Shown here: positions 1 through 64,000 of the stretch, one piece after another
How the letters are laid out: the number at the start of each line of letters is the position of its first letter
Position numbering within the stretch: position 1 is the stretch's first letter
NCBI GenBank assembly: GCA_977862235.1
Contig: OZ374560.1
Location: 2,666,001-2,730,000 of the forward strand
Reading direction: 5' to 3'
Source of the DNA: Dudresnaya verticillata
Taxonomy: Eukaryota
Length of the DNA: 64,000 nt
Position numbers and translations under genes: made by a program
The notes under the pieces: model-generated
The model's input: only the letters and a program-made list of their open reading frames with translations
Told to the model about the DNA's origin: nothing
Database searches by the model: none

Positions 1-1668
1 CTTGGTTCAATGTAGTCAGGATCTGCTCGACATGTTCAGAGTGGGATTCCACGTCCTTCGAGTAGATGATCACATCGTCCAAGTAAACGAGGCAGGTCTG
101 CCATTTGAAACCCGAGAGCAGTATATCCAGTGTCCTCTGGAAGGTAGCGGGAGAATTGCTCAGACCAAAAGGCATCCTCTTGTAGCGGAAGGTTCCCCAA
201 TGGCATGTAAACGTGGTTTTGTCCCGATCGCGACCGTTGATGGGGATTTGCCAATACCCCGAGTTGCAATCGAGCGTAGTGAAGACATTTGCTTCGCCGA
301 GTGAATCAATAAACTCATCGATGCGCGGTAACGGGTATGTATCCCGAACGCTTGCAGAATTTAGACGTCGGTAATCGACACAGAATCGTAAGGTACCGTC
401 CTTTTTAGGCACCAATAAAACTGGAGATGCCAGGGAGACTGCGCCGGTTCTATGACTCCAGCTCGTAGCATGCGGTCAACTTCCGCTTGTTCCACTTGGC
501 GTTGCTTCGGTCCAGCCCGATAGGGTGGACACGAGAACGGCCTCGTACCCGGGATCATATCGATGTAATGTTCCGTAGTGGTGATTTCACCTAGGTACCT
601 CTCCCACATTGTAGAGAATCTACCAAGTAACTGTCGAACATGTTCGGCGTGACGCTCCATCAAGTGGGATAAATCCACGTCGCCCACGGAAGGTGGAGCT
701 TCGTTTTCAGCTTCAAGGGTCTTCGCATGAGCGTCACCTTTGTTTGTCGTATTCGACAGTCTGCCCCGTCGTTGGGACTTTGTTGCGGTATCGTCCGCCA
801 AGTCAACCAACCCAAGCACGTCCGCCAGCCGGATGGGACTGGGCACCACGGCGGTGGGATGCGGGAGGGCGGTCGCGACGACCTGGTTCTTTGGCAGAAC
901 TTGGTCATGCGACGTAAAGTTCGCGACTAGAATGCGGAACGGCCGCTTTGATTCGACATGGGCTATTCCATTTGTCGTGATGATTCCCTGCCGGTGATAC
1001 GGCTTTTCGTAGGGCTGAAGGCAAATCAGCCCCGCGCGTTCTGTGGTTACTGAAACCCACTTTTGAGCTTGGGCGGGGATTACGATTCGTTCTGCGACAC
1101 GTATTTTTGTTGAGGTATGACCTCGTAGTGGCTCATACTCCTGATCGTCAGGTAGAGGTGGCGCCGTGGGCGGTCGTTTCAACGGTTGCAGTGTAATTGG
1201 CACGCGAGTCCTATTGTAGAGTTCGACTTCGCGGCTCCTCGGATAGATGGCTTCTACGAAGCGATCGCAGAAATCACATCCGAGGATGACCGGGGCGGCG
1301 AGTCTCTCGCAGACTATAAAGTCAAGTTTGACAATGCGGTCGCCAAGCCGGACAACCAAGGCGATTACGCCGCATGTTTGCAACGGCCGGTTGTTGGCGT
1401 CGCTGATGGTGGGGATGTCCCCTTCTCGAATGCGGGATTCCGCTTGGGGTGGTAGTTCAGATTTCCTGATAAAGTTGGGACCGGCACCGGTATCTAGCAC
1501 AGTGCGTTTACGCGATAGGTAGCTTGGGTGTAGACCCGTATCTGCGTATACTTTAAAGTTGCGCTTTGTCGATATCAGCAATTCGCCACGAATGTGCGGG
1601 GGACGGTACCGGTGCCAGAACCTGCGTAACCCCGCCGTCGGAGGTGCGGCAGAGGTCCTTCTAGCCAT
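1..1668 (-). pseudogene. pol: B pol, partial (aspartic protease and start of RT; frameshifted)
   Basis: ORF 361-1668 has LDTGAGPNFI, VILGCDFC and PPYRAGPKQRQ..GVIEPAQSPW. RT continues in a shifted frame to the window edge. Confidence 0.9.
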
Positions 1669-1789
1669 TGCAGGATTCTGCAGTATGATCTTTGGAGTTA
1701 TATCCTCCTACCTGTCGGTTCGTGACCCTTGAACTTCGGTTGGAGATAGTTCCGGCTGAAGTTCCCCAGTCAAAGGGGATGTGACCCGA

Positions 1790-4190
1790 CTAGTTTTCCG
1801 AATTGCGGATGTCCGCTCGTCCGTCGCGTCCATTCGTAGGGGACTGGCCAACGGGCGCGAACGCCTGCGGGTGGCGTTCGCTGGTGTGGGGTACCACGTT
1901 AGATGGTTGCCCCTGGGTCGACCTTGAGGAGTTGCCTCATCGTATTGTGCCTGTGCTTTCGCCTTTATATAGGACGTAGCCGGCATGCACTCGCGGTCAA
2001 CCGCACTAAGTGATTCATAATTGAGGATAATCCTCAGATAGTCCTTCTATGCCAAGAAGCATTCGGGCGGAACATGCCCGGGCTTGTAGCAGATGTGGCA
2101 GATGATTGTCTGCTTGGGACCGAGGTTTCTTTGGGGATTTCCCCTATCTTGCCAGCCCGGCCGAGCGCGTGTCATTCCAGGTGAATACTCCTGGTATGGA
2201 ATGTGTGAGGCCGGGACCTGGCGAGAGCGCATGAGAAACACGTTATCTTCGCTTCCGTAGGATCCTACGTGCGAGTCGGTAGGTGGGTCGGACGACAGCA
2301 GGGCTGCGTCTGGATACAAAAGATGCACCTCGGCATCCTGCTCGCCCACCTGCCTATGTGTAACTCCACTTCCGTCTCGAAACTCAATAAAGGATTCGGC
2401 CATCATAGCGGAATTTCCGCGTCCTGGACGACGTCCTCCTGAAGTTGCGGTACGGCCAGCAAGTTGATCTTGACCAGCGCGTGGTGCTCGACTTCTTTCA
2501 CGGTGAGCTTCACCTTCATCTTGTGCGTAAATTCACTAGTCGTTCAAACGACGATTCCTGACGAGGCGTTTCCTCTCGATACCTGGCGACCAGCGAGCGG
2601 ATGCTCGGATCGAAGCCGTCGATGAAGTACGTCATCTTCTCCCAGGCCTTGTGGACATTGCCACACCGGTTACACGCTTTCGAGACTCGCATCCCGAAGC
2701 GTGTTTCCGACTCGCCCGCGCTCTGTCGAAGGGCGCGGAGCTCGAGGATTGCCTCTCGTAATGCGCTCGGCGTCGCATAGGTCCGCAGAATGTACTGCAC
2801 AGCTTCCGGCCATGAGGATACGCCTCCATTAGAACGGGACGGAGCGGCCTTGACAGAACGAAATTGAGTAACGGCATTTCCGCGTAGGAAGTAGGGCAGG
2901 GCGATGAACGCATGTGCCTCAGACATGTCGAGAGTGTCGGCCTTGTCGACTAGCCTGGAGAGAAGCTCCAAAATTAACACGGGTCTTCCCCATTAAAGGA
3001 ACAGTCCTTCATGGTTAACTCCAGTCTTTTGATCTGGTCCTTGATCTTGCCGGTCTGTCGGCTTGTACGGGATTGTTCCGTATTCTGTAGGCGGTAGTGC
3101 CTGTAGGACAGCAATTGGTCATACAAGGGGTTCGTTGGTTTCAGCTCCTTGAGGTGCTTATACCGCGGCCCCTTGCGTCGTATGCCATCATCGCGACGGG
3201 GATTTCCCCAAACGTCTCCATCGGAACGGTCTGAGTCCGAATTGTCGGTAGCCGAACGGGAGGAAGTTCCGTAGCCCTGACGATGGTGACGGTGACTGCG
3301 GGTATTCCGCGTTGAGGTACGATGAAGGTCTTGACGCCGTTCTCCTCGATGCTCGTGACGGTAATCGTCATCATTCGGGTGGTCGGTACACCCGTAAGGG
3401 CAACTGTCCTTGAGATAAGTGTCCCCATGTCGCTCATGATTGTCGAATTCGACTTGCCTTCGGTTTGCGCCGCGGTTGTCGGGAGGCAATAGCGGTTCGC
3501 GCTCATTGAGGCATATGACCTCCAGTCGCTCCAAACGGTCGGCAATCCGCGGTATGCGGTCATAGAGCGGAAGTTCCGCGGGTAAGCTTGGGGGACTCGG
3601 GCGGGGGCCCCTTCCGGGAGGAGCCCCGTATGTCTCGAGGAGGCGGTTGACGTCTCCTCGAAGAGTGGGGACCTCGACGGCGAGGTCCGCATGGTTATGT
3701 GGAGGATTCTCCAGCGCGAGGTCGACCCGAGCGCCGACCTCGTGGATGCGTTGGCTGACCAAAGCCAGGATGTCCGTTATCTGAAGCGACAGCCCGGCGG
3801 CAAAAGACTGGTCTTCCATGATGCACACCTCTTGAATCGCACTTCGGGGAATAGTAGTCCCGTGTATGAAGGCAACGCGAGGGGCTTCCTCTTGGACTGT
3901 GGGTGGCTCCACCGGCGGCGGAAGTGATGCCCAAATCGGCCGTGGTGGATTGGGCTGCGGCGACGGAGGTGCCGGCTGCTGGCCTTGGTCTTGGTCAGTC
4001 GGGAGAGTCCCAGCTGGGCCAGGAGATACGATCTCCACCGAGGGAGAATGCGAGGATCCCCCTCATTGGGTATTGCCGAAAAGGCGGCTTGGACCGCAGG
4101 ACTTGCCTGCGAACGTGCACGCGTCACCATATTGGCAGCGGTCTGCGTTGGTACAGACCTTGCCGATGACGGCTGTCGACGGGTGGGCAT
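1790..4190 (-). pseudogene. gag: B gag (fragmented)
   Basis: ORFs 2974-4038, 2516-2980 and 2047-2406 are homologous to D gag (YRHYRLQ, WPEAVQYILRTYA). Zinc knuckle CHICYKPGHVPPEC; probable stop in GAAAACTAG at about 1790. Confidence 0.85.
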
Positions 4191-4253
4191 GGCAGATAAC
4201 TGCAGCGTAGAAGGTATGAACTAGAAGAACGGTAGTTCCGTAACGTAGGCAAC

Positions 4254-4898
4254 TGTAGTAGTATGGCCCGTCAAGGCAGAAACCCGCCAACCGGCAAGGA
4301 CAGCTGTCCTGACGGTGCACAACACACTAGCTTAGGCAGCTCGGGAAAAGGGGTTGGTAGAGTCTTTGAAAGGCACAGAGCCTAAGGGAAAAGGGGGAAA
4401 AGGGGCGGCGCCACCCAGCTCGCACAGAGCAACCGTCGTGTGGAGGCAAGGCTGATAAAGCACCTGAAAGGGAGGTTACGGTGAGTCCGTGAATTCCAGA
4501 AAAAGGGTAAAGACCCGAAACCCACCGTGGGTTCTATTCAGGAGGCCCCTGCTACTCAGGGGCCTATTAAGTATACAGAGCCGAAAATGCTCCTACCTCC
4601 TATGAGCTATTCTAAGCGATTCTAACTGTCATTATTAATCTAATTGTACTGTTGTCAGTTATAAATACGGATGAGTTGTAGTACCGCGTCGGGACGCGTG
4701 AGCGGCCACAATAAATTACCCAATGGTAATTTGCCATCAATTTTGGTGCCAGCAGGGACGCCAGCGAGGCGCATCGCCCTTACAGCGCACGGTGCTTATG
4801 CGCGCCTTACAGCTTGATGCGCGTGGGCGTCTTACACCTTGATGCGCACAAATGACTTACAGTGCGCCAGCACTCCTGCTGCGGCTCATTCTTCCACA
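4254..4898 (-). repeat. A 3' LTR
   Basis: Direct repeat of 15727-16371; about 9 differences in 645 bp by eye. Confidence 0.97.
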
Positions 4899-4990
4899 CG
4901 GCCCCCTCGTTAAGGCTGAGAGACCCACGAAGCCAGCAAGGCTGTTTCTATTGGCCCCGTCTTGGGCGAGCTTGAAATCCCAGTGGGGTA

Positions 4991-6606
4991 TTGGGCCAAC
5001 GGCTCACTTGTAACCGCCGCCTCGGCTTGGAGATGATGGATGCCAACGCAGACGATAGCGTCTTATGTTCCATCTTTCGCCATGAGTGGATCGTGCTAGT
5101 GACGCAAGTATTCGTCTACGAAGCCCGTCGGGGCTTTTTATACTTCATCAGCGCCCAGCTTCGTGGGGCCATCCGTTCTATAGGCGCTGCTGCCTTCACC
5201 GCCAACTCGGCCGACGCCTCAGACTTGGACCAACTCTTGGTCTTTGTTGAGCGTATTCGCTGGAGCGGCGTTTCGAAACGAAATGGGCATCTGCGTGAGA
5301 ACACCGTCCACCTGACGCCGGTGTACGACCGCGGCGATTGGGTTGACTTCGACGCCGTCAAGTGGCACCCAGTCCTTCCGGACTATTTGATGGCTCCGTT
5401 ACCCACAGAGGGTAAACCCATCCAGCTGGATGAGGGCGAGCGTCGCACTGGTTACACCAAGGGTTGGGTGAGTGTGCGTTGGCGCGATGAAGGGCCTAAG
5501 CACCCTGCTGAGGTGCCCCCCTTCGACGACACTGTCGATGGGGAGCCGCAGGGTCCATACGCTCCAGTGCTGACACACCATCACCGGGCTGATGCCGAGA
5601 TCCGTGATCTATTTGGCCGCCGTGGGCTGGCTATCCGTCTTGCTGCCCATTGGGGCATCTACTCCCTCAACCTTAACAGTCTAGCTGACTGGGTGGAGGA
5701 CGCGCTAGCCGAGTATGAGGCTCATTGGATTGGAACTCCAGGTCCGGTTGACCGCCTTTTGACTCACCTGAATAAGTTGCCCCCGCTGGGCGGAATCAAG
5801 GCTGAAAGTGAGCCTGGAGTGGAAGTCAAGAAAGAGCCTGGCTCTAAGTTTCGCCGCGGCATCGGCTACGGTAAACCGGGTTCTTCAGTCCAAGGCTCTT
5901 TAGCGCTCCTTCCGATTATCGACGCGAGGGAAGCCACCACGGCTGATGTGTCAAAGGTCCCGCGTGAGGAGCGCCTTGCCACGGCTGGTGCCAGCGCGTC
6001 CAACATCGCTCCGCGAGTCACGGCGCCTCCTTCCCAGCCATCGGCTTCTCGAGTTGGAGTCCCACTTCGCTCCGTGGTTCCACGCCAGATTTCTACCGTT
6101 AGCGGCGCGCCCGCTGGGATTAACCCCCAGTCGGAGTCAGCCTCGGCTAACCGCCCCACTGCCGAGGTGGCTGTTGGGGCCCCCTCAGGGCCGCCCCCTT
6201 CGGCTGCATCTGGCACAGCACCTGCCTCACTCCAGACGCCTGCTAAGTCTTTGACTGGTGATTCCCCCAAGTGGAGGAGAGGGCATCTACGCCTCTGGCT
6301 CCCGGTCAAACCGATGAGGCTTTGCAGCCTACCGACGAAGTGCTCGTGAAAACTGAGTTGGTGCTCAAGGAAGAGGAGGAGTTGGCTCCTGTGGAGGGCG
6401 ATGTCGCGCCGATGGATGTGGACCCGACGACAGCCAACGAGGCTCAAGGAACGACAATGGAGGGTACTCGCCGGGGCCGTGGACCGTGTCGTGGCCAGGG
6501 TCGGCGGATCATCCGCGAGGTGCGGCGCATCGTGACGACGCGGGCGCCTTCTGCACCTAACCCGCCCCTTGGCGATGACGAGGTCATTGACCTCCTTTCG
6601 GATTAG
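4991..6606 (+). pseudogene. A antisense accessory gene (5'-truncated, one frameshift near 6280); unknown protein family
   Basis: ORFs 4991-6349 and 6271-6606 are clearly homologous to C 18557-20080 (LLVFVERIRW vs LLLFVERIVW; PAEVP; GPYAP; RRGLAIRL; SLADWVE; RRIIREVR; EVIDL). AATAAA at 6695-6700. Confidence 0.85.
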
Positions 6607-7666
6607 CCGAGTCGAGCCCTCGTCTTGAGGCATGCCTCGAGACATCGAGCCTGATAGGGACTAGAAGCCCACTCCAGCGGCTTAACCGCTTAGCAATAAA
6701 CTTCGTCTTGTATGCGTAACCCACTGCTTTAGTAGGCTTCGAGCCTTCCCATCCTGTGCCACTTTTCTTCCTAGTGAGACAGTGGTGCCTTTGCTTGTTC
6801 AAGCACTGTTGGACAACCTATTATTGGTTGACCAATACGCCTCTCTAGCGTCTGTCGCTGCCTGAGAGCGTGCCCGCAATGTCCACAGTAGCTCTACAGT
6901 TCAATGCGACGCACTGTAGCGTATTTTGGCGCGAAAGCCGTTATGGCTGTTAATTGGTCACATCACTCCGCCACCTTGCTGTAGCCTTTCTAGCAACTTA
7001 CGGACTGTGCCCATCGCCACAGGCAAGAAGTATTAGTCAGCGGCCTCGGCTTCTTCGTCTTCGCGCGTGGCTTCCAGAATTCTCAGCGTCAATACGCTTG
7101 GCGCTTTCTCCTCCCCTATCAATGGGGTCTTACGCGGTTCCAAAGGTCCTCCCCAGCAGATGGGGGAGTCGGAGTATCAAGACTCACCAGTCTAGGATGG
7201 GGCGTATTTGTGCCTTACACCCTCACTGGGTTTGACGCGAACGCCCTTTTTGTGGGAGGTAGTTGGATCAACCTCGGGCTAATGTCCCCTCCATATTGTA
7301 GCGTATCGCTTTTGGGCAGTCCAGCCGCCCTCAAGCGTCATAGTGCTGGTAGTTATAATTGCAATAAATTATCAGTTGCCCATCGCCGCTGTTCCTTGCC
7401 CGCACCTAGGGGAGAGTGGTCGCCATAGCTTTTGCCTTTTCAGGATTGAGTCCTTGGGGTAGCCATGTTCCGGCCACTCTGCCTAACAATAGCCTCTGTG
7501 CTCGAGGTTGGCCTCAACCTGAATCTGGCCTTGAACCAGGTTGATAACCTTATGCATAGCGTTAGTCGCTGTACACAGGTGCGCCTCTAACGTAGGATCA
7601 ACTCCTAGCTCTGAAGCGCCCGCTCGCTCTGGCAGAACTCATCTTGCAGAGTTCACCTCTTGATTA

Positions 7667-7797
7667 CATCTATCCATTTCCATTCTTCCATCCAGGATCC
7701 AATCCTTCTAACATCTATCCATGATATACATCTATCCAGAGTCTTGACTCTTCTTTCATCTATCCATTTCCACATCTATCCAGAGTCTTGACCCTTC
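7667..7797. repeat. Five CATCTATCCA copies in the A spacer between the pol end and the antisense-gene end
   Basis: Copies at 7667, 7712, 7729, 7757 and 7773; two extend to ACATCTATCCAGAGTCTTGAC. Confidence 0.85.
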
Positions 7798-8074
7798 TGT
7801 AGCCATCGACATTGGTTCATCTGCTTGAGAGGCTAACCCCTACTTCCGGGTTCGGTAATCGGCGAATGCAGTCCTTAGCTCATAGGCTGCGTTCGTATTT
7901 GCGCGGGGACGTCGGCTTCGGAATCTAGAACCAAGTTCTACCTCAACGCATATGAGGTGAGTCTAGCAGTCGGGAGATCCGACTCCAAACAGCCCAACTG
8001 CTGTTTTGGTTTGGTGCGCCCGCTTGAGACCACTCATAGGCCCGGTGCCTTACTCAACGCGCGGGCTCGCCTCG

Positions 8075-11000
8075 CTAATTATCAGGGAAAGGTATCCCTT
8101 TTTGGCGGTGACACCTTGCAACTAAATTTTGAGGGAGATGCCCTTTGGGTTCCCATGTGTCCTTTGAGGCCGGGCTCTGGAACCACCGCACACGATAGAG
8201 GTGTGTATCGGGGTCATAGGAAACGATCCTTTCGTACACGTGTTCGCGTCGTGGTGCCTTCTTGAAGCGCGAGAAATTGCGGCTTGACGTCCCTTCAGCC
8301 ACTGTCGACGGAGGTGATGACGAGTCCACACCCTCATCTCTAGGAGCATTCTCCTGTCGTTGGGGGACAACAGGCGCAGTATGGGCGCCGCTAGGTTGCG
8401 CATCCCCATCTGTGTCAGCCATTGTCTCGCCTTCAGCACCAGGTGCTTCGGGAGGTGCCGGTTCATTACCGCTTGATGCGGTGTTCATCGGGGCCCAGTG
8501 CCGTTTGTGTTGGGCCCGTAGGTTGGCCCAGTTGGGATACTCGAAGGTGCTGCACCTGTTTCCGGTGGCATTTCCACTACCGAGGGAGTCATGTCTAGTT
8601 CCAGCGGCGCTGCGTGTGGCGATGGAGCCAAAGTGACTCGGTCTAAAGAGATTGTTTCTCTGTCGCCCTTGATGTCGAGAAACACCACATGGGTTACTCT
8701 CTCGAGGACCTTATATGGCCCAAGGGCTTTCGGGAACAGTTTCCCTTCCCTCGCCACGCCTGAAGCGTCCTTCACTTTGGTTTCCCGTTCGAGGAATACC
8801 CACGAACCAGGACGTACCCTTTGGTTAGCCGATCGAATGCGGCTATTAAAGTTGGTTTCTTAGCGCTTTTGCGCTAGTTGCATCCTCGGCTGAGCCGTAT
8901 CCATGAGCTTTTCCAGCCGAGCGGTTAGGCGCTTCTTGACGTTCGTAGCGGGTATCCCGTCAAGGTCGACCGTTTCCGCTTGTTCCAGTAGTAGGGAAGT
9001 CGGTGGATTTGACAAAATCAAGTCAAAAGGGGCTAACGCTGTAGCGCGATGCACTGTCGTATTGTAAGCGTACGTGAGCGCTGAGGTGAACTCGTCCCAG
9101 TCCCTCTGGTCTTCCGCTATGAAGTGGCGAAGGCCCGCTAGGATGGTGCGGTTGAACCTCTCGGTTTGCCCATTAGTTTGGGGATGGTATGTCGACGTGA
9201 ACATATTCCGAATCCGTAGGATATCGCACTCGGCGAGAAAGAACTTAGAGGCAAATTGAGACCCATTGTCTGAAAGGACGTAACGGGGCGGTCCATATAT
9301 AAAGACCCAATGGTCAAAAACGCCTTCGCAACTGTATAGGCGGTTACCGTTTTCATCGGTATGGCTCGCGTCAGCTTTGAGAAGCGGTCCGTCATAACCA
9401 ACAGGAACTCGTTTCCTTTCCCAGAGCGGGGTAACGGGCCCAGGATATCGATTTCTACGAACTCTAACGGCATGGTTGCCGGGAAGAGTTTTATATGCGA
9501 AGCATGTTTTCGCAACTTCACCCGCTCTTGTGCGCATTTGACACAATTACGCACGGTGGCGTATACATCCAATGCCATCTCTGGCCAATATACCTGTCTT
9601 CGCAGGTTACGATACATCCGGGTTCCATCTGGGTGTCCCGCCATCTCGGGGTAGTGGGCTAGGTGTAACGCCCTTTCCTTAAGAGAACGAGGTATGAGAA
9701 CCTGTATCGCCTTGTCGATATACGACTTCCGGACTAGGAGTCCTCGTTCGTCCTCGAGATAGCAACCAGGCTTCCCGGCCTCGAGGTTCCTTCGGACCCA
9801 GATACAGAATTCATCTGTCTTCTGCTCACGGAGCAACTCTTCTGTGGTGATGAGGGATAGTCCCTTTTGTCCAGATTCCTTCTCGGCCACTTGGGTGATG
9901 AACACTTCGTCATCCGAATCGGACTCATCGACGGGTTCGATTTCCCATACTTCCAACGGTCGCGTGTTGGGCTCCGGTCGCGACCTTTCGCAAGGTTCGT
10001 CCCTCGGATCAGTCTCGAGGACTAGACACGGTATTTCCAAGTCCGGTTCCCATGGCGTGAAGGCATACGTGGGCAGCCGAGATACGGCATCAGCAATCTG
10101 ATTCTTTTTGCCTTTTCGGTACTGGACCGTGAAGTCGTATTCCAGGAGGCGTAATCTCCAACGGGCCAACCGTCCAGAAGCATCTGTCATGCTCATTCTC
10201 CATTTCAGCGCTTGATGGTCTGTATACAGGTCAAAGTGGGACCTTTCTAGATATGGTCTGAGCAATTGTGCCGCCCAGACCACTGCGAGGCACTCCTTTT
10301 CGCCTACAGAATAATTCTTCTCTGCCTTCGTCAGTCCTTGGATCCAGAAGCCTATCGGGTGTCGAGTCCCGTCTTCTTCGGCTTGCATCAGCGCGCAACC
10401 AATTTGGTAGTCGCACGCGTCGGTATCCACCGATAGGGCCTTACCCTCTTGTGGCAACCTAAGAATAGGAGGCGCTATTAGCGCTGTCTTCAGCAAGCCG
10501 AACGCCTCGCGCTGACGTTCATTGAACTGTGGCAGTTCAAAGCCCACTTCCTTCCGAAGGAGGGCGTTGAGCGGAGCTGCCACGCGAGCGAAGTTAGGCA
10601 CGAATCGCCTGTAGACGTTGCATAGACCGATGAAAGACCGCAACTGGGTCTGCGTGGTCGGCTCCTTGAAGCCTTCGATGGCTTGCGTATTCTTAGTCGC
10701 CACTTCTAATAAACCCGGACGGATGACGTGCCCTAAGTAGTCGACACTCTTTGTGAAGAAGTTACACTTCTTGGGTTTCAAGGAGACCCCTGCTTCTTGT
10801 AATACAGAGAGAATCTCTCTTACGTGCGTGACATGCTCGTCGACAGTCGCAGAGAATACGATAATATCGTCGAGGTATATGAGGCAAGATTTCCATCGAA
10901 ATCCTGATAAGAGGATGTCAACCGTTCGCTGAAAGGTCGCCGGAGCGTTGCATAGCCCAAAGGGCATCCTGCAGAATTGGAAGCAGCCCGCGTGGCATGT

Positions 11001-12424
11001 AAAAGCAGTCTTATGCTTATCCTCCGGTGAAACCGGAATCTGCCAGTAGCCTGAGTTGCAATCCAAGGTCGTGAAATATTGGGCTTCGCCCAAAGAGTCC
11101 AGACACTCGTCCATGCGTGGCAGAGGATATGTATCCTTCACTGTTATCGCGTTAAGCTTGCGATAGTCAACGCAAAAGCGAAGTGACCCGTCGGGCTTCC
11201 TAACCAAGACGACGGGGCTCGCAAACTCAGAGCGTGCAGGCTCTATAACGCCTTCTTTGAGCATTGTGTCAACCTCATCCTGTTCTGCTTGACAGGCTTT
11301 AGGGCCCGACCGATAAGGTTGCGTAAACACAGTTTTCGAACCTTCTTGAAGCTCAATACGGTGATCGGTCACCTTGATGGTGCCGTGTTGTCCGTCCCAC
11401 ATACTGGCGAACGGTTTAAGCATTTTGCGCACGCGGCGCCGATACGAAGTGGACAGGTGTTCCAGCGCGAGGTCATCGACCGTAATAGCGGTTGTCGCTG
11501 ATGTCGCGAATTTGATTCCAGGCTTAGCGTCTATATCCGTCTTCAGAGCAGCAGCAAGCCCCGCCCCGCCACATCGGAAAATGTTTCGGACGAGGGAAGC
11601 GTGTCACTGTCAGGAACATTATCCTCGATGGAGGCAGTGTAGACCGGCGTCTTCGTGGGCACCGGTACAGCCTTTCCAAGGCTTTGATTCTTGGAAAGCC
11701 GTTGAGGACGCGAAGAAACGTTCGCGTCCTTGACGTGAAAGAGCCGGTTCTCTTGAATGTTGACGATTCCATTCGTCAACAGGACTTGTCGGCGCTCGTA
11801 TAAGCGGGGTAGGGATTCCAGGAAATGTGTTCCTTTGGCGGAACAGGTAACGGGAACCCATGACTCACTGCCGGGCAGTAAAGTAGTAGTTTGTGCGACG
11901 CGAAGGAGTCGCGATGTAGGTAACGGGGGAACGTCCATTGGTTCGTCAGACCTGCCCTCACGGGGTATACCGCATCGGCGACGTAGAATTGGGTGTATGG
12001 ACCCGTCGCGAAGAACCATGTTCTGTTGGCGGACGCGTAACCCTTCCACGTGGGTATCGATAAACGTGCAACCCAAGATGGCATCTACTGCTAATGCCCT
12101 TACGACAACAAAAGGTTGCCGAACCGTGTAGGACCCGAGCCTGATTATCAGGGAGACTGTTCCCAGTGTAGTTAGTCGGTGACTTGACGCGGAGGTCAAG
12201 TTCACAATTGACCGCGTTGTAGAAATCCGTTTCTTGTCTTTCGGTGATAGAACATCCGCGCGGATGAGATTAGGGCCTGCCCCTGTATCCAGTACGGAGA
12301 GCACATGAGTAAGATCGTCAACAGAAGTCCCGATGGACGCAGCTACTTTATAATTGTAGCGCGACAAGGAGCAAACGGGATCCTTACAATACTCGTGATA
12401 CTTCCGTCCGGGGGGTAAGCCCAC
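8075..12424 (-). pseudogene. pol: A pol: PR-RT-RNaseH-integrase-chromodomain (several frameshifts)
   Basis: LDTGAGPN (ORF 11543-12424); RT YLDD, RNaseH DAC, integrase HHCC (9138-11432); DNGSQF/YHPQTNGQTERFN (8860-9546); LGPY (8485-8775); chromodomain YRVRW..DTWEP (8075-8488). Confidence 0.95.
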
Positions 12425-12595
12425 GGGACGCGCTAAGATCTTCTTGGGAAGAGAAGTGACAGATTCACTAACAACCGGTCGATTCGTTGATGAGAAGCTG
12501 TCGAAGCTATAGCTCGAGGAGCTGGATTCAACGCACCGATCGGGGTTCCGGTGTCACCTGGGATATGTGGTGTACCGAAACCGGTTCCCCCCTCG

Positions 12596-15256
12596 CTAGT
12601 TTTTCGCCTTCATTGCGGGCGACCGCGGTAGCGGTGGAGGGGGTGGAAAGGGACGAGTCCCTTGGCGTGGTGACCTGGGCGTTTGCCTCGGAGCGTCGAT
12701 GGGGTGGTTCAGTCTAGGTTGAAATTGAACCTGTCGATTTCCCCCTTGACTTGCACCCAAATTTTGACGGGGATCCATCCGTTGCCCTATGGGCGGCCCG
12801 GCGGGCCCTCACTCGTTAGCGAACTCCGTCAGTCGGCCAACGGTCGCCAGCCACGGTTTTTGCTTGTGTGATAGTTGATGATACTGTCTTCTTTTTAAAG
12901 TCTCAAAAGACTGCTCATCGGTTCGAGCCAAATGCGGACAGTTGGGCTTTTTATGGCCAATGCCATAGCATTCGAAGCAGATATCATTGGGTTGGTCTTC
13001 AACCGTCACCCACCCAGGGCGTTGAGTCCTGGTTGGCTGTGCCCAGGCTGGGAGCCTATGGTTGTAGTTCTGCAGTACCGCGTCAACTTCACCGTGATAC
13101 GGTTGGTCGTAGTAATACTGTGTCGACCACGAATCCGATTGGGTCGCCGTTGATGGTGGCGCTTCGTTAGCGATGGCAGCTACGACTGCGTCTTCACTTT
13201 CCGCATCAGAGCCGCTGCTCTTTGAAGTATCCGAATCGGAGGCGGATGCATCCTTTGCCTGGCGAATTAGGAGCGCCCGCCCTGACTTGTGGGTACGAAC
13301 CTTCTTTAAGGTCTTCCTTGGTAGCGTCCTATTCGCTTTTGGCGTTCGCCCGCCACCCACTAGCGCCCGATGGGAATCTCCCTGCGCAGTCGCGAGCTCG
13401 ACGTGATCCGCCAGTCTGGCCGTCTTTGGGTTCAATGACGACGTACTTAAAAGCGTCTTCACCGCTGGTAACAACCCCCGAATAAACCTGGTTATCAAGT
13501 CTTGTTCGGTGTACACCCCAGCGACTCGACGCGCTTTGTTCTGCAACCTTCTCGAAAAGGTTACTTCGTCTTCATCTGGCTCCTGCGCCATGGTGTCCAT
13601 CTCAGAGGCAATCCTCTCAATATAGACGTCCTTGGCATATGTCCGAAGAAGGTAATTCACGGCTTCGGGCCATTCGGTGAAACCACTATTGTCGTCACCC
13701 GCAGCGTCAAAATTCGCTTCAAACATATCCTTCGCATCCTTCTCGAGGAACTCGGGGATGACGAGGATAGCGGCACCTTCGCTGATATGGGCTTGATCGA
13801 GCTGCCTCTTAAGCGTGTCACTCCCGTCAAAACGGCGACTCCGCATAACGGACTTGACACGTTTGATTTTCTCCGTGGTCGCCTCGGTCACCTCGGGCCC
13901 GCGGTAATCATCCAGGTTCAATAACCTATACCTTCTATAGGAAAGCACCTGTATGAAGGCAGGATTCCTAGGAGTCAGCTCCTTAACACCGGAACGTCGG
14001 GGACCCCTCCAGGAAGACCATGACGGTCCAGAATGCGAACGGGAACCTGGTCCTTCTTCATCCGAGGGACCCGGATTAGGGTGAGACCCTGATCGAGGAT
14101 TCTCCTCGTGACGATGGCTTGAATATCTGTCACGATGAGAATCAACTTGGTCGCGGTGTGCAGAATACCCAATTGGTCTGGTGCACTTGCAACCCTGTTG
14201 GCAACGGCCTCCATCTCCTTCACCTTGGGACCCACTGTCCGACCCCGTATGGGGTAGCCTCCTACGCCTGTCGCGCGTACCGCGAGGCACTGGTGATCGC
14301 CGTCTCATGACTTCAGGGATATTATCCCTCTCGCGGATTACGCGCCGCATCTGCAATTCCAGAAAAGCGACACGACTCTTCTCCTCATCGAGTTCTTTCC
14401 TTAGGACCTCGATGGCTCTGTCCTGTTCAACGCACCGTGCGTTGTCCTCGTTGAATTGAACGTCCGCAATAGCCATTGCGGCTTCTGTCCTGGAAAGGTC
14501 GGCAGCCTTCGTGGCTTCATCTAATTCAAGATGAACCGATTCCAACTGGTCCCCCATTGAGTCCACTTGGGCTTGTAGGGTCTCGACCCTTTCCTCTTCT
14601 AAACCCCTTAAGGGGCGTTGTTGGCAAAGAGAATTGACCATTTCTTGGCACATAGCCAGTAGCTGGTCGTCTCGACGCGCGGTGGCGTCGTCGAAATAGC
14701 GTTTCACCCGTGTGAGGGTTTCATCCGCCTGGAATTCAAGCAGCGCCAATACGCTAGTTCCGAGAGCATTCTCGATGCCGGTCTCAACCAATTGACCGAT
14801 CTCACGCTCAGTGAAGCACCGTTGGTCGGTCGAGTTTGCCTTCGTTCTCATCGGCATTCGGATATCGGGTGGAAGCGATGAAGTCGTTTCTTCTTCTAAG
14901 GCCAGTCCGCCTGTGTCGTGCTGGCTGTAACCAGCTTGAAGCATCGGCGGTGGCAGCATACTAGGGTCCGGACCCTCATTCGCACCGATGTTGGCGGTGC
15001 TTGCGGCTGCAGTCCGGGCCGTATTTTCTCCTTCAGGGATCTGTCCCTTTCCATGGGCAGACGGGTCTTCGTCTCCTGGTGCGCCCGCCATTCGGGGCGG
15101 GCGTTCCACTTCTCCTACTGTAGGACCTCGAGCCAAAGCGGCTATTACAGCACGGGTTCTTGCTCCCGTGGTCCTCACGGAGGATAAGCTGCCGGTACAG
15201 CTACAACCCCGGCTTGTTAAACCTGGGCGGGTGGTTTCACCGTTAGATGTCGGCAT
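12596..15256 (-). pseudogene. gag: A gag (815-aa ORF plus frameshifted C-terminus ending AKN*)
   Basis: WPEAVNYLLRTYA; zinc knuckle CFECYGIGHKKPNC; closely homologous to C gag. Confidence 0.9.
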
Positions 15257-15707
15257 CTTCTGAACAAGATTGTTATCGACAACCTTAAAACGTAGGATTC
15301 GGTCCTGTGGTTGCGCTAATCGGGGAACTTCTCCCTAGGATGGCAAACTTCTCAGAACCGTAGTTCTCGGGGTTACGGGCGATTCTGTCCGCGTGGAACG
15401 CCCAACGCGCGCGCCCGCACAGCCCGTATACTGACGTATTTTTGATGACAGGGATTACGATAACCTGCACGAAGAGTTCCTTGTACACGATTAAAAACCG
15501 CAGAAGCGGTGGCAGTTGCTTGCCTCGAATTTGACGCAACTTCGAAGCTTGATATGAAGCTGAGAAACCGTCGACACTTGGCCGACTAGGATTTCACCCT
15601 CAGGAAGTAGTTCCTTGAATTCTTGCACGGGGAATTCTCGTCCCGTGGGAAGGTCCGAACGACGACTTGCGGATGAGGTAGTGAAAAGGGGCCGACCCTG
15701 AAAACGC

Positions 15708-15725
15708 TTCTAGGTCGGGAGACCA
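15708..15725 (-). promoter_or_regulatory. Primer-binding site of A (TGGTCTCCCGACCTAGAA, tRNA-Tyr-like)
   Basis: 1 nt from the 5' LTR end; identical in C, D and F. Confidence 0.9.
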
Positions 15726-15726
15726 C

Positions 15727-16371
15727 TGTAGTAGTATGGCCCGTCAAGGCAGAAACCCGCCAACCGGCAAGGACAGCTGTCCTGACGGTGCACAACACAC
15801 TAGCTTAGGTAGCTCGGGAAAAGGGGTTGGTAGAGTCTTTGAAAGGCACAGAGCCTAAGGGAAAAGGGGGAAAAGGGGCGGCGCCACCCAGCTCGCACAG
15901 AGCAACCGTCGTGTGGAGGCAAGGCTCGTAAAGCACCTGAAAGGGAGGTTACGGTGAGTCCGTGAATTCCAAAAAAAGGGTAAAGACCCGAAACCCACCG
16001 TGGGTTCTATTCAGGAGGCCCCTGCTACTCAGGGGCCTATTAAGTATACAGAGCCGAAAATGCTCCTACCTCCTATGAGCTATTCTAAGCGATTCTAACT
16101 GTCATTATTAATCTAATTGTACTGTTGTCAGTTATAAATACGGATGAGTTGTAGTACCGCGTCGGGACGCGTGAGCGGCCACAATAAATTACCCAATGGC
16201 AATTTGCCATCAGTTTTGGTGCCAGCAGGGACGCCAGCGAGGCGCATCGCCCTTACAGCGCACGGTGCTTGTGCGCGCCTTACAGCTTGATGCGCGTGGG
16301 CGTCTTACACCTTGATGCGCATAAATGACTTACAGTGCGCCAGCACTCCTGCTGCGGCTCATTCTTCTACA
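15727..16371 (-). repeat. A 5' LTR
   Basis: Repeat of 4254-4898, next to the PBS, followed by TSD GCAAC. Confidence 0.97.
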
Positions 16372-16399
16372 GCAACGTAGCCAATCGGAATTTCCGAAC

Positions 16400-16417
16400 T
16401 TCTAGGTCGGGGGACCA
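16400..16417 (-). promoter_or_regulatory. Primer-binding site of B (one mismatch to the shared PBS)
   Basis: TGGTCCCCCGACCTAGAA, 2 nt from the LTR edge at 16420. Confidence 0.88.
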
Positions 16418-16419
16418 AA

Positions 16420-16557
16420 TGTAGTGCAATCCCACTCGGTAGAATCGAGGATGCAGCTCAGGCAGTTCGAGGGCCTGGTGGTAGCAGGTGAGGTTGTAGC
16501 GGTACAGCAGGGGAATAGCCCCGTAGTGCGACTGTAAAACACTACAAGACCGAGAAC
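16420..16557 (-). repeat. B 5' LTR, PBS-proximal piece (interrupted by C)
   Basis: Starts TGTAGTGCAA next to the PBS; ends in C's TSD AGAAC. Confidence 0.85.
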
Positions 16558-17157
16558 TGTAGCACAACGGGTCCAGCCCAGGAAGAGCAAAAAGAACAAA
16601 GGACACCTGTCCGGAACCGTCGTGCTCACATGTAGCTCGGGTGTGGTAGAGGCTTGGTAGAATGGCGCTAGGCCAGGAAAAAGGAAAAGGAAAAAGGGGG
16701 ACGCGACCCGGTATTCCGCAGGGAACCTGCCGTACGGTGACGAGCCTGTAGTTGGCGTCCAAAAAGGGAACGGGAAGCGCCCGGAATCCAGAAAATGATC
16801 AAGACCGAGAAACTCCCCGTGGGGTTCAATCAGGGGTGCCCTGCTATTCAGGGGACCAATAAATAGGGCTTGTGCCCGTGCTAATACTAACTACTACAGT
16901 GTACTGTACACGAATTACATTGAGCAGTGGGAGGCGGATCTACGCCCCTGTGGCGGCGTATAATCGGGAAATATCCCAACGCCGCACCAATGATCAGGCG
17001 CCAATTGCGCGTCTGAGGCGCAGATGATTTCGCGCCAGGCGCCAATCACGTGTCGCATCATGGCGCAGTCCAGCAATGCCAGCGCCTTACAGGGCATTGG
17101 CCCGTTAAAACTTACAGCGTCGAGCGCCCACTTGGCGCAAATCGCCGTTATGCCACA
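16558..17157 (-). repeat. C 3' LTR
   Basis: Repeat of 41768-42367; about 17 differences in 600 bp by eye. Confidence 0.96.
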
Positions 17158-17648
17158 CGGCCCCCCTCGTAAGACCGAGAGCCCCGCGAGGTCTGAACCG
17201 TCTCTGTGCCACAGTTTCCAATTTGCATTGGCGTTCTGCCAGATTTGTCGGGCCAAAGCCGTTGCAGCGTAACGTTGCGACTGGGACGCCGTCGACGAGA
17301 AGTCCCGCACTCCGAGCCAGCGCTCCAAATAGTGAGCGTATATCAGGGTCTTCACCCGCGGCGTCGCAAGGTGTTTTGCGCCGGTACCCACCCCAACTCG
17401 CGCTCTCATCGCGGCCTCGTCGTCCCCTTTCCTCGAGCACGGGCAGTCCCTTCCTTCCACACTTCCTCAGCGGGTGAGCCTTTTCGGCAATCTCCGAGTG
17501 TCAACGCCGCGCGCGCGTCCTCCTTGCCAACTTGCATCCCCCACGCCGTAGGGATCGCCACCGCGAGTCGACGGTCGCACGACGCTGTCATCCTCGCGCC
17601 TAACGCACATCATCCTCCCCGACCGACCGTCTGGACAAGGCAGCGCCT

Positions 17649-20080
17649 TTGCAGTTTGCAGAAGAAGACCTCCGGGCCAGGCCCGTTGCAGGAGAACTAC
17701 AGAAGGTCGGCGAGAGTCGCTCACGCCTTGGCACCATGCCCGTGAATCCGCACTTCCAGTACGGACAGCCAGGGTCTTCCGACAATGTGGCGCCGGTCGC
17801 CGTGGTGGCGGGAGGCGTTCCCGCGGACGTAGCGGCCAGACGCGACTGGCAGGTGCGCACAGACCTGAACCATGTGCGGCCTATGGCAGGGGCCAATCGG
17901 GATGAGATACGCCGCTTGGGCGGGAAGAGGGCAGAAGCCAAGGCTTGGAACACGTTGATACGTACGCGGGTGAGTCAGCTCTCGATGACGACGTTGCGTA
18001 TCTCGACCCCGGGACTATTCCCCTTCGACTTAGCGCGCGCTCGTTGGCGCTGGGAAGTGCCGTGGGTGGAGAGCATGTCGAGCTTCATGAGCGATCGGAA
18101 GTACGTCCTGGACGAAATTGCGTTATCCGACAAGTATGACCTGCGGGCTGTAGGGCATAAGCGCCCCTTCATTCGCGCGGGTCGGGACAACTTCCCCTAC
18201 AACACCATGCGGATCACACTTCCGAATAACCGAACGACGTACAAGTACCATCTGGATACGCCGCAGACGGCTCTCCCGCACGAAGCGGCCCGCTTTGAGC
18301 GTCGCCAGCGGCATCGGACCGGCTGTTTGGTTCCGTGCCATTGCCAAGAGGTTACGGCTCTTAAGCCTGAGATGTTCACGAGTAAGTATCCTCAGATACC
18401 ACCGGACTACGAATACTACGAGTATCGTATTCGATGCTGGTGGGAGTGCCCACCATCGTCGCCTACCTAGGCTTGGAGTTGGTGCAGTCGTCCAACACGA
18501 GCCTGTTGTGACTCCTCTACCGGCACGAACGGATCGTACTGATAACCCAAGTCTTCATGTACGAGGAGCGGAAAGGCCGCCTATTCTTCATCAACCAGAA
18601 GATACGTGATGATATTCGCGAGATCGGCTCGTCGGAGTTTACGGCCAATGCCGATGATGCCGTTGACTTCGACTCGCTCCTTCTCTTTGTTGAGCGTATC
18701 GTCTGGCGAAGAGCGTCGAAGCAAAATCGGTTCTTGCCCGCAGATACGGGCACTATCACACCGGTGTTTGACTGTGGGGTTTGGGTAGACTTCGACCCTG
18801 AGGCCTGGGTGCCGGATATTCCCGAAGACTTACTCAAGGGTGTCCCAGTGGACCCGGCTTCCTTGGAAGCCGATGAAGGCATGCACCTGCGATCCGGCTT
18901 TACCGCGGGATGGGTGTGCAACAACTGGCAAGAGCCGAAGACGCCTGCGGAGGTGCCCGCGTACGATGCCTTGACCGATGGTCAACCTCTGGGCCCCTAC
19001 GCCCCTCCGGTTTTTCACGGCCGTAGCAAGGCGGACGCCGCGATTCGTGAAGTGTTCCGCCAGCGCGGTTTGGCTGTGAGGCTCCACAACCACTGGAATA
19101 TCCAGAATCTGACGGTGCACTCCCTCGCGGATTGGGTAGAAGCAGCCATGGTTGACTACGAAGCCTCGTGGCTTACGGTTCCGGGGCCCATCCATCGTAT
19201 GTCGGAACATTTCCGAGGCTTGCCCCGTTTGGGCGAGTCCGCTAAGGTGGAGCGAGACGCGCCTGTCGCGCGAGAAGAGTTGGCCAACACTGCGACCAGT
19301 TCGGCTCCAGTGGCATCTACAGCCATCGTTACCGCCCCCGCGGCCACTGCGTCGGAAGCTCCTGCCGGAGATACTCGACCCAGAGGCCGTCATGGCATCG
19401 GTTCAGCTGGGCGTTGAGCCCGTCAGGAGGAGGAGATAGCGCAAGGCTTGGCCATTCAAGGAGTCACGATACCTGGCACTCCGGGGAGTGCCCCACTTGC
19501 CGAGAGACGCGATGATCGCGAGGGCGACGCGGCAATGGCGTCTCTTCCTCCTATTTCGGAAGCTACCCTTGGGGCCTTTCCGTCTCAAGAGCCAAAAACA
19601 ACGGCAGCAGCAACGGCACCGGCCAGCGGGGGAGATGAGGATCGGATTGAGCCGGTCGCTCCTGCTGCGACGACTGCTCCAGCGTCCACTTCGGCCCCTG
19701 GGGCAGCGATGATGTCTTCCCTGCCGCCGGGTGAGGCGCCGACGTCACTACCTATTGAAGGCAATGCGATGTCCGGGCCTGGCCCGATCGAGGCTGATTC
19801 AGTGCAACTCGTCTCTAGGACGGCAGCAGTAGTCAGCGCCAGGGTGTCGCCCGATGAGGAGTCGAAAGTCATGCCGGAAGAAGGCGGGGGCCTGGTTAAG
19901 ACCGAGCTCGTCATTAAGGAAGAGCTCGAAGAGGAGCCAACTCCTATGGGAACGGGCCCTGCTCAGCCGCGAGTGCGTCGCATCATCCGCGAAGTGCGGT
20001 GTATCGTTCACCCGGTTGGTGCCGTGCGTCCAGCTAATGTGTACAACGACGAGGTAGTTGACCTGACGGAGGATGAGTAG
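17649..20080 (+). pseudogene. C antisense accessory gene (about 780 aa if repaired; frameshifts near 18452 and 19400, one internal stop)
   Basis: ORFs 17649-18470, 18557-19417 and 19448-20080. The bridging frame IVAYLGLELVQ..LYRHERIVLITQVFMYE matches A (LGLEMM..FRHEWIVLVTQVFVYE). AATAAA at 20173-20178. Confidence 0.85.
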
Positions 20081-20832
20081 ACTCCCATCCTCCTGTTGCT
20101 CATTAGGGCGTTTAGCCCAAGAAGTTAGAGCGGGTTTGCCGCGTAGAAGTTAATGTCTGTGCATGAGTTAAGAATAAAAGTCACTGTTGACGGGGGAATT
20201 CGCCAAGCTAATGGCCGCCGCCAACATTGGTCGGGTTAGTGTTGGAGTTAAAGTGCGCGTCGTGCGCGAGTTAGCCTCGTTGGTTTGTACAGTAGGTCAG
20301 GGGCCTCAGCCCTGTTCCAGCTTTCTGGAATAGGGAGTGAGCCTCCGCTCCATGACACCTACGCCGTTTGGCAGAGAGAGAAGAGGGCAATTATCCTCGG
20401 ATTCCAAGCGTAGCGGCGAACGGGTCGAGAACGCCCCCTAGCGTTGCGTCGAGGCCAGCCTCTAAGGCAGGCAGCTTCCTGCCTTCCCCCTCGTAGTGGG
20501 GAAGGAGACAGTTATTTCCAAAACAATGCTTGCCGTACGTGCGCGTACAATATTCGGTATCATACCGTCGCTAGACAGTGTCCTTTCCCACTTGAGATAT
20601 ATCTCCTCTCGCTGTGCGGCCACAGTACGCCCAACGGCATCAAGTGCCAGCACTGTGCTATTTTGGCTTACACCTCTGCCCGTGGCATCGGACGGTGCCG
20701 CCTCGCACTGTATCAGGCCGTGAAGCCAAAGGGGGTGTTGAGGCCGAGATATCTCTACCATATGGTAATCCGCCTATCTCCAGGCGCTTGCCAACTCCCG
20801 TCCCAATGGGGGAGCTATGTCGCATACGCGAG

Positions 20833-23800
20833 TTAAAGGGGAATGCCCCGTTTGCGATGGTACCTCGCCACGAGGTTGTGAGGAAGGTTCTCTCGGGGTT
20901 CCCACGTGTCGTCAGAGGCCGAGCGCTGGTGCCAGCGGATCTTATACCGTGCCGACTCGGGGTCATAGGACATGATCCGATCATAGACGTGCTCCCGCGG
21001 GATAGGGCGCTGATAGCGTGAGAAGCGGCGCTCCGCTGGCGAAGTCTCAGGCTCTTGCTCAGAACTTTCGCTCTCAACGGCGGGAGGAGTGGCGTTAGTG
21101 GGCCTCGCCTGTATCGGCTGTAGTGCGGTCAAGGGCGCGGTTCCCGATTCGAGGGGGCCTGGTCCAGTAGCCGGATTCGCCTCCATGATAGTAGGGGCTT
21201 CACCCCGAGCATCCAGCGACTCGTCAGGGGGAGGCGCTAGCGTCACTCTGTCTAGGGAGACTGATTCCCGTTCGCCCTTGACTTCAAGGACCACAACGTG
21301 CGTGCCACGATCCACCACCTTATATGGGCCTAGCGCCTTAGGAAACAGTTTGCCTTCGCGATCCACGCCATCCACGTCTTTCACCCGAGTCTCGCGCTCT
21401 AGGAACACCCAGCTACCAACTCGAATATTCCGGTTCGCAGGGCGCACCCGTCGGTTGAAGTCCGCATGATAGCGCTTCTGCGCGAGCCTCAAACGGGGGA
21501 GAGCTGTGTCCATTAATCGCTCCAATCGCTCTGATAAGCGTTTCTTGACGTTAGTCGCGGGGACATTAGCAACTTCCACCGTCTCGGATCGCTCCAGGAG
21601 CAGGGAGTTCGGGGGATTTGAGATCACCAGGTCGAAAGGGGATAGCCCCGTGGCTTTGTGCACCGTGGTATTGTACGCAAACGTGAGCGCGTTAGAAAAC
21701 TCATCCCAGTCACGCTGATTCTCAGCGATGAAGTGCCTTAGCCCGGCTAGAATGGTGCGATTAAAGCGTTCGGTCTGGCCGTTACTTTGCGGGTGATATG
21801 TAGAAGTAAATAGGTTACGCACTTGCAGAATGCTGCAAATGTTCATGAAGAACTTCGAGGCAAACTGGGACCCATTGTCCGATAGCACATACCGCGGAGG
21901 TCCATATACATAGACCCAGTGGTCGCAGAAGGCCTTAGCGACGGTATAGGCCGTAATCGTCTTGAGCGGAACAGTCTAGGTTAGCTTTGAGAAGCGATCC
22001 GTGATCACGAGTAAATACTCATTTCCATTGGTTGACTTGGTCAATGGACCTAGAATGTCAATTCCGACAAACTCCAAGGGAGCCGTAGCTGGGAAGAGCT
22101 TGAGAAACGAAGTGTGCTTCCTGAGCTTGACTCGTTCTTTCGCGCACTGGACGCAATTCCGAACGGTTGAGTAGACGGCCAAGGCCATATCTGGCCAATA
22201 CACTTGCCGGCGTAGGTTGTGAAACATGCGGGTTCCCCCTGGGTGGCCAGCTAGGGCCGGATAATGGGCCAAATGTAGCACCTTTTCGCGAAGGCTCGCG
22301 GGTATGAGAACCTGTATGGCTCCATTCAAGTAAGTCTTGCGGGCGAGGATCCCTCGTTCGTCTTCCAAGTAACACCCGGGGCTTCCCATATCGAGGCGCT
22401 TCTGCACGTCTTGGCAGAACGAGTCTCGTTTTTGCTCTCGGAGCAGCTCGTCTACAGTAACTTGTGAGAATGTGCCCTCGTCGGCTCGCTTCTCCGCCGC
22501 GGTGGCGATGAGTATCCCATGTGACTATAATCCTCGAGGGGTTCGATGTCCCACGCCTCTAGGGGCTCTATTGTGGTGGGTCTATCCGTGAACAGCATTG
22601 ACTCCGCTGAAGTCATTCGGACTGGACCGTCTTCCTCCTCGACTATGAAGCAAGGTATCTCGAGATCAGGCTCCTTGTGGGTATGACCCCATGTAGGGAG
22701 GCGAGACACCGCGTCGGCAATCTGGTTCTTACGCCCCGTCCGGTATTGGACCGTAAAGTCATATTCCAAAAGGCGAAGCCTCCATCTCGCCAAGCGTCCT
22801 GACGCGTCAGACATACTCATGATCCAGCGTAACGCTTGATGATCCATGAAAAGATCGAAGTGAGACCGCTCCAAATAGGGTCGCAATATCTGTACTGCCC
22901 ATACGACGGCGAGACACTCTTTCTCTCCGACTGAGTAGTTCTTCTCAGCTTTCGTTAGCGAGCGTCTCCAGAAACCAATAGGGTGCCGATCACCATTCTC
23001 ATCGGTCTGCATCAGGGCACAGCCCACTTGATAGTCGCACGCGTCGGTGTCGACTGATAATTGGCGTCCCACTTGCGGCAGCTGGAGTATGGGCGGAGCC
23101 ACGAGTGCTTTCTTCAGAAGCGAGAAGGAATCTCTTTGTTCCTCGTTGAACGTCGGGAGGTTGAAATCCACTGTCTTCTGCAGTAATGCGTTAAGCGGCG
23201 CAGCGACTCTCGCAAAGTTGGGCACGAACCGTCTATAAACGTTGCACAAGCCAAGGAAAGAGCGTAGCTGCGTTTGCGTCTTTGGTTCCCCAAACCCGTC
23301 GATGGCTTGTGTTTTCTTCGAGGCGACCTCCAGGAGGCCAGGGCGGACCACGTGTCCCAGATAATCGACGCTCTTCGCGAAGAAGTTACATTTCTTCAAC
23401 TTCAGCGATACTCCAGCGTTCTGGAGCACCTCCAGGATTTCCTTTACGTGAGCAAGGTGCTCTTTGACGCTTTTGGAGAAGATGATGATATCAGACAGAT
23501 ATACCAAGCACGACTTCCATCTGAATCCAGACAGGAGAATGTCGACCGTTTGCTGGAACGTGGCTGGTGCATTACATAGCCCAAAGGGCATGCGGCAAAA
23601 TTGGAAGCATCCAGCGTGACAAGTGAACGCCGTCTTCGTCTGGTCTCCCTTGGCGACCGGTATCTGCCAGTAGCCAGAATTACAATCAAGCGTTGTGAAG
23701 AATTGGGCATCTCCCAGGGAGTCCAGACACTCGTCCATACGAGGCAAACGATAAGAATCCTTGATCGTTACTGCATTAAGCTTTCGATAGTCGACGAAAA

Positions 23801-25232
23801 AGCGTAAGGAGCCATCAGGCTTATTGACCAGCACGACTGGGCTCGCGAATTCCGACCGCGCGGGTTGTATGACCCCTGCTTCCAACATCTTGGTTACTTC
23901 CGCTTGTTCAGCCTGTCGAGCTTTGGGGACTGCCCTATAGGGTTGTGAGAAGACGGGCTTCGTCCCTGGTTTGAGCTCGATACGGTGCTCCGTGACTTTG
24001 ATAGTCCTGAGTTTACCACTCCACATTTCCGAGAATGGCCGCAGCATCTTGCGTACTCGACGCTGATCCTTTGGTTCCAGATGTGAAAGGTTTAGGTCTT
24101 CGACCGTCATGTTGGCGGCCGAGGCCTTAATGCCTGGTTTTGGATCCGTATCCGGAGAAAAGGCAGCAGCAAGCCCTGCCCCCCCCACATCGAGCGACGG
24201 CTCGTCGGGTTCTTGAGGAGCAGATGGGGCGTCCTCGAAGGACAGAGCGTAATCTGGGGTTGTGGAAGGAGCCGGAATGGCGTGTCCAATCCTCTGGCGT
24301 TTGGCCAGTCGCTTCGGGCCTTGAGAGAAATTGGCGACCTTGACCCGGAACGGCCGGTTGGGTTGCACTTCGATGATGCCATTTGTGGCAACCAGACCCT
24401 GGCGGTCGTAGAGCCGCTGGAATGAATCCATGAAGTGTACACCTCGCGCCGGGCACGTGACCGTGACCCAGGCTTCTGACGCCGCAGGTATAACAACCGA
24501 ATGTGCCACGCGCAGGTGTCGCGGTTCGGGAGGACCAGTGGGGACCTCTTGTGATTCCGTGGGGCGCGAAGCGCGTGGAAGTCCGCATCGTCGGCGTAAT
24601 ATCGGGTGTATGGACCCATCACGCAAGACGGCGCGTTGACGCTTGACTCATAAGTTATCGACATGGTGGTCGATGAAGGTACAACCCAGGATCACGTCCA
24701 CGGCGAGTGCTCGGACGACGATGAAAGGTTGTCGGACCGTGTAGGTTCCGATTCGAACGTACAGGGAGATAGTCCCTAAGGTAGTTAGTTTGTGCCGTGA
24801 GGCGGAAGTTAGATTCAAGATGGACCGGCCAGAAGCGATCTTCTTTTGATCCTCAGAGGAAAGAGCACCAGCTCGTATGAGGTTGGGGCCTGCCCCTGTA
24901 TCCAGGACCGAAAGGACGCGAGAGAGTTCGACAAGAGAGGTCCCAATGGACGCTGCCACTTTATAGTTATATCGCGACAGCGCGCATATGGGATCCTTAC
25001 AATACTCATCAAAAGTGCGTCCTCGAGGAAGCCCTAGAGGGCGAGATAAAATCTTCCTTGGGAGGAGATTTGTGTCAGGTTCCGGTTCCGGCCGATCCGG
25101 GAATGACGGGGACGGGTGACCGTCCTCGCTCGATCGGTCGGGGGACCCCGGGTCGCGTAGCAAGAGCTGCGGTTCGACGGGGTCCAAGGTCCCCCAGTCT
25201 AGTTTTTCGGCACACGGCCGTGTTTTGTTCAT
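20833..25232 (-). pseudogene. pol: C pol: PR-RT-RNaseH-integrase-chromodomain (degenerate; RT motif mutated to YLSD)
   Basis: ORFs 24648-25232 (LDTGAGPN), 22452-24626 (RT/RH), 21976-22407 (HHCC) and 20833-21888 (integrase core, GPY, chromodomain). Confidence 0.95.
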
Positions 25233-27966
25233 GGGGATGCCGGTAAAGGCGGAGGAGGTGGGAACGGTCTGCCACTTGGGCGAGGAGAGCGGGGGTTACT
25301 CCGCGGCCTATCCACAGGATGGTTGAGTGCATCGGCGAACTGCACCTGGGGACTTGTCGGTCGGGGTGCTCCCCTGTTCTCCGGGTGCGGGCTGGCCTTG
25401 CCCTCGTTGAAATGTCGGCGTGAATTTTGAGGACCTGGATCCGAGGGACGCAGCTCATTCGCGAATGATGGCGAGCGGCCCACGATGGACAGCCATTCCC
25501 GTTTCTCCCTGGAGAGTTGGGCGTAGTGGTTACGTAGTATCTGTGAGAAGCCACGCTCGTCTGTTCTTGCCAGATATGGGCAATTGGGCTTTTTATGCCC
25601 GATACCCAGACATTCGAAGCAGATGTCATTCGGCCTATCCTCCACCACTAACCAGCCGGGACGCTGTGTGCGAGATGGTTGGGCCCACGAGGGAAGCCTC
25701 GGATTCTGGTTGGATAGTACCGCACTGACGGAGTCATAATAGCTGTCCGTAGCGTCCGACGGGGCTGTGGAGCAGACGCCCGATGTTGTTACGGACGAAT
25801 CCGGCGCTTGGCTGTCGATGGCCGCCACCACTGCGTCCTCCGAATCGGAGCTAGTCCTTGTAGAGCCACCACTGTCACTTGACGCGACCTCAGTGTTGGG
25901 ACGTCCCTGTCTGACCAGTAGCGCCCGTCCGGCCTTCTTGGATTTAACGGAGGACTTTCGTCGCAACATTGAAGTACCAGAGACACGCTCTCGACGACCA
26001 GCGCCCATGAGGGCCCGATGTGAGTCACCTTGGGCAGTAGCCAGTTCCACATAGTCGGCAAGCTTTGCCGTCCGTGGGTCCAAACCCGAATTGCTCAGTA
26101 ACGGCTTTGTGGCCGGCAAGAGTCCACGGATGAACCGGGTAATCAGGTCCTGTTCTGTATACACACCTGCGACCTTTCGAGCCTTATTCTGGAGGCGCCG
26201 TGAGAAGGTCACTTCGTCCTCATCCTCGGCTTGTGCCATACGGTCCATTTCCGAGGCTATCCTCTCGATGTACACGTCCTTCGCATATGTGCGTAGGAGG
26301 TAATTGACGGCCTCGGGCCACTCGGAGAATCCTCCATTATCATCCCCGGCCACGTCGAAGTTGGCTTCGAACATGTCTCGCGAATCCTTATCCAGGAACT
26401 CGGGAAGCACAAGGATTGCTGCTTCTTCGCTTATCCTGGCTTGGTCCAGTTGGCGCTTCAAAGCGGCTAAGAAGCCAATGATCGCAACTGGGTCACTTCC
26501 GTCGAACTTGCGACTCTTCATTACGGACTTGATCCTCTTGATCTTTTTCGACGTGTCCTCCGTGACTTCTGGACCCTGTATTGGTCCAGGTTCAGCAGAC
26601 GATAGCGTCGATAAGAGAGAACCTGAATGAAAGCCGGGTTCTGCGGGGCCAGCTCCTTAACGTCAGAGCGTCTAGGTCCTCGCCAAGAGGAGCGCGATGA
26701 ACGCCTCGGTGGGGAACTATCCTTTCCGGAGGACTGCGGCTGACGCCGCTGCTCCGACCGACGTGGTTCATCCCGGTTTCGACGGGATTCAGTCCCTTGA
26801 CCAGTACGGCAGGTTTTGCAACCGGAATGCGCCGCGCGCGGGTTGTCCACATCCGAATGGTCGTGCACCGATTCCGCATCGGATTCTCGCCTAGGCGAAT
26901 GACGTCGCCGGTCTCGAGTTCCTTTTGGCACCGGGCCCCGGCGTCGCTCCACTTCGGGCGATAGGTTCTTCTCAAGAAGACATAACTGGAGACGAGTCTC
27001 GATTATGTTGATCCGACGCCGTTCGTCGGCTAGCTCCTTCCGTAAGAGCGCAATTGCTCGGTCTTGTTCTAAACACGTGGCGTCATTCCCCTCGAGACGA
27101 AGGGCCCGAACTGCTTCGGACGCTTCTTCCCGTGAGAGGTCCACTGCTCGAGTGAGGGGCTCAAAATCTCCGTGGATTGTTTCCACCCGCTCCACGAGCG
27201 ATTCTACCCTCGCATCGAGTGATTCCATTTCATCCGCCACTCTCTGTCCTGTATCGGAGTGGCGGATGCGGCCGGTCATTTCCTCTTGACACAAGGTCAG
27301 TATCCGCTCATCTCGGCGTCCGGCTGACTCATCGATGTAGCGTTGTACACGCGTGAGCGTTTCATCAGCCTGTGCTGCGGCAAGCGACCTGATTTGGGTC
27401 GCTACGAGGTGACCAACACTATCAGCGACCATTCGGTGGATCTCCGATTCCGTAAAGCATCGGACGTCCTCCGAATTGGTATTCGTTCGGGTCGGCTGCC
27501 CATTTCCAGGCGCCGAGTCGAGCTCTGTCGGTGCCGCGTAATCGGTCGATCGTCCACTGGGGAGTCACCGTGATTCCGGCATCACTTCTGGACCCTGGTC
27601 CTCATTCCCATCCACGTGTGTGGATGTTTGTGGTTCTGACCGGGTCATTTTTCCTTCAAACGAGGCCGAATCCCTTCCAGGGCTCGGCATTAAACCGGGA
27701 GTAGTCCCTAGAACAAGGTCGGGCCTAGAACTTCCAACCAATGGCGGTCGTTCGCGGTTTGATCTTGGTTCGGGACCATCTTCATCGGGGGCGTCACCGT
27801 CTATATGGCGTCGCCCCAATCGCCCGTCCGAAGGGCTGCGCCTTAGCGCGGCAGTCCCCGAACGGGTGGTAACGCCCGTGATACGGACTGAGGAAAGACT
27901 TCCGGCACAACTGCCACCACGGCCGATGAGGCTCGGCCTGGTTGTATCGCCATTCGATGTCGGCAT
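25199..27966 (-). pseudogene. gag: C gag (fragmented)
   Basis: ORFs 27565-27966 (MPTSNGDTTRP, as in A), 26521-27432 and 25229-26521. Zinc knuckle CFECLGIGHKKPNC; a premature TGA is followed in frame by ...PKN*. Confidence 0.9.
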
Positions 27967-28113
27967 CCTTCCGATGGTATGGGACTAATAACCCGTCCCA
28001 AAAATAGGTAGTAATTCCGGAATGACCGGTGGGTCGATGGGACTTTTTCCCGATGCGCCAACCGGCGTTCCGTAACTGTTTCTCGCACGAGACGATGTGT
28101 CGAAGGGGAATCC

Positions 28114-29022
28114 TGTAGTGCAAACGTCGATGACGGACACCGCCGAGCAGTTCAGGGCTCGGTGGGTAGCGACGCCTGCGGCGATGAGTGGCCTCGCCGT
28201 GGGCGTCTGTTGGTAGAGCGGTTGACTCGCCTGGGGCGGACTGTAAACGCCCGAGGCGGAAAAGAAGAACAAAAGAAAACAGAAAGGGAACACGTCGAGG
28301 ACGGGTAGAGACGTGGAAGCACGGAGGTAGACGCTTAGCCGTAGGCAGCGGTAGGGTACGCGCGTGCTGAACGGGGAAGTCTGGACCAAGGCCGGCTTGC
28401 CGGGGTTTACTGTGACGTCTGAGACGGATCCACTAAGTACAGGATTTCCTAGCGGCGGCGACGCGGATGTACGCGTAACGCGGGAACTCGGGACACGTGT
28501 TGTCCCGAGGCGCGTCTGACAGATCCGTCCGTCATGCAGCCGCGCTCCTGACAGATCACGCGTAGCTTCCCCGCTCGAGTCCTTACACTTACACGTGGAT
28601 TACTTCCTTACAGCCGCATGCGCCCCATGGCGCGAGCGATCTCGATCCGCACCAATCCCGATCCAGTCCGGATTCGGGCCAGCGATGCGGATGCGCCAGG
28701 CTTACAGGCGCGTGCCTTACACTCCTTAATCCCGATGTGGGATCCCGATGTGGGATCCCGATTGGATCCGGATTCGGGCCACGCTTACAGCGAACGTTCC
28801 CGCCACTGCGCCATGCGCGTACGCGTGGCGCCGTACAGTGGCCGGGCTCAGGCGTGCGGTCTGTACGCCCAGCAAGCCGTTCTGGCCCAAGTGGGCAGCG
28901 GCATGCGTCGGTGACGTGTTTGCGCCGCGGGCGGGTTGAGCGCGCCGTTGGCGGTCGTCCGTCGGTAGACGCTGCATATCAACGCTTGAAAGCGAAAACG
29001 GGGGACCCCCCCTGGCACTACA
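28114..29022 (-). repeat. D 3' LTR
   Basis: Repeat of 40416-41320; about 6 substitutions and one small indel region by eye. Confidence 0.97.
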
Positions 29023-29485
29023 CGACCCCCTCCGAAAACGCGACCACGTCAACCTGCTTCAGCCTGCCTGCTTATCCGCATCTGCGTCTCTTCCAGTGCC
29101 GATCTTGTCGGTCACCCGCGTCTTCACGTCTGCGTTTGCCCGCCCTTGGCGTTGGTTGAGCCCCGCCAAAGACGCACGTTCAGTTGCCCATCCGCCGTTG
29201 GCGCAGCAACAACTCCCTTCGAAGACGTGTCGTTGACTAACTTCGCCAGTGGCGTGCGTGAAACCCCGTCGTTTACGTCTTATCTTGTGCAAGCGTGCGT
29301 GCGCTTATCGCCTAGGGCGTTTCTTTGAGTTCCGCATTCGGCGTTGTTCGGTCTAGCGTCGTTGACGTGTGCCTTGTTTTCTTCCGCCTTTGGCGTAGTT
29401 GACTCGACTTCGGAGTCCGAGACCGTCGTTGACGTATCGTGTGAAGTCCGCCAGTGGCGTGTGATTACGCAACGTCTCAGACGTA

Positions 29486-30703
29486 ATGGCGCAGTTCAAT
29501 GGCCTGCAAGTGGCTGCGCCTTCGGCGGCGCCGGTGTATCCGTCCCCCTTCGACTTTTTCTGGAGGACGCCCCGCAACGATGCGCGATTGTTCTCGCGGG
29601 CCCCCTGGTTCGACCAGGAGGCCCTGCGACACGAGGATCTCATCACCCATTACGCTGTGAGCGGATTTTTGCCAGGGGAGTTGCCCCTGGCCGTCGTGTG
29701 GACGAACGAGTGGCGCCATCGGTGCGCCATTCCGAGGGGTTGGCTGCGTATTGCCGCCGGCCAGACGCGTGCAGATGCACATGCGCGTTTCGTCGTTGAC
29801 GTGTATCGGCGGTTTACCCGCTATCCGGGGTCGGTATTGACGCCTACCGTCTTTGAATTTGACGCAGGGCAGTACCGCACAAATAGCGAGTTTGGGTATG
29901 GGGACCGTCTTGGGACGTTGTCATTAAGCCATGTGGCTGTTTCGGCTGAGCCGCGGGTGCTTCAGGAGATTAACCTCCTTGGTGTACGCTTGAAAGCGGA
30001 TTTCCGATACTTGCATAGGACGGGCACCTTCTATTGGGAGCGCTGCGTCCGTTGGGATTGCGAAACGCGCCGCCGCAAAGGCGTTTTTGTGCCGTATCAA
30101 GATACGCAAGTCGATCGCATTGAGCGGGAAAAGTTGCCGCATTGCTTCATTCGCGTCCCGCCGATGTGGCGGGACTTTGAGGTCTGCGAGGGCTTTGCGG
30201 CTGAATTGCCTCCGTGTGTCACGTATATTTGCTCCGAGTTGCGGACGGATCCGTACTCCCGATGTTGGATCGTATTTTTCACCGAGTGGGTCGTCAACGT
30301 AACTTACGCATGGATGTGGGAGGTGTATGACACCTTCCGGCTCTATTATGTGCCGCCACGCGTAGTCAGCCTCCTTGGTGGGCTTGATTTGACCGAAGTG
30401 TTGGGTGGTGCCAGGAACTGCCAAGAGTTCTGGGATTTACGCCAGGTGGCAGATAACGTCAACTGGGACGACCCGGCAGCTGTGCCGCCGGGAAACCGGC
30501 GCCGTAAGGCAAACCATCCGCGTTACGCGATGAGTAGAAATTATTCCGCCTGTGGCGATTGGGTGTGGTGCAACCCGTGGACCAAACGTCTTACGACGGA
30601 GAACATCGCTGAGAGTCATCGTCGTACGGACCGCTTCACGCCAGCGAATCACCAACGTGGGTTGCGCAAGAATTGCGACTTTTCGGGGGATTTCCCGCCT
30701 TGA
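29486..30703 (+). CDS. D antisense accessory protein, aromatic-rich globular part (405 aa)
   Basis: Long ATG ORF not overlapping pol. FFTEWVVNVTYAWMWEVYDTFRLYYV..NW..GDWV aligns by eye with A FRHEWIVLVTQVFVYEARRGFLYFI..RW..GDWV. Confidence 0.8.
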   Translation: MAQFNGLQVAAPSAAPVYPSPFDFFWRTPRNDARLFSRAPWFDQEALRHEDLITHYAVSGFLPGELPLAVVWTNEWRHRCAIPRGWLRIAAGQTRADAHARFVVDVYRRFTRYPGSVLTPTVFEFDAGQYRTNSEFGYGDRLGTLSLSHVAVSAEPRVLQEINLLGVRLKADFRYLHRTGTFYWERCVRWDCETRRRKGVFVPYQDTQVDRIEREKLPHCFIRVPPMWRDFEVCEGFAAELPPCVTYICSELRTDPYSRCWIVFFTEWVVNVTYAWMWEVYDTFRLYYVPPRVVSLLGGLDLTEVLGGARNCQEFWDLRQVADNVNWDDPAAVPPGNRRRKANHPRYAMSRNYSACGDWVWCNPWTKRLTTENIAESHRRTDRFTPANHQRGLRKNCDFSGDFPP

Positions 30704-31779
30704 TGGCGGAGGAGGATGCGTTTCACGCTAAAAGCGGACCGGTTAACCCGTCTGGGACGGACGTCATTACGCCTATGGCGGTTGAGCTTACTGCGGGGGC
30801 GACAGCTCCCGCGACGATTTCGCCAGCGGCGGTAGGACCGTCGGCTGTTGTGCCTGTTGGCTTGCCGTCGGTTGCGCCACTGGATCTCTCGGCGCCCGTC
30901 AATGACGGTGATGGTGATGCCATCATGGCTGCGCCCATGGCGAGTTCTGCGCCGGTAGTTACGCCTCAAGGCGGAGTGTCTAACGTCGCTGACGGTGCGC
31001 ATCGCCCTCCTGCAGTGCCCGAGTGGACTGAGGAGCAGCGCCGCACGGTGCTCGCATTCTTGCGAGCCACCGGTGTCGTCACTGACGGGTCGGGCGGGTC
31101 ATCCACGACGCCCCTCGGGCACTCGCTGCTGGCTGCTCTGCAGCCCAGCGTTGCTGCGGTTCCGGCGTCGACCGTCGTTGCGACTGTGCCGTCTAACGAC
31201 GAAGGTGCGGCGTCTAATGACGGAGTGGCGAAAAAGCCTTTGTCGCCTAAGGCGGGTTGTGCGGGTTCGTCCGCCATTGCGTCCACTGACGTTGCTAGAA
31301 AAAGTCCGCCAAAGGCGAGTGCGGTGGTAGCGCCTACGGCGGTTCCGCAGGCTCCAGTGGCCTCTTCGTCGGTGACGGATGTTGATCGTTCAACGCCCTT
31401 GGCGGTTAATGCGGTCCCGTCACCGGAGGTGCCGGGGCCGTCAACTTCGCCCAAGGCGGTTGAGGATGCTCCGCCGCCGAAGGCGAGTGAGCTTCCTTTT
31501 GTAACGCCTAAGGCGGGTTGTGACTATAACGTTGCGCCTATGGCGGTTGACGAACAGTCGTCGCCTAAGGCGGATTGTGAGACAGGTGCGTCGCCAGCGG
31601 CGGATGTCGCGACTTCGACAGCAGTGATTGTGGCGGGTCCCTTGCGGTCCGCTCCTGCCCCTGCCGCGAGCGCACCGTCGGTGACGGAAGACGACCTCTA
31701 CGAAGAGGCGTTGAGAGAATCCGCCAATGGCGTTGGGGATGATGCCCCACTTGAACCGTCTGCGACGAAAAAGGCGTAG
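30673..31779 (+). CDS. D antisense Ala/Pro-rich ORF (368 aa), probably the frameshifted C-terminal tail of the previous ORF
   Basis: Overlaps the previous ORF end in the -1 frame; low-complexity tail as in A and C; AATAAA at 31978-31983. Confidence 0.65.
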   Translation: MRLFGGFPALMAEEDAFHAKSGPVNPSGTDVITPMAVELTAGATAPATISPAAVGPSAVVPVGLPSVAPLDLSAPVNDGDGDAIMAAPMASSAPVVTPQGGVSNVADGAHRPPAVPEWTEEQRRTVLAFLRATGVVTDGSGGSSTTPLGHSLLAALQPSVAAVPASTVVATVPSNDEGAASNDGVAKKPLSPKAGCAGSSAIASTDVARKSPPKASAVVAPTAVPQAPVASSSVTDVDRSTPLAVNAVPSPEVPGPSTSPKAVEDAPPPKASELPFVTPKAGCDYNVAPMAVDEQSSPKADCETGASPAADVATSTAVIVAGPLRSAPAPAASAPSVTEDDLYEEALRESANGVGDDAPLEPSATKKA

Positions 31780-32997
31780 CCTTTATGGGATCTTTGAGGA
31801 CGGTTAGCAAACGCGAGAGCGCGTGTGGTGTCGCTTTGCCTGTCCCGTGTTGGGGCGGCGAGCGAGGGGTTCATACGTCATAGACGGTTAGTGCCGCGGC
31901 AGACGCGCGCGTCTCACGACGTAGGTCGTGGTGGAAGGTCATGCGGGCACGGGGGTTACCCTCGCTTATGAAGCCCGAATAAACTTGACCGTTGTTAAAA
32001 CGTAGTTGCTTATGTGTCCGCTTGATGTAGAGCGCTGCGATAGCGAATAGTATGTAGCCGACGGGTCGCGTTCGTATAGACGTTTTTGTTGTCTGTTCGC
32101 GGTAGTAGCGTTTTCGTAAAAGCTTGGGGCGGTGCCGCCTTGGTGGCGTTTTTCTCCTTCTTGATGCCGCTACAGTAGCGTAAGCCCTTTTGGGAGGGTC
32201 CATTTTCTCATGCCGACCTAGTCGTTTTGTTCAAATTGTGATTCCGCTTGTTGAGCGAATATGTAGTTGGGGAGCCGTTTGTCGGTAGTCTTTTCGTCTT
32301 TGACGTAGGGCATGTTGGGTTAGCGTCGGGGACGGTTAGCTTGGCGATGCGCCGCGCATGGGGCGCGTTTCTTGCGACTCCTGGGCGTGGCTGCCGTGCG
32401 CAGCGGCGGAGTCATTTTTGCGATTAGCGCGTCGTGCACGAAACGTAGCCCAACTCCGTCTTCGACGACTGTTTCTTCTCTCGTGTTTGCGGGCGACCCC
32501 TTCTTCGACTTGAGACACGTCGTTGACGTTCGCGAGCGTCACCCTCGAGGCGGTTGCGTGCGCCGCCCGTAAGGGTGACGAGTTTCGGACTTGGCCGTGG
32601 GTGGCGCGCTTGGGCGAGGACGTCGGAGACGGTTTGTCGCGTCCGTGCTTGGTTGCCTCGTGGGCGCTCGTAGTGCTGGGGTACACATTTGTCAGGTTCC
32701 CGTTGTTGGGCGCCCGCCGCCGCTGGTGCCCGCGTTATTATTTTCGCATTAAAATTTTCCATTTCGCTGTTGCCCGATTTCGTGTGGTTCGTGCGCTCTC
32801 CACGCCTTCTGACTACTGTCAGCCGTTCTGTCCTTACGGACCCCCTCCGAAGAGGGTTGCCTATTCGCGTCTCGCCAACCCAATCGTCCTTGCTCCGGTT
32901 GATTACAGCCCCAGTCGTCCGTAACGAGTGCACGTCCGCGTCAATCCGTATGAGGATGTGGCGTGTGTTTCGCTTCCAGCGCCCACCCTGACTAGGG

Positions 32998-35900
32998 TTA
33001 TCCGCGTTGCGCGTCGTCGATATTTGCCGGCAGGCTCGTGTGCTTCTGACGGTGATACCGCACAACGTGCGATCGCGGTAGACTGGACACGGGTTCCCAG
33101 GTATTCGCTGAAGCGGGGTATCCAAACCACTTGACGCGGTAGAGGATCTCACCGTCTTCCGCGTGTGCGTGCGACTCAACCCGTTCGATAACGTACTCCT
33201 TCTCGCTTGCAGCGGTCGACGTGGGTTCCTGCCGTTCTAACGCCTTGGGCGGCTCACTTCGTTGTGTGATGGGCGTCTGCACCGGTTCGGCAAACCGTAC
33301 TCAACGAGTCGATCGCCTGAGGCGCTGGGTCGGTGCCCCGAGCGCTTGCGTAGCGGTTTGTGGTTCGTCGCTTTTGCGTACTGGTTCCTCGCTTCTAGCG
33401 GCGTCTTTCGCGTTAGCGCGGTCTTCCTCATCGTCAGTCGATGCGCTCGAAGCGGGACCTACCTTGGTAGCCGGCGAAGCCGAGGTTGCGTGTCCCATTC
33501 GCGTACGGATGCCGGGACCCTCCTCCTCGTCGGAGACGGATTGCAAGACACCGTCGTCGGGGTTAGCGGCAAAGGGCGAGAGCTCTGCTAATCCGCGGCT
33601 TCGTGGCGTTGCATTCATTCGCTCCTGCGAGTCGTTCGTGCTGCGCGGTGTCCCTGTGCCTCCTGCCGGGTCCGCCTGTGGCGTGTCTGGGGTTCCTGCT
33701 CCTTCGTCGGCTGACGTGGGGGCCGGGGGTCCCGGTACGTCAGATGGTCCCGGTGGTTGCACTGTTGCGGGGGCGGTGTGCCCTGGTGGGGTTGGCGCCC
33801 ATACCACGCGGTCTCGGGATAAGCGTTCGCGTTCGCTACGTCCCTTGTCGACGGTGACTGTCCCGTCGTCGACGTGTGTTACTCGATACGGTCCATCCGC
33901 TACAGGTGCGAGCTTGTGCTTGCGCTCTGAGCGATCGGTGCTCCCGCCGCGGGCGAAGTATTCCTTCCGCACGAATGCGAAGTCTCCCACAGCGATGTTC
34001 TCCTTCGATTTCCTCAGACGAGTATCGAAGTTCCGTTTGTAACGCGCCTGCGTTTTCGCGAGCGACGCGTTAGCGGTTCCCATCAATGCGGACAGCCAGG
34101 TTCGCCATTTGGTGTAGTACTGTCCGGCAGTGGGCACGCTTTCCAGCGACGGCTCTGCTTCCAGCGACAATGGCCGCGGGGGCTTAGATAGCACCAGCTC
34201 GATTGGAGCGAGGTTGGTGGACGAGTGCAGTTGCGTATTGTACGCGAACATCAGAGCATCGGTGAACAAATCCCAGTCCTTGGGGTGGTCTGCTACGTAG
34301 TGACGCAGGGAGGCGAGGATGGTTCGATTGAATCGTTCCACTTGGCCGTTACACTGCGGGTGGTACGTAGTAGTGAAGAGATTCTCCACCCCTAAGATGC
34401 GGCAGACATCCTGGAACAACTTGGCTACAAATTTCGGCCCATTGTCGGACAGCAGGTTCTTGGGTGGGCCATACACAAGCACCCAGTGTCGAACAAACGC
34501 CTGAGCGATTTCCAATGCCGTAATCTTACGCAAGGGAACCGTCCGGACCAGCTTCGAGAAGCGGTCCACGATGACGAGTAGAAACTTATTCCCCCGCTTA
34601 GTGCGTATGAGCTCTCCGAGTATATCGATGGACGCAAACTCGAGAGGCTCGGTTTCTGGGAACAGTTTCATCTCCTTCACGTTCTTTCGCATCAGTACCC
34701 GGTTCTTCGCGCAAGTAACGCAGTTGCGGACGGTCGCGTAACAATCCACCGACATAGACGGCCAATAATACTCACGTCGAAGCGTATGGTATAGCTTCCG
34801 TCCTCCAGGATGTCCTGCTAATTTAGCATGATATCGGAGATGGAGCAATCGAACGGGTAACGCGGATGGTACAACGACTTGGGGTCGGGCCTCGACGGTC
34901 CGAACCAATAGTCCTTGTTCGTCCGTTGCAAACGGTAGGTTGTCCCCGTCATCTAGACGTTTCCGGATCTCGTAACAGTAATGGTCACTGCCCTGAGCAT
35001 GCACCAACTCTTCATGCGTCAATTGACGGAGGAGCACTTCATCCGCCGGCGGCGCGTTGGTAACCAACATCTGGTCAAACTCCTCGAAGTCTCGTTCGGA
35101 GAAATCGACTTCGCCTTTGGCGTTTGACGTATCGCTTTCTGCGTGAGCGTAGCCGTCTTCTGACGAGTGATCCTCGTCTTTGACGCAGCTTCCGTGGTAA
35201 CACGGGATATCATCGTCGATCGGTTCGACCGTTTCGCCGTTCGTCTGTAGACGTGAGAGGGCATCTGCCTGAGTATTCAGGTATCCCTTCTTATACTTCA
35301 CGACGAAGTCGAACTCGGAGAGGCGAAGGCGCCATCTCATTAGCCGTCCCGAGGGATCGCTGATTTCCAAGAGCCACCTCAACGACGAATGGTCCGTATG
35401 GACTACGAAGGACTCCATATGAAGGTACGGTCTCATCGTCGTGATCGACGAGACTACTGCTAGGCATTCCTTATCGGATACCGAGTAGTTGCGCTCCCGA
35501 GCGGTTAACGAGCGTGACCAGAATCCAAGCGGCTTCCGTTCGCCGTCAGGCTGCGTTTGGAAGAGTGCGCAGCCAACTTGGTATTCGCTCGCATCACAAT
35601 CGACGGAGTACGGCAGTCCTTGCTGTGGCAACGCCAGGATGGGCGGGTGAGTCACCGCTTCGACAAGCGTGCTGAATGCCCGAGCTTGCTCCTCGGTGAA
35701 CGGTTGTAACCGGAAGTCTTGCTCCTTCCTCAACAATTTGTTGAGGGGAGCGGCGACGTGCGCGTATCGCGATACAAACCGTCTATAGACGTTGCAAAAT
35801 CCGAGAAAGCTCCGTAATTCCTTCTGGTCCCGCGGATGCTTGGCTTCGCGTAACGCGGCTGTGACCGTACGGTCTACTTCCAATCGTCCCGGACGTATCA

Positions 35901-37736
35901 CATGGCCTAAATAGTTGACGGTCGGGGTGAAGAAGTCGCACTTGGTCAACTTCAATGTCACCCCGGCCCGATGCAAGGTCGAAAGGATCTCGTCAACATG
36001 ACGGAAGTGACTGTCAATATCGTTCGAGAAGATGATCACATCGTCAAGGTAGAGGAGGCATGAGCGCCACTTGTATCCCGCAAGCAGTATATCGAGGGTC
36101 CGTTGAAACGTGGCCGGTGCGTTAGTGAGTCCGAAGGGCATACGCTTGTAGCGGAACAATCCGGCATGGCACGTGAATGCGGTCTTGTCGGGATCTCGCG
36201 GATTGATGGGCACCTGCCAGTAGCCACTATTGCAGTATAGGGTGGTGAAGACGTTCGCTTCCCCTAGGCTGTCAATACATTCGTCGATTCGCGGGAGAGG
36301 GTACGTATCTCGTACCGTTACCGCGTTCAAGCGACGGTAGTCAACGCAGAAGCGGAGTGTACCGCCCTTCTTGGGAGCGAAGACGACCGGCGACGCCCAT
36401 GGCGATTGTGCGGGTTCGATAACCCCCTGACGCAACATGCGATCCACCTCCGCTTGAGCGAGTTGCCTTTGCTTTGGGCCAGCGCGGTAAGCCGGGGATG
36501 AAATCGGCCTGGAGCCGGGGGGCAAGTCAATATAGTGCTCCGTGGGTGCGATTTATCCTAACGAACCGTCCCACATCGACGAGTACCTGCGCAGCATCTC
36601 CTTCAGCCGTCCTTGATGTTCGGCTGAGAGATGACTCAGGTCCAACTCGTCCACTGACGGAGGTTTCGCTACAGTTGCTTCGATCGACTTAGCGAATGTA
36701 TCCGGCTGTGCCGTTACTCCATCATTCGTTTGAAAACGGAAATCTTGATTCGCCTCTTCCTCCGCTGCCTGTTCCGCGGTGATACCTAGGACATCGGCCA
36801 GACTTATGTGACTGGGGAACACTGCTGTGGGATGTGGCAACGCGGTAGCGACGACTTGTCCTTTGACGAGCGCTTGCGGACGCGGGGAGAAGTTTGCGAC
36901 GAGAATCCGGAACACTCTCAGCGGCTCTAATTGAGCGACCCCGTTAGTAACGGCCAAAGCTTGGCGATCATATAACGTTCCAAACAGTTGGATGGTAATG
37001 ACCCCTGCTCGCTCGGTCGTTACCGAGATCCACTTTTGTGCCTGTGGCGGGATGATTGTTCGTTCTGCAACGCGTATCTTGGGCGACGTTCGTCCGCCGG
37101 CCGTACCCTACTCTTGTTCCGTTGGCAACGGGGGGTACGACGGGGGCCGGCGCAGCGGGCGGCGCGTTATAGGGACACGGGTCCCGTCGTCCAACTCAAT
37201 CTCGCGACTCCGCGGATAAATCGCTTCGACAAAGCGGTCGCAAAAGTCGCAACCGAGTATAACCGGCGCAGCGAGCCGTTCACAGACGATCAACTCCAAC
37301 TTGACAACCCTTCGTCCGAGACGTACGACTAAATCGATAGTGCCCCGGGTCTGAATCGCCTTGTTGTTAGCGTCTGATATGACGGGGAGACTCTTGGATA
37401 CGATCCGTGATCGCGCTTCTAGCGAAATATCGTCAATACGGATGAAATTCGGACCAGCCCCCGTGTCGAGGACAGTGAGTTTACGTGCCAAGGTACCTAC
37501 AGTTACGCCTAGATCGGCGTATACTTTGTAGTTTCTTTTGACCATTACGAACAACTGTCCCAGGGCTTGTGGGGGCTGGTACCTACGCCAGGGGCGCTTC
37601 AAGGACGTCTGTGACGAGTCTACCCGCCCATCGGCGTATTTGTTAACTAGGTTCGGGCCCTCCTTCCGTGTCAGCACCCGAGGCGGAAGCCTCTCTGCTT
37701 GGTGCGACACCCCAGTGTCAGGAGTTGGTACCCTCA
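32998..37736 (-). pseudogene. pol: D pol: PR-RT-RNaseH-integrase-chromodomain (a few frameshifts/stops)
   Basis: LDTGAGPN in ORF 37108-38304; 1074-aa ORF 33301-36525 with YLDD, DAS, HHCC and DDE core; chromodomain EYVIERV..YRVKWFGY..NTWEP (32998-33282). Confidence 0.95.
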
Positions 37737-40288
37737 TTAGTTTTTCGCCTGCGGCGGTTGTAGCGGCGCTGTGTAGCGATTGACCACCGTCGGATGACGT
37801 TCTGCTGCATGCGGCATAGGTCCGCCTCGTGGTGATGGGGGTCGCGCTGCACGGCGTGCTGCTTCGCGCGCCGCGCGTTCTTTGTACCGAGTGTACGCAT
37901 CGGCGGGGACCCCCGCCTTCTCGGCGTCTGTTAAGCCTTCGTAGTTGGCGATCGCTTTCATATACTCGCTCATGCGGAGGAAGCAGTCCGGTGCCATGTG
38001 ACCACGGGCATAACACTGATGACAGATCAACTGTCTGCGAGCGTCTTGACGGAGCGGACCCCTGTCTTGCCAACCTGGCCTCGCCCGATGGACGTGGGGG
38101 GCATACTCCAAGTACGGGACGCGGGCACGACGGAACGCCCAAAGGCGAGTGTAGGATCCATTGCCTCTGTGTCCTCGTCTTCGACGTAGCTGTCCGTTGG
38201 TAACGCTGACGTTGGCACTGATGCTTGTTCATCGGCCAAATAGAGATCGCCATCGGCGTGTGTTTCCATATCGTCCGCATGACGGGTGACATCACGGAAC
38301 TCAACGGAGGTCTCCGCTATCATAGCGCGCGCGGCAGGCTTCGTGCCCCTCGTCTGTTGACGTAGAACCGTTCGGTTGTCGCCAATGGCGGGGCGCAATG
38401 CGCGAGCGGCTTGGGCCGGGGCCAATATATCCCGTCTTACTGACGTCGAGCCGGCCCTGCCGTGTCTTGCGCGTTGCGCGTCACCTTCGTCCTGTGCGAA
38501 GTGGACTAAACGTTCAAAAGATAACTCCGCCCTCGGCGTTTCTTCGCGGAAGCGGGCCACTAAGGACCTGATCGTCGGGTCTAACCCATCGATGTACAGT
38601 GTCATCCTTTCCCATCCGGGATAAACGTTACCGCAACGAATACATGCGCCGGCGAGTCTCATGCCGTAAGTCGTTTCGTCTTCGCCCTGCTTCTGGCTAG
38701 TCGACCGCAGGGCGAGGACAGCGTCTCGAATCGCCGAAGGAGTGGCGTATGTGCGGAGTAGGTAGTGCACCGCCTCCGGGTAAGATGATACGCCGCCGCG
38801 ATGGCGAGAGGATGTCGATTTGACGGAGCGGAATTGCGTGGCTGCCGTGGCCTTTAAGAAGTACGGCAGCGCGACGAACGCTTGTGCTTCACTCATCTCT
38901 AGCGTGTCCGCTTCATCCGCGAACCGCGTTAAGAATTCGAGGACCATGACGGGGTCGCTGCCGTTGAAGGCGGCGTCCTTCATCGTTAACTCGAGTCGCT
39001 TGATATGGTCTTTGACCTTCCCGGTTTCGCGTCCAGAGCGCTTCTGTCCCACGTCTTGGAGACGGTATGTGCGGTACGATAGAAACTGGTCGAAGAGAGG
39101 ATTGGAGGGGCTTAGCTCCTTCAGTCCCTTGTATCGCTTTCCGCGGGGTCGCATTGCACTGCCGTGAGCCACGTTGCCGTCATCGTCTGACGACGAAGAG
39201 TCTGTTGACCCGCCGTCACTAGACGTGTCTGAAGAGGATGAGGATGAGTCCCCTCGTCGGCGACGGTTCTTCTTCCGTCCATGACGCGACTTGCGGCGAT
39301 TCTTGCCCCGTCTTCTGCGATCTTTGCGTCTTCGACGGTCTTCCTCGGAACTATCGTCATCCGACGGCGGCCCTTGGCGCCATTTGGCGGTTTCCAGTCG
39401 CTCTAAGCGGGTTGCCAATCGTTGAAAACGTTCGCGTGAATTCAGTTCCGACTGGGAATGGACCGTCAATGCCGTTGGCTGCTGAGCATCTACCCCTTGG
39501 TTGGGGTTCGTCATCAGACGGTCGAGGTCGGAACGGAGTCCTTGAAGGGCACCGTCCCGATCTTCTTCCAACGTCTGTAGACGGCTGAAGATACCTCCGA
39601 CATTGTCGTCGAGCATCTCCGCGAATCGAGCGAGTAAGTTACCGTCTTCGGCGACGCATACTTCCCGAATCCGCTCGCGAGGTATCGTGAGATTCCCAAC
39701 GCGGGCGGATGCTGGGGACGCCACTGGCGGTGTGCGCGCGGAGGTCGACGCCTGCGGCGGACCTCCCGTGCTGCGCGGTTGCGCTAACGGCCTGGCCGGT
39801 GAACATCCGGCACTGCCGTGGGGTGGGGGGCAGCAGCCCCTTGGGATTGGTGATTCGTCTACGACGTCGCGCCCCGCAGGGCGTTCTTGGTCGTCGTCGA
39901 CGGGTAAGGTTGGTTGGTGGACCGGAACTTCCGGTTGTTCCTCGACGATGTCGGCTTGGGCTCCGTCCTCGACGGGTCGCTGTTCGGCTTGTACCGTGTC
40001 AGCGGAATCCACGTGCGAGTGGTAGGTTCGGAGGGCCGATTCGTTGGGAACGGTGGTGCGGATGACGACGGGTATCGGCGGGGGAGGTATTTCTCCCCTG
40101 TTGAGCGATATATGGGAGTGGTCGTGGCCTGGACCGGTCGGGAAGGCCGATGCGATCTCGGGGCTCACGAGGCGCCCAGACCTCGTTGTCATCCGCTGTA
40201 GCGACCGCTCCGACGCGGGGACACTCCCCGGCGTCGATGACGGTCTTCTTGAACTGGGGCCTCGCGACGGCGGCGGTCGTGAGGCCAT
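37737..40288 (-). pseudogene. gag: D gag (one frameshift near 38110)
   Basis: 753-aa ORF plus 37737-38111 with zinc knuckle CHQCYARGHMAPDC, ending AKN*. Confidence 0.9.
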
Positions 40289-40395
40289 AATGCAGTCGTA
40301 GAGTTGCTTGAACGTCGTGGACGATTAGCGACGGATGTCTAGAGACGGAAGGTCGGACGTCGCACGACGGAGTAACTCGTTGAAACGTAGCACAC

Positions 40396-40413
40396 TTCTA
40401 GGTCGGGAGACCA
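40396..40413 (-). promoter_or_regulatory. Primer-binding site of D
   Basis: TGGTCTCCCGACCTAGAA, 2 nt from the 5' LTR. Confidence 0.9.
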
Positions 40414-40415
40414 GT

Positions 40416-41320
40416 TGTAGTGCAAACGTCGATGACGGACACCGCCGAGCAGTTCGGGGCTCCGTGGGTAGCGACGCCTGCGGCGATGAGTGGCCTCGCC
40501 GTGGGCGTCTGTTGGTAGAGCGGTTGACTCGCCTGGGGCGGACTGTAAACGCCCGAGGCGGAAAAGAAGAACAAAAGAAAACAGAAAGGGAACACGTCGA
40601 GGACGGGTAGAGACGTGAAAGCACGGAGGTAGACGCTTAGCCGTAGGCAGCGGTAGGGTACGCGCGTGCTGAACGGGGAAGTCTGGACCAAGGCCGGCTT
40701 GCCGGGGTTTACTGTGACGTCTGAGACGGATCCACTAAGTACAGGATTTCCTAGCGGCGGCGACGCGGATGTACGCGTAACGCGGGAACTCGGGACACGT
40801 GTTGTCCCGAGGCGCGTCTGACAGATCCGTCCGTCATGCAGCCGCGCTCCTGACAGATCACGCGTAGCTTCCCCGCTCGAGTCCTTACACTTACACGTGG
40901 ATTACTTCCTTGCAGCCGCATGCGCCCCATGGCGCGAGCGATCTCGATCCGCACCAATCCCGATCCAGTCCGGATTCGGGCCAGCGATGCGGATGCGCCA
41001 GGCTTACAGGCGCGTGCCTTACACTCCTTAATCCCGATGTGGGATCCCGATGTGGGATCCCGATTGGATCCGGATTCGGGCCACGCTTACAGCGAACGTT
41101 CCCGCCACTGCGCCATGCGCGTACGCGTGGCGCCGTACAGTGGCCGGGCTCAGGCGTGCGGTCTGCACGCCCAGCAAGCCGTTCTGGCCCAAGTGGGCAG
41201 CGGCATGCGTCGGTGACGTGTTTGCGCCGCGGGCGGGTTGAGCGCGCCGTTGGCGGTCGTCCGTCGGTAGACGCTGCATATCAACGTTTGAAAGCGAAAA
41301 CGGGCCCCCCTGGCACTACA
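40416..41320 (-). repeat. D 5' LTR
   Basis: Repeat of 28114-29022, followed by TSD AATCC. Confidence 0.97.
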
Positions 41321-41748
41321 AATCCTTTCCAGCTTGAACACGGTGCTCGTACGTAAGCCTTGGTAGACTTCAGGGCTACCAGCGATTTCTCCAAGAGGAC
41401 TCTCCAACTTGTGCGCTGGCACGGCCTGTACAAAAGGACGGTGTTTTACCAGGATGCACCGACAACCTGTCGAAGCAGTCTTGAGGGGGGCGTCAGTCAC
41501 GCCCTCAACGGCCACTTCTAAATGGCCACTAGGGCCGGTTGTAATTCCAAGAATAAACGTGCTCGCCACTGATTTGACGCTACTCAGCAGCTTGAGATGG
41601 AGCGTAGAAACCGTCAACAATCCTGACTAGGGTTTCAACACCGGTTGGCCGGGAAACTCGTCCTTGACACGAAACAACGTCTTGCGTCCTGTACTCGTGA
41701 GTTAACCAACCAGGGTTGAGGAAGAAAGGGGAAACCAACCCAGAACAC

Positions 41749-41766
41749 TTCTAGGTCGGGAGACCA
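41749..41766 (-). promoter_or_regulatory. Primer-binding site of C
   Basis: TGGTCTCCCGACCTAGAA, 1 nt from the 5' LTR. Confidence 0.9.
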
Positions 41767-41767
41767 A

Positions 41768-42367
41768 TGTAGCACAACGGGTCCAGCCCAGGAAGAGCAA
41801 AAAGAACAAAGAACACCTGTCCGGAACCGTAGTGCTCACAGGCAGCTCGGGTGTGGTAGAGGCTTGGTAGAATGGCGCTAGGCCAGGAAAAAGGAAAAGG
41901 AAAAAGGGGGACACGACCCGGTATTCCGCAGGGAACCTGCTGTACGGTGACTAGCCTGCAGTCGGCGTCCAAAAAGGGAACGGGAAGCGCCCGGAATCCA
42001 GAAAATGGTCAAGACCGAGGAACTCCCCGTGGGGTTCAATCAGGGGTGCCCTGCTATTCAGGGGACCAATAAATAGGGCTTGTGCCCGTGCTAATACTAA
42101 CTACTATAGTGTACTCTACACAAATTACATTGAGCAGTGGGAGGCGGATCTACGCCCCTGTGGCGGCGTATAATCGGGAAATAGCCCAACGCCGCACCAA
42201 TGATCAGGCGCCAATTGCGCGTCTGAGGCGCAGATGATTTCGCGCCAGGCGCCAATCACATGTCGCATCATGGCGCAGTCCAGCAATGCCAGCGCCTTAC
42301 AGGGCATTGGCCCGTTACAACTTACAGCGTCGAGCGCCCACTTGGCGCAAATCGCCGTTATGCCACA
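41768..42367 (-). repeat. C 5' LTR
   Basis: Repeat of 16558-17157, followed by TSD AGAAC. Confidence 0.96.
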
Positions 42368-42372
42368 AGAAC

Positions 42373-43003
42373 GGGGGCTACCCTAGAAAGAAAGAGAAAA
42401 CAAAGGGAAAATAAGAGAAAAACAGGATTCTGTACGGTGAAGATGGGTAGCGTACGTACTGGAGTCCAGCCTAGCGACGGCGTCGATAGGGTAGGAGGTT
42501 ATGTCTCGCTGGGCCCACGCTAAGCCGTTTATAGTATGAGGGCGCACCTCAGGGCCCTAATAAACTATATACGAGGCGGATGTGCCTTGGTGGCGGATTA
42601 AGGTAGTGGAAGGGGGCGTGCCACTTGGTATTGCGTGGTACGCACAAGTCTATAATTATCTACTAAAATATCTTCTGTCAGTCTCTTGGTAGTGCGGCTT
42701 GACAGTGTGCGCCAAGGGGACACACGTGTGCACGTATGTGCGTTGTCGTTGTGAGGGGGCCATCCTTGCTGGCAGCGAGAAACTGTCAGCTGGGATGGCT
42801 TACAAGGGGATTTCCCCAATATCATTGCTGGCGTACGCGCGTTGTGCCAGAGCCCATTACACAAATTGGCTTTGAGCTCAAACGTACGCGCAGCGGTTGA
42901 TCCGCATGTATCGGCCGTTTCGGCCCGTCGTCCGCAGTCGAGCCGCGGGCGACGCCCATTATGAAGAACTCTTCAGTAGTGCGCGAAGGCCATTTGCACC
43001 ACA
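42373..43003 (-). repeat. B 5' LTR, distal piece
   Basis: Follows C's TSD; ends TTGCACCACA, the inverted match of TGTAGTGCAA at 16420; composition turns AT-rich after 43003. The partner LTR is outside the window. Confidence 0.75.
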
Positions 43004-44211
43004 CAAATCATTGCTACTTTATCACTAACAAGTTGTCAGGTCTGCTTTCTCGCCAACAGGAGCATCGTCGTCGATGATGCAACATAACTTATAATTTACA
43101 AGTCATCGATCATTCAGCATTTAGGGCTAACTAAACGAGGCTAAATTTAGCCAAGAAGCGAAAGGTACCCTGGAAACTAGATCCTTTTATCAACTGCAAC
43201 TTTATTATTGGATCCGTTGCCGAGGTTGACCGGCTCAGGAGCATTGCGGAGCACGTGCTAACCGACAATCGCAAGGCGATTACCACCAAGTTTTTGAAGC
43301 TATAATATTCCTCAAAATGAATGAACAGGTTTGACATCGCATTACACAAACGTTAACATGGATCCCCATGCTTCCTTCGCACAATTTAAGTCTATTGCAA
43401 ACTTATTGCACGACGTAGGCATATTCTGCAGATGTTACTGGGGCATGATGGTGGCTATATAGCAATACAGATTGCCGAAGGGGAGCGTATTGGTGCAACA
43501 AAAATTTGCAATGTTATTGCTTGCAAGCATTGCCCTAGAGCCCGGTTCTTATGCTGTTTTGTAACTTGGTGAATTGATAGCTACGTAGGCCATTGGAGTA
43601 ATACAGCACGAATGCCAGCATTAGCTACAAATTCTACAGTACGGTACTAATGCTATGAATAATTGTAATTGTGCTCTTTGTTAGAAAGTAGGATGAATCG
43701 TGACTTGATGTTGGCTAAGCAACACAGCTATGGATGTTGGACAAGGTGGTCGAGCTGGAAATGAATTTACTCATGACATGGCGGACGACAGATGGGATAT
43801 ACGACGTTTTACCGTCGAGCTAGTGTAAGTTTACAATGTATATTGATATACATTGTCACTGCAATAAGAAATGCAATTTGCTATCATATCAGCAACTCGA
43901 TATGCCATTGCTATTGTATATTGCAATATATTGCTACTGCTATTAATTGCACGACAGCCCTGGTCGCCAGCCCTGACGCGACGCTTCTGCAACTTTCTGC
44001 GCTTCTTTTCCTCTTCTTCCCCTCTTTTTGCCCTTCTTTTCTGTCTCTTCTGTCCTTTTTCTGCAGCCCATCCGACTCAGCCATGGCAGGGATCAAACAG
44101 ATAGATAGTTTTCTATCACCTTGTCATGTGCTCATCATGATAGCCCCAGCAAACTATTACACCGGCACTGTAATCACTCAACTCCGTTCATATTCGAAGC
44201 AACTGTGAACA

Positions 44212-45253
44212 ATGTCGTGGCAGAGCTGTGCGACTCTCATGCATGCGATTTTAGACAAGTCTCCGAAGGGAGGTCCGTCGAATATCATCGATATATCTGC
44301 CCTTTTCGGTCTAACAACATCTCGAACACAAATGGGAATTGGCTTCGGTGCTGAAATGGACCGCGACCAGAGAATAGCTTTATCACCGTGTCTAGACTCC
44401 TTCGTGAAGGAAACCATGGGCGAATATATTATGTACCCATTGCGCCGATACTCCTGAAAGTTTGAAGAGAGGAAACACGTGCTTGAGAACGAACAAAGCG
44501 TTCAAAATATTTGTCAACACTTGTTCAGAGACTTTATCCGGACAAGACTGGCGGACACGAAACAAGAAACAGAGCCTCACTCCTCAGATCTCTTGTACTC
44601 GATCTTAGTCATCAGCAAGGGAGACATGACGTTGGACACCTCCCTGGTCGTCGAATTTGCTCTCTCCAGATACGTTTCAACCGACCAGGCCTTATCCTAG
44701 GCTGTTTACGAGACGTGCAGAAACTCTAATGTTGAATACTTGACAGGGACTGAAGTTTCTACCCGCTTTAGGGACCGGCTGTTTAACCGTCCTTTATCTA
44801 GACAGAAAGTTTGAGAGCCTCCGTATCTGAACGCGGTATGTAACTGCAACAATCAAGCAGCCCGCAAGACCGGTAATATTACGCAGTGGCGGAACCAAGA
44901 TCCCAGAGGGGGCATTGGTGATGAGTCTTCAAAGCTGGGCACACCTGGACCCCAAAATATGGCGCGGTCCGTTGGGGTTTGATCCGGAAGGGTGGGTCTG
45001 CAGAACTTCTCGTAGAGAGGGTGGCAAAGTCCGGCCTGGAACTTATGTTCCGTTTGGTAGTAGGTCTCGTGCTTGCGCCGGTAGGTTTCGTGCCGAGTAT
45101 GACTACGCTCTCATCCTTGCCGAATTGCACCGTAGTTTTAATTTCATGCTAGCTTCCGAGAAGAGCGAAGGAGTGGGAGAGACGGCTTTTGTCGAGGTTG
45201 CCAAATCACCCTCTGTGAAGGGAGGGGTAACTAAGCAGCTGTGTTCATGTTAG
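44212..45253 (+). pseudogene. Cytochrome P450 pseudogene (no obvious intron)
   Basis: ORF 44915-45253 has HLDPKIW..FDPEGW..YVPFGSRSRACAG (PERF-like and heme-Cys motifs). The upstream frame 44212-44840 reads DLLYSIL..LS*AVYETCRN..PYLNAV (I/J/K-helix-like) with in-frame stops. The ExxR region appears deleted. Confidence 0.8.
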
Positions 45254-45317
45254 AATAGAGGGGCGATAGCATATTAGATTGTTTTGTGGTGATGTTGTGT
45301 CTATTTGTTGTTTAAGG

Positions 45318-45980
45318 TGATCCAGCGCGGGCAACTTGGGCCCCTATGCCGGGGGTAAACGTCACTTTACGAAAGCATGAAGTTGCCGGCGCACCGCTAA
45401 CGAGGTCCTTACTGGGGTCCTGGCGACAGTACTGTAGCAGGGAGAGAGGATCTATTGTGAGTTCCCGCCAGTATGTGAGGTGGGAAAGTCACGTGCACAA
45501 AGGGTCCTGATTGCACAAATTGTACGCGAGATGGCTACAAGGGTCTGCGGGGAGGGGTGTGGCTTGGAGAGGTCGTGGGGTGCACGGGAATGTTTGCGCA
45601 CTAAATCGCGGGCGGACAGGAAGCGTGGCGGGATGGGAAATGTTCCCAGGTGCCAACGGTTTGTGGTCTGTCAAGTTTCTCTGGAAGATCTGGCTTTGAA
45701 GTTGGCGCCCAACGTATTGCTAATTTCATTGCCAGCAAGCGCGGGACCTCTCCGTCTACGGAGAAACTTCGCCTCACTACTCGTTTACTCTCTTTAGTTC
45801 TCCAATGCGTCGCGGTGAGTGTCAACCGCCGCAAGCTTGCTCCTCCGCCTCTTTATGGAAGCTCTGAATCCTAAGCCCCCTTAAGGGGCTTCTCTCTTGT
45901 TCTTTAATAAATGTTATCCCGCTTTGGCACACAGCGGGCACTGTAGTTGACGCGGACAACGTTAGATGGCAGCCAGATCA
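45318..45980 (+). repeat. Putative E 5' LTR (partner absent)
   Basis: Imperfect inverted ends TGATCCAGC...GCCAGATCA, internal AATAAA near 45906, followed after 2 nt by a PBS-like sequence. Confidence 0.6.
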
Positions 45981-45982
45981 TC

Positions 45983-45994
45983 TGGTATGATAGC
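45983..45994 (+). promoter_or_regulatory. Putative E PBS, TGGTATGATAGC (tRNA-iMet-like)
   Basis: Resembles the canonical iMet PBS TGGTATCAGAGC with 2 mismatches. Confidence 0.6.
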
Positions 45995-46362
45995 AAACCC
46001 GTCAGTCAAGATAGGACGCATGATTTGGCGCAATTATGCGACAATAATCGCGGGAAGCCGTTTGCACGCCAGCGCGGCGCGGACGAGGGCCGACGACGGG
46101 TTCGAGCGGCTCCCGCCTTGACAGAAGGCCTATATAAACCTGCTCCACTCCAGTCGAGGAGTGGGGGCAACCAGCACGGTGCCCACCAGACTTGCCAGCG
46201 CCCGAGCGCCTCTTCCCAGATCCCTACAGTGCCAACCGGGCTCCGGTCGCCACAGGGCACGCACGCGATCGCCGCGCCGCACAGTACCCATCAAAGCGCT
46301 TTGTTCTTCGAAGAGCACTACTGAGCGACGCGCGTGGTACTGCGGGCACCGCCCACCACAAC

Positions 46363-47406
46363 ATGGCAGGCGCTACTATTTCGTCGATTACGGCGCCGCA
46401 ACTCAAGTCAGTGATGGGAGAGGAGCTTCTCGCGTTCAAGATAAAGTACCGCGCCTACAAGGACAAGGTCGAGGAGTTCAACCGCTCTCGGACACCGGCG
46501 CAACGCATACCGCCGGCAGGCCTCAAGTCGTGCATGGATCCCGAGCTACTCACATCGATGATCCTGTGCCAGGCTTTCCCCGGCGTCACTTCTACCGCAA
46601 CGCTCACCGACGAGCACGTGAACACATGGCTGGAGGCGCGTTGCCGTGTCTCACACAAAGACATCGACAAACAGGTGTCCAACGCACTGGGCCGGGTCAA
46701 GTTCAAGCCGAAGAGCTCCGACCCCCAAGGTGCCGCACTGCAGTTCTTCACCTCAGTGACAACCGAGCTGCAGAGGAACCGAGTGGCACAGGTCATCACC
46801 GAGGCACCGAAAGCCCTCATCCAACAGCTGGTCCCGAAGTTGGAGCCGCGATTCCTGCGCGACAAGGTCAAGTCGAGCATGAAGTACTGGAAGGAAGAAG
46901 ACAAGAGAAGCTTCCACCACTTCCTTGAACAGGTCACCGCGACGTACGTCGACATCGCTTCGTACGCAGAAAAAGAAAGCCCTCCGAGCAACAACGGAGG
47001 CCGGGGCAAAGACAGCAACCCGAAGAAGGCTCGAAAAGACAAGAGCGAGCACGGCAACAACAATGACAAAAGCCGAGAAAAGAACCCTAGCACCTCCAAG
47101 GATGCAGACAGCAGCGACGCTTCGAAGAGGAAGAAGAAACGCAAAAACACCGAGTGGTCAGAGCCGTGCCTGAACAAGGCCTGCCACAAGCATCATCGAG
47201 TCATGGACTGCGACATGACCAGCCCAGACGAGAAGAAAAGGCTGCTGGATGCGTTCTACGATGAGAAGAAGAAGGCTAAGATAGCCGCCATCTCAAGGGG
47301 TGCACTTGGAGATGGACGCTGGAAGGCTTTGCTGCACGAGTCAGTCGAAGTGATTGCCCTAGGCGACTACGGTGCAGACAATTCTGCTCTCCCTAACGGA
47401 TCGTGA
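46363..47406 (+). CDS. gag: E gag plus start of protease
   Basis: ATG at 46363 within ORF 46192-47406; atypical knuckle CLNKACHKHHRVMDC; protease-like ALGDYGADNS at the end. Confidence 0.75.
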   Translation: MAGATISSITAPQLKSVMGEELLAFKIKYRAYKDKVEEFNRSRTPAQRIPPAGLKSCMDPELLTSMILCQAFPGVTSTATLTDEHVNTWLEARCRVSHKDIDKQVSNALGRVKFKPKSSDPQGAALQFFTSVTTELQRNRVAQVITEAPKALIQQLVPKLEPRFLRDKVKSSMKYWKEEDKRSFHHFLEQVTATYVDIASYAEKESPPSNNGGRGKDSNPKKARKDKSEHGNNNDKSREKNPSTSKDADSSDASKRKKKRKNTEWSEPCLNKACHKHHRVMDCDMTSPDEKKRLLDAFYDEKKKAKIAAISRGALGDGRWKALLHESVEVIALGDYGADNSALPNGS

Positions 47407-49602
47407 AGCTGCTCCAGCAGGCTGGCAAGGCTGTGGAGGTTGTGACGTTCGACACACCAATCAACTTATCTCCCGCAGTCGAGCTGAAGCAAGGTACAAT
47501 CACCGCGTCTGCGAAGGCTCTTTTCAACATCACTGTCTGCTTGCCATGTGGGCCGCTCCGACTGCGCAAAGTGGAGTTCCTGATCATCGACCAAGACATG
47601 GATGAGGTCCTGCTAGGACGTCCGCTTCTCAAGTGCCTAGGCTTCAACTTAGAGTCACACTTGCAGAAGGTACGAGACAAGTACGACGAAGCGGACATCA
47701 GCGATCTCATGAGCCGCACTGAAGACGACTTCGAGGCCTCCAGTAACTCAGCCAAGACCGCAGCGTTCGCCCCATACATCGGCCTGTGGTATGACCAGGC
47801 TGAGGAAGATCCGATCGAACTGCCGCCCTCTGCAGGGGCCAACATTGGAACAGACAAAGAAGAAGACATCCAGGAAGCATTTAGAAGTATGCTGACGTCT
47901 GCGAAGGACAACGGGATGTCAGCAGAAGGGCTAGCAACAGCTAAACGGATGCTCGACGAGTACAGGGAAATCTTCCGGATTAACCTGGGGGCAGACCCAC
48001 CGGCCAAGGTGGAGCCGCTCAGGATCAAGCTCAAGCCTAACCACCGACCTGTCAGAGCCAAGCAGCGAAGGTACACTCCCAAACAGCACGCCTTCATCTC
48101 TACAGCCGTTCGTGAGCTCAAATCCGTGGGGGCCATTCGTAGCAACTCCCAAGCAAGATGGGCAAGCCCTGCCCTCTCGGTTCCAAAGCCAGGGTCCGAC
48201 AAGTTCCGCTTCACAGTAGACCTACGGGCACCCAACCGGGAAACGATCCCAATCGTATCATCTATGCCTGACCTCGACCATATGATACAGAAAACTGCAG
48301 GCAGCAAGTGCTTCGCAAAGCTGGACATGTGCCATGCGTACTGGCAGATCCCACTTCACGAAGAGTCACAAGAATGCATGTCTATCCAGACACCGCTCGG
48401 GTTGCACACTCCCGTTCGCCTCTTACAAGGGCAGACGGACGCCGGAAACCATTTCCAGTGCGTGACATCTCACATCTTTGTCGAGTGCATCAAGAAGATC
48501 ATTCAGTGGTTGGATGACTTCCTGCTCCACGCCAAACACGAGAAGGAGCTACTGGAAGCCCTGCTGTTGTTCTTCAAGCAGTGTCGCAAGTACAACCTCA
48601 AGCTGCATGCCAAGAAGTGCGAACTCTTCGTGAAGGAAGCAAGCTTCTGTGGGCGTGTAATAGATGAGACAGGTGTTCGCTATAGCCCACGGGAACTAGA
48701 CACCATCCTGGGCATGCGAAAGCCAGAATTCGCTTCCTCCAACAGTTCTTGTGCGCTACGAACTGGATGCGCAAGAGTATCCCCGAGTACTCTAAGACAA
48801 TCGCACCGCTTCACGACCTGATGGAGATTTGCTACGGCAAGGCAAAGAAGCGAACCAAGAAAGCAGTAAAGAACATATCACTGTCTGGACTATGGGGGGC
48901 TACACACAACTCTGCCTTCAGTCAGATTCAATCTCACATAGTCCAGTCAATCAAGCTCGCACATCCTAAGTCAAGCCATAGGCTTTGCCTCTTCACTGAC
49001 GCCTCCGAGACCCATTGGGCGTCTGTACTAACGCAGATACACAGCAACAGATGGATTTGGACGTCGAGGAGCAGGATCACGAGCCCTTAGCCTTTTTATC
49101 TGGATCCTTTACAGGCGCTGCAGCCAACTGGAGTATAGTAGAGAAGGAAGCATTCTCGGTCGTAGAATCTATGACAAGACTCGACCACTTCACAGCGGCA
49201 GGTGAGATCTCATTGTTCACGGACCATGCCAACCTGGTGTACATCTTCGACCCGTACGGAAGGAACCCAGGTATGAGCCGGCACACAGCGAACAAGCTCA
49301 TGCGATGGGCGCTCAAGCTGAGCGCCCATCGATACGTCATCGAGCACCTCCCTGGCGAGCAAAACGTATGGGCGGACATACTAACGCGCTGGGCCGTCAA
49401 GCCCAGAGACAGAGTGAAGTCGGTCAAGCTAGCCAGCCTGTTCTACGCCCCAATTACTCCCGAGACTAACGAAGAGTATGACTGGCCAACTCGTAACGAC
49501 TTCGCTAAGGCTCAGAAGGAAACAACAGAACAACCGCCGCATGGTTTCAGCGAGAAAGATGGAATCATCCAAGACAATGGAGGTGTCTTCTGGCTTCCCG
49601 TA
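47403..49602 (+). pseudogene. pol: E pol, PR-RT-RNaseH part (frameshifted)
   Basis: VLLGRPLL, WASPAL, FRFTVDLR, KLDMCHAYWQIPL, WLDD, LFTDAS, WSIVEKEAF, NVWADILTR. Confidence 0.92.
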
Positions 49603-50366
49603 TGTAGTATGTCTAGAGCACCACCGCGTACGGCAGCCCAACGAGACCCCAAGAAGACCACAAAGACCTGTCGGATTTGACCAAAACTGGCCAGAACGTA
49701 GAACGGACCTGCGCGCCGGTAGCAAGCGTGGTAGAGCGGGAGCGCGCAGACGAAGTCGTGACCAGTATCCGTGATGAGGACGGAAAATGGCCAAGTCGGG
49801 GGTTCAGTTGCTAACTTTACTCCCAACCTCTGGCGGGACGGCTTCGTACCTTTTTCGGCTTAGCCGTAGTGTGTGGCCAGCTAAGTAGGCCCAAAATTGG
49901 CCATCAGAGCTAATCTAGAGCTATTCTACAGTTAGTGGCCGAGGTTACTCCGGTCGGCCATAATATCTACTTGTGTTCCGGCGTCGGGCCAATGTTGTAC
50001 CCTTACCAGACTAAACCAAGTATTTGTTCGTTAGTGGTTGGCCAAATGAGTTAGATTTTCCCTTGATTTTTCCACTGTCTTCCCTTTGATTCACCTTGCG
50101 GCCAAATCCAATTTCCATTTGTGTCCTGGCCGAGAACCGGATCATACGTGTACAGCGGGCCACGTGGTGCGCTTCAGTGTCGTAGGTGGCCACGTGTGAG
50201 CCACGTGTACAGTCGGTGGCCACGTATCATACTTGCGCGCGCTCACCGCCGTCCGCGCGCCGACGGCGCAACTTCATTGGCCAAGTGTCTTCGTTTGGTT
50301 GGGCCGATCGTACAGTTGGCCCGTCGATTTGCTTCCTTTCGGCGGCCCCCTTGCCGTTGCACCACA
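49603..50366 (-). repeat. F 3' LTR
   Basis: Repeat of 62152-62915. Confidence 0.97.
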
Positions 50367-50608
50367 GAGCCCCCTTCGCAAGCGCGGACTCCTGGCCGCG
50401 AGGGTTTCATCTGGCCATATCAGCGCGCGTGATCCGCGCCGCTACCCCTCTCCCTACATCCGGCCATCACCATCTTGCTCACGCTTCACTTCCCCTTACC
50501 AACACTTCCCAACACATCGTGCGCACGCCCGCGCTTCTTGCCAACTTGTGCGCCCTTCCCTCGCTTCGGCCTCCACGTGCGCATCCGGCCAGTCGCTCTT
50601 GATGGCGG

Positions 50609-53600
50609 GTGGCCAAAGCGCGCCCGCGTCGCACAGCATCGGCTAAGAAGAAGACTGTTCGGCCGACCATTTCTTCCAGCTCGTCATCTACACCGCCGTC
50701 GAGCGACGAGGAAGTGGCTGTGGCCAGAGCGAAAGCGACCACGAAGAAGACTGGCCAGACGTCAAGGCCGCGCGCGATGAAGGCGCCTTGGGCATCTTCC
50801 GCCCCAGCACCCAAGACCCCAAGTGGCAAGCCCTTCGATCCGCTAGTTGCTGTAGCCACTACCACAGCGGCGAAGCCCATCAAGACTGGCCAGAAGAAGA
50901 GTGTTGCTGCCTCCGCTACTCCGGTCATGGCGCAAGCGATGCCCGACGTTGGCACCGACAAGATAATGCAGGAGATAGCGGCCATGCAGAAGAGGCGCGA
51001 AGCTGAGGAGCAACAATTGGCCAGTCTGAAGAAGAAACTTGCGGATGCGCAGAAGGCCAAGGTGGTGCGCAGTGTGACCATCGTCGCATCATCTTCATCA
51101 GAGGAGGCAGCGGCGGCAACAGGCCAACTTAAAAGAGGTAAGCCGACAGCGTCTTCTAACGTCGGTCCGCTAGCCAAGGAGACGAAGCAAACTGGCCAAA
51201 AGACAGCAGAAGCGCCTGAGAAAGGGTTGGTACAGGCCGAAGTGAAGCGTCTCGAGGCGAAGAAGTCAATGCCGGCCCCAAACACTTCGGTGCCAACGGC
51301 CATTAATCCGACGCCACCGCCGCTGGCCAGCGCTGTTGAGAAGGCTGTTATTGCCATCTCTCGTCCCCTGGTGGCTCAAGCTACCACTGCAGCAGCTGAA
51401 GAAGTAGCTGCGGCTCAACCCGAGGTTGCCGATTCGGCCATGGTATTCGTGCCCGCTCGAGAAGAACCACTGACCAGCAAGCAGGAGTTACCTGAAAAAG
51501 TTGAGAAGGTTGGGCCAGAGCAGAAGAAAGGAGACAAGTTGGGGCAGAAGGCTGCAGAAGCTTTGGCCAATATTCCTGTGCCACGCAAGTCGTCGCGTTC
51601 GGCCACTCCGAGCGCTTCAAGGAAATCCACGCCGCGACTACGTTCGGTGCCTTCGCCTTTCATGCCGACGGCTGCGAGTCGTGCGCGCGAGCTGGTCAAG
51701 TTAAACATCGGCAAGCCCGCTGTTCAGGGTCCTCCCACAAAGAAGCAGCGGCTGCCGCCTAAGGAAGTTGACCAGACACCTCGCGACTAAGTTATCGACG
51801 TCGATGCTTCTACACCAATCCCACCGGCCAATCTTATGTCAGACGGCGATCGTCGTCGCTTTGTGGCCTTGCTCCCCGACGCCGATGAGCTTAAAACTGG
51901 CCATTCTTCGTCTACGCCTTCTGTAGGCGTGCAGCCCAAGTCATCTGGCCAGGTTGAAGATCCTCGCGCTATGGAAGTTACTCCGCGTGAAGAGACCTTA
52001 GATATTACCAAGACTGGCCAGAGTTCAAGTGCTGGCCCCTCTGCTCCTACTCATCCGGATCAGGAGCCGGCTTCGCATAATCGTGCTGCCGTGCCTTTCC
52101 GCTGCGACATTCCGCCGGGACTAGAAGATCATGATGGCCCCGAATTAGTTTTGGATGAGCGATTGCCTGGGACTTCCATCTGGCCAACGCGTCCTCGAGT
52201 GGATATTCCTTATGCCGAGTTGGTGGCCAATAGTGACAAGCTGGACATGATCCGCGTGCGAGAAAGCAATTGCCCTCTCAACGAGGCGTGGCATCAATAT
52301 CGCAAATCGCATGACAATGGCCATCTCTACTGGATCCCTTCGAAGATTGAGTGCGACCGTGCCTTCTTGCTGTGCGCGCAAGTCGTGATGTTCGTCCACG
52401 GGGCTTGGCTGATGTTCAAGGGCAAGTCTAATGTGTACCCTCATACGTCCACATGGTATTACGCCTTCCCTTACGCGTGGATGCTTGAGCGCTGGGAGCA
52501 GACGACCGTGCGAAACGCGAAAATGGCCAGTACAGACCTTCGTCGCATCATAGCGCCGGGAGATTGGCTGGCCCATCGCACGGGTGGTAGCTATGTCTAC
52601 CACGGCAGCACTCGTGGCCAAGAAGGTTTTTGGCCCCCTTTCGAATACTTCCCTAGCGTTCCCGCTTTTCTCTGGAGGGAGTGGCCATCGAAAGGAGAAG
52701 CTAGTCTACTTAGCCCGCTGGCTTATTATTTTGTTGGCCAGTATCGTCGTCGTGCGCTCGACCCCACCTGGGTTGAGTGCTTCCAAGAAACCGCTGTCAT
52801 AGAGTTGCACATAATGGCCAGCATCTTCTTCCGCTATGAAGCACAGGCGTCGAAGAGAATGTGGTGGATGTCTTCTCAGGCCATTGCTCGACGAGTGGAA
52901 GTGGTGAAAGATCTTACCTACCTCCCCGTCAGCCAGGAGCATCAGCATCAGTTCAATCATGTATATTGGCCAGATGTTGTGTCGCTGTATGAGAAGTTGG
53001 CCGACACCGTGCGGCACCGGGACCATTTGTTTCAACGCAGGGCTGGCCATGATGAGAAGTATTGCGGTTTCGACTGGAACAAACAAGTGACCTTTCGGCA
53101 TGGCAGTAGCTTTGGAGTTGAAGTGGCCAACGACGCTTCCATCGTGCGGGCCAGCATCTTGCATCCTCATCCGCATGTGGTGGCCGAACTTTCTGTGCGT
53201 GGCCATGTTAACCAAATGTCTTTCGCCAACGTCTTGCGGCAGCTGGACCAGAGCTTTGGCCGCCTCAGCGATACAAAGCGTGGCCAGACCGATGAACTCA
53301 ACCGCGTTCGTCGTCATGTTGATGAAATGGAAGAGGTAATCAGGCGGGGTGAAGAGCGGTTGGCCAATATTAGAAGGCAGAAGGACCAAGTCGAGGCCGA
53401 ATTGCAGGCCACAAAGGAGACGTTGGCCAGATCTAACGAGCAGGGTCTTGAGTGGAAGAGGCAGCGCGATCGCTGGTGCGATGAGACGCACAATCAACAG
53501 GCCTTACTTGACATGGAGCGCAATCGTGGATTTCATCAGCTGGCCAGTTTGCGCGCAGCTTATGCGCCCTCCGTCTTTGGCCAGATGCCTCAGTTTCCTC

Positions 53601-53980
53601 TGTCTTCCTTGCCTACGCCTGCGCCGGGTATGCCGCAATATCCTGGGGTCTCAGTGGCACCGGCCACAACCCCCACGCCATCTCACGCTGGGGACATCAG
53701 CAGTCATCCACGTGCGCCGTCTCGACCGGCCGATTATCAACCAGAGCCAACTCGTCCGACTTTGTCGGCTCCGCCGACTCCTGTGGCCAATGTTGCTCAG
53801 CCTGGCCAGGTCCCTGGAAGCTTATCTCTGCCGGCCACTTCGCCTTTTGTGACGCCGCCAACCGTCCCTGCGACGGCCCCTCGTGTCCCCGCGACAGCGC
53901 CTCGTGCGCCTTCGCAGTCAAGGAGCAGAGAGCCCTATGCTTCGGGTTCTCCTCGCTCACCAAGTCCTTATGGCCGTTAG
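50609..53980 (+). CDS. F antisense accessory protein (about 1120 aa with one in-frame TAA at 51788-51790)
   Basis: ORFs 50609-51790 and 51836-53980 share a frame and are separated only by one stop (RD*VIDVDAS). Basic Ala/Lys arm, Trp/Tyr-rich core, coiled coil, Pro-rich tail. Confidence 0.8.
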
Positions 53981-54894
53981 TTGTCAAGGTGTTGGATTAG
54001 TAGTTGGCCAGCTCGTCTTGTGCTCTTATGCTGGCCAATGAGTTGTTGTTAGTCTTGTGATTTCCTGTGTCTTGTGTTTGCGTTATCAAAAGTTGGTGAC
54101 CAGGTTAGTGCTTCTAAGGCGGGACAGCCCCCTTGTCTTTGGGGGTTAAGTCTGTCCGGCCAGTCTTGAGTTAAAGTGCACTGGTTGCCTTCAAAAATGT
54201 TGTGTGTTATCGTGGCCAGTTACTAGTCAAATGGGGCCGTATGGCCTTTGTTAGTCCGGGTAGTAGACCTTGCTTCTGGCCAATGCTCATGAGCACAGCT
54301 GGAAAAAACGGGGTTAAGGGAGTTAGTGGTTAAGTCAAAACACAAAAATGGCCAGTGCGAGTGGTGGGGTGAAGTGGTCTTGATGCGGGGCTACCTCCCT
54401 CAAGGCGCCGAAGGAAGAGCAATGGCCAGCTATTGTCTTCGTCTCATCAGCCTCAAGCTCCTCATTTGGCCATGTCTTCTTCTCTGGGCCAATTTCCTTC
54501 TTGTTGTCGGTAGGGGGTTATCGTCACTCCCCCTGTCCTCTCATTCTGCGCAAACCCCCGCTTGGGAGCACGACGCGTGGGAATTAGAGTTACCTGGAAA
54601 AGGCAGCAAAAGATGAGGTAGTTTCTACCGTCCATTTACACCCACTGAATTTTGGCGTACACCGGGAGATTTGCTGGCCGCAACTTTCTCACACATGATT
54701 GGCCAGCTTACATTATTCTGGGTTAACCCTAAACACCACCGTCGTGTTTTTGGCGGCGAGGTTCCAGCCGGGGTATTTCGTCACCCAGCATCTCCCTCCT
54801 CCGTCCACAACCACCCCGCATCTCCGTCTTCACAAGTTTTTGGCCAGACTCTGACTCCTCTCGCTTGACTTCCCTGGCCATGTCGAAGTTGACC

Positions 54895-57800
54895 TCACGA
54901 ATTGTTTTGGCCCGGCGTAGCTCGGCGCTTCATGCGCGCGAAGAAGCGCGACACCAACGTGGCTGGCAGAAGAACCTCGGGTTCCCATGTTCGGCCATTA
55001 TACCCATACCACTTGACCTGAAACCACCGTTGGCCAGTCGAATCCTCGCGCATATCCGTGAGCTTGTCAATGACATATTCCTCGGCCGACGCAGCAACTC
55101 CTTCAGGAAGGTTTCCCAATGCGGCACTGGCCAATGTTTCCGTAGCCATCGGTTGCCCCTGTGGCCTGGGTGCGGCTACTACTCGGTCCGAGCTAACACG
55201 CTCCAGTTGGCCAGCTCTGTCGATGACGAACGTACGGCCATCATTGCTTATAATTTTGTATGGCCCCTGGGCATGATGCTCTAGTTTTTTTGGCTGCTTT
55301 TCTGGGTTGTCCAGAAAGACAAACCCTCCAGCGGCCAGTATCTTATTCCCCGTTCTAACCGAGCGGTCGAAGTCCTTCTTGTAGCGCGCTTGTGTGCGAG
55401 TTAAACTGGCCGAAGCTTTATCCACGGCCTCTGATAATCGGCGCAAGAACGCTTCCTTCACAGTCCCTGTTGGCTTTGGCCGGTTTAACGTAGCTTCGAG
55501 TGAGAAGGGACTCGGCGGCCGACTGAGAACCAAGTCAAACGGCGTGGTTCCAGTGGAGCGATGTATATGGCAATTATAAGCATACGTCAATGCCGCAGCG
55601 TATTCATCCCAGTCAGTCTGGTGCTCATTCACGTAGCTCCTCAGCATCGCGGCCAGTGTTCGATTGTACCTTTCTACCTGGCCATTTGTTTGTGGATGAT
55701 ATGTCGTTGTGAAGATGTTGGCCACCTGTAATTGTCGGCAGACTGCCTGGAAGAACTTGGCCGCAAACTGCCCACCGTTGTCAGTAAGAACTGTCTTTGG
55801 TGCACCGTACTTGAAAATCCAGTGAACGCAAAACGCCGTGGCCACATTATAGGCGGTTATCTTCGTCAGAGGCACCACCTGAGTCAACTTCGAGAAGCGG
55901 CATGTAATGACTAATATGTGCTCGAACCCCTTCTTAGTTTTGGGGAGGGGCCCGAGAAGATCCATGGCCACACTCTCTAATGGTTGACTGGCCGGGAAAA
56001 GCTGTAACTTCGATGTATGTCGGAGACGACGAATCCGGTTTTTGGCGCAATGGCCACAGTTCCGAACCGTAGCTAGACAGTCAGCGGCCATGTGCGGCCA
56101 ATAGTATGTCCGTCGAAGGGTCTGATACATTCGATTCTGGCCAGGGTGACCTGCCAGAACGGCATGATGGCACAACCGAAGAATCCGGCCATGCAACGAA
56201 GCTGGAAGCACTATTTGTTTTCGGCCATCTGTCGGACAACGTCTGTAGAGGACCCCATCAACCCCTTCGAAGAAGAGAGGTTTCTTGGGTCGTCCCAGGC
56301 CAGCTCGCGTGGCGAGAATGGTCTGGCAGAAGTCATCGTTTTTCTGGCCCTCTATTATTTCAGTCTGTGTTACTGGTGTTGGGAGAGTCTCTGCTGTCTT
56401 CCCTTCCATTTGTGCACGACTGAAAACTTCCGCTCGGCCATAGTCCGTATAATCGGCCATCAAATGTTCCTCCTCCCAGGCGTCGACATCATCGTCCCGT
56501 TCTCTCCTGTCGGCCATATTAGTTTCTCGATTTCTCCGGGCCCGCGTGGTCGTGAGAATAGAGGGGGTACCGTCCAATACAGGTACAGTATCATCTATTG
56601 GCCGTGCATCTCCGCTCTCTTGCGGGGCGACCAAGCGGGACAAGGCATCGGGGACTTGGTTCTTACGGCCCGGTTTATACTCAATCACAAAGTCGAACTC
56701 GGCCAGACGTAATCTCCATCTTGTAAGACGGCCAGACGAATCAGTGAGCGACATCAACCAACGGAGGGCATCATGGTCCGTACGGACTGTGAACTTGGTA
56801 CCTTCAACATATGGCCATAATGATGTAATTGTCCACACCACTGACAAACACTCGCGCTCAGTGGCCGAATAGTTTTTCTCGGCCGACGTAAGGGAACGAG
56901 ACCAATATCCCACGGGGTGGTACGTCTCGTCCTCTTGTTCTTGGAGCAAGACGCATCCAATCTGGTATGCGCTGGCATCAGTCTCGATCACATATGGCCG
57001 GCCGTATCTAGGTAAGGCCAGAATCGGCGGCGAGACGAGAGCAGCCTTCAGTTTCTCGAAGCTCTGACGTTGTTCCTCTGTTGGCCGTTCGAAGTCTGGC
57101 TCGGCATCCTTGCACAACATGCGCGTAAGTGGCCGTGCGATACTGGAATATTTGGCCACAAATCTTCGGTAGACATTGCAAGCTCCCAAGAAGGACCGAA
57201 GTTCTGTAAGGGATCCTGGAAACTCGGCTTCTTGTATTGCCTTGGTACCCTGCATGGCCATACTTAGTTTTCCGGGGGTCACTACATGACCCAGATAATC
57301 TACTTTGGCCTGAAAGAAAGAACACTTCTTCAACTTCAACGTAATGCCGGCCGCCTTCAACAAGGTTAAGACCTCGTCTAGATGGCCAAGATGATCCTCC
57401 ACATTCTTGGAGAACACGATGACATCGTCCAGATAGATGAGGCAGATCTGCCATCGGACACCAGAGAGAACTATGTCAAGCGCGCGCTGAAATGTGGCCG
57501 GTGCGTTCTTCAAGCCAAATGGCATTCGATTGTACCTGAATGTTCCCAAGTGAGAGGTGAAGGCCGTCTTATCCTTGTCCTCCTCGGCCACTGGTATTTG
57601 CCAATATCCGGAGTTACAGTCCAAGGTTGAAAACACGGCCGCATCCCCAAGGGAGTCTATGCAATCGTCCATGCGCGGGAGCGGGTATGCGTCACCAACT
57701 GTCTTCGCATTGAGTCGGCGATAGTCGACACAGAAGCGGAGGGTGCCATCCTTCTTCGGCACCATGACAATTGGCGAGGCCCATTCTACGTGCGATGGCT

Positions 57801-59314
57801 CTATAACTCCGGCCTCCAACTGCTTCTTAATATCGGCCTCTGCGATCGCGCGTAACGCTGGACCCTGTCGATAGGGCATCGCTCTTATTGGCCGGGTTCC
57901 ATCTTCCAAGTCTATCCGATGTTCGGTGGCCATGATCTGTCCCAAGGAACCGTCCCACATTGCACTGTGTTTCTCTAGGATGGCCATTATCTTTTCGCGT
58001 TGTTTCTTGTCCGGAATATGATCAAGTTTGATCTTATCCCGACATTCTTGTGCCTATTGTCTAGGTACCTTTGGTTCCGAAGGCTCACCTCTTTCTTGGC
58101 CAGATTCTTCTACTTCTACTTGACTACTATCCTGATCCACATGTGGAGTAAGCCCAAGTACACTGGCCATATTCTCCACACTCCGTCCGTGTGGCGTCAG
58201 GATTGCCATGGGGTGGCGGACGGCATAGCCGACCACGGTACCCTTTGGCAGTAAGACATCCCTTCTTCCCCAGTTGGCCAGCATTACCTGGAATGGTTTC
58301 TGCGGCCGAACCTCGGCAACTCCATTGGCCATCCGCGCATGGTGTCGAAAGCTCAAAGAATGTTTGGGAATGTTTGGGTTCCAACACACATAACCCTCGG
58401 CCATCACTGCGAACAGACACGGTGGCTTGTTGACCAGCCCGTATGGTCAGACCTTTCGTCAAGCGTACAGTGGCCGCGTAGTGTCGCTGTGTCTTGCGCT
58501 CCGTACTGGCCGGATTGGAATTACCCGGAGGCGGGGCTCCCTTCGCAGCGGTTGGCTCTGCCCCCAGAGCCATCGAAGTGCTGTCGGGTAACAAAGGAAG
58601 GACGTCACCGCGCACTAGGTGCACGGTCTGTCCAAGGCACTGAATGGTATCCACGTGCATGTTCAGAAACGCCGTACCCAACAAAACGGGTACGGCAAAG
58701 CGAAGGTCGGCGATAAGGAACGGCACTCGATATGAGTGACGTCCTAAGCGCACGACCAAGGAAACGGCCCCTCTAAAATGAATCGGCCGTTGGTTGGCGT
58801 CCCCCAGAAGAGGAGGTGATGTCAACGTAAGTGCGTTGTCCTTCCAATTGGGAGGCAACGCATCCAACCGGATGATGTTCCAACTCGAGCACGTGTCTAA
58901 GACAATTGGCCCGGGTAACAAGGCGGACAGAGTGAGTCCGAATGAACCCGAAGGGGTATAGTTGGCCCCACCCAGGATGCAGACCATACCTTGTGATGAA
59001 ACACTGGCCAGTTGGGATTCTTCTTTCTGTTCGTCGTTCGATGATTTGCAGCCACTCTTTGGCAAAGAACCCCCATTGTTTGTGGGGGTGGATGATGATG
59101 TAGTATGGCCAGACCTCCAGGGCGGTGACCACACTAGACCGTTTGATGAAAATGGGCAGTGGTAGGTCAAATCATGGGTTGACCAAGCCTGGATTGGCGT
59201 TGCCATACGCCATGCAATGGCTAACAAAGAAGAAAAATGGAGATGACTAAAAGGAAATAACTTAACTGAAACGAGACTAGCCGGTTTTGGGACGTGTACG
59301 GGCAACGGGATCAC
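54895..59314 (-). pseudogene. pol: F pol: PR-RT-RNaseH-integrase-chromodomain (disrupted between PR and RT)
   Basis: ORF 58127-59314 (LDTCSSWN, VLLGTAFL), ORF 58054-58407, and an intact 1030-aa ORF 54895-57987 (YLDD, TDAS, HHCC, GPY, EYVIDK..VKWYGY..TWEP). Confidence 0.95.
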
Positions 59315-59334
59315 GACCGAAGATCTCGGCCCGG

Positions 59335-61674
59335 CTAGTTTCCCGATGCCAACGAAGAATTATCGGACTCCATATCGGCCACCACTTCATCCAATGGATG
59401 TTCTTGCGTAGTGACTAACGTGGCCTGCCGATTCCCACGGTTCGAAGATGATTGTTGTGGCCGTCGGAGTATTCCCTGAGGGGGAGGGCGTCCCCTTCCA
59501 TCCCCAAAGGAGACATTCCTTTGGTCGGGGCGGTAGCCTCGACCACCTCGGCCAGCAAACTGTTCGGGGTGCCATCTAGCGAATTCATCTCGGAAGCGGA
59601 AGTTACGTATGGCAAACAAGTTCCTGATGGCCAGTGGTAAGTACACACAAGTGTACAAATCATGGCCCCATTCGCGACAACCCCAACAACGGGCACTGGT
59701 TTTGTCACTGCGTAGCATAATAGCGACTTTGGCCAGCTCATCCGACGTTAACGTCGGAGGTTTCCGGAGTGGGTCCGGGGTATTACCCCCGGACACCGAC
59801 CCTGCAGGTGACGGCGTGGTCGGCGTGATCGTCGGTGTTTGCTGAGCACCATTCTGGCCAGGGGTAATGGCCATAACCGGTATGGTGTCAAACGGATCAT
59901 CATAGTTGGCCGCTATATCCTCGGGCTCCGCCTGCCAAGCAGGTTCGGCCGCAAGGGTAGGGATGACCAACGCACTTCGAGAACTGGCCGAACTTGTTTT
60001 GGGACGTGCAGAAGCCAAGTAGGCTCTGTGTGTCTCCCCTTCGTCGATGGCGATACGGCGCACCGTCGAGAAGTCCTTCTCCTCCGGCCGCATCTGCATA
60101 AGTTTCTCAGCTACGGCCGAACGAGTGGTCGAAGGTAAACCCCTCACATAATGGTTGATCAGGGTGTTCTCCGAGAAGACATCGGCGCACGACAGCGCCG
60201 CATCCCCCAACCGGTCGGCGAATTCTGCTTCTGTCTCGGTGTCTTTCTGTTTGCTTCTGGCCACTTTGTCGAACGCAGCGGCCAGAACATCTTCGGTGCA
60301 GTAGCGCTTGATGAGAGCGTGGACTAAGTGTGGCCAGCTGATTTGTGAAAATCCACTCATCGGAAAGATGGAGTGTACTGACCTTATACCACGGGACACC
60401 CGGCCAGAATAGAACCTCTTCGCATCACCGGCCGTAAAGAAGGCCAGAAGACGCAAAGCGGCCCCTTCGTGGACGTTTGTCCCGTCACAGGCATCCTTGA
60501 ACTCCTTGAGGAAGGACAGGAGCTCAATCGGACGTCGGCCATCAAATGGGTTCATCTGCGGGAACAAGTTCCGGATTTGGCGAGTCATCCGGGACAAGCG
60601 CCGCGCATCCTCCATAGTCATCGTTGGCCGAGTATCCAACAGGCGGTGGGTTCGGTAGTCCACCACCCGTCGGAAGGGTTCTTGGAGGGTCTTGAGAGGC
60701 TCTAGACCTGGTTCCATTGGCCCCATCATCGCGACAGGAAGACCTGTTTCATCCAACTGGCCAGTGTATCCCATGGAAGGTTCCCCTGCATCAACTGGCC
60801 CCGAAGGTCCAACTAAAGCAGGCCGTGGGGCGGCACCACTGTTCTGAGTGTTGCCCTCTTGCGGTGGTACCCCTTCTCCAGGAATATTTGGCCGAGCCTT
60901 GTCAGGATGCGACAAGGATGTTATCTCATCTTGCAACTTATCCAGTTGCTTCTGCACTGCTGCTACCGGTTCACCCACCTGCGGTGCCAAGACTGGTAGG
61001 TTGGCCGGTGTTATCCGAGCGGACTCGGACCTTGTCTGGCCAGGAGGAGCAGGGAGTTTCCCCTTCCCGTCGGAAGAGAAAACGGCCTTCTCAACCTTTT
61101 CCAGACGCTCATCATAACGTTCTGCTATGGCCGTAAGTGCACCGTCTAGAATGACGGAGTGTATCTCCTGGCGAAGCTGCTGGTCCCTAATCAGAGCCGT
61201 GGTGGACATCTTGACTTGCATCTCGCCAAACTGGTTCTTTACCTCTTGCTGCCACTCGGCCGTACGTCGCTTATACTGGTAGAACTCTTGCCGGCCCAAC
61301 CAAACGTCGTGTTCTGGCTGGGAATCATCATCAACTGGAGGTGGACGAAGATTGGCAGGAGCGGCCAGCGGGGTCATCGGCGGCGCTGTGGCCGCCGGTG
61401 GCGTGCGCCATGGCGAGACCGGTGGGGCTGTCCGCGGCAGTGCCTCATTACGGACGGCACCTGCTGTGGAAGCTGACCCTGCTCGTCCAACTGTCGGAGG
61501 AATGAACTGGCCAGCCGATAACGGGGCCGGAGGAGCTGGTGTTGGCCCCGATAACGGTGGATACAGGCCAGGAGCAGGGGGTGGGCCTATGGGAGCTCCC
61601 AACGTGGAGGGAGGCGGAGCCGAGTCTTGTAAGGACTGCGGTTGTCCGCCTGCCTGTGAAGAAGAAGAAGACAT
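59335..61674 (-). CDS. gag: F gag (779 aa, intact)
   Basis: DYRTHRL, WPHLVHALIKRY, zinc knuckle CWGCREWGHDLYTC; ends in G GGA AAC TAG. Confidence 0.9.
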   Translation of the reverse strand: MSSSSSQAGGQPQSLQDSAPPPSTLGAPIGPPPAPGLYPPLSGPTPAPPAPLSAGQFIPPTVGRAGSASTAGAVRNEALPRTAPPVSPWRTPPAATAPPMTPLAAPANLRPPPVDDDSQPEHDVWLGRQEFYQYKRRTAEWQQEVKNQFGEMQVKMSTTALIRDQQLRQEIHSVILDGALTAIAERYDERLEKVEKAVFSSDGKGKLPAPPGQTRSESARITPANLPVLAPQVGEPVAAVQKQLDKLQDEITSLSHPDKARPNIPGEGVPPQEGNTQNSGAAPRPALVGPSGPVDAGEPSMGYTGQLDETGLPVAMMGPMEPGLEPLKTLQEPFRRVVDYRTHRLLDTRPTMTMEDARRLSRMTRQIRNLFPQMNPFDGRRPIELLSFLKEFKDACDGTNVHEGAALRLLAFFTAGDAKRFYSGRVSRGIRSVHSIFPMSGFSQISWPHLVHALIKRYCTEDVLAAAFDKVARSKQKDTETEAEFADRLGDAALSCADVFSENTLINHYVRGLPSTTRSAVAEKLMQMRPEEKDFSTVRRIAIDEGETHRAYLASARPKTSSASSRSALVIPTLAAEPAWQAEPEDIAANYDDPFDTIPVMAITPGQNGAQQTPTITPTTPSPAGSVSGGNTPDPLRKPPTLTSDELAKVAIMLRSDKTSARCWGCREWGHDLYTCVYLPLAIRNLFAIRNFRFRDEFARWHPEQFAGRGGRGYRPDQRNVSFGDGRGRPPPQGILRRPQQSSSNRGNRQATLVTTQEHPLDEVVADMESDNSSLASGN

Positions 61675-61740
61675 GACGAAGTACTTCGGAGACTGATTGG
61701 CCAGATACTTCTAGCGATTCGTGGCCACCCCGTGGCCGAC

Positions 61741-61920
61741 GTGTGCAAAGTGGCCTTCCTGGGAACCACACTGTCGTGTGCAAAACACAGGGGTGGGAAC
61801 GGACGATTCCGAGCTAATAGTCCCTATACTAAGGGCCGGACACTGCCGTGTGCAAAGCTCCCTGTGCTGGGAACGAACCAGCGAGTGTGCAAAGTGGCCA
61901 ACCTGGGAACGAACCAAGCG
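61741..61920. repeat. Four GTGTGCAAA...TGGGAAC units in the F 5' leader
   Basis: Units start at about 61741, 61776, 61848 and 61885. Confidence 0.8.
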
Positions 61921-62132
61921 ACGGGTATCTGGCCTGTGACCTAGACTGTGGCCACAGAAACGGGTTGAAGTAAACTGACAATCAGATTGCGGAACCGGGT
62001 AGTTACTAACCCGCAATCTGCAACTTGCGGGGTTTGGCCACCACAGTAGCGAGGAAGAAACTGGCCGTCGTCGACTACGGCCAGCTACTCGAGTCTTCTA
62101 ACGGAGAATTACGGCCGAAATCACAACTGATC

Positions 62133-62150
62133 TTCTAGGTCGGGAGACCA
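62133..62150 (-). promoter_or_regulatory. Primer-binding site of F
   Basis: TGGTCTCCCGACCTAGAA, 1 nt from the 5' LTR. Confidence 0.9.
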
Positions 62151-62151
62151 G

Positions 62152-62915
62152 TGTAGTATCTCTAGAGCACCACCGCGTACGGCAGCCCAACGAGACCCCA
62201 AGAAGACCACAAAGACCTGTCGGATTTGACCAAAACTGGCCAGAACGTAGAGCGGACCTGCGCGCCGGTAGCAAGCGTGGTAGAGCGGGAGCGCGCAGAC
62301 GAAGTCGTGGCCAGTATCCGTGATGAGGACGGAAAATGGCCAAGTCGGGGGTTCAGTTGCTAACTTTACTCCCAACCTCTGGCGGGACGGCTTCGTACCT
62401 TTTTCGGCTTAGCCGTAGTGTGTGGCCAGCTAAGTAGGCCCAAAATTGGCCATCAGAGCTAATCTAGAGCTATTCTACAGTTAGTGGCCGAGGTTACTCC
62501 GGTCGGCCATAATATCTACTTGTGTTCCGGCGTCGGGCCAATGTTGTACCCTTACCAGACTAAACCAAGTACTTGTTCGTTAGTGGTTGGCCAAATGAGT
62601 TAGATTTTCCCTTGATTTTTCCACTGTCTTCCCTTTGATTCACCTTGCGGCCAAATCCAATTTCCATTTGTGTCCTGGCCGAGAACCGGATCATACGTGT
62701 ACAGCGGGCCACGTGGTGCGCTTCAGTGTCGTAGGTGGCCACGTGTGAGCCACGTGTACAGTCGGTGGCCACGTATCATACTTGCGCGCGCTCACCGCCG
62801 TCCGCGCGCCGACGGCGCAACTTCATTGGCCAAGTGTCTTCGTTTGGTTGGGCCGATCGTACAGTTGGCCCGTCGATTTGCTTCCTTTCGGCGGCCCCCT
62901 TGCCGTTGCACCACA
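62152..62915 (-). repeat. F 5' LTR
   Basis: Repeat of 49603-50366, followed by TSD CCGTA. Confidence 0.97.
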
Positions 62916-63531
62916 CCGTAGACAGCGGTCTGCTGCGCTTACGTGTGTTCATCGCCGCACACACCGGACGAGGAGGACACCGCGGTATCGCACCGACTAA
63001 GGCAATCGTGCGCGAACACTTCCGCTGGACGTCAATGGCTAAGGACGTGGAGGCATTCGTGAAAACGTGCCTGCATTGCCTCTGCACCGCGTCAGGAAGG
63101 ACAATCCCGAGACCCATGGGGTACAGTCTACATGCCGACGGTCCTAACAAGATCTTGCACTTCGACTTCTGCTACATTGGCAAGAGCGACAAGGCGTTTC
63201 TGTACGTGCTGATCCTGAAGGACGACTTTAGCTCCTTCGGTTGGCTTTTCCCTTTCGAGGCCGCAGACGCCTCGTCGACAGTGGACGCCCTGATGGAATG
63301 GTTCTCCTCATTCGGGGTCGTCCTACAGTGGGTATCCGACCGGGGACCCCATTTCAAGAACGAAGTCGTAGCAGGACTCAGCAAGAAGCTGCGAGGCTCT
63401 CAACACTTCACACTCCCATACTGTCCATGGACTAATGGTACAATAGAGGTGGTTTGCCGGGAACTTATGCGCGTTCTTAGAGCCCTCACGTCTGAGTTCC
63501 AAATACCTTTCAAGTCGTGGCGGTCCGTGCC
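62916..63531 (+). pseudogene. pol: E integrase (HHCC and DDE core), 3'-truncated
   Basis: AHTGRGGHRG..CLHC, LHFDF, SDRGPHF, PWTNGTIE in ORF 62735-63556. Confidence 0.9.
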
Positions 63532-64000
63532 AGTCTTTGAAAGACACAGAGCCTAAGGGAAAAGGGGGAAAAGGGGCGGCGCCACCCAGCTCGCACAGAG
63601 CAACCGTCGTGTGGAGGCAAGGCTCGTAAAGCACCTGAAAGGGAGGTTACGGTGAGTCCGTGAATTCCAAAAAAAGGGTAAAGACCCGAAACCCACCGTG
63701 GGTTCTATTCAGGAGGCCCCTGCTACTCAGGGGCCTATTAAGTATGCAGAGCCGAAAATGCTCTTACCTCCTATGAGCTATTCTAAGCGATTCTAACTGT
63801 CATTATTAATCTAATTGTACTGTTGTCAGTTATAAATACGGATGAGTTGTAGTACCGCGTCGGGACGCGTGAGCGGCCACAATAAATTACCCAATGGCAA
63901 TTTGCCATCAGTTTTGGTGCCAGCAGGGACGCCAGCGAGGCGCATCGCCCTTACAGCGCACGGTGCTTGTGCGCGCCTTACAGCTTGATGCGCGTGGGCG
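63532..64000 (-). repeat. Third A-family LTR, lacking its first 107 bp and running off the window
   Basis: Near-identical to the A LTR from 4361 onward (AGTCTTTGAAAG..). Confidence 0.95.

Follow-up and report, generated by a model that had tools for sequence, protein, structure and literature searches.

Does the extra gene that retrotransposons of Dudresnaya verticillata carry opposite to gag-pol encode a protein that recognises its own element? The question is raised by a window of 64,000 nucleotides of contig OZ374560.1 (the whole stretch of DNA analysed here). According to the original prediction, the antisense protein binds as a dimer to a palindrome private to each element, similar to the VANC proteins of Arabidopsis. 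Our analysis points to a modified answer: the elements carry family-specific barcodes, probably kept by selection, and the antisense protein likely reads them to mark its element as self. This reading is drawn from sequence, and we give it a probability of roughly 45%.

A, C, D and F (Table 1) are young chromodomain Ty3/gypsy elements, each flanked by a 5-bp target duplication and with gag-pol on the minus strand. LTRs, PBS, PPT and the order gag-PR-RT-RH-IN were found, and Pfam Chromo was detected at the integrase end of C (E=1e-6), of D (E=9e-10, in a separate frame near 33070-33200) and of F (E=9e-4, below the cut-off); the chromodomain of A was recognised through its likeness to C. The chromovirus label refers to the chromodomain and the gene order, the RT tree of the window elements having included no named reference lineages. 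As originally claimed, the LTRs of A, C, D and F are unrelated: no blastn match joined LTRs of different elements at E<=1e-8. B is the sister of D, with 66% identity across gag and protease.

Table 1. Retrotransposons and antisense genes of the window
Feature	Position	Strand	Remarks
Element A	4254..16371	-	LTRs 4254-4898 and 15727-16371 (98.6%); target duplication GCAAC; Ty3/gypsy
Element B, gag-protease part	1..4253	-	3' end outside window
Element C	16558..42367	-	LTRs 16558-17157 and 41768-42367 (97.2%); target duplication AGAAC; split by D
Element D	28114..41320	-	LTRs 28114-29022 and 40416-41320 (98.9%); target duplication AATCC; nested in C
Element E, distant Ty3/gypsy	46138..49602, resumes 62916-63531	+	3' region outside window
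Element F	49603..62915	-	LTRs 49603-50366 and 62152-62915 (99.5%); target duplication CCGTA; nested in E
A antisense ORF	4976..6349	+	Starts beside polypurine tract; core 50% identical to C core
C antisense gene, three pieces	17736..20080	+	Open frames 17604-18470, 18512-19417, 19418-20080
D antisense ORF	29486..30703	+	405-aa aromatic-rich core, 38% identical to P0001
D antisense tail, second frame	30613..31779	+	ORF; Ala/Pro/Ser-rich
F antisense gene	50603..53980	+	Disordered N-terminal part, helical core (about 52150-53050), coiled coil, Pro-rich tail

The claim of a plus-strand gene between pol and the 3' LTR was borne out, since such an open reading frame was found in all four elements whose 3' end lies inside the window (A, C, D and F). 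Counted by frame, stops numbered 0 in the plus frame and 2-21 in each of the others. All four copies are nevertheless damaged, D by one frame change, F by one in-frame stop (ending at 51790) and C by breaks; the A copy is without the N-terminal part present in C, and its frameshifted tail, related to the C tail, runs on in another frame to about 6600. The dN/dS check that had been suggested gave pN 0.32 and pS 0.76 for A against C, that is, purifying selection, and the conservation of the antisense protein family under such selection is supported. The A, C and D proteins are one family. The F protein is weakly linked to it, scoring -0.4 bits on the D-group profile, and the link is indirect. 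The order of similarity (A and C nearest, then D, with F most distant) matches the RT tree. Outside the window, the D core shares 31% identity with P0002 across a third of its length, and P0003-P0005 are relatives of the F protein.

Pfam searches with eight antisense pieces returned no match except coiled-coil families below the cut-off on F, and with 12 members of the family alignments weak noise only; neither Transposase_28 nor the plant mobile domain nor any other Pfam family was matched beyond this coiled-coil noise. The PDB sequence search yielded an occludin coiled coil alone, at E>=0.5. Foldseek found no match at E<=0.001 in the PDB (D and F models) or in BFVD (F model), and the best VIA Z values of the fold search were 3.9 for D and 5.6 for F, the latter for a helical hairpin of generic kind where model confidence was low. 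No significant match to the VANC or plant-mobile-domain fold was obtained from the models, whose mean pLDDT was 56 and 60. The null fold searches are no proof of a new fold. No fold known for nucleic-acid binding could be recognised in the core, nor is it strongly basic (52 K+R against 46 D+E in D, 41 against 42 in F), and no methyltransferase or other enzyme domain was detectable. The Atlas search gave a top score of 0.87 for D and no usable match for P0003, profile searches with the two family alignments (A1, A2) brought no further relatives, and 0 of 6 window proteins were present in the protein collection in which they were looked up. No usable DNA from the surroundings of relatives was found, either in metagenome contigs (D and P0002 queries) or in viral contigs (F pol and P0005). 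One bacterial MAG (L001) matched weakly over a single stretch of 58 residues in the search of genome contigs, and was taken as chance.

The prediction had named CGCC-N3-GGCG as the palindrome of D, and 48 of the 52 such sites in the window lie in D. CGTC-N3-GACG is about equally common (40 of 43 window sites in D), and mixed half-sites are rare (2/80). CGCC-N3-GGCG is no fixed site. It is one among the ways of spelling a mini-hairpin whose arms covary, CG-xy-N3-y'x'-CG, present in 128 copies against about 10 expected; 52 further hairpins have a 4-nt loop and 31 a 5-nt loop (one LTR counted throughout). In A the signature is AG-xy-N5/6-y'x'-CT, with 81 copies against about 6 expected (one LTR counted) and a span of 13-14 that is held constant with 4- and 5-pair stems alike. 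At the anchored sites of D, both inner pairs were complementary in 128/265 (permutation mean 25.8, maximum 44), and at those of A in 43/77 and 38/73 (mean about 6, maximum 17). Control anchors gave 8/81 and 2/38 in F, 0/34 in D with the A anchor and 12/98 in A with the D anchor. Since the arms covary through many spellings in D and A, base pairing within one strand is called for. A set of several homodimers reading A was rejected in view of its 14 different stems.

The signature of C is looser (4-bp stems opening GG, GA or GC with span 12-13, or CG with span 13), and that of B consists of loose G-opening hairpins of span 12-13. B and C, though not sisters, have this similar loose type in common, and it overlaps the inner stems of A; the motif is thus clearly private to its element in A, D and F (the proposal had named D and F), but not in B and C. 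Throughout A-D the hairpin has 4-5 Watson-Crick pairs without strand preference and is set by its outer pairs and its height; the loop is free, and the base next to the stem on the outside is left unpaired. Extension of the stem outwards is avoided (D 12/128 against 34.3 expected, A 10/81 against 20.7, C 19/100 against 28.7), the bias in B being not significant.

These hairpins could be a mutational by-product, if the family RT copied short fold-backs and so perfected small inverted repeats with no reader involved. Such templated copying would yield arms with strict Watson-Crick pairing, loops of any sequence and no difference between the strands; one-mismatch neighbours of the signatures are at background level, and the RT is family-specific. 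It would also be expected to give longer stems, yet outward pairing is depleted. It leaves the fixed outer dinucleotide and the fixed height unexplained, it cannot produce the linear motif of F, and it does not account for spacing more even than random in A (CV 0.66 against 0.86, p=0.002) and F (CV 0.70 against 0.91, 0/5000). We regard this origin as very improbable.

Inside gag-pol the signatures exceed synonymous-codon shuffles (A pol 13 against 1.2, A gag 17 against 1.6; D pol 47 against 9.2, D gag 43 against 7.9; F pol 46 YGGCCR sites against 14.6), which upholds the claim of family-specific motifs and rejects amino-acid or codon bias as their source; the C antisense ORF showed no hairpin excess (3 against 2.5). 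Tandem amplification was rejected as well, because no flanks are common to any pair of the 128 (D), 43 (A) and 165 (F) sites compared, and only six short tandem rows occur in the whole window. RIP or CpG decay was rejected as a cause, CpG not being depleted (o/e 0.9-1.3). The end-to-end coverage that had been described holds for F, with 11-18 YGGCCR sites/kb in every region. In D it holds when CG-anchored hairpins of all spellings are taken together (every full kilobase then has 9-23) but not for the CGCC and CGTC spellings alone, which range over 2.5-19.5/kb and are densest in the antisense tail and 5' leader (19.5/kb). The D sites are not evenly spaced. Signature and antisense gene occur together in 4/4 complete elements of the window, the set over which their pairing was compared. 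Element E, whose 3' region lies beyond the window as does that of B, is an internal negative control for the statistics and has neither hairpin nor k-mer barcode. Three outside Ty3/gypsy loci (L002-L004) without a match to the antisense family are also without an anchored barcode, although they are distant and of different base composition.

F differs from the other elements. Inside it lie 178 of the 244 YGGCCR and 93 of the 104 TGGCCA sites of the window, the half-sites are independent (84/31/34/16), and no hairpin excess was seen. Of all element motifs, that of F alone behaves like a classic dimer site, and the most divergent antisense protein thus goes with a different kind of signature. 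The proposed reading, a dimer on an invariant palindrome in double-stranded DNA, accordingly fits F only. Extended to all families, as homodimers that each remove DNA methylation in the strict VANC manner, it is the least probable of the readings considered. A coiled-coil-like region is present in the F protein, P0002, P0003 and P0005, and VANC21 is predicted to dimerise through a coiled coil (PMC13547354). Against this, the arms covary in A and D, the sites lie in coding DNA and not in tandem, and the undepleted CpG leaves a VANC-style demethylation role unsupported.

In the main rival reading, Gag recognises the hairpins as packaging or export signals scattered along the genomic RNA, so that each family packages its own RNA, and the antisense gene has another role. 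Dispersed stem-loops with a common recognition feature are described as guiding the assembly of ssRNA viruses (PMC6281560), coverage is even in A and F, and folding predictions have the hairpins forming within their RNA context (mean pairing 0.34-0.54 at 20 C). Gag is also as family-specific as the antisense protein, with 26-34% identity between elements outside sister pairs. However, the genomic strand shows no enrichment of G.U pairs (in D 9 against 7.2 expected, with 8 against 11.3 on the other strand; in A 9 against 4.4, with 9 against 5.9 on the other), and several wobble stems equal in RNA stability to the common CGTC stem were seen 0-1 times. There was no loop consensus, GNRA excess or strand difference in folding context, and special GNA/GNRA loops were rejected. 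The F motif is no hairpin, and pairing between adjacent F sites was rejected too, neighbouring sites not being preferentially complementary (62 against 56.5, p=0.17). We consider packaging by Gag unlikely, although it is the strongest competitor.

Transposable elements often accumulate sites for host factors. Each family could have recruited a different host protein, a structure-specific chromatin or repair factor in A-D and a transcription factor in F, with the antisense gene again unrelated. The convergence of B and C on a similar loose type and the resemblance of YGGCCR to an ordinary dimer site are consistent with this. Uniform coverage of coding regions would be unusual for transcription-factor sites, and sister elements of one host are sharply different (A against C, B against D), a pattern more readily explained by a reader that is inherited along with its site. 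Recruitment of host proteins is in our judgement improbable.

We thus favour a reading by the antisense protein. Each of A, C, D and F has about 100-200 signature copies, spread over its LTRs, its spacers and its coding sequence. Selection likely maintains them, and the protein encoded antisense in the element would likely read them, so that copies are marked as self. Along the element a hairpin occurs about every 60-110 bases; the protein may grip the foot of the stem at the junction with single strands, and many molecules would coat the element. DNA is the more probable substrate, at about 60:40 over RNA, whether as cDNA or as DNA that is opened or extruded locally, since the stems make hardly any use of G.U/G.T pairs and show no preference for either strand. 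In the weakest step, the coat would shield the family from host silencing or confer cis-preference, and the signature would shift between sister families, each protein serving its own. What weighs against the antisense protein as reader is in part that Gag and RT travel with the element equally, and that a single fold would need to read hairpins and a linear palindrome alike. More broadly, and more tentatively, the chromodomain clade may possess a self-recognition code in which antisense proteins read the foot and height of DNA mini-hairpins, spelled differently per family, with one branch switched to a palindrome; reader and barcode would co-evolve, each family protecting or mobilising only itself.

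If true, this would be an undescribed route by which transposons recognise their own copies. The signature is an unusual shape code, made of outer base pairs and stem height, that runs through coding sequence over 12 kb and changes between sister families. Ordinary k-mer scans catch only fragments of it, so it may be overlooked elsewhere. No description of element-wide family hairpin barcodes was found in the titles and abstract openings searched in freely available literature. A confirmed reader would give selfish elements a way to distinguish self from sibling, and would provide a natural set of hairpin-specific binding proteins. Antisense extra genes of LTR retrotransposons are described as long without known function (PMC7264820); with such a gene beside a measurable family signature, the question can be reduced to a reciprocal binding test with short oligos.

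What is new is the barcode, the antisense-gene layout by itself belonging to a known kind. Antisense genes at the same position are known, including that of Boty of Botrytis (PMC7264820). Similar to Grande gene23, RIRE2, Retand TRP28, PvRetro13 and Boty, Ty3/gypsy elements with an aORF-3R (PMC7264820; PMC11963269), A, C, D and F have a conserved antisense ORF between pol and the 3' LTR. TRP28 is a predicted DNA binder and GENE23 is nuclear (PMC7264820; PMC11963269); unlike aORF-3R proteins, those of A, C, D and F match neither Transposase_28 nor the plant mobile domain. Retrotransposons with their own DNA methyltransferases (bioRxiv 10.64898/2026.05.21.726589) are, as described, likewise LTR elements with an additional gene that is presumed to label copies of the element itself, whereas the antisense protein here is without any such detectable domain. 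In ssRNA viruses and HBV, many small degenerate stem-loops occur genome-wide, coding regions included, with a self-protein proposed as reader (PMC6281560), and A-D, though not F, resemble them. For MS2, the packaging signals work in the RNA strand, and recognition depends on bases of the loop and bulge (PMC6281560), while in A-D the loops are free, outer pairs and height are constant, wobble is hardly used and strand bias is absent. In the VANDAL/VANC system of Arabidopsis (Hosaka et al. 2017), binding and demethylation were demonstrated, and the targets, which are linear 8-9-mers (YAGTATTAY, AGTTGTCC), lie in tandemly repeated non-coding regions of DNA transposons (PMC5735166). No sequence or fold link of the antisense family to VANC was found, and a fixed linear double-stranded motif occurs in F only. 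The proposed likeness holds in that an accessory protein with a conserved domain and variable regions stands beside short own-family motifs (clear in A, D and F) that differ between related families, as described for VANC. It does not extend to the sites themselves, which in these retrotransposons are dispersed through coding DNA, arise singly and, in A-D, form covarying hairpins.

The related elements of this nest of LTR retrotransposons, A to D and F, each carry a dispersed short signature, a mini-hairpin in A to D and the palindrome YGGCCR in F, and on the counts below these barcodes are real beyond doubt. When every 4-bp inverted repeat was counted per loop length, element by element, a strong excess was found, with z reaching 13.8 in A (loops 5-6), 15.1 in D (loop 3), 10.0 in C and 7.8 in B; F and the distant element E showed none. 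Each hairpin signature is defined by an outer dinucleotide and a span. In A, AG...CT with a span of 13-14 was counted 81 times where 5.6 were expected, and in each of the other five elements 0-8 times. D has 128 copies of CG...CG with span 11, for an expectation of 9.7, plus 52 with span 12 and 31 with span 13; the other elements have 1-12 of the span-11 form. C is marked at span 12-13 by GG, GA and GC (observed/expected 44/11.7, 31/8.1 and 28/9.8) and by CG at span 13 (26/6.1), and B has a G-opening set like that of C (15/2.5, 15/2.5 and 13/2.9). Since the G-opening types are also found in A (26, 19 and 26 against about 8 expected), where they are probably in part inner portions of A's own stems, the signatures of B and C are not private. 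A permutation test on the inner letters confirmed the pairing: 43 of 77 and 38 of 73 are paired in A, against about 6 after permutation, and 128 of 265 in D, against 25.8; cross-controls were at background.

The motif counts of the original prediction were reproduced, with CGCC-N3-GGCG in D (48 of 52) and TGGCCA (93 of 104) and YGGCCR (178 of 244) in F, and an unbiased gapped k-mer scan added CGTC-N3-GACG as a second motif of D. With one LTR counted, D holds 42 CGCC/GGCG, 36 CGTC/GACG and 2 mixed sites, whereas a protein with degenerate half-sites would leave about half of the sites mixed. The spellings of F match that pattern (TGGCCA 84, TGGCCG 31, CGGCCA 34, CGGCCG 16), unlike those of D. 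A strict VANC reading, with a dimeric antisense protein bound to its own element's palindrome, is the least probable of the readings weighed here. The stem spellings of D (28114-40415; CGCC 42, CGTC 36, CGGC 7, CGGG 1, CGGA 1) are not ordered by stability, so that pairs three and four are in part recognised by their sequence.

The barcodes are very probably under selection. The pair just outside the stem was complementary in only 12 of 128 hairpins of D (34.3 expected, 0 of 20000 permutations), 10 of 81 of A (20.7, p=0.002) and 19 of 100 of C (28.7, p=0.011), the 8 of 43 in B (11.3) not being significant. In A the span stays constant while a fifth pair replaces loop (42 of 81 against 20.9), and sites are spaced more evenly than random in F and A, but not in D. 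Avoided outward pairing, constant span in A and even spacing argue for a reader of shape, not for a fixed site or mutation bias; that fold-back by RT generates the hairpins is improbable to us. The sites lack common flanks. Synonymous-codon shuffles contained fewer of them than the real sequence for gag and pol of A, D and F and for C pol, and marginally fewer for C integrase, with no such excess in the C antisense ORF.

The layout of the nest is given in the table. It consists of young Ty3/gypsy elements; in A, C, D and F the two LTRs are 97-99.5% identical, the target duplication is 5 bp long, and gag-pol, on the minus strand, matches RT, RNase H and integrase and ends in a chromodomain. RT groups the elements as ((A,C),D),F (support A-C 99/99, A+C+D+F 96/95, D fork 87/90) with E far outside on a long branch, and gag and protease place B as sister of D (66% identity). 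The elements may resemble those of red algae. A nearly identical primer-binding site is common to A, B, C, D and F. Plant chromoviruses usually have an initiator-Met site, and the one here is presumably not of that type.

Features of the nest, with positions within the window
Feature	Position	Strand	Description
A, primer-binding site	near 15700		beside 5' LTR; A inserted in leader of B
B, primer-binding site	near 16400		beside 5' LTR
C, primer-binding site	near 41745		beside 5' LTR; C inserted in LTR of B
D, primer-binding site	near 40395		beside 5' LTR; D inserted in C
F, primer-binding site	near 62130		beside 5' LTR; F inserted in pol of E
Repeats in A	7704-7798		44-bp unit x2 with shorter CATCTATCC repeats, spacer between pol and antisense gene
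Region between B and E	42368-45900		3.5 kb; excess of 4-bp inverted repeats where the loop length is even (z 3-5, up to 4.8), without a stem that repeats; longer palindromes of the LTR remnant and of AT-rich DNA are the probable source
P450 fragment	44831-45253	+	cytochrome P450 C-terminus (Pfam p450 E=2e-12), frames upstream broken; probably host pseudogene between B and E
Second A-family LTR	63532-64000		in E's integrase, 99.4% to A's 5' LTR; indicates recent activity of A here

The antisense gene is an ORF on the plus strand that lies between pol and the 3' LTR. It is present in 4 of 4 elements whose 3' region falls inside the window (A, C, D, F) and broken in all four copies; the plus frame is the only one stop-free in all four cores. 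The A and C proteins share 50% identity over 240 aa, with no DNA match there by blastn; substitutions per codon position are 0.36/0.29/0.64, with pN 0.32 and a saturated pS of 0.76. A protein search with the D ORF retrieved two outside relatives, P0001 (38%, E 4.5e-76) and P0002, the latter a cluster whose 28 members are nearly identical and lie on short JGI contigs, which is what a multicopy element in another host should give. On a profile of these three, A scored 20.0 bits and the C pieces 21.3 and 8.3, each above all 300 of its own shuffles; A, C and D thus form one family. The F protein found P0003-P0005 (E 8e-11 to 7e-4 among 1.84 billion representatives) and probably belongs to the same family: P0003 scored 10.8 on the D profile, and a profile of the F group gave P0001 15.8 bits (in each case none of 300 shuffles scored as high). 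F itself scored -0.4 on the D profile (42 of 300 shuffles), and hhalign gave only 10-15% probability between the groups, with cores trimmed by eye from a joint alignment, a bias towards a match. The proteins have an aromatic-rich, mainly helical core of about 300 aa (models of mean pLDDT 56 and 60) and long low-complexity arms, with a coiled coil in F and some relatives; no match to a known family or fold was found, and the family is unannotated.

Nested elements of one host differ in signature, as do sisters (A and C, B and D), so that the cause most likely travels with the element, which makes host factors an unlikely reader. Four parts of the element come into question: Gag, integrase, RT and the antisense protein. 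We give the last a probability of roughly 0.45 as candidate reader: it is the sole conserved part without an assigned job, and the most divergent antisense protein, that of F, coincides with the lone change in kind of signature. The anchored barcode was absent from E, whose 3' region lies beyond the window, and from three outside Ty3/gypsy loci without an antisense-family match (L002-L004), a circumstantial pointer to the same protein. A more distant RT-bearing viral contig (L005, 9205 bp) has its own repeats: GACGTC and TGACGT/ACGTCA are strongly enriched, with 22 copies on the two strands together where about 4 would be expected.

Gag, reading the hairpins as RNA signals, would fit nearly as well as the antisense protein, and we consider it possible, though unlikely. 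Wobble pairs stay at the background level in D and are only slightly raised in A, equally on both strands; several wobble stems equal to CGTC/GACG in RNA stability occur 0-1 times each. No loop consensus was found in the hairpins, their flank biases are mostly mirror-symmetric, and predicted folding in context favours neither strand. Together, these features lean towards DNA as the putative substrate.

The observation behind the original prediction was confirmed and extended, and its interpretation is supported in part. Antisense ORFs of unknown function at the same position, and hence the layout of A, C, D and F, are already known from Grande, RIRE2, Retand, PvRetro13 and Boty (PMC7264820, PMC11963269). 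PMC13547354 ties VANC to MAIN and predicts coiled-coil oligomers, and further TE accessory genes appear in two bioRxiv preprints (10.64898/2026.05.21.726589, 10.1101/2025.02.11.637652). Element-wide family-specific hairpin barcodes were absent from the titles and abstract openings found in openly accessible papers, and within this literature no kind of signal already described matches the hairpin barcode. Its closest analogue in shape is the dispersed packaging signals (PMC6281560), of which those of MS2 are recognised through RNA loop and bulge bases, unlike the barcodes here.

Follow-up and report, generated by a model that had tools for sequence, protein, structure and literature searches.

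A Ty3/gypsy LTR retrotransposon of Dudresnaya verticillata, here called element D, carries 140 copies of a short gapped palindrome whose halves are matched to each other. The halves co-vary, their pairing is strictly Watson-Crick, the stem ends at a fixed point and the sites obey a spacing rule. They are present in coding and non-coding DNA, neighbouring elements of the window (the whole 64,000-nucleotide stretch that was analysed) use different codes, sites of this kind are confined to one clade of elements, and a conserved antisense protein is encoded in that clade. The sites are best read as the signature of a predicted mini-hairpin with a 4-bp stem and a 3-nt loop, not as the independent half-sites of a dimer. 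We tentatively favour the interpretation, drawn by analogy with the VANC system, that the roughly 140 hairpins of D are a family-specific self mark bound by an element-encoded protein, most likely the antisense protein D1, whose task would be to maintain the activity of its own family.

Organization of element D

Element D (28114..41320, minus strand) was delimited by its LTR pair, target-site duplication, pol domains and site count, and is inserted within another element, C. Its LTRs with TG...CA ends and the 5-bp, unstranded target-site duplication AATCC (28109..28113, right copy 41321-41325), together with the order of its pol domains, assign it to the Ty3/gypsy elements, and its named relatives are red-algal. 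The 3' LTR on the left (28114..29022) and the 5' LTR on the right (40416..41320), both on the minus strand, are 98.9% identical; each contains 12 CG-anchored sites, or 13 per kb in the left copy. The gag ORF (38027..40324), the protease region (36553..38026) and pol (33301..36552) lie on the minus strand. In-frame stops break the protease region of this copy. Pol, downstream of gag and protease, encodes reverse transcriptase (RT), RNase H and integrase, with the domains RVT_1, RT_RNaseH, Integrase_H2C2 and rve in that order. The CCHC zinc knuckle of gag is found near 38024 in a frame different from that of the main gag ORF.

The region between pol and the 3' LTR holds two ORFs on the plus strand. 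D1 (29486..30703), an intact antisense accessory ORF of 405 aa, belongs to a conserved family and is the candidate reader of the sites. It is followed by D2 (30703..31779), a low-complexity ORF rich in Pro, Ala and Ser. Both are framed by unstranded stretches, one non-coding and upstream of D1 (29023..29485; 9 sites, 19 per kb), the other intergenic and reaching from the antisense gene to pol (31780..33300; 12 sites, 7.9 per kb). Site density peaks directly upstream of D1 and within D2, the densest cluster, with 23 sites or 21 per kb. Synonymous-codon shuffles yield far fewer sites than are found in D1 (9 vs 1.1), D2 (23 vs 4.5), pol (26 vs 4.1) and gag (26 vs 4.1). The 52 sites inside gag and pol are part of a coding set that occupies all three frames. 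An amino-acid or codon artefact was rejected on these grounds, since all three frames are used and counts exceed codon shuffles both in D and in the pol ORFs of its relatives. Element D is also CpG-rich (observed/expected about 1.3), and every site contains two CpGs.

The sites and their pairing rule

A preliminary description had reported about 44 copies of CGCC-N3-GGCG in D, an excess over chance with a spacer nearly always of 3 nt, and had inferred that the motif looks like the site of a dimeric DNA-binding protein. All the positions it gave are exact and the heavy excess stands, although the true count is 48. Only 4 copies occur in the remaining 50.8 kb of the window; within D the spacers of 4, 5, 6 and 8 nt give 6, 6, 5 and 6 copies, which makes the 3-nt spacer a sharp spike. 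With one LTR counted there are 42 copies, compared with a mean of 0.87 and a maximum of 5 in 500 dinucleotide shuffles. The motif itself, though real, proved to be one class of a larger set that obeys the wider rule CG-xy-NNN-y'x'-CG. The 140 sites of this set fall into six or more stem classes, all of them with a 3-nt gap: besides CGCC there are CGTC (CGTC-N3-GACG, 40), CGCT (12), CGCG (10), CGGC (7) and CGTT (7), the CGCC and CGTC classes together making up 88 of the 140. A further 56 CG-anchored sites have a 4-nt spacer.

As had been claimed, the sites are no tandem repeat and their flanks differ: Tandem Repeats Finder detected no array made of them, and a shared context (21 of 27 bases in common with another site) was found for 2 of 128; an origin by tandem repetition was rejected accordingly. 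Simple CpG deamination of CGCC to CGTC was also rejected, as one-sided intermediates occur at chance.

The halves of the sites are not interchangeable. In a 16x16 matrix of half-sites 128 sites fall on the diagonal, and no off-diagonal cell exceeds 3. The hybrids CGCC..GACG and CGTC..GGCG number 2, against 1.8 by chance, whereas there are 42 and 36 pure sites. Pairing between the halves is thus conserved, which points to a hairpin. Perfect CG-anchored 4+3 stems number 116 vs 7.9, G.U wobble variants are at chance (sense 9/8.2, antisense 8/10.1) and one-mismatch neighbours of the perfect stems show no excess. Outward extension of the stem is avoided, being present in 12 of 128 sites where 34.3 are expected (none of 20000 permutations was as low) and in none of the 42 CGCC sites. 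When diverged copies are compared, the number of two-sided changes comes close to expectation or modestly exceeds it, and fewer than half of these changes restore pairing. Stem divergence between copies is lower (e.g. 0.062 vs 0.085), a difference that does not count as evidence of selection because picking stems intact in one copy yields it under neutral decay.

Of the claim for a dimeric protein, what survives is a non-random, dispersed and likely protein-recognition mark, in which stems are rarely extended and sites keep apart; the ordinary dimer does not, since halves read separately would make hybrids as common as pure sites. It would be very surprising if the pattern were due to ordinary homodimeric proteins binding double-stranded DNA, one specific for CGCC-N3-GGCG and another for CGTC-N3-GACG. 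Such proteins would suit the large share of these two classes, the fixed spacer, a spacing of 20-22 nt that equals two helical turns, and the linear TGGCCA of element F, a plain palindromic mark within the clade. However, a separate protein would be needed for each of the at least six diagonal classes of D, besides the many stems of element B and the relatives, and the avoidance of a paired flank would be left unexplained.

Neighbouring elements and the wider clade

Elements A, B, C, D and F of the window have distinct codes. Element B (4254..16371, minus strand), of the same clade as D, is enriched in AG-anchored 4+5 (43 vs 2.9) and 5+4 (26 vs 0.7) sites and has a D1-family antisense ORF at 4976-6349 (plus strand). 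Element C, the host of D (16558..42367, minus strand), has GG-anchored 4+4 sites (25 vs 4.7) and, split into two pieces, a D1-family antisense ORF (17604-19417, plus strand). Element F (49603..62915, minus strand), another member of the clade, lacks a hairpin excess and contains 84 copies of TGGCCA where 8.8 are expected; its antisense ORF has no significant match to D1, and a search for relatives of this ORF found none. Relatives use CT- or CA-anchored codes. The CpG that the preliminary description placed in each half of the motif is thus a property of D, not of the AG-anchored sites of B or of these relatives. In the tree, elements A and D form sister rows; their RTs are 77% identical, yet their codes differ.

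A mini-hairpin excess of at least twofold is found in 24 of 41 rows of the clade, as opposed to 1 of 100 other gypsy elements. Element E has no hairpin excess. In the bin to which L081 belongs, no consistent peak was detected in 8 Copia loci, 2 LINE-like loci and 4 further RT loci. A host-wide mutational bias was rejected because E, F and these loci lack the excess, the bin being assumed to represent one host. The pol ORFs of relatives also exceed synonymous-codon shuffles. The distribution of the hairpins matches that of the D1 family incompletely. The subclade L049/L043/L051 retains a D1-family ORF (95.6% probability) but has no hairpin excess, and in the hairpin-rich L001/L006 group the antisense ORF matches D1 at only 1.8% probability; both count against D1 as the reader.

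The hairpins might have been selected against a host process, for instance because they conceal CG or other sites from methylation, deamination or targeting by small RNAs, in which case the element would encode no reader. The CpG richness of D and the two CpGs of each site would be in keeping with this explanation. It is nevertheless improbable, given that codes differ among families of one genome, that several are not CG-anchored, and that the excess is missing from elements E and F and from Copia and LINE-like elements.

Spacing, flanks and loops

Site centres in D are almost never 11-16 nt apart (1 vs 17.9) and are often 17-23 nt apart (33 vs 19.2). In gag-pol only, the corresponding values are 0 vs 8.5 and 21 vs 9.2. 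This gap and a shortage of CG within 7 nt of each site are not independent of one another. In the pooled relatives the flanks are dyad-symmetric (5' A 791/598, 3' T 670/540), as they should be if the reader can use either strand of the DNA, and so are the loops. In D itself, A is over-represented in the loops and on both sides of the sites, but only on the sense strand (5' 101/57, 3' 93/61); this polarity would better suit a reader of single strands, possibly of RNA. At the middle loop position G is avoided on the sense strand (18 G vs 44 C, P=0.005). Predicted stem probability is not raised by native flanks over random ones, either in DNA (0.50 vs 0.47) or in RNA (0.37 vs 0.37), and in RNA it is slightly higher for the sense than for the antisense strand (0.37 vs 0.29, P=0.011). 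Neither an Rfam match nor a tRNA gene was found in the corresponding scans.

These observations bear on a less probable alternative, in which the hairpins are selected but a core protein (Gag/nucleocapsid, RT or integrase) reads them in genomic RNA or single-stranded cDNA as dispersed packaging or replication signals, each family picking its own genome. Family-specific codes in one genome fit any reader encoded by the element, and the CCHC knuckle is present in 14 of 14 elements checked. A core reader would also agree with the sense-strand bias of D's loops, flanks and predicted RNA stems, and would account for the incomplete match between D1 and the hairpins. Against it stand the intolerance of G.U on either strand of D, the dyad symmetry of the relatives' flanks and loops, a native context that is not tuned for folding, and elements B and C, whose knuckles are near-identical while their codes differ.

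It is rather unlikely that the hairpins are a functionless mutational by-product. In that case, as the element is reverse-transcribed, near-palindromes would be made perfect by fold-back or quasi-palindrome correction, and this ratchet, similar to the repair model proposed for HIP1, would be biased differently in each family. Such a cis-acting process would be family-specific and would enter coding DNA, and it is consistent with perfect pairing that has no surplus of one-mismatch neighbours and with sites that turn over and are not kept by compensation. Correction would, however, lengthen stems or leave the flank neutral, while extension is instead cut to a third, and the spacing and flank rules would have no reason. 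Furthermore, the unconstrained intergenic stretch of D is not richer in sites than pol, A and D differ in code at 77% RT identity, and Pfam and structure searches with D1 gave no methyltransferase domain or fold.

The antisense protein

D1 has 416 relatives at E<=0.001 and its family has conserved arginines. Profile matches at 94-98% probability tie it to the antisense ORFs of B and C, of L081/L085 and of the L074 group. No Pfam family was assigned at E<=0.01 to D1 or to 26 relatives taken from a representative search. An AlphaFold model of D1 is confident (pLDDT 93.7, pTM 0.91). Foldseek found no match for whole D1 in the PDB and BFVD or for its 180-aa core in the PDB, VIA-align reached a best Z of 2.3 among 48,161 chains, profile searches of PDB sequences yielded nothing better than E 0.22-0.48, and the ESM Atlas returned no usable match. 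The missing matches to this predicted structure do not prove that the fold is new. Taken as a whole, the family has no basic character (median pI 6.8, net charge -1), nor does it have a known nucleic-acid-binding fold.

Relatives of D1 carry tails of 100-400 aa in frame with the D1 domain, and D2 is likely the counterpart of this C-terminal tail. D2 weakly matches a helix-loop-helix profile of these tails (E 0.069); the resemblance of the tail helix-loop-helix to HeH/LEM, at E 0.12 and in one relative, is a lead only.

A model for the hairpins

In the model that we favour, the sites would form hairpins, most likely of DNA, where the element is locally melted or is being transcribed or reverse-transcribed, and a protein would read them. 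The reader would probably be encoded by the element, because a reader supplied by the host would drive every family towards the same code; D1 is the putative reader, and the outcome may be anti-silencing or self-activation of its own family. Further points that count against this model are the non-basic character of the D1 family and its lack of a known nucleic-acid-binding fold, native flanks that give no folding gain, two-sided changes of which fewer than half restore pairing, the sense-polar A-richness and the dependence between spacing and CG.

For red-algal gypsy elements at large, it is conceivable, if somewhat speculative, that each family writes its own hairpin shape throughout its genome, coding sequence included, as a code of anchor dinucleotide, stem and loop length. 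That shape would then be read by an antisense protein that diverges fast and has a new fold, so as to activate, protect or package its own family only, a structure-encoded self-recognition, and some lineages would have switched to the linear TGGCCA or lost the mark. Neither such hairpins nor a D1-type ORF was found for red-algal elements in the full-text literature searched, which left outside most subscription papers and the red-algal genome papers and supplements; the words palindrome and hairpin are absent from the available part of PMC10398659, and that of PMC2774666 added nothing.

If this is true, a mark based on pairing geometry that is re-coded in each family and strong enough to influence which codons are used in pol would give a selfish element a new means of self/non-self discrimination. 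It would give the long-open role of gypsy antisense accessory ORFs a testable target, and the 400-member family, with its confident but unmatched predicted fold, may be a new hairpin reader of re-tunable specificity. Even the mutational explanation would imply an undescribed family-specific signature of reverse transcription.

Comparison with known systems

Paired stems are read in several systems: IS200/IS605 TnpA, REP/RAYT, integron attC, the promoters of the phage N4 virion RNA polymerase and the dispersed packaging signals of ssRNA phages. Recognition there needs a paired stem of set geometry, beyond sequence alone. These systems are bacterial or viral, and their stems are longer or their sites few. 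Unlike their readers, D1 showed no HUH, tyrosine-recombinase or polymerase fold in structure searches.

HIP1 and the alternate highly iterated palindromes of cyanobacteria, in the part of PMC4390886 available, are each one fixed, ungapped word found genome-wide with a cognate methyltransferase. Like them, the sites of D are a short palindromic word far above chance with lineage-specific variants, and the TGGCCA of F is of this form. In contrast to HIP, the stems of D vary, are gapped and are restricted to a single element, and in the Pfam and structure searches D1 yielded no methyltransferase family, domain or fold.

In the plant Ty3/gypsy elements Retand (with TRP28), Grande and RIRE2, the interval from pol to the 3' LTR holds a conserved ORF in antisense orientation, for which a regulatory role has been proposed (PMC11963269, available part). 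D1 (29486-30703, plus strand) has the same position and orientation, but no match to TRP28 (PF04195) was found in it or in 26 of its relatives. Retand has tandem arrays in that region, and the same part of PMC11963269 does not mention element-wide hairpins.

The VANC motifs of VANDAL, the Mutator-like DNA transposons of Arabidopsis, are linear and non-palindromic (YAGTATTAY, AGTTGTCC), lie in tandem repeats of non-coding DNA; it is their double-stranded form that is bound, and both binding and demethylation have been demonstrated (PMC5735166, available part). D is an LTR retrotransposon, its D1 has no Pfam match, and its putative mark is defined by pairing, is dispersed, and fills gag and pol. 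As far as that part of PMC5735166 goes, D and VANDAL are alike in combining an extra gene with many copies of a short, family-specific motif that differs among related families.

Element D and its setting

Element D (28114-41320), a Ty3/gypsy LTR retrotransposon, lies on the minus strand and has reverse transcriptase (RT), RNase H and integrase domains. Its LTRs (28114-29022 and 40416-41320, minus strand) are 98.9% identical and its target duplication is AATCC. The middle of each LTR (28660-28780) contains 3.6 copies of the 13-bp tandem ATCCCGATGTGGG and repeated GATCC words. Among the best 120 pol relatives listed, five carry red-algal names (two Agarophyton chilense, three Chondrus crispus) and two carry other names, a bacterium and a Solanum; the others are generically named or nameless. 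A red alga is thus the probable host. D is inserted in element C (16558-42367, minus strand), within a nest of related elements. Elsewhere in this nest A is interrupted by B (4254-16371, minus strand; GCAAC duplication), and a distant RT element, the integrase of which resumes near 62735, is interrupted by F (49603-62915, minus strand; CCGTA duplication). A third copy of the LTR of B begins near 63418.

The gag-protease region is interrupted in the present copy of D. An intact antisense ORF, D1 (29486-30703), is located between pol and the 3' LTR; on its 3' side it is followed, in a different frame, by D2, a low-complexity ORF on the antisense side. The D1 stop codon overlaps the D2 start codon at 30701-30705, while relatives have the domain and the tail in a single frame; the overlap is either a break in the present copy or a stop-restart coupling.

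The pairing rule

CGCC-N3-GGCG occurs 48 times in D and four times in the remainder of the 64-kb window. At every other spacer length from 0 to 12 nt, D contains at most six copies. With one LTR counted there are 42 copies, while 500 dinucleotide shuffles averaged 0.87 and never exceeded 5. The preliminary description, a hand count of about 44 non-tandem copies nearly always with a 3-nt spacer, is confirmed in number, in all its site coordinates, and in the sites not being tandem copies.

Scanning gapped words without bias brought out a second class, CGTC-N3-GACG, nearly as strong as the first, and several weaker ones. Across all of D, 140 sites fit the form CG-xy-NNN-y'x'-CG (CGCC 48, CGTC 40, CGCT 12, CGCG 10, CGGC 7, CGTT 7, others 16). 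These CG-anchored sites remain in excess over synonymous-codon shuffles (observed/expected: pol 26/4.1, gag 26/4.1, D1 9/1.1, D2 23/4.5) and occupy all reading frames. They are densest in D2 (21 per kb) and upstream of D1 (19 per kb), less dense in the LTR (13 per kb), and in pol and in the intergenic stretch reach about 8 per kb each. When left halves are tabulated against right halves in a 16x16 table, 128 sites (one LTR) fall on the diagonal and all off-diagonal cells hold three or fewer; the two halves co-vary. The earlier proposal of a site for a dimeric DNA-binding protein fares poorly here. A homodimer for which C and T are interchangeable at one position should also bind hybrids of the CGCC and CGTC classes, which are at chance (2 versus 1.8 expected), so the halves must pair mutually. 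Ordinary dimer sites are a very unlikely explanation. The motif is a pairing rule and not a word.

The pairing is strictly Watson-Crick. The internal region of D has 116 perfect CG stems versus 7.9 in 12 local shuffles; G.U pairs are at chance on the sense (9/8.2) and antisense (8/10.1) strands, and other mismatches number 42/36.3. The stem stops at CG, the flanking bases pairing in 12 of 128 sites versus 34.3 on permutation and in none of 42 CGCC sites. For the DNA stems, predicted energies range from -1.6 to -4.0 kcal/mol, and predicted folding is not favoured by native flanks over random ones.

Among sites with loops of 3 or 4 nt, centres lie 11-16 nt apart much less often than expected (1 versus 17.9) and 17-23 nt apart more often (33 versus 19.2), a rule kept in gag-pol alone (0/8.5 and 21/9.2). 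Along with this gap, CG is scarce up to 7 nt from each site. The rule was not seen in the five other elements tested, which have fewer defined sites. An origin of the sites as a fold-back trace of reverse transcription, with no function, is unlikely, and would leave both the avoided stem extension and the spacing unexplained.

The strand evidence is split. Flanks are dyad-symmetric in 19 pooled rows of relatives (5' A 791/598, 3' T 670/540), whereas D is polar, its sense strand being A-rich on both flanks (101/57, 93/61) and in the loops (121/89). Alternatively, a core protein acting in packaging or replication might read the hairpins in RNA or cDNA; we give this a somewhat better chance than a fold-back origin, though still a low one.

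Codes of the other families

Each code is described by its anchor, stem length in bp and loop length in nt. D has CG 4+3 (128 versus 10.3), B has AG 4+5 (43/2.9) and AG 5+4 (26/0.7), C has GG 4+4 (25/4.7), and A has GG 4+4 (11/1.5) and GA 4+5 (10/1.4). The sites are family-specific. D contains none or one of the B type; B is mildly enriched for D-type (12/4.2) and C-type (18/4.0) sites. E shows no such excess. F is without hairpin excess and carries TGGCCA (84/8.8), which is spread over its LTR, both antisense ORFs, gag and pol and occurs 0-5 times in other elements, a linear mark in a clade otherwise using hairpins. A search with the F antisense ORF at 51791-53980 gave no relatives. In B and C, the antisense ORFs of the D1 family are 50% identical and the zinc knuckles near-identical; the hairpin codes differ. 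Since families within one genome differ in code, we infer that the cause is element-encoded; evasion of a host process is very unlikely to account for the sites.

Distribution among relatives

Loci fetched with a pol alignment numbered 226. Distant viral records (L167-L226) were excluded, as were rows with fewer than 300 aligned residues or shorter than 3.5 kb, leaving 141 rows in the FastTree tree, five of them window elements. All five fall in a single 41-row clade (SH-like support 100), to which the sites are restricted: 24 of its 41 rows (median 2.3) have 4-bp stems at twice the expected number or more for at least one loop length between 3 and 6 nt, as does 1 of 100 rows outside (median 1.3). 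Several clade rows are close kin and not independent. Geometry is lineage-specific, 4+4 in L085/L089 and 5+3 in L005/L006/L013. In L081, L082, L085, L089, L001 and L025 the pol ORFs keep the excess when compared with codon shuffles.

The genome bin holding L081-L092, filed as a bacterium, contains numerous intact elements, of gypsy, Copia and LINE-like type. It is likely mis-binned algal DNA, and is a useful source of intact clade members. Clade members in it peak at 2-3.8x; its eight Copia, two LINE-like and four other RT loci have no consistent peak, with single values of 1.8-2.0 in short loci. The two central loop bases are dyad-symmetric in L081/L082 (GC) and L085/L089 (TA or GC), which adds another family-specific feature to the code. 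In L004, positions 10940-13246 form a long degenerate repeat region with abundant GGCG-N3 stems (34 in the locus) and CGTG-N5 stems (16 in the locus), which may have arisen by tandem expansion of a hairpin unit.

The candidate reader

At E<=0.001, 416 sequences among 50%-identity representatives are related to D1; neither D1 nor any of the 26 relatives scanned matches a Pfam family. The AlphaFold model of D1 (148 sequences) is confident and mainly helical (pLDDT 93.7, pTM 0.91), and the 180-aa core folded alone is similar (93.8). Structure searches with model and core gave no match. The family is neutral overall, with about 15 columns in which basic residues predominate; an arginine-rich helix (189-197) is among them. 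The relatives have long disordered tails bearing a short helix-loop-helix, to the profile of which D2 has a weak match (E 0.069).

Profile searches find D1 homologues in many clade members, in antisense orientation and on the downstream side of pol. Profile-profile probabilities to D1 are 94% for B/C, 98% for L081/L085, 94% for the L074 group and 96% for the L049 group; a match is not demonstrable for the L001/L006 group (1.8%) or F (0.9%). Hairpins are thus present in the L001/L006 group, where no D1 can be demonstrated; the L049/L043/L051 subclade carries the D1-family gene and shows neither hairpins nor an obvious replacement word. In diverged copies the sites turn over with no compensation pattern, and lower stem divergence there is due to ascertainment.

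Selected, element-read models taken together are probably correct. Within them we tentatively favour one, as a possibility short of even: the sites of D may fold as DNA mini-hairpins, selection would keep them as marks, and the antisense protein, the putative reader, may bind them and so activate or shield its own family. Against this reading stand the two groups in which hairpins and the D1 gene do not coincide, the turnover in diverged copies, the failure of native flanks to favour folding and the divided strand evidence.

Comparison with known systems

Bacterial proteins that read hairpins offer analogies for the sites of D. A literature search, its coverage excluding most subscription papers, found no description of the phenomenon. 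The antisense-ORF layout of D is common to Retand (PMC11963269), D being without TRP28, and TGGCCA of F is alike in form to HIP1 (PMC4390886). The proposed D system would work in the way of VANC/VANDAL (PMC5735166). D is not a member of that system, belonging to another transposon class and sharing no domain with it, and its marks, unlike those of VANDAL, are defined by pairing, dispersed, and present also inside coding sequence.

Follow-up and report, generated by a model that had tools for sequence, protein, structure and literature searches.

YGGCCR occurs 178 times (13.4/kb) in a Gypsy LTR retrotransposon of 13,313 bp, here called F (49603-62915), compared with 66 times (1.3/kb) in the remaining 50,687 bp of the window, the stretch of 64,000 nucleotides of Dudresnaya verticillata DNA that was analyzed. 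The hexamer is in 18-fold excess in F and, among the elements tested, is specific to it. It is proposed that F has been tiled end to end with this motif by selection, and that a DNA-binding protein of two-fold symmetry would dock at these sites; the probable candidate is the antisense-encoded protein of F itself, which would coat the element and keep its copies active. As a whole, this explanation is put forward tentatively, with chances a little short of even. All results for F describe one copy.

F is flanked by the target site duplication (TSD) CCGTA (49598-49602 on the left and 62916-62920 on the right) and is bounded by two LTRs of 764 bp with TG...CA ends, which are 99.5% identical (4 mismatches). 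The element lies on the minus strand, with the 3' LTR at 49603-50366 (12 sites) and the 5' LTR at 62152-62915 (13 sites). Between them are located an antisense accessory gene on the plus strand (50603-53980, 43 sites), a non-coding spacer (53981-54894, 12 sites, 10 of them TGGCCA) and, all on the minus strand, pol (54895-58053, 46 sites), a protease-region ORF (58127-59359, 10 sites), a gag-like ORF (59335-61710, 29 sites) and the 5' leader (61711-62151, 8 sites). The Pfam domains of pol are RVT_1, RT_RNaseH, Integrase_H2C2 and rve in that order, and with this RT-RNase H-integrase order, the paired TG...CA LTRs and the TSD, F is a Ty3/Gypsy LTR element. The chromodomain PF00385, present in many homologues, is matched weakly in the F integrase (E 9e-4, 19.5 bits, under the cut-off of 25.1). 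No Pfam match was found for the protease-region and gag-like ORFs; the former, which is out of frame with both neighbours in the present copy, was assigned from position and sequence, and the latter from position.

The sites are dispersed over 49688-62915 with a mean spacing of ∼75-76 bp, and comprise 93 TGGCCA, 36 CGGCCA, 33 TGGCCG and 16 CGGCCG. A preliminary description had claimed saturation of the LTRs, gag, pol and the antisense gene, and indeed the density is 8.6-18.1/kb in 10 out of 10 sub-regions, coding DNA included. Its counts of eight TGGCCA in 53041-53640 and ten YGGCCR in pol at 56401-57000 were exact, with base-shuffle means of 0.18 and 0.71, respectively. That the sites are mostly TGGCCA holds for F overall (52%), but not for pol (15 of 46). 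The host element E was correctly described as sparse in sites on either side of the TSD (3 in 7,235 bp on the left and 0 in 616 bp on the right), and the step in density at the TSD boundaries is sharp at both ends.

A step at the TSD would be expected of a recent immigrant, and the 99.5% identity of the LTRs also fits the possibility that the F lineage evolved in, and was then transferred from, a genome with a YGGCCR-rich general signature. However, F groups with the metagenomic relatives P0001 and P0040 (FastTree support 0.99) within one large clade that also holds the other relatives, and does so without a long branch, the proteins of the relatives lack the dipeptide shift described below, and none of the 80 viral TGGCCA-cluster loci measured was F-like or exceeded a 9.3-fold excess. 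A transfer would also leave the 18-fold hexamer excess with its shadow around each site (see below) unexplained, and is considered very improbable. No relative was found in the prokaryotic genomes searched.

Tandem-repeat amplification was rejected as the source of the motif, as the 11 TRF arrays do not contain it, and a longer dispersed repeat was rejected because the flanks of the sites are only weakly biased. General CpG decay was rejected as well, with a CpG o/e of 0.92 and 430 TGG/CCA versus 385 CGG/CCG outside the sites. A rule by which each family carries a motif of its own was also rejected: whole-length scans of 78 loci gave no comparable word, and neither did the pol regions of 69 comparators, where the best 5/6-mer reached a z of 5.8 versus 9.4 in F. 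The five other LTR elements of the window (A-E) do not use the motif.

Codon usage was ruled out as the cause by synonymous-codon shuffles (1000 each), after which the excess remained in every ORF of F. In pol, including the conserved RT and integrase coding DNA that the motif had been said to reach, 46 sites were observed versus 14.9 ± 2.9 expected (maximum 24); the corresponding values were 29 versus 8.0 (maximum 18) for gag and 30 versus 9.3 (maximum 17) for the antisense 3' ORF. Eight ORFs that belong to other elements of the window carried YGGCCR at the shuffle expectation, without excess. Synonymous opportunities for the motif were realised to 65% in F pol and to 0-15% in the other elements. 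Because the excess survives synonymous shuffling, the sites fall in all three codon phases as well as in non-coding DNA, and the density steps at the TSDs, a constraint acting on nucleic acid rather than on protein, as suggested in the preliminary description, is supported. The amino-acid content of F pol is nevertheless shifted towards motif-compatible dipeptides, with 8.0 per 100 aa versus 3.4-6.6 in 120 homologues and, in aligned columns, 7.8 versus 5.0 ± 0.64 (maximum 6.7, n = 40). Residue-level tests of motif-forced substitutions in pol were borderline (P = 0.05-0.06), and for conserved pol columns the test was null (P = 0.43).

Each site is surrounded by an exclusion shadow, in which further sites are scarce within ∼17 bp. 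Only 5 of 164 gaps in F are shorter than 18 bp, compared with 24.9 ± 4.2 expected, and opportunities for the motif were realised in 6 of 43 cases near a site and in 116 of 185 cases far from one (P = 5e-9). At 6-17 bp from a site GGCC was found 15 times, with 16.6 expected at the host rate and 66.6 at the F-average rate. Weak sites share the shadow (5/56 versus 18.5). No other element scanned has such a shadow (log10P -14 in F, next -3); element D of the window has an excess of CGTC, but without a shadow. The shadow looks like the mark of a symmetric protein that would bind double-stranded DNA with a predicted footprint of ∼18 bp.

The outer bases at the 5' and 3' ends of the sites are independent (chi-square P = 0.95) and their preference is graded (T>C>>A,G), which resembles an additive binding matrix. 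A strand bias is absent, with 31 TGGCCG and 34 CGGCCA counted in the strand test. The other perfect palindromes, AGGCCT (1) and GGGCCC (1-2), are not enriched in F, and the sites are predicted to be as accessible in RNA as control words, whichever strand is taken (P = 0.35, 0.55). The strand symmetry, independent half-sites, unenriched palindromes and ordinary RNA accessibility, together with a spacing close to half helical turns, point to double-stranded DNA rather than RNA as the likely target. The motif is palindromic, and palindromes have been proposed to drive homotypic RNA clustering; self-complementary hexamers could let the genomic RNAs of F pair for dimerisation or packaging, and the rarity of close site pairs would agree with this. 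However, the uncorrelated outer bases, the two unenriched palindromes and the ordinary accessibility speak against such an RNA-level function, CGGCCG, which would pair most strongly, is the least common form, and the wobble-compatible form is not preferred on the genomic strand, so that this function is hardly probable at all. No structured RNA was matched when F was searched against Rfam (0 matches).

Spacings between neighbouring sites peak every ∼5 bp, at 19, 24, 29, 34 and 39 bp, which corresponds to half a helical turn. The best period is 4.95-5.1 bp with a scan-corrected P of 0.005-0.007 for spacings of 17-48 bp, a range that was chosen after inspection of the data, and the signal fades past ∼55 bp. 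The rhythm recurs in the independent distances from weak to strong sites (R = 6.1), its phase is common to four separate regions of F (2.5-3.0 of 5.25), and no other 4-mer of F scores as high as GGCC at such a period (R 10.4, next 5.0). A fainter rhythm of like phase occurs in the pooled control elements (amplitude 0.11 versus 0.30 in F; 29 of 39 loci positive), in data that are non-independent and in which other 4-mers reach R 12-19. With these caveats, a ∼5 bp spacing rhythm is present in F.

These features were also considered as the outcome of a functionless mutational drive, in which a GGCC-type methylase and a short-patch repair bias would ratchet near-matches into YGGCCR until a repair patch holds a site. 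Local saturation is predicted by the ratchet model proposed for cyanobacterial HIP1 (PMC4390886, in part), the neighbour class YGGGCR/YGCCCR is depleted (10 versus ∼30-38), TGACCA is found 12 times versus ∼6.5, one of the four differences between the LTRs is TGGCCA/TGACCA, and the T:C ratio of the outer bases fits independent C-to-T change. On the other hand, a host process should also hit the neighbours A-E, which it does not, no methylase-like domain was found by Pfam in the ORFs of F, general CpG loss is absent (o/e 0.92), transition neighbours overall are not drained, and repair is not expected to yield a half-turn rhythm. Such a drive is considered improbable.

In the proposed explanation, a dimer-like protein quite probably occupies ∼18 bp of double-stranded DNA at each site; as part of this step, a second site within the footprint would bring no gain, and neighbours would be favoured at certain helical angles. 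If binding is dimer-like, the antisense-encoded protein of F is slightly favoured as the binder, which would explain why the motif is found in F alone. Its gene is a single frame on the plus strand with one in-frame stop at 51788-51790 in the present copy. The protein has a basic low-complexity N-terminal part, a globular domain, a coiled-coil stretch predicted from sub-threshold coiled-coil Pfam matches and sequence, and a Pro-rich tail, and three relatives of the protein carry the same domain. With its relatives it is linked by HHalign (86%, pairwise E 5e-6) to an unnamed family present in 27 of 75 related loci, and is regarded as a divergent member of it; a direct profile search of F against this family was not significant. 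Neither the antisense ORFs of F nor 15 family members matched a Pfam family above threshold, DNA-binding families included, and TRP28 (PF04195) gave no match at E<=0.1. Searches with the antisense protein found nothing in word-indexed protein collections (one covering only 1482-4230 aa), no usable match in the ESM Atlas and nothing significant among PDB sequences; from weak AlphaFold models (pLDDT 55.5 and 37.9), Foldseek returned 0 matches and VIA a best Z of 4.4.

The 27 loci and element D, which carry the antisense gene family, have no comparable motif (YGGCCR at 3.0/kb in carriers versus 2.6/kb in other loci), and this counts against the antisense protein as the binder, since a VANC-like rule would predict motifs there. 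It fits instead a symmetric DNA-binding protein encoded by the host (a transcription, insulator or demethylase-recruiting factor) and recruited by F alone, which would explain shadow, rhythm and symmetry equally well and also fits the faint rhythm of the same phase in the controls. Against a host protein, the five other LTR elements of the window leave the motif unused, and a 6-bp site occurring by chance at ∼1.3/kb would require that density gives the specificity; a host binder is judged rather unlikely. For the docking sites proposed here, the benefit may, with even chances, lie in shielding the whole element from host silencing, as for VANC and TnpA, or alternatively in coating the reverse-transcribed DNA. 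The most far-reaching form of the proposal is rather doubtful: all of F, including its RT and integrase codons, would have been rewritten as a helically phased lattice for its own antisense protein, with a self-coating chromatin shielding every copy, and with footprint and preferred angles legible from sequence alone.

VANC and TnpA are proteins encoded by transposable elements that bind motifs specific to, and built up within, the family that encodes them (PMC5735166; bioRxiv 10.64898/2026.08.24.746577). Arabidopsis VANDAL (Mutator-like) elements share with F a short family-specific motif, an accessory gene and specificity by density, but the VANC motifs, as quoted, are 8-9 bp, non-palindromic, non-coding and multiplied as tandem repeats (PMC5735166, in part), whereas F is an LTR retrotransposon with a dispersed 6-bp palindrome, which lies outside tandem repeats and reaches in RT/RNase H/integrase the density that it has in the LTRs. 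TnpA of Spm/CACTA similarly acts on high-density motif clusters of cognate families through a self-encoded factor, for which F has a candidate; in the excerpted account (bioRxiv 10.64898/2026.08.24.746577) it binds 7-10 bp motifs at the termini of a DNA transposon, whereas in F the sites extend over the whole element, both LTRs included. The antisense protein of F has no above-threshold Pfam family. HIP1 of cyanobacteria is likewise a hyper-abundant palindrome, frame-independent within and between ORFs, for which selection and repair drive compete as explanations, but in the sections cited it is genome-wide, at ∼1 per kb with a 10-90 kb periodicity (PMC4390886; PMC5861425), whereas the motif of F is restricted to one mobile element, where it reaches ∼13 per kb and has a shadow of 18 bp, against 1.3/kb elsewhere in the window. 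In the plant Gypsy elements Retand and Grande, an accessory ORF likewise runs antisense in the interval from pol to the 3' LTR, and a DNA-binding regulatory role is proposed for its TRP28 protein; Retand is a non-chromovirus with, in the part consulted (PMC11963269), tandem arrays rather than dispersed tiling, and F lacks PF04195. In open-licence PMC and bioRxiv texts, no published description of this motif in a retrotransposon was found.

Plant DNA transposons have been shown to protect themselves in a sequence-specific manner, with motifs in non-coding repeats or termini (PMC5735166; bioRxiv 10.64898/2026.08.24.746577). If the proposed explanation is true, self-protection would extend to class I elements and to far stronger selection, with amino-acid changes as the price of full coverage, and the widespread unnamed antisense accessory gene would gain its first candidate function. 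The predicted properties of the binder are a site YGGCCR with T preferred, a footprint of ∼18 bp and spacings of 19, 24, 29, 34 and 39 bp. Even if a host binder or biased repair were responsible, an 18-fold, family-restricted excess of a palindrome with a shadow would be unusual.

The window consists of LTR retrotransposons nested in one another. Element F (49603-62915, minus strand), bounded by a CCGTA target-site duplication and with 764-bp LTRs that differ by 4 mismatches, is inserted in the pol region of element E. Its coding regions are a gag-like ORF, a protease region, pol (with RT, RNase H, integrase and a weakly matching chromodomain) and, located between pol and the 3' LTR, a long gene in antisense orientation. 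Its closest relatives are metagenomic proteins, and we take it to resemble the Gypsy elements of red seaweeds. Young nested LTR elements with LTR pairs 97-99% identical were also located at 4252-16371, 16558-42367, 28114-41320 and 63532-64000; element D sits within element C, and a third copy of the LTR of element B begins at 63532.

YGGCCR occurred 178 times in the 13,313 bp of F and 66 times in the remaining 50,687 bp of the window. The hand counts of the preliminary description were exact on recount, and host element E was indeed poor in sites, with 3 in the 7,235-bp flank to the left of F and none in the 616-bp flank to the right. With one LTR taken out, TGGCCA was found 84 times vs. 4.6 expected from F's own dinucleotides. 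The synonymous-codon shuffle proposed earlier for pol gave 14.9 ± 2.9 YGGCCR vs. 46 observed, so that codon usage is no explanation; gag (29 vs. 8.0) and the antisense 3' ORF (30 vs. 9.3) behaved similarly, and eight ORFs of neighboring elements were at expectation. As described before, the motif enters RT and integrase coding DNA, the cores of RT, RNase H and integrase holding 10-19 sites per kb. The enrichment is real and specific to F, and is not a codon or repeat artefact.

For comparison, 80 related loci were used (75 metagenomic, from 6 of the 64 parts of the collection, and 5 viral), which are not F's nearest relatives. In the 78 loci of at least 2 kb, YGGCCR reached at most 5.8 per kb. 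Across 69 comparator pol regions, 66 from loci and 3 from window elements, its z score was -2.3 to 2.5 (F, 10.2), and none of the 5- and 6-mers in these regions exceeded z 5.8. Other words were over-represented elsewhere: GACGTCA/TGACGTC in the distant viral-collection locus L080 (22 vs. 0.7 expected), and GGATATA in L001, L002, L048 and L049 (5-8 copies vs. <0.5). L037, a contig with a related pol, has telomere-like CCCTAA/AACCCTA repeats (16-22 copies). Element D (28114-40415) showed a mild CGTC/GACG excess (290 vs. 209; CpG o/e 1.31), which had no shadow, i.e., no shortage of sites close to an existing one, and was absent from pol after synonymous shuffling.

The pol protein of F is also shifted, with 8.0 motif-compatible dipeptides per 100 aa vs. 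3.4-6.6 in all 120 homologs listed, and 7.8 vs. 5.0 ± 0.64 in columns aligned with the top 40. The nearest relatives of F, P0001 and P0040 (support 0.99), known as proteins alone, lack this shift. When residues were tested one by one, significance was borderline (P 0.05-0.06) and absent in conserved columns (P 0.43), which indicates changes mainly at tolerant positions; among 220 near-invariant columns, F deviates at two, and one of these touches a motif. Import of F from a motif-rich genome fits poorly and is very improbable.

The core GGCC does not vary, and preference at the outer positions falls in the order T>C>>A,G, with left and right independent of each other (P = 0.95) and mirror forms in balance (31 vs. 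34). At these outer positions, non-coding DNA had a T:C ratio of 58:14 and pol one of 55:37, and the ratio of TGG/CCA to CGG/CCG outside the sites was 430:385. AGGCCT and GGGCCC were not enriched in F, and the predicted RNA accessibility of sites equaled that of control words. Together these properties argue against RNA self-pairing, a poor fit that we regard as scarcely credible, and the shape agrees with a candidate symmetric protein reading double-stranded DNA. GCGCGC occurred 15 times at 49603-62151, where the rate in the other elements predicts 4.8; the LTR contains 5 of these copies, and the word does not follow the shadow. TGACCA/TGGTCA in F (12 vs. ~6.5 expected) weakly hints at an inner-C change.

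A methylation-repair ratchet, as proposed for the cyanobacterial palindrome HIP1, predicts local saturation. At 49603-62151, YGGGCR/YGCCCR was depleted (10 vs. ~30-38), other one-mismatch core classes being near expectation, and one of the four LTR-LTR differences (49761 vs. 62310) is TGGCCA <-> TGACCA, in either direction. The YGGGCR shortage (10 vs. ~30) and the LTR difference at a site are small hints for the ratchet, but it should not be limited to one family, and we consider it improbable.

Gaps <18 bp numbered 5 of 164 in F, vs. 24.9 ± 4.2 under random placement without overlap and 22.7 ± 3.3 when synonymous opportunities were picked at random. Such opportunities were realized in 6 of 43 cases within 18 bp of a site and 116 of 185 elsewhere. 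At 6-17 bp from a site, 15 GGCC were counted (16.6 predicted from host background, 66.6 from the F average), indicating that the site-creating force is off beside an existing site. Weak sites (5 of 56 vs. 18.5) and core near-matches (31 vs. 50.5) were likewise scarce. Among the best 25 listed of the window elements and loci of at least 5 kb, the shadow was seen in F only.

Site distances of 17-48 bp, a range picked after the data were seen, peaked at 19, 24, 29, 34 and 39, and a six-value set took 27 of 62 pairs in this range vs. 11.6 expected. The best period was 4.95-5.1 (scan-corrected P 0.005-0.007, codon phase kept or not), fading beyond ~55 bp. Weak-to-strong distances, an independent set, gave R = 6.1 with similar phase; the phase was common to four separate regions of F, and GGCC ranked first among 4-mers. 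In pooled controls the signal had a similar phase but was weaker (amplitude 0.11, F 0.30; 29 of 39 loci positive). It may derive from shared homologous sites, given that high pooled values are seen for other words too, or from a faint effect common to the clade. Pooled L001-L075 gave a faint ~5.25-bp signal among flanked GGCC pairs with F-like phase, strongest in L026. The rhythm is thus considered probable, not settled. Judged from sequence, the array has the geometry of binding sites for a putative binder of putative function. A host protein would account for this geometry equally well, but leaves unexplained why five neighboring elements ignore the motif, and is rather unlikely.

In the copy analyzed, the antisense frame of F (50603-53980) is interrupted by a single in-frame stop. 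For its globular part, three relatives were found among 1.84 billion representatives (E 4e-10 to 8e-4), and two of these continue into a helical stretch and a Pro-rich tail similar to those of F. A profile of the relatives matches an antisense family that was seeded from element D (HHalign 86%, pairwise E 5e-6 over 83 columns); the F sequence alone had no significant score against this family in the profile search. The family is present in 27 of the 75 metagenomic loci (among L002-L073), opposite the pol-match strand in 26 of 27, and searches of Pfam, PDB and known folds gave it no assignment. This accessory domain of ~200 aa is widespread in the Gypsy clade of F and lies at 29465-30703 (+), 4976-6349 and 17604-19417; the B and C copies match weakly. 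The chief difficulty in naming the antisense gene as binder is that carriers other than F showed no YGGCCR excess: the divergent version in F would need to have acquired this specificity, or a far stronger dependence on it.

No description of this YGGCCR tiling was found in the main texts of the open-access literature. As far as the available texts describe them, VANC motifs lie in non-coding tandem repeats (PMC5735166), the TnpA target is terminal clusters (preprint), HIP1 is spread genome-wide (PMC4390886; PMC5861425), Retand antisense ORFs bear TRP28 (PMC11963269), clustering via palindromic RNA is an in-silico proposal (PMC13079385) and VANC21 is predicted to homodimerize via a coiled coil in an Arabidopsis TE-product atlas (PMC13547354). 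By analogy, F may work like VANC and TnpA, yet without the motif placement described for them, and is therefore not classed as a member. Tentatively, and with slightly less than even confidence, we favor that selection builds sites for a dimer-like protein, probably encoded by F itself, which would cover ~18 bp per site, coat F and so keep it active.
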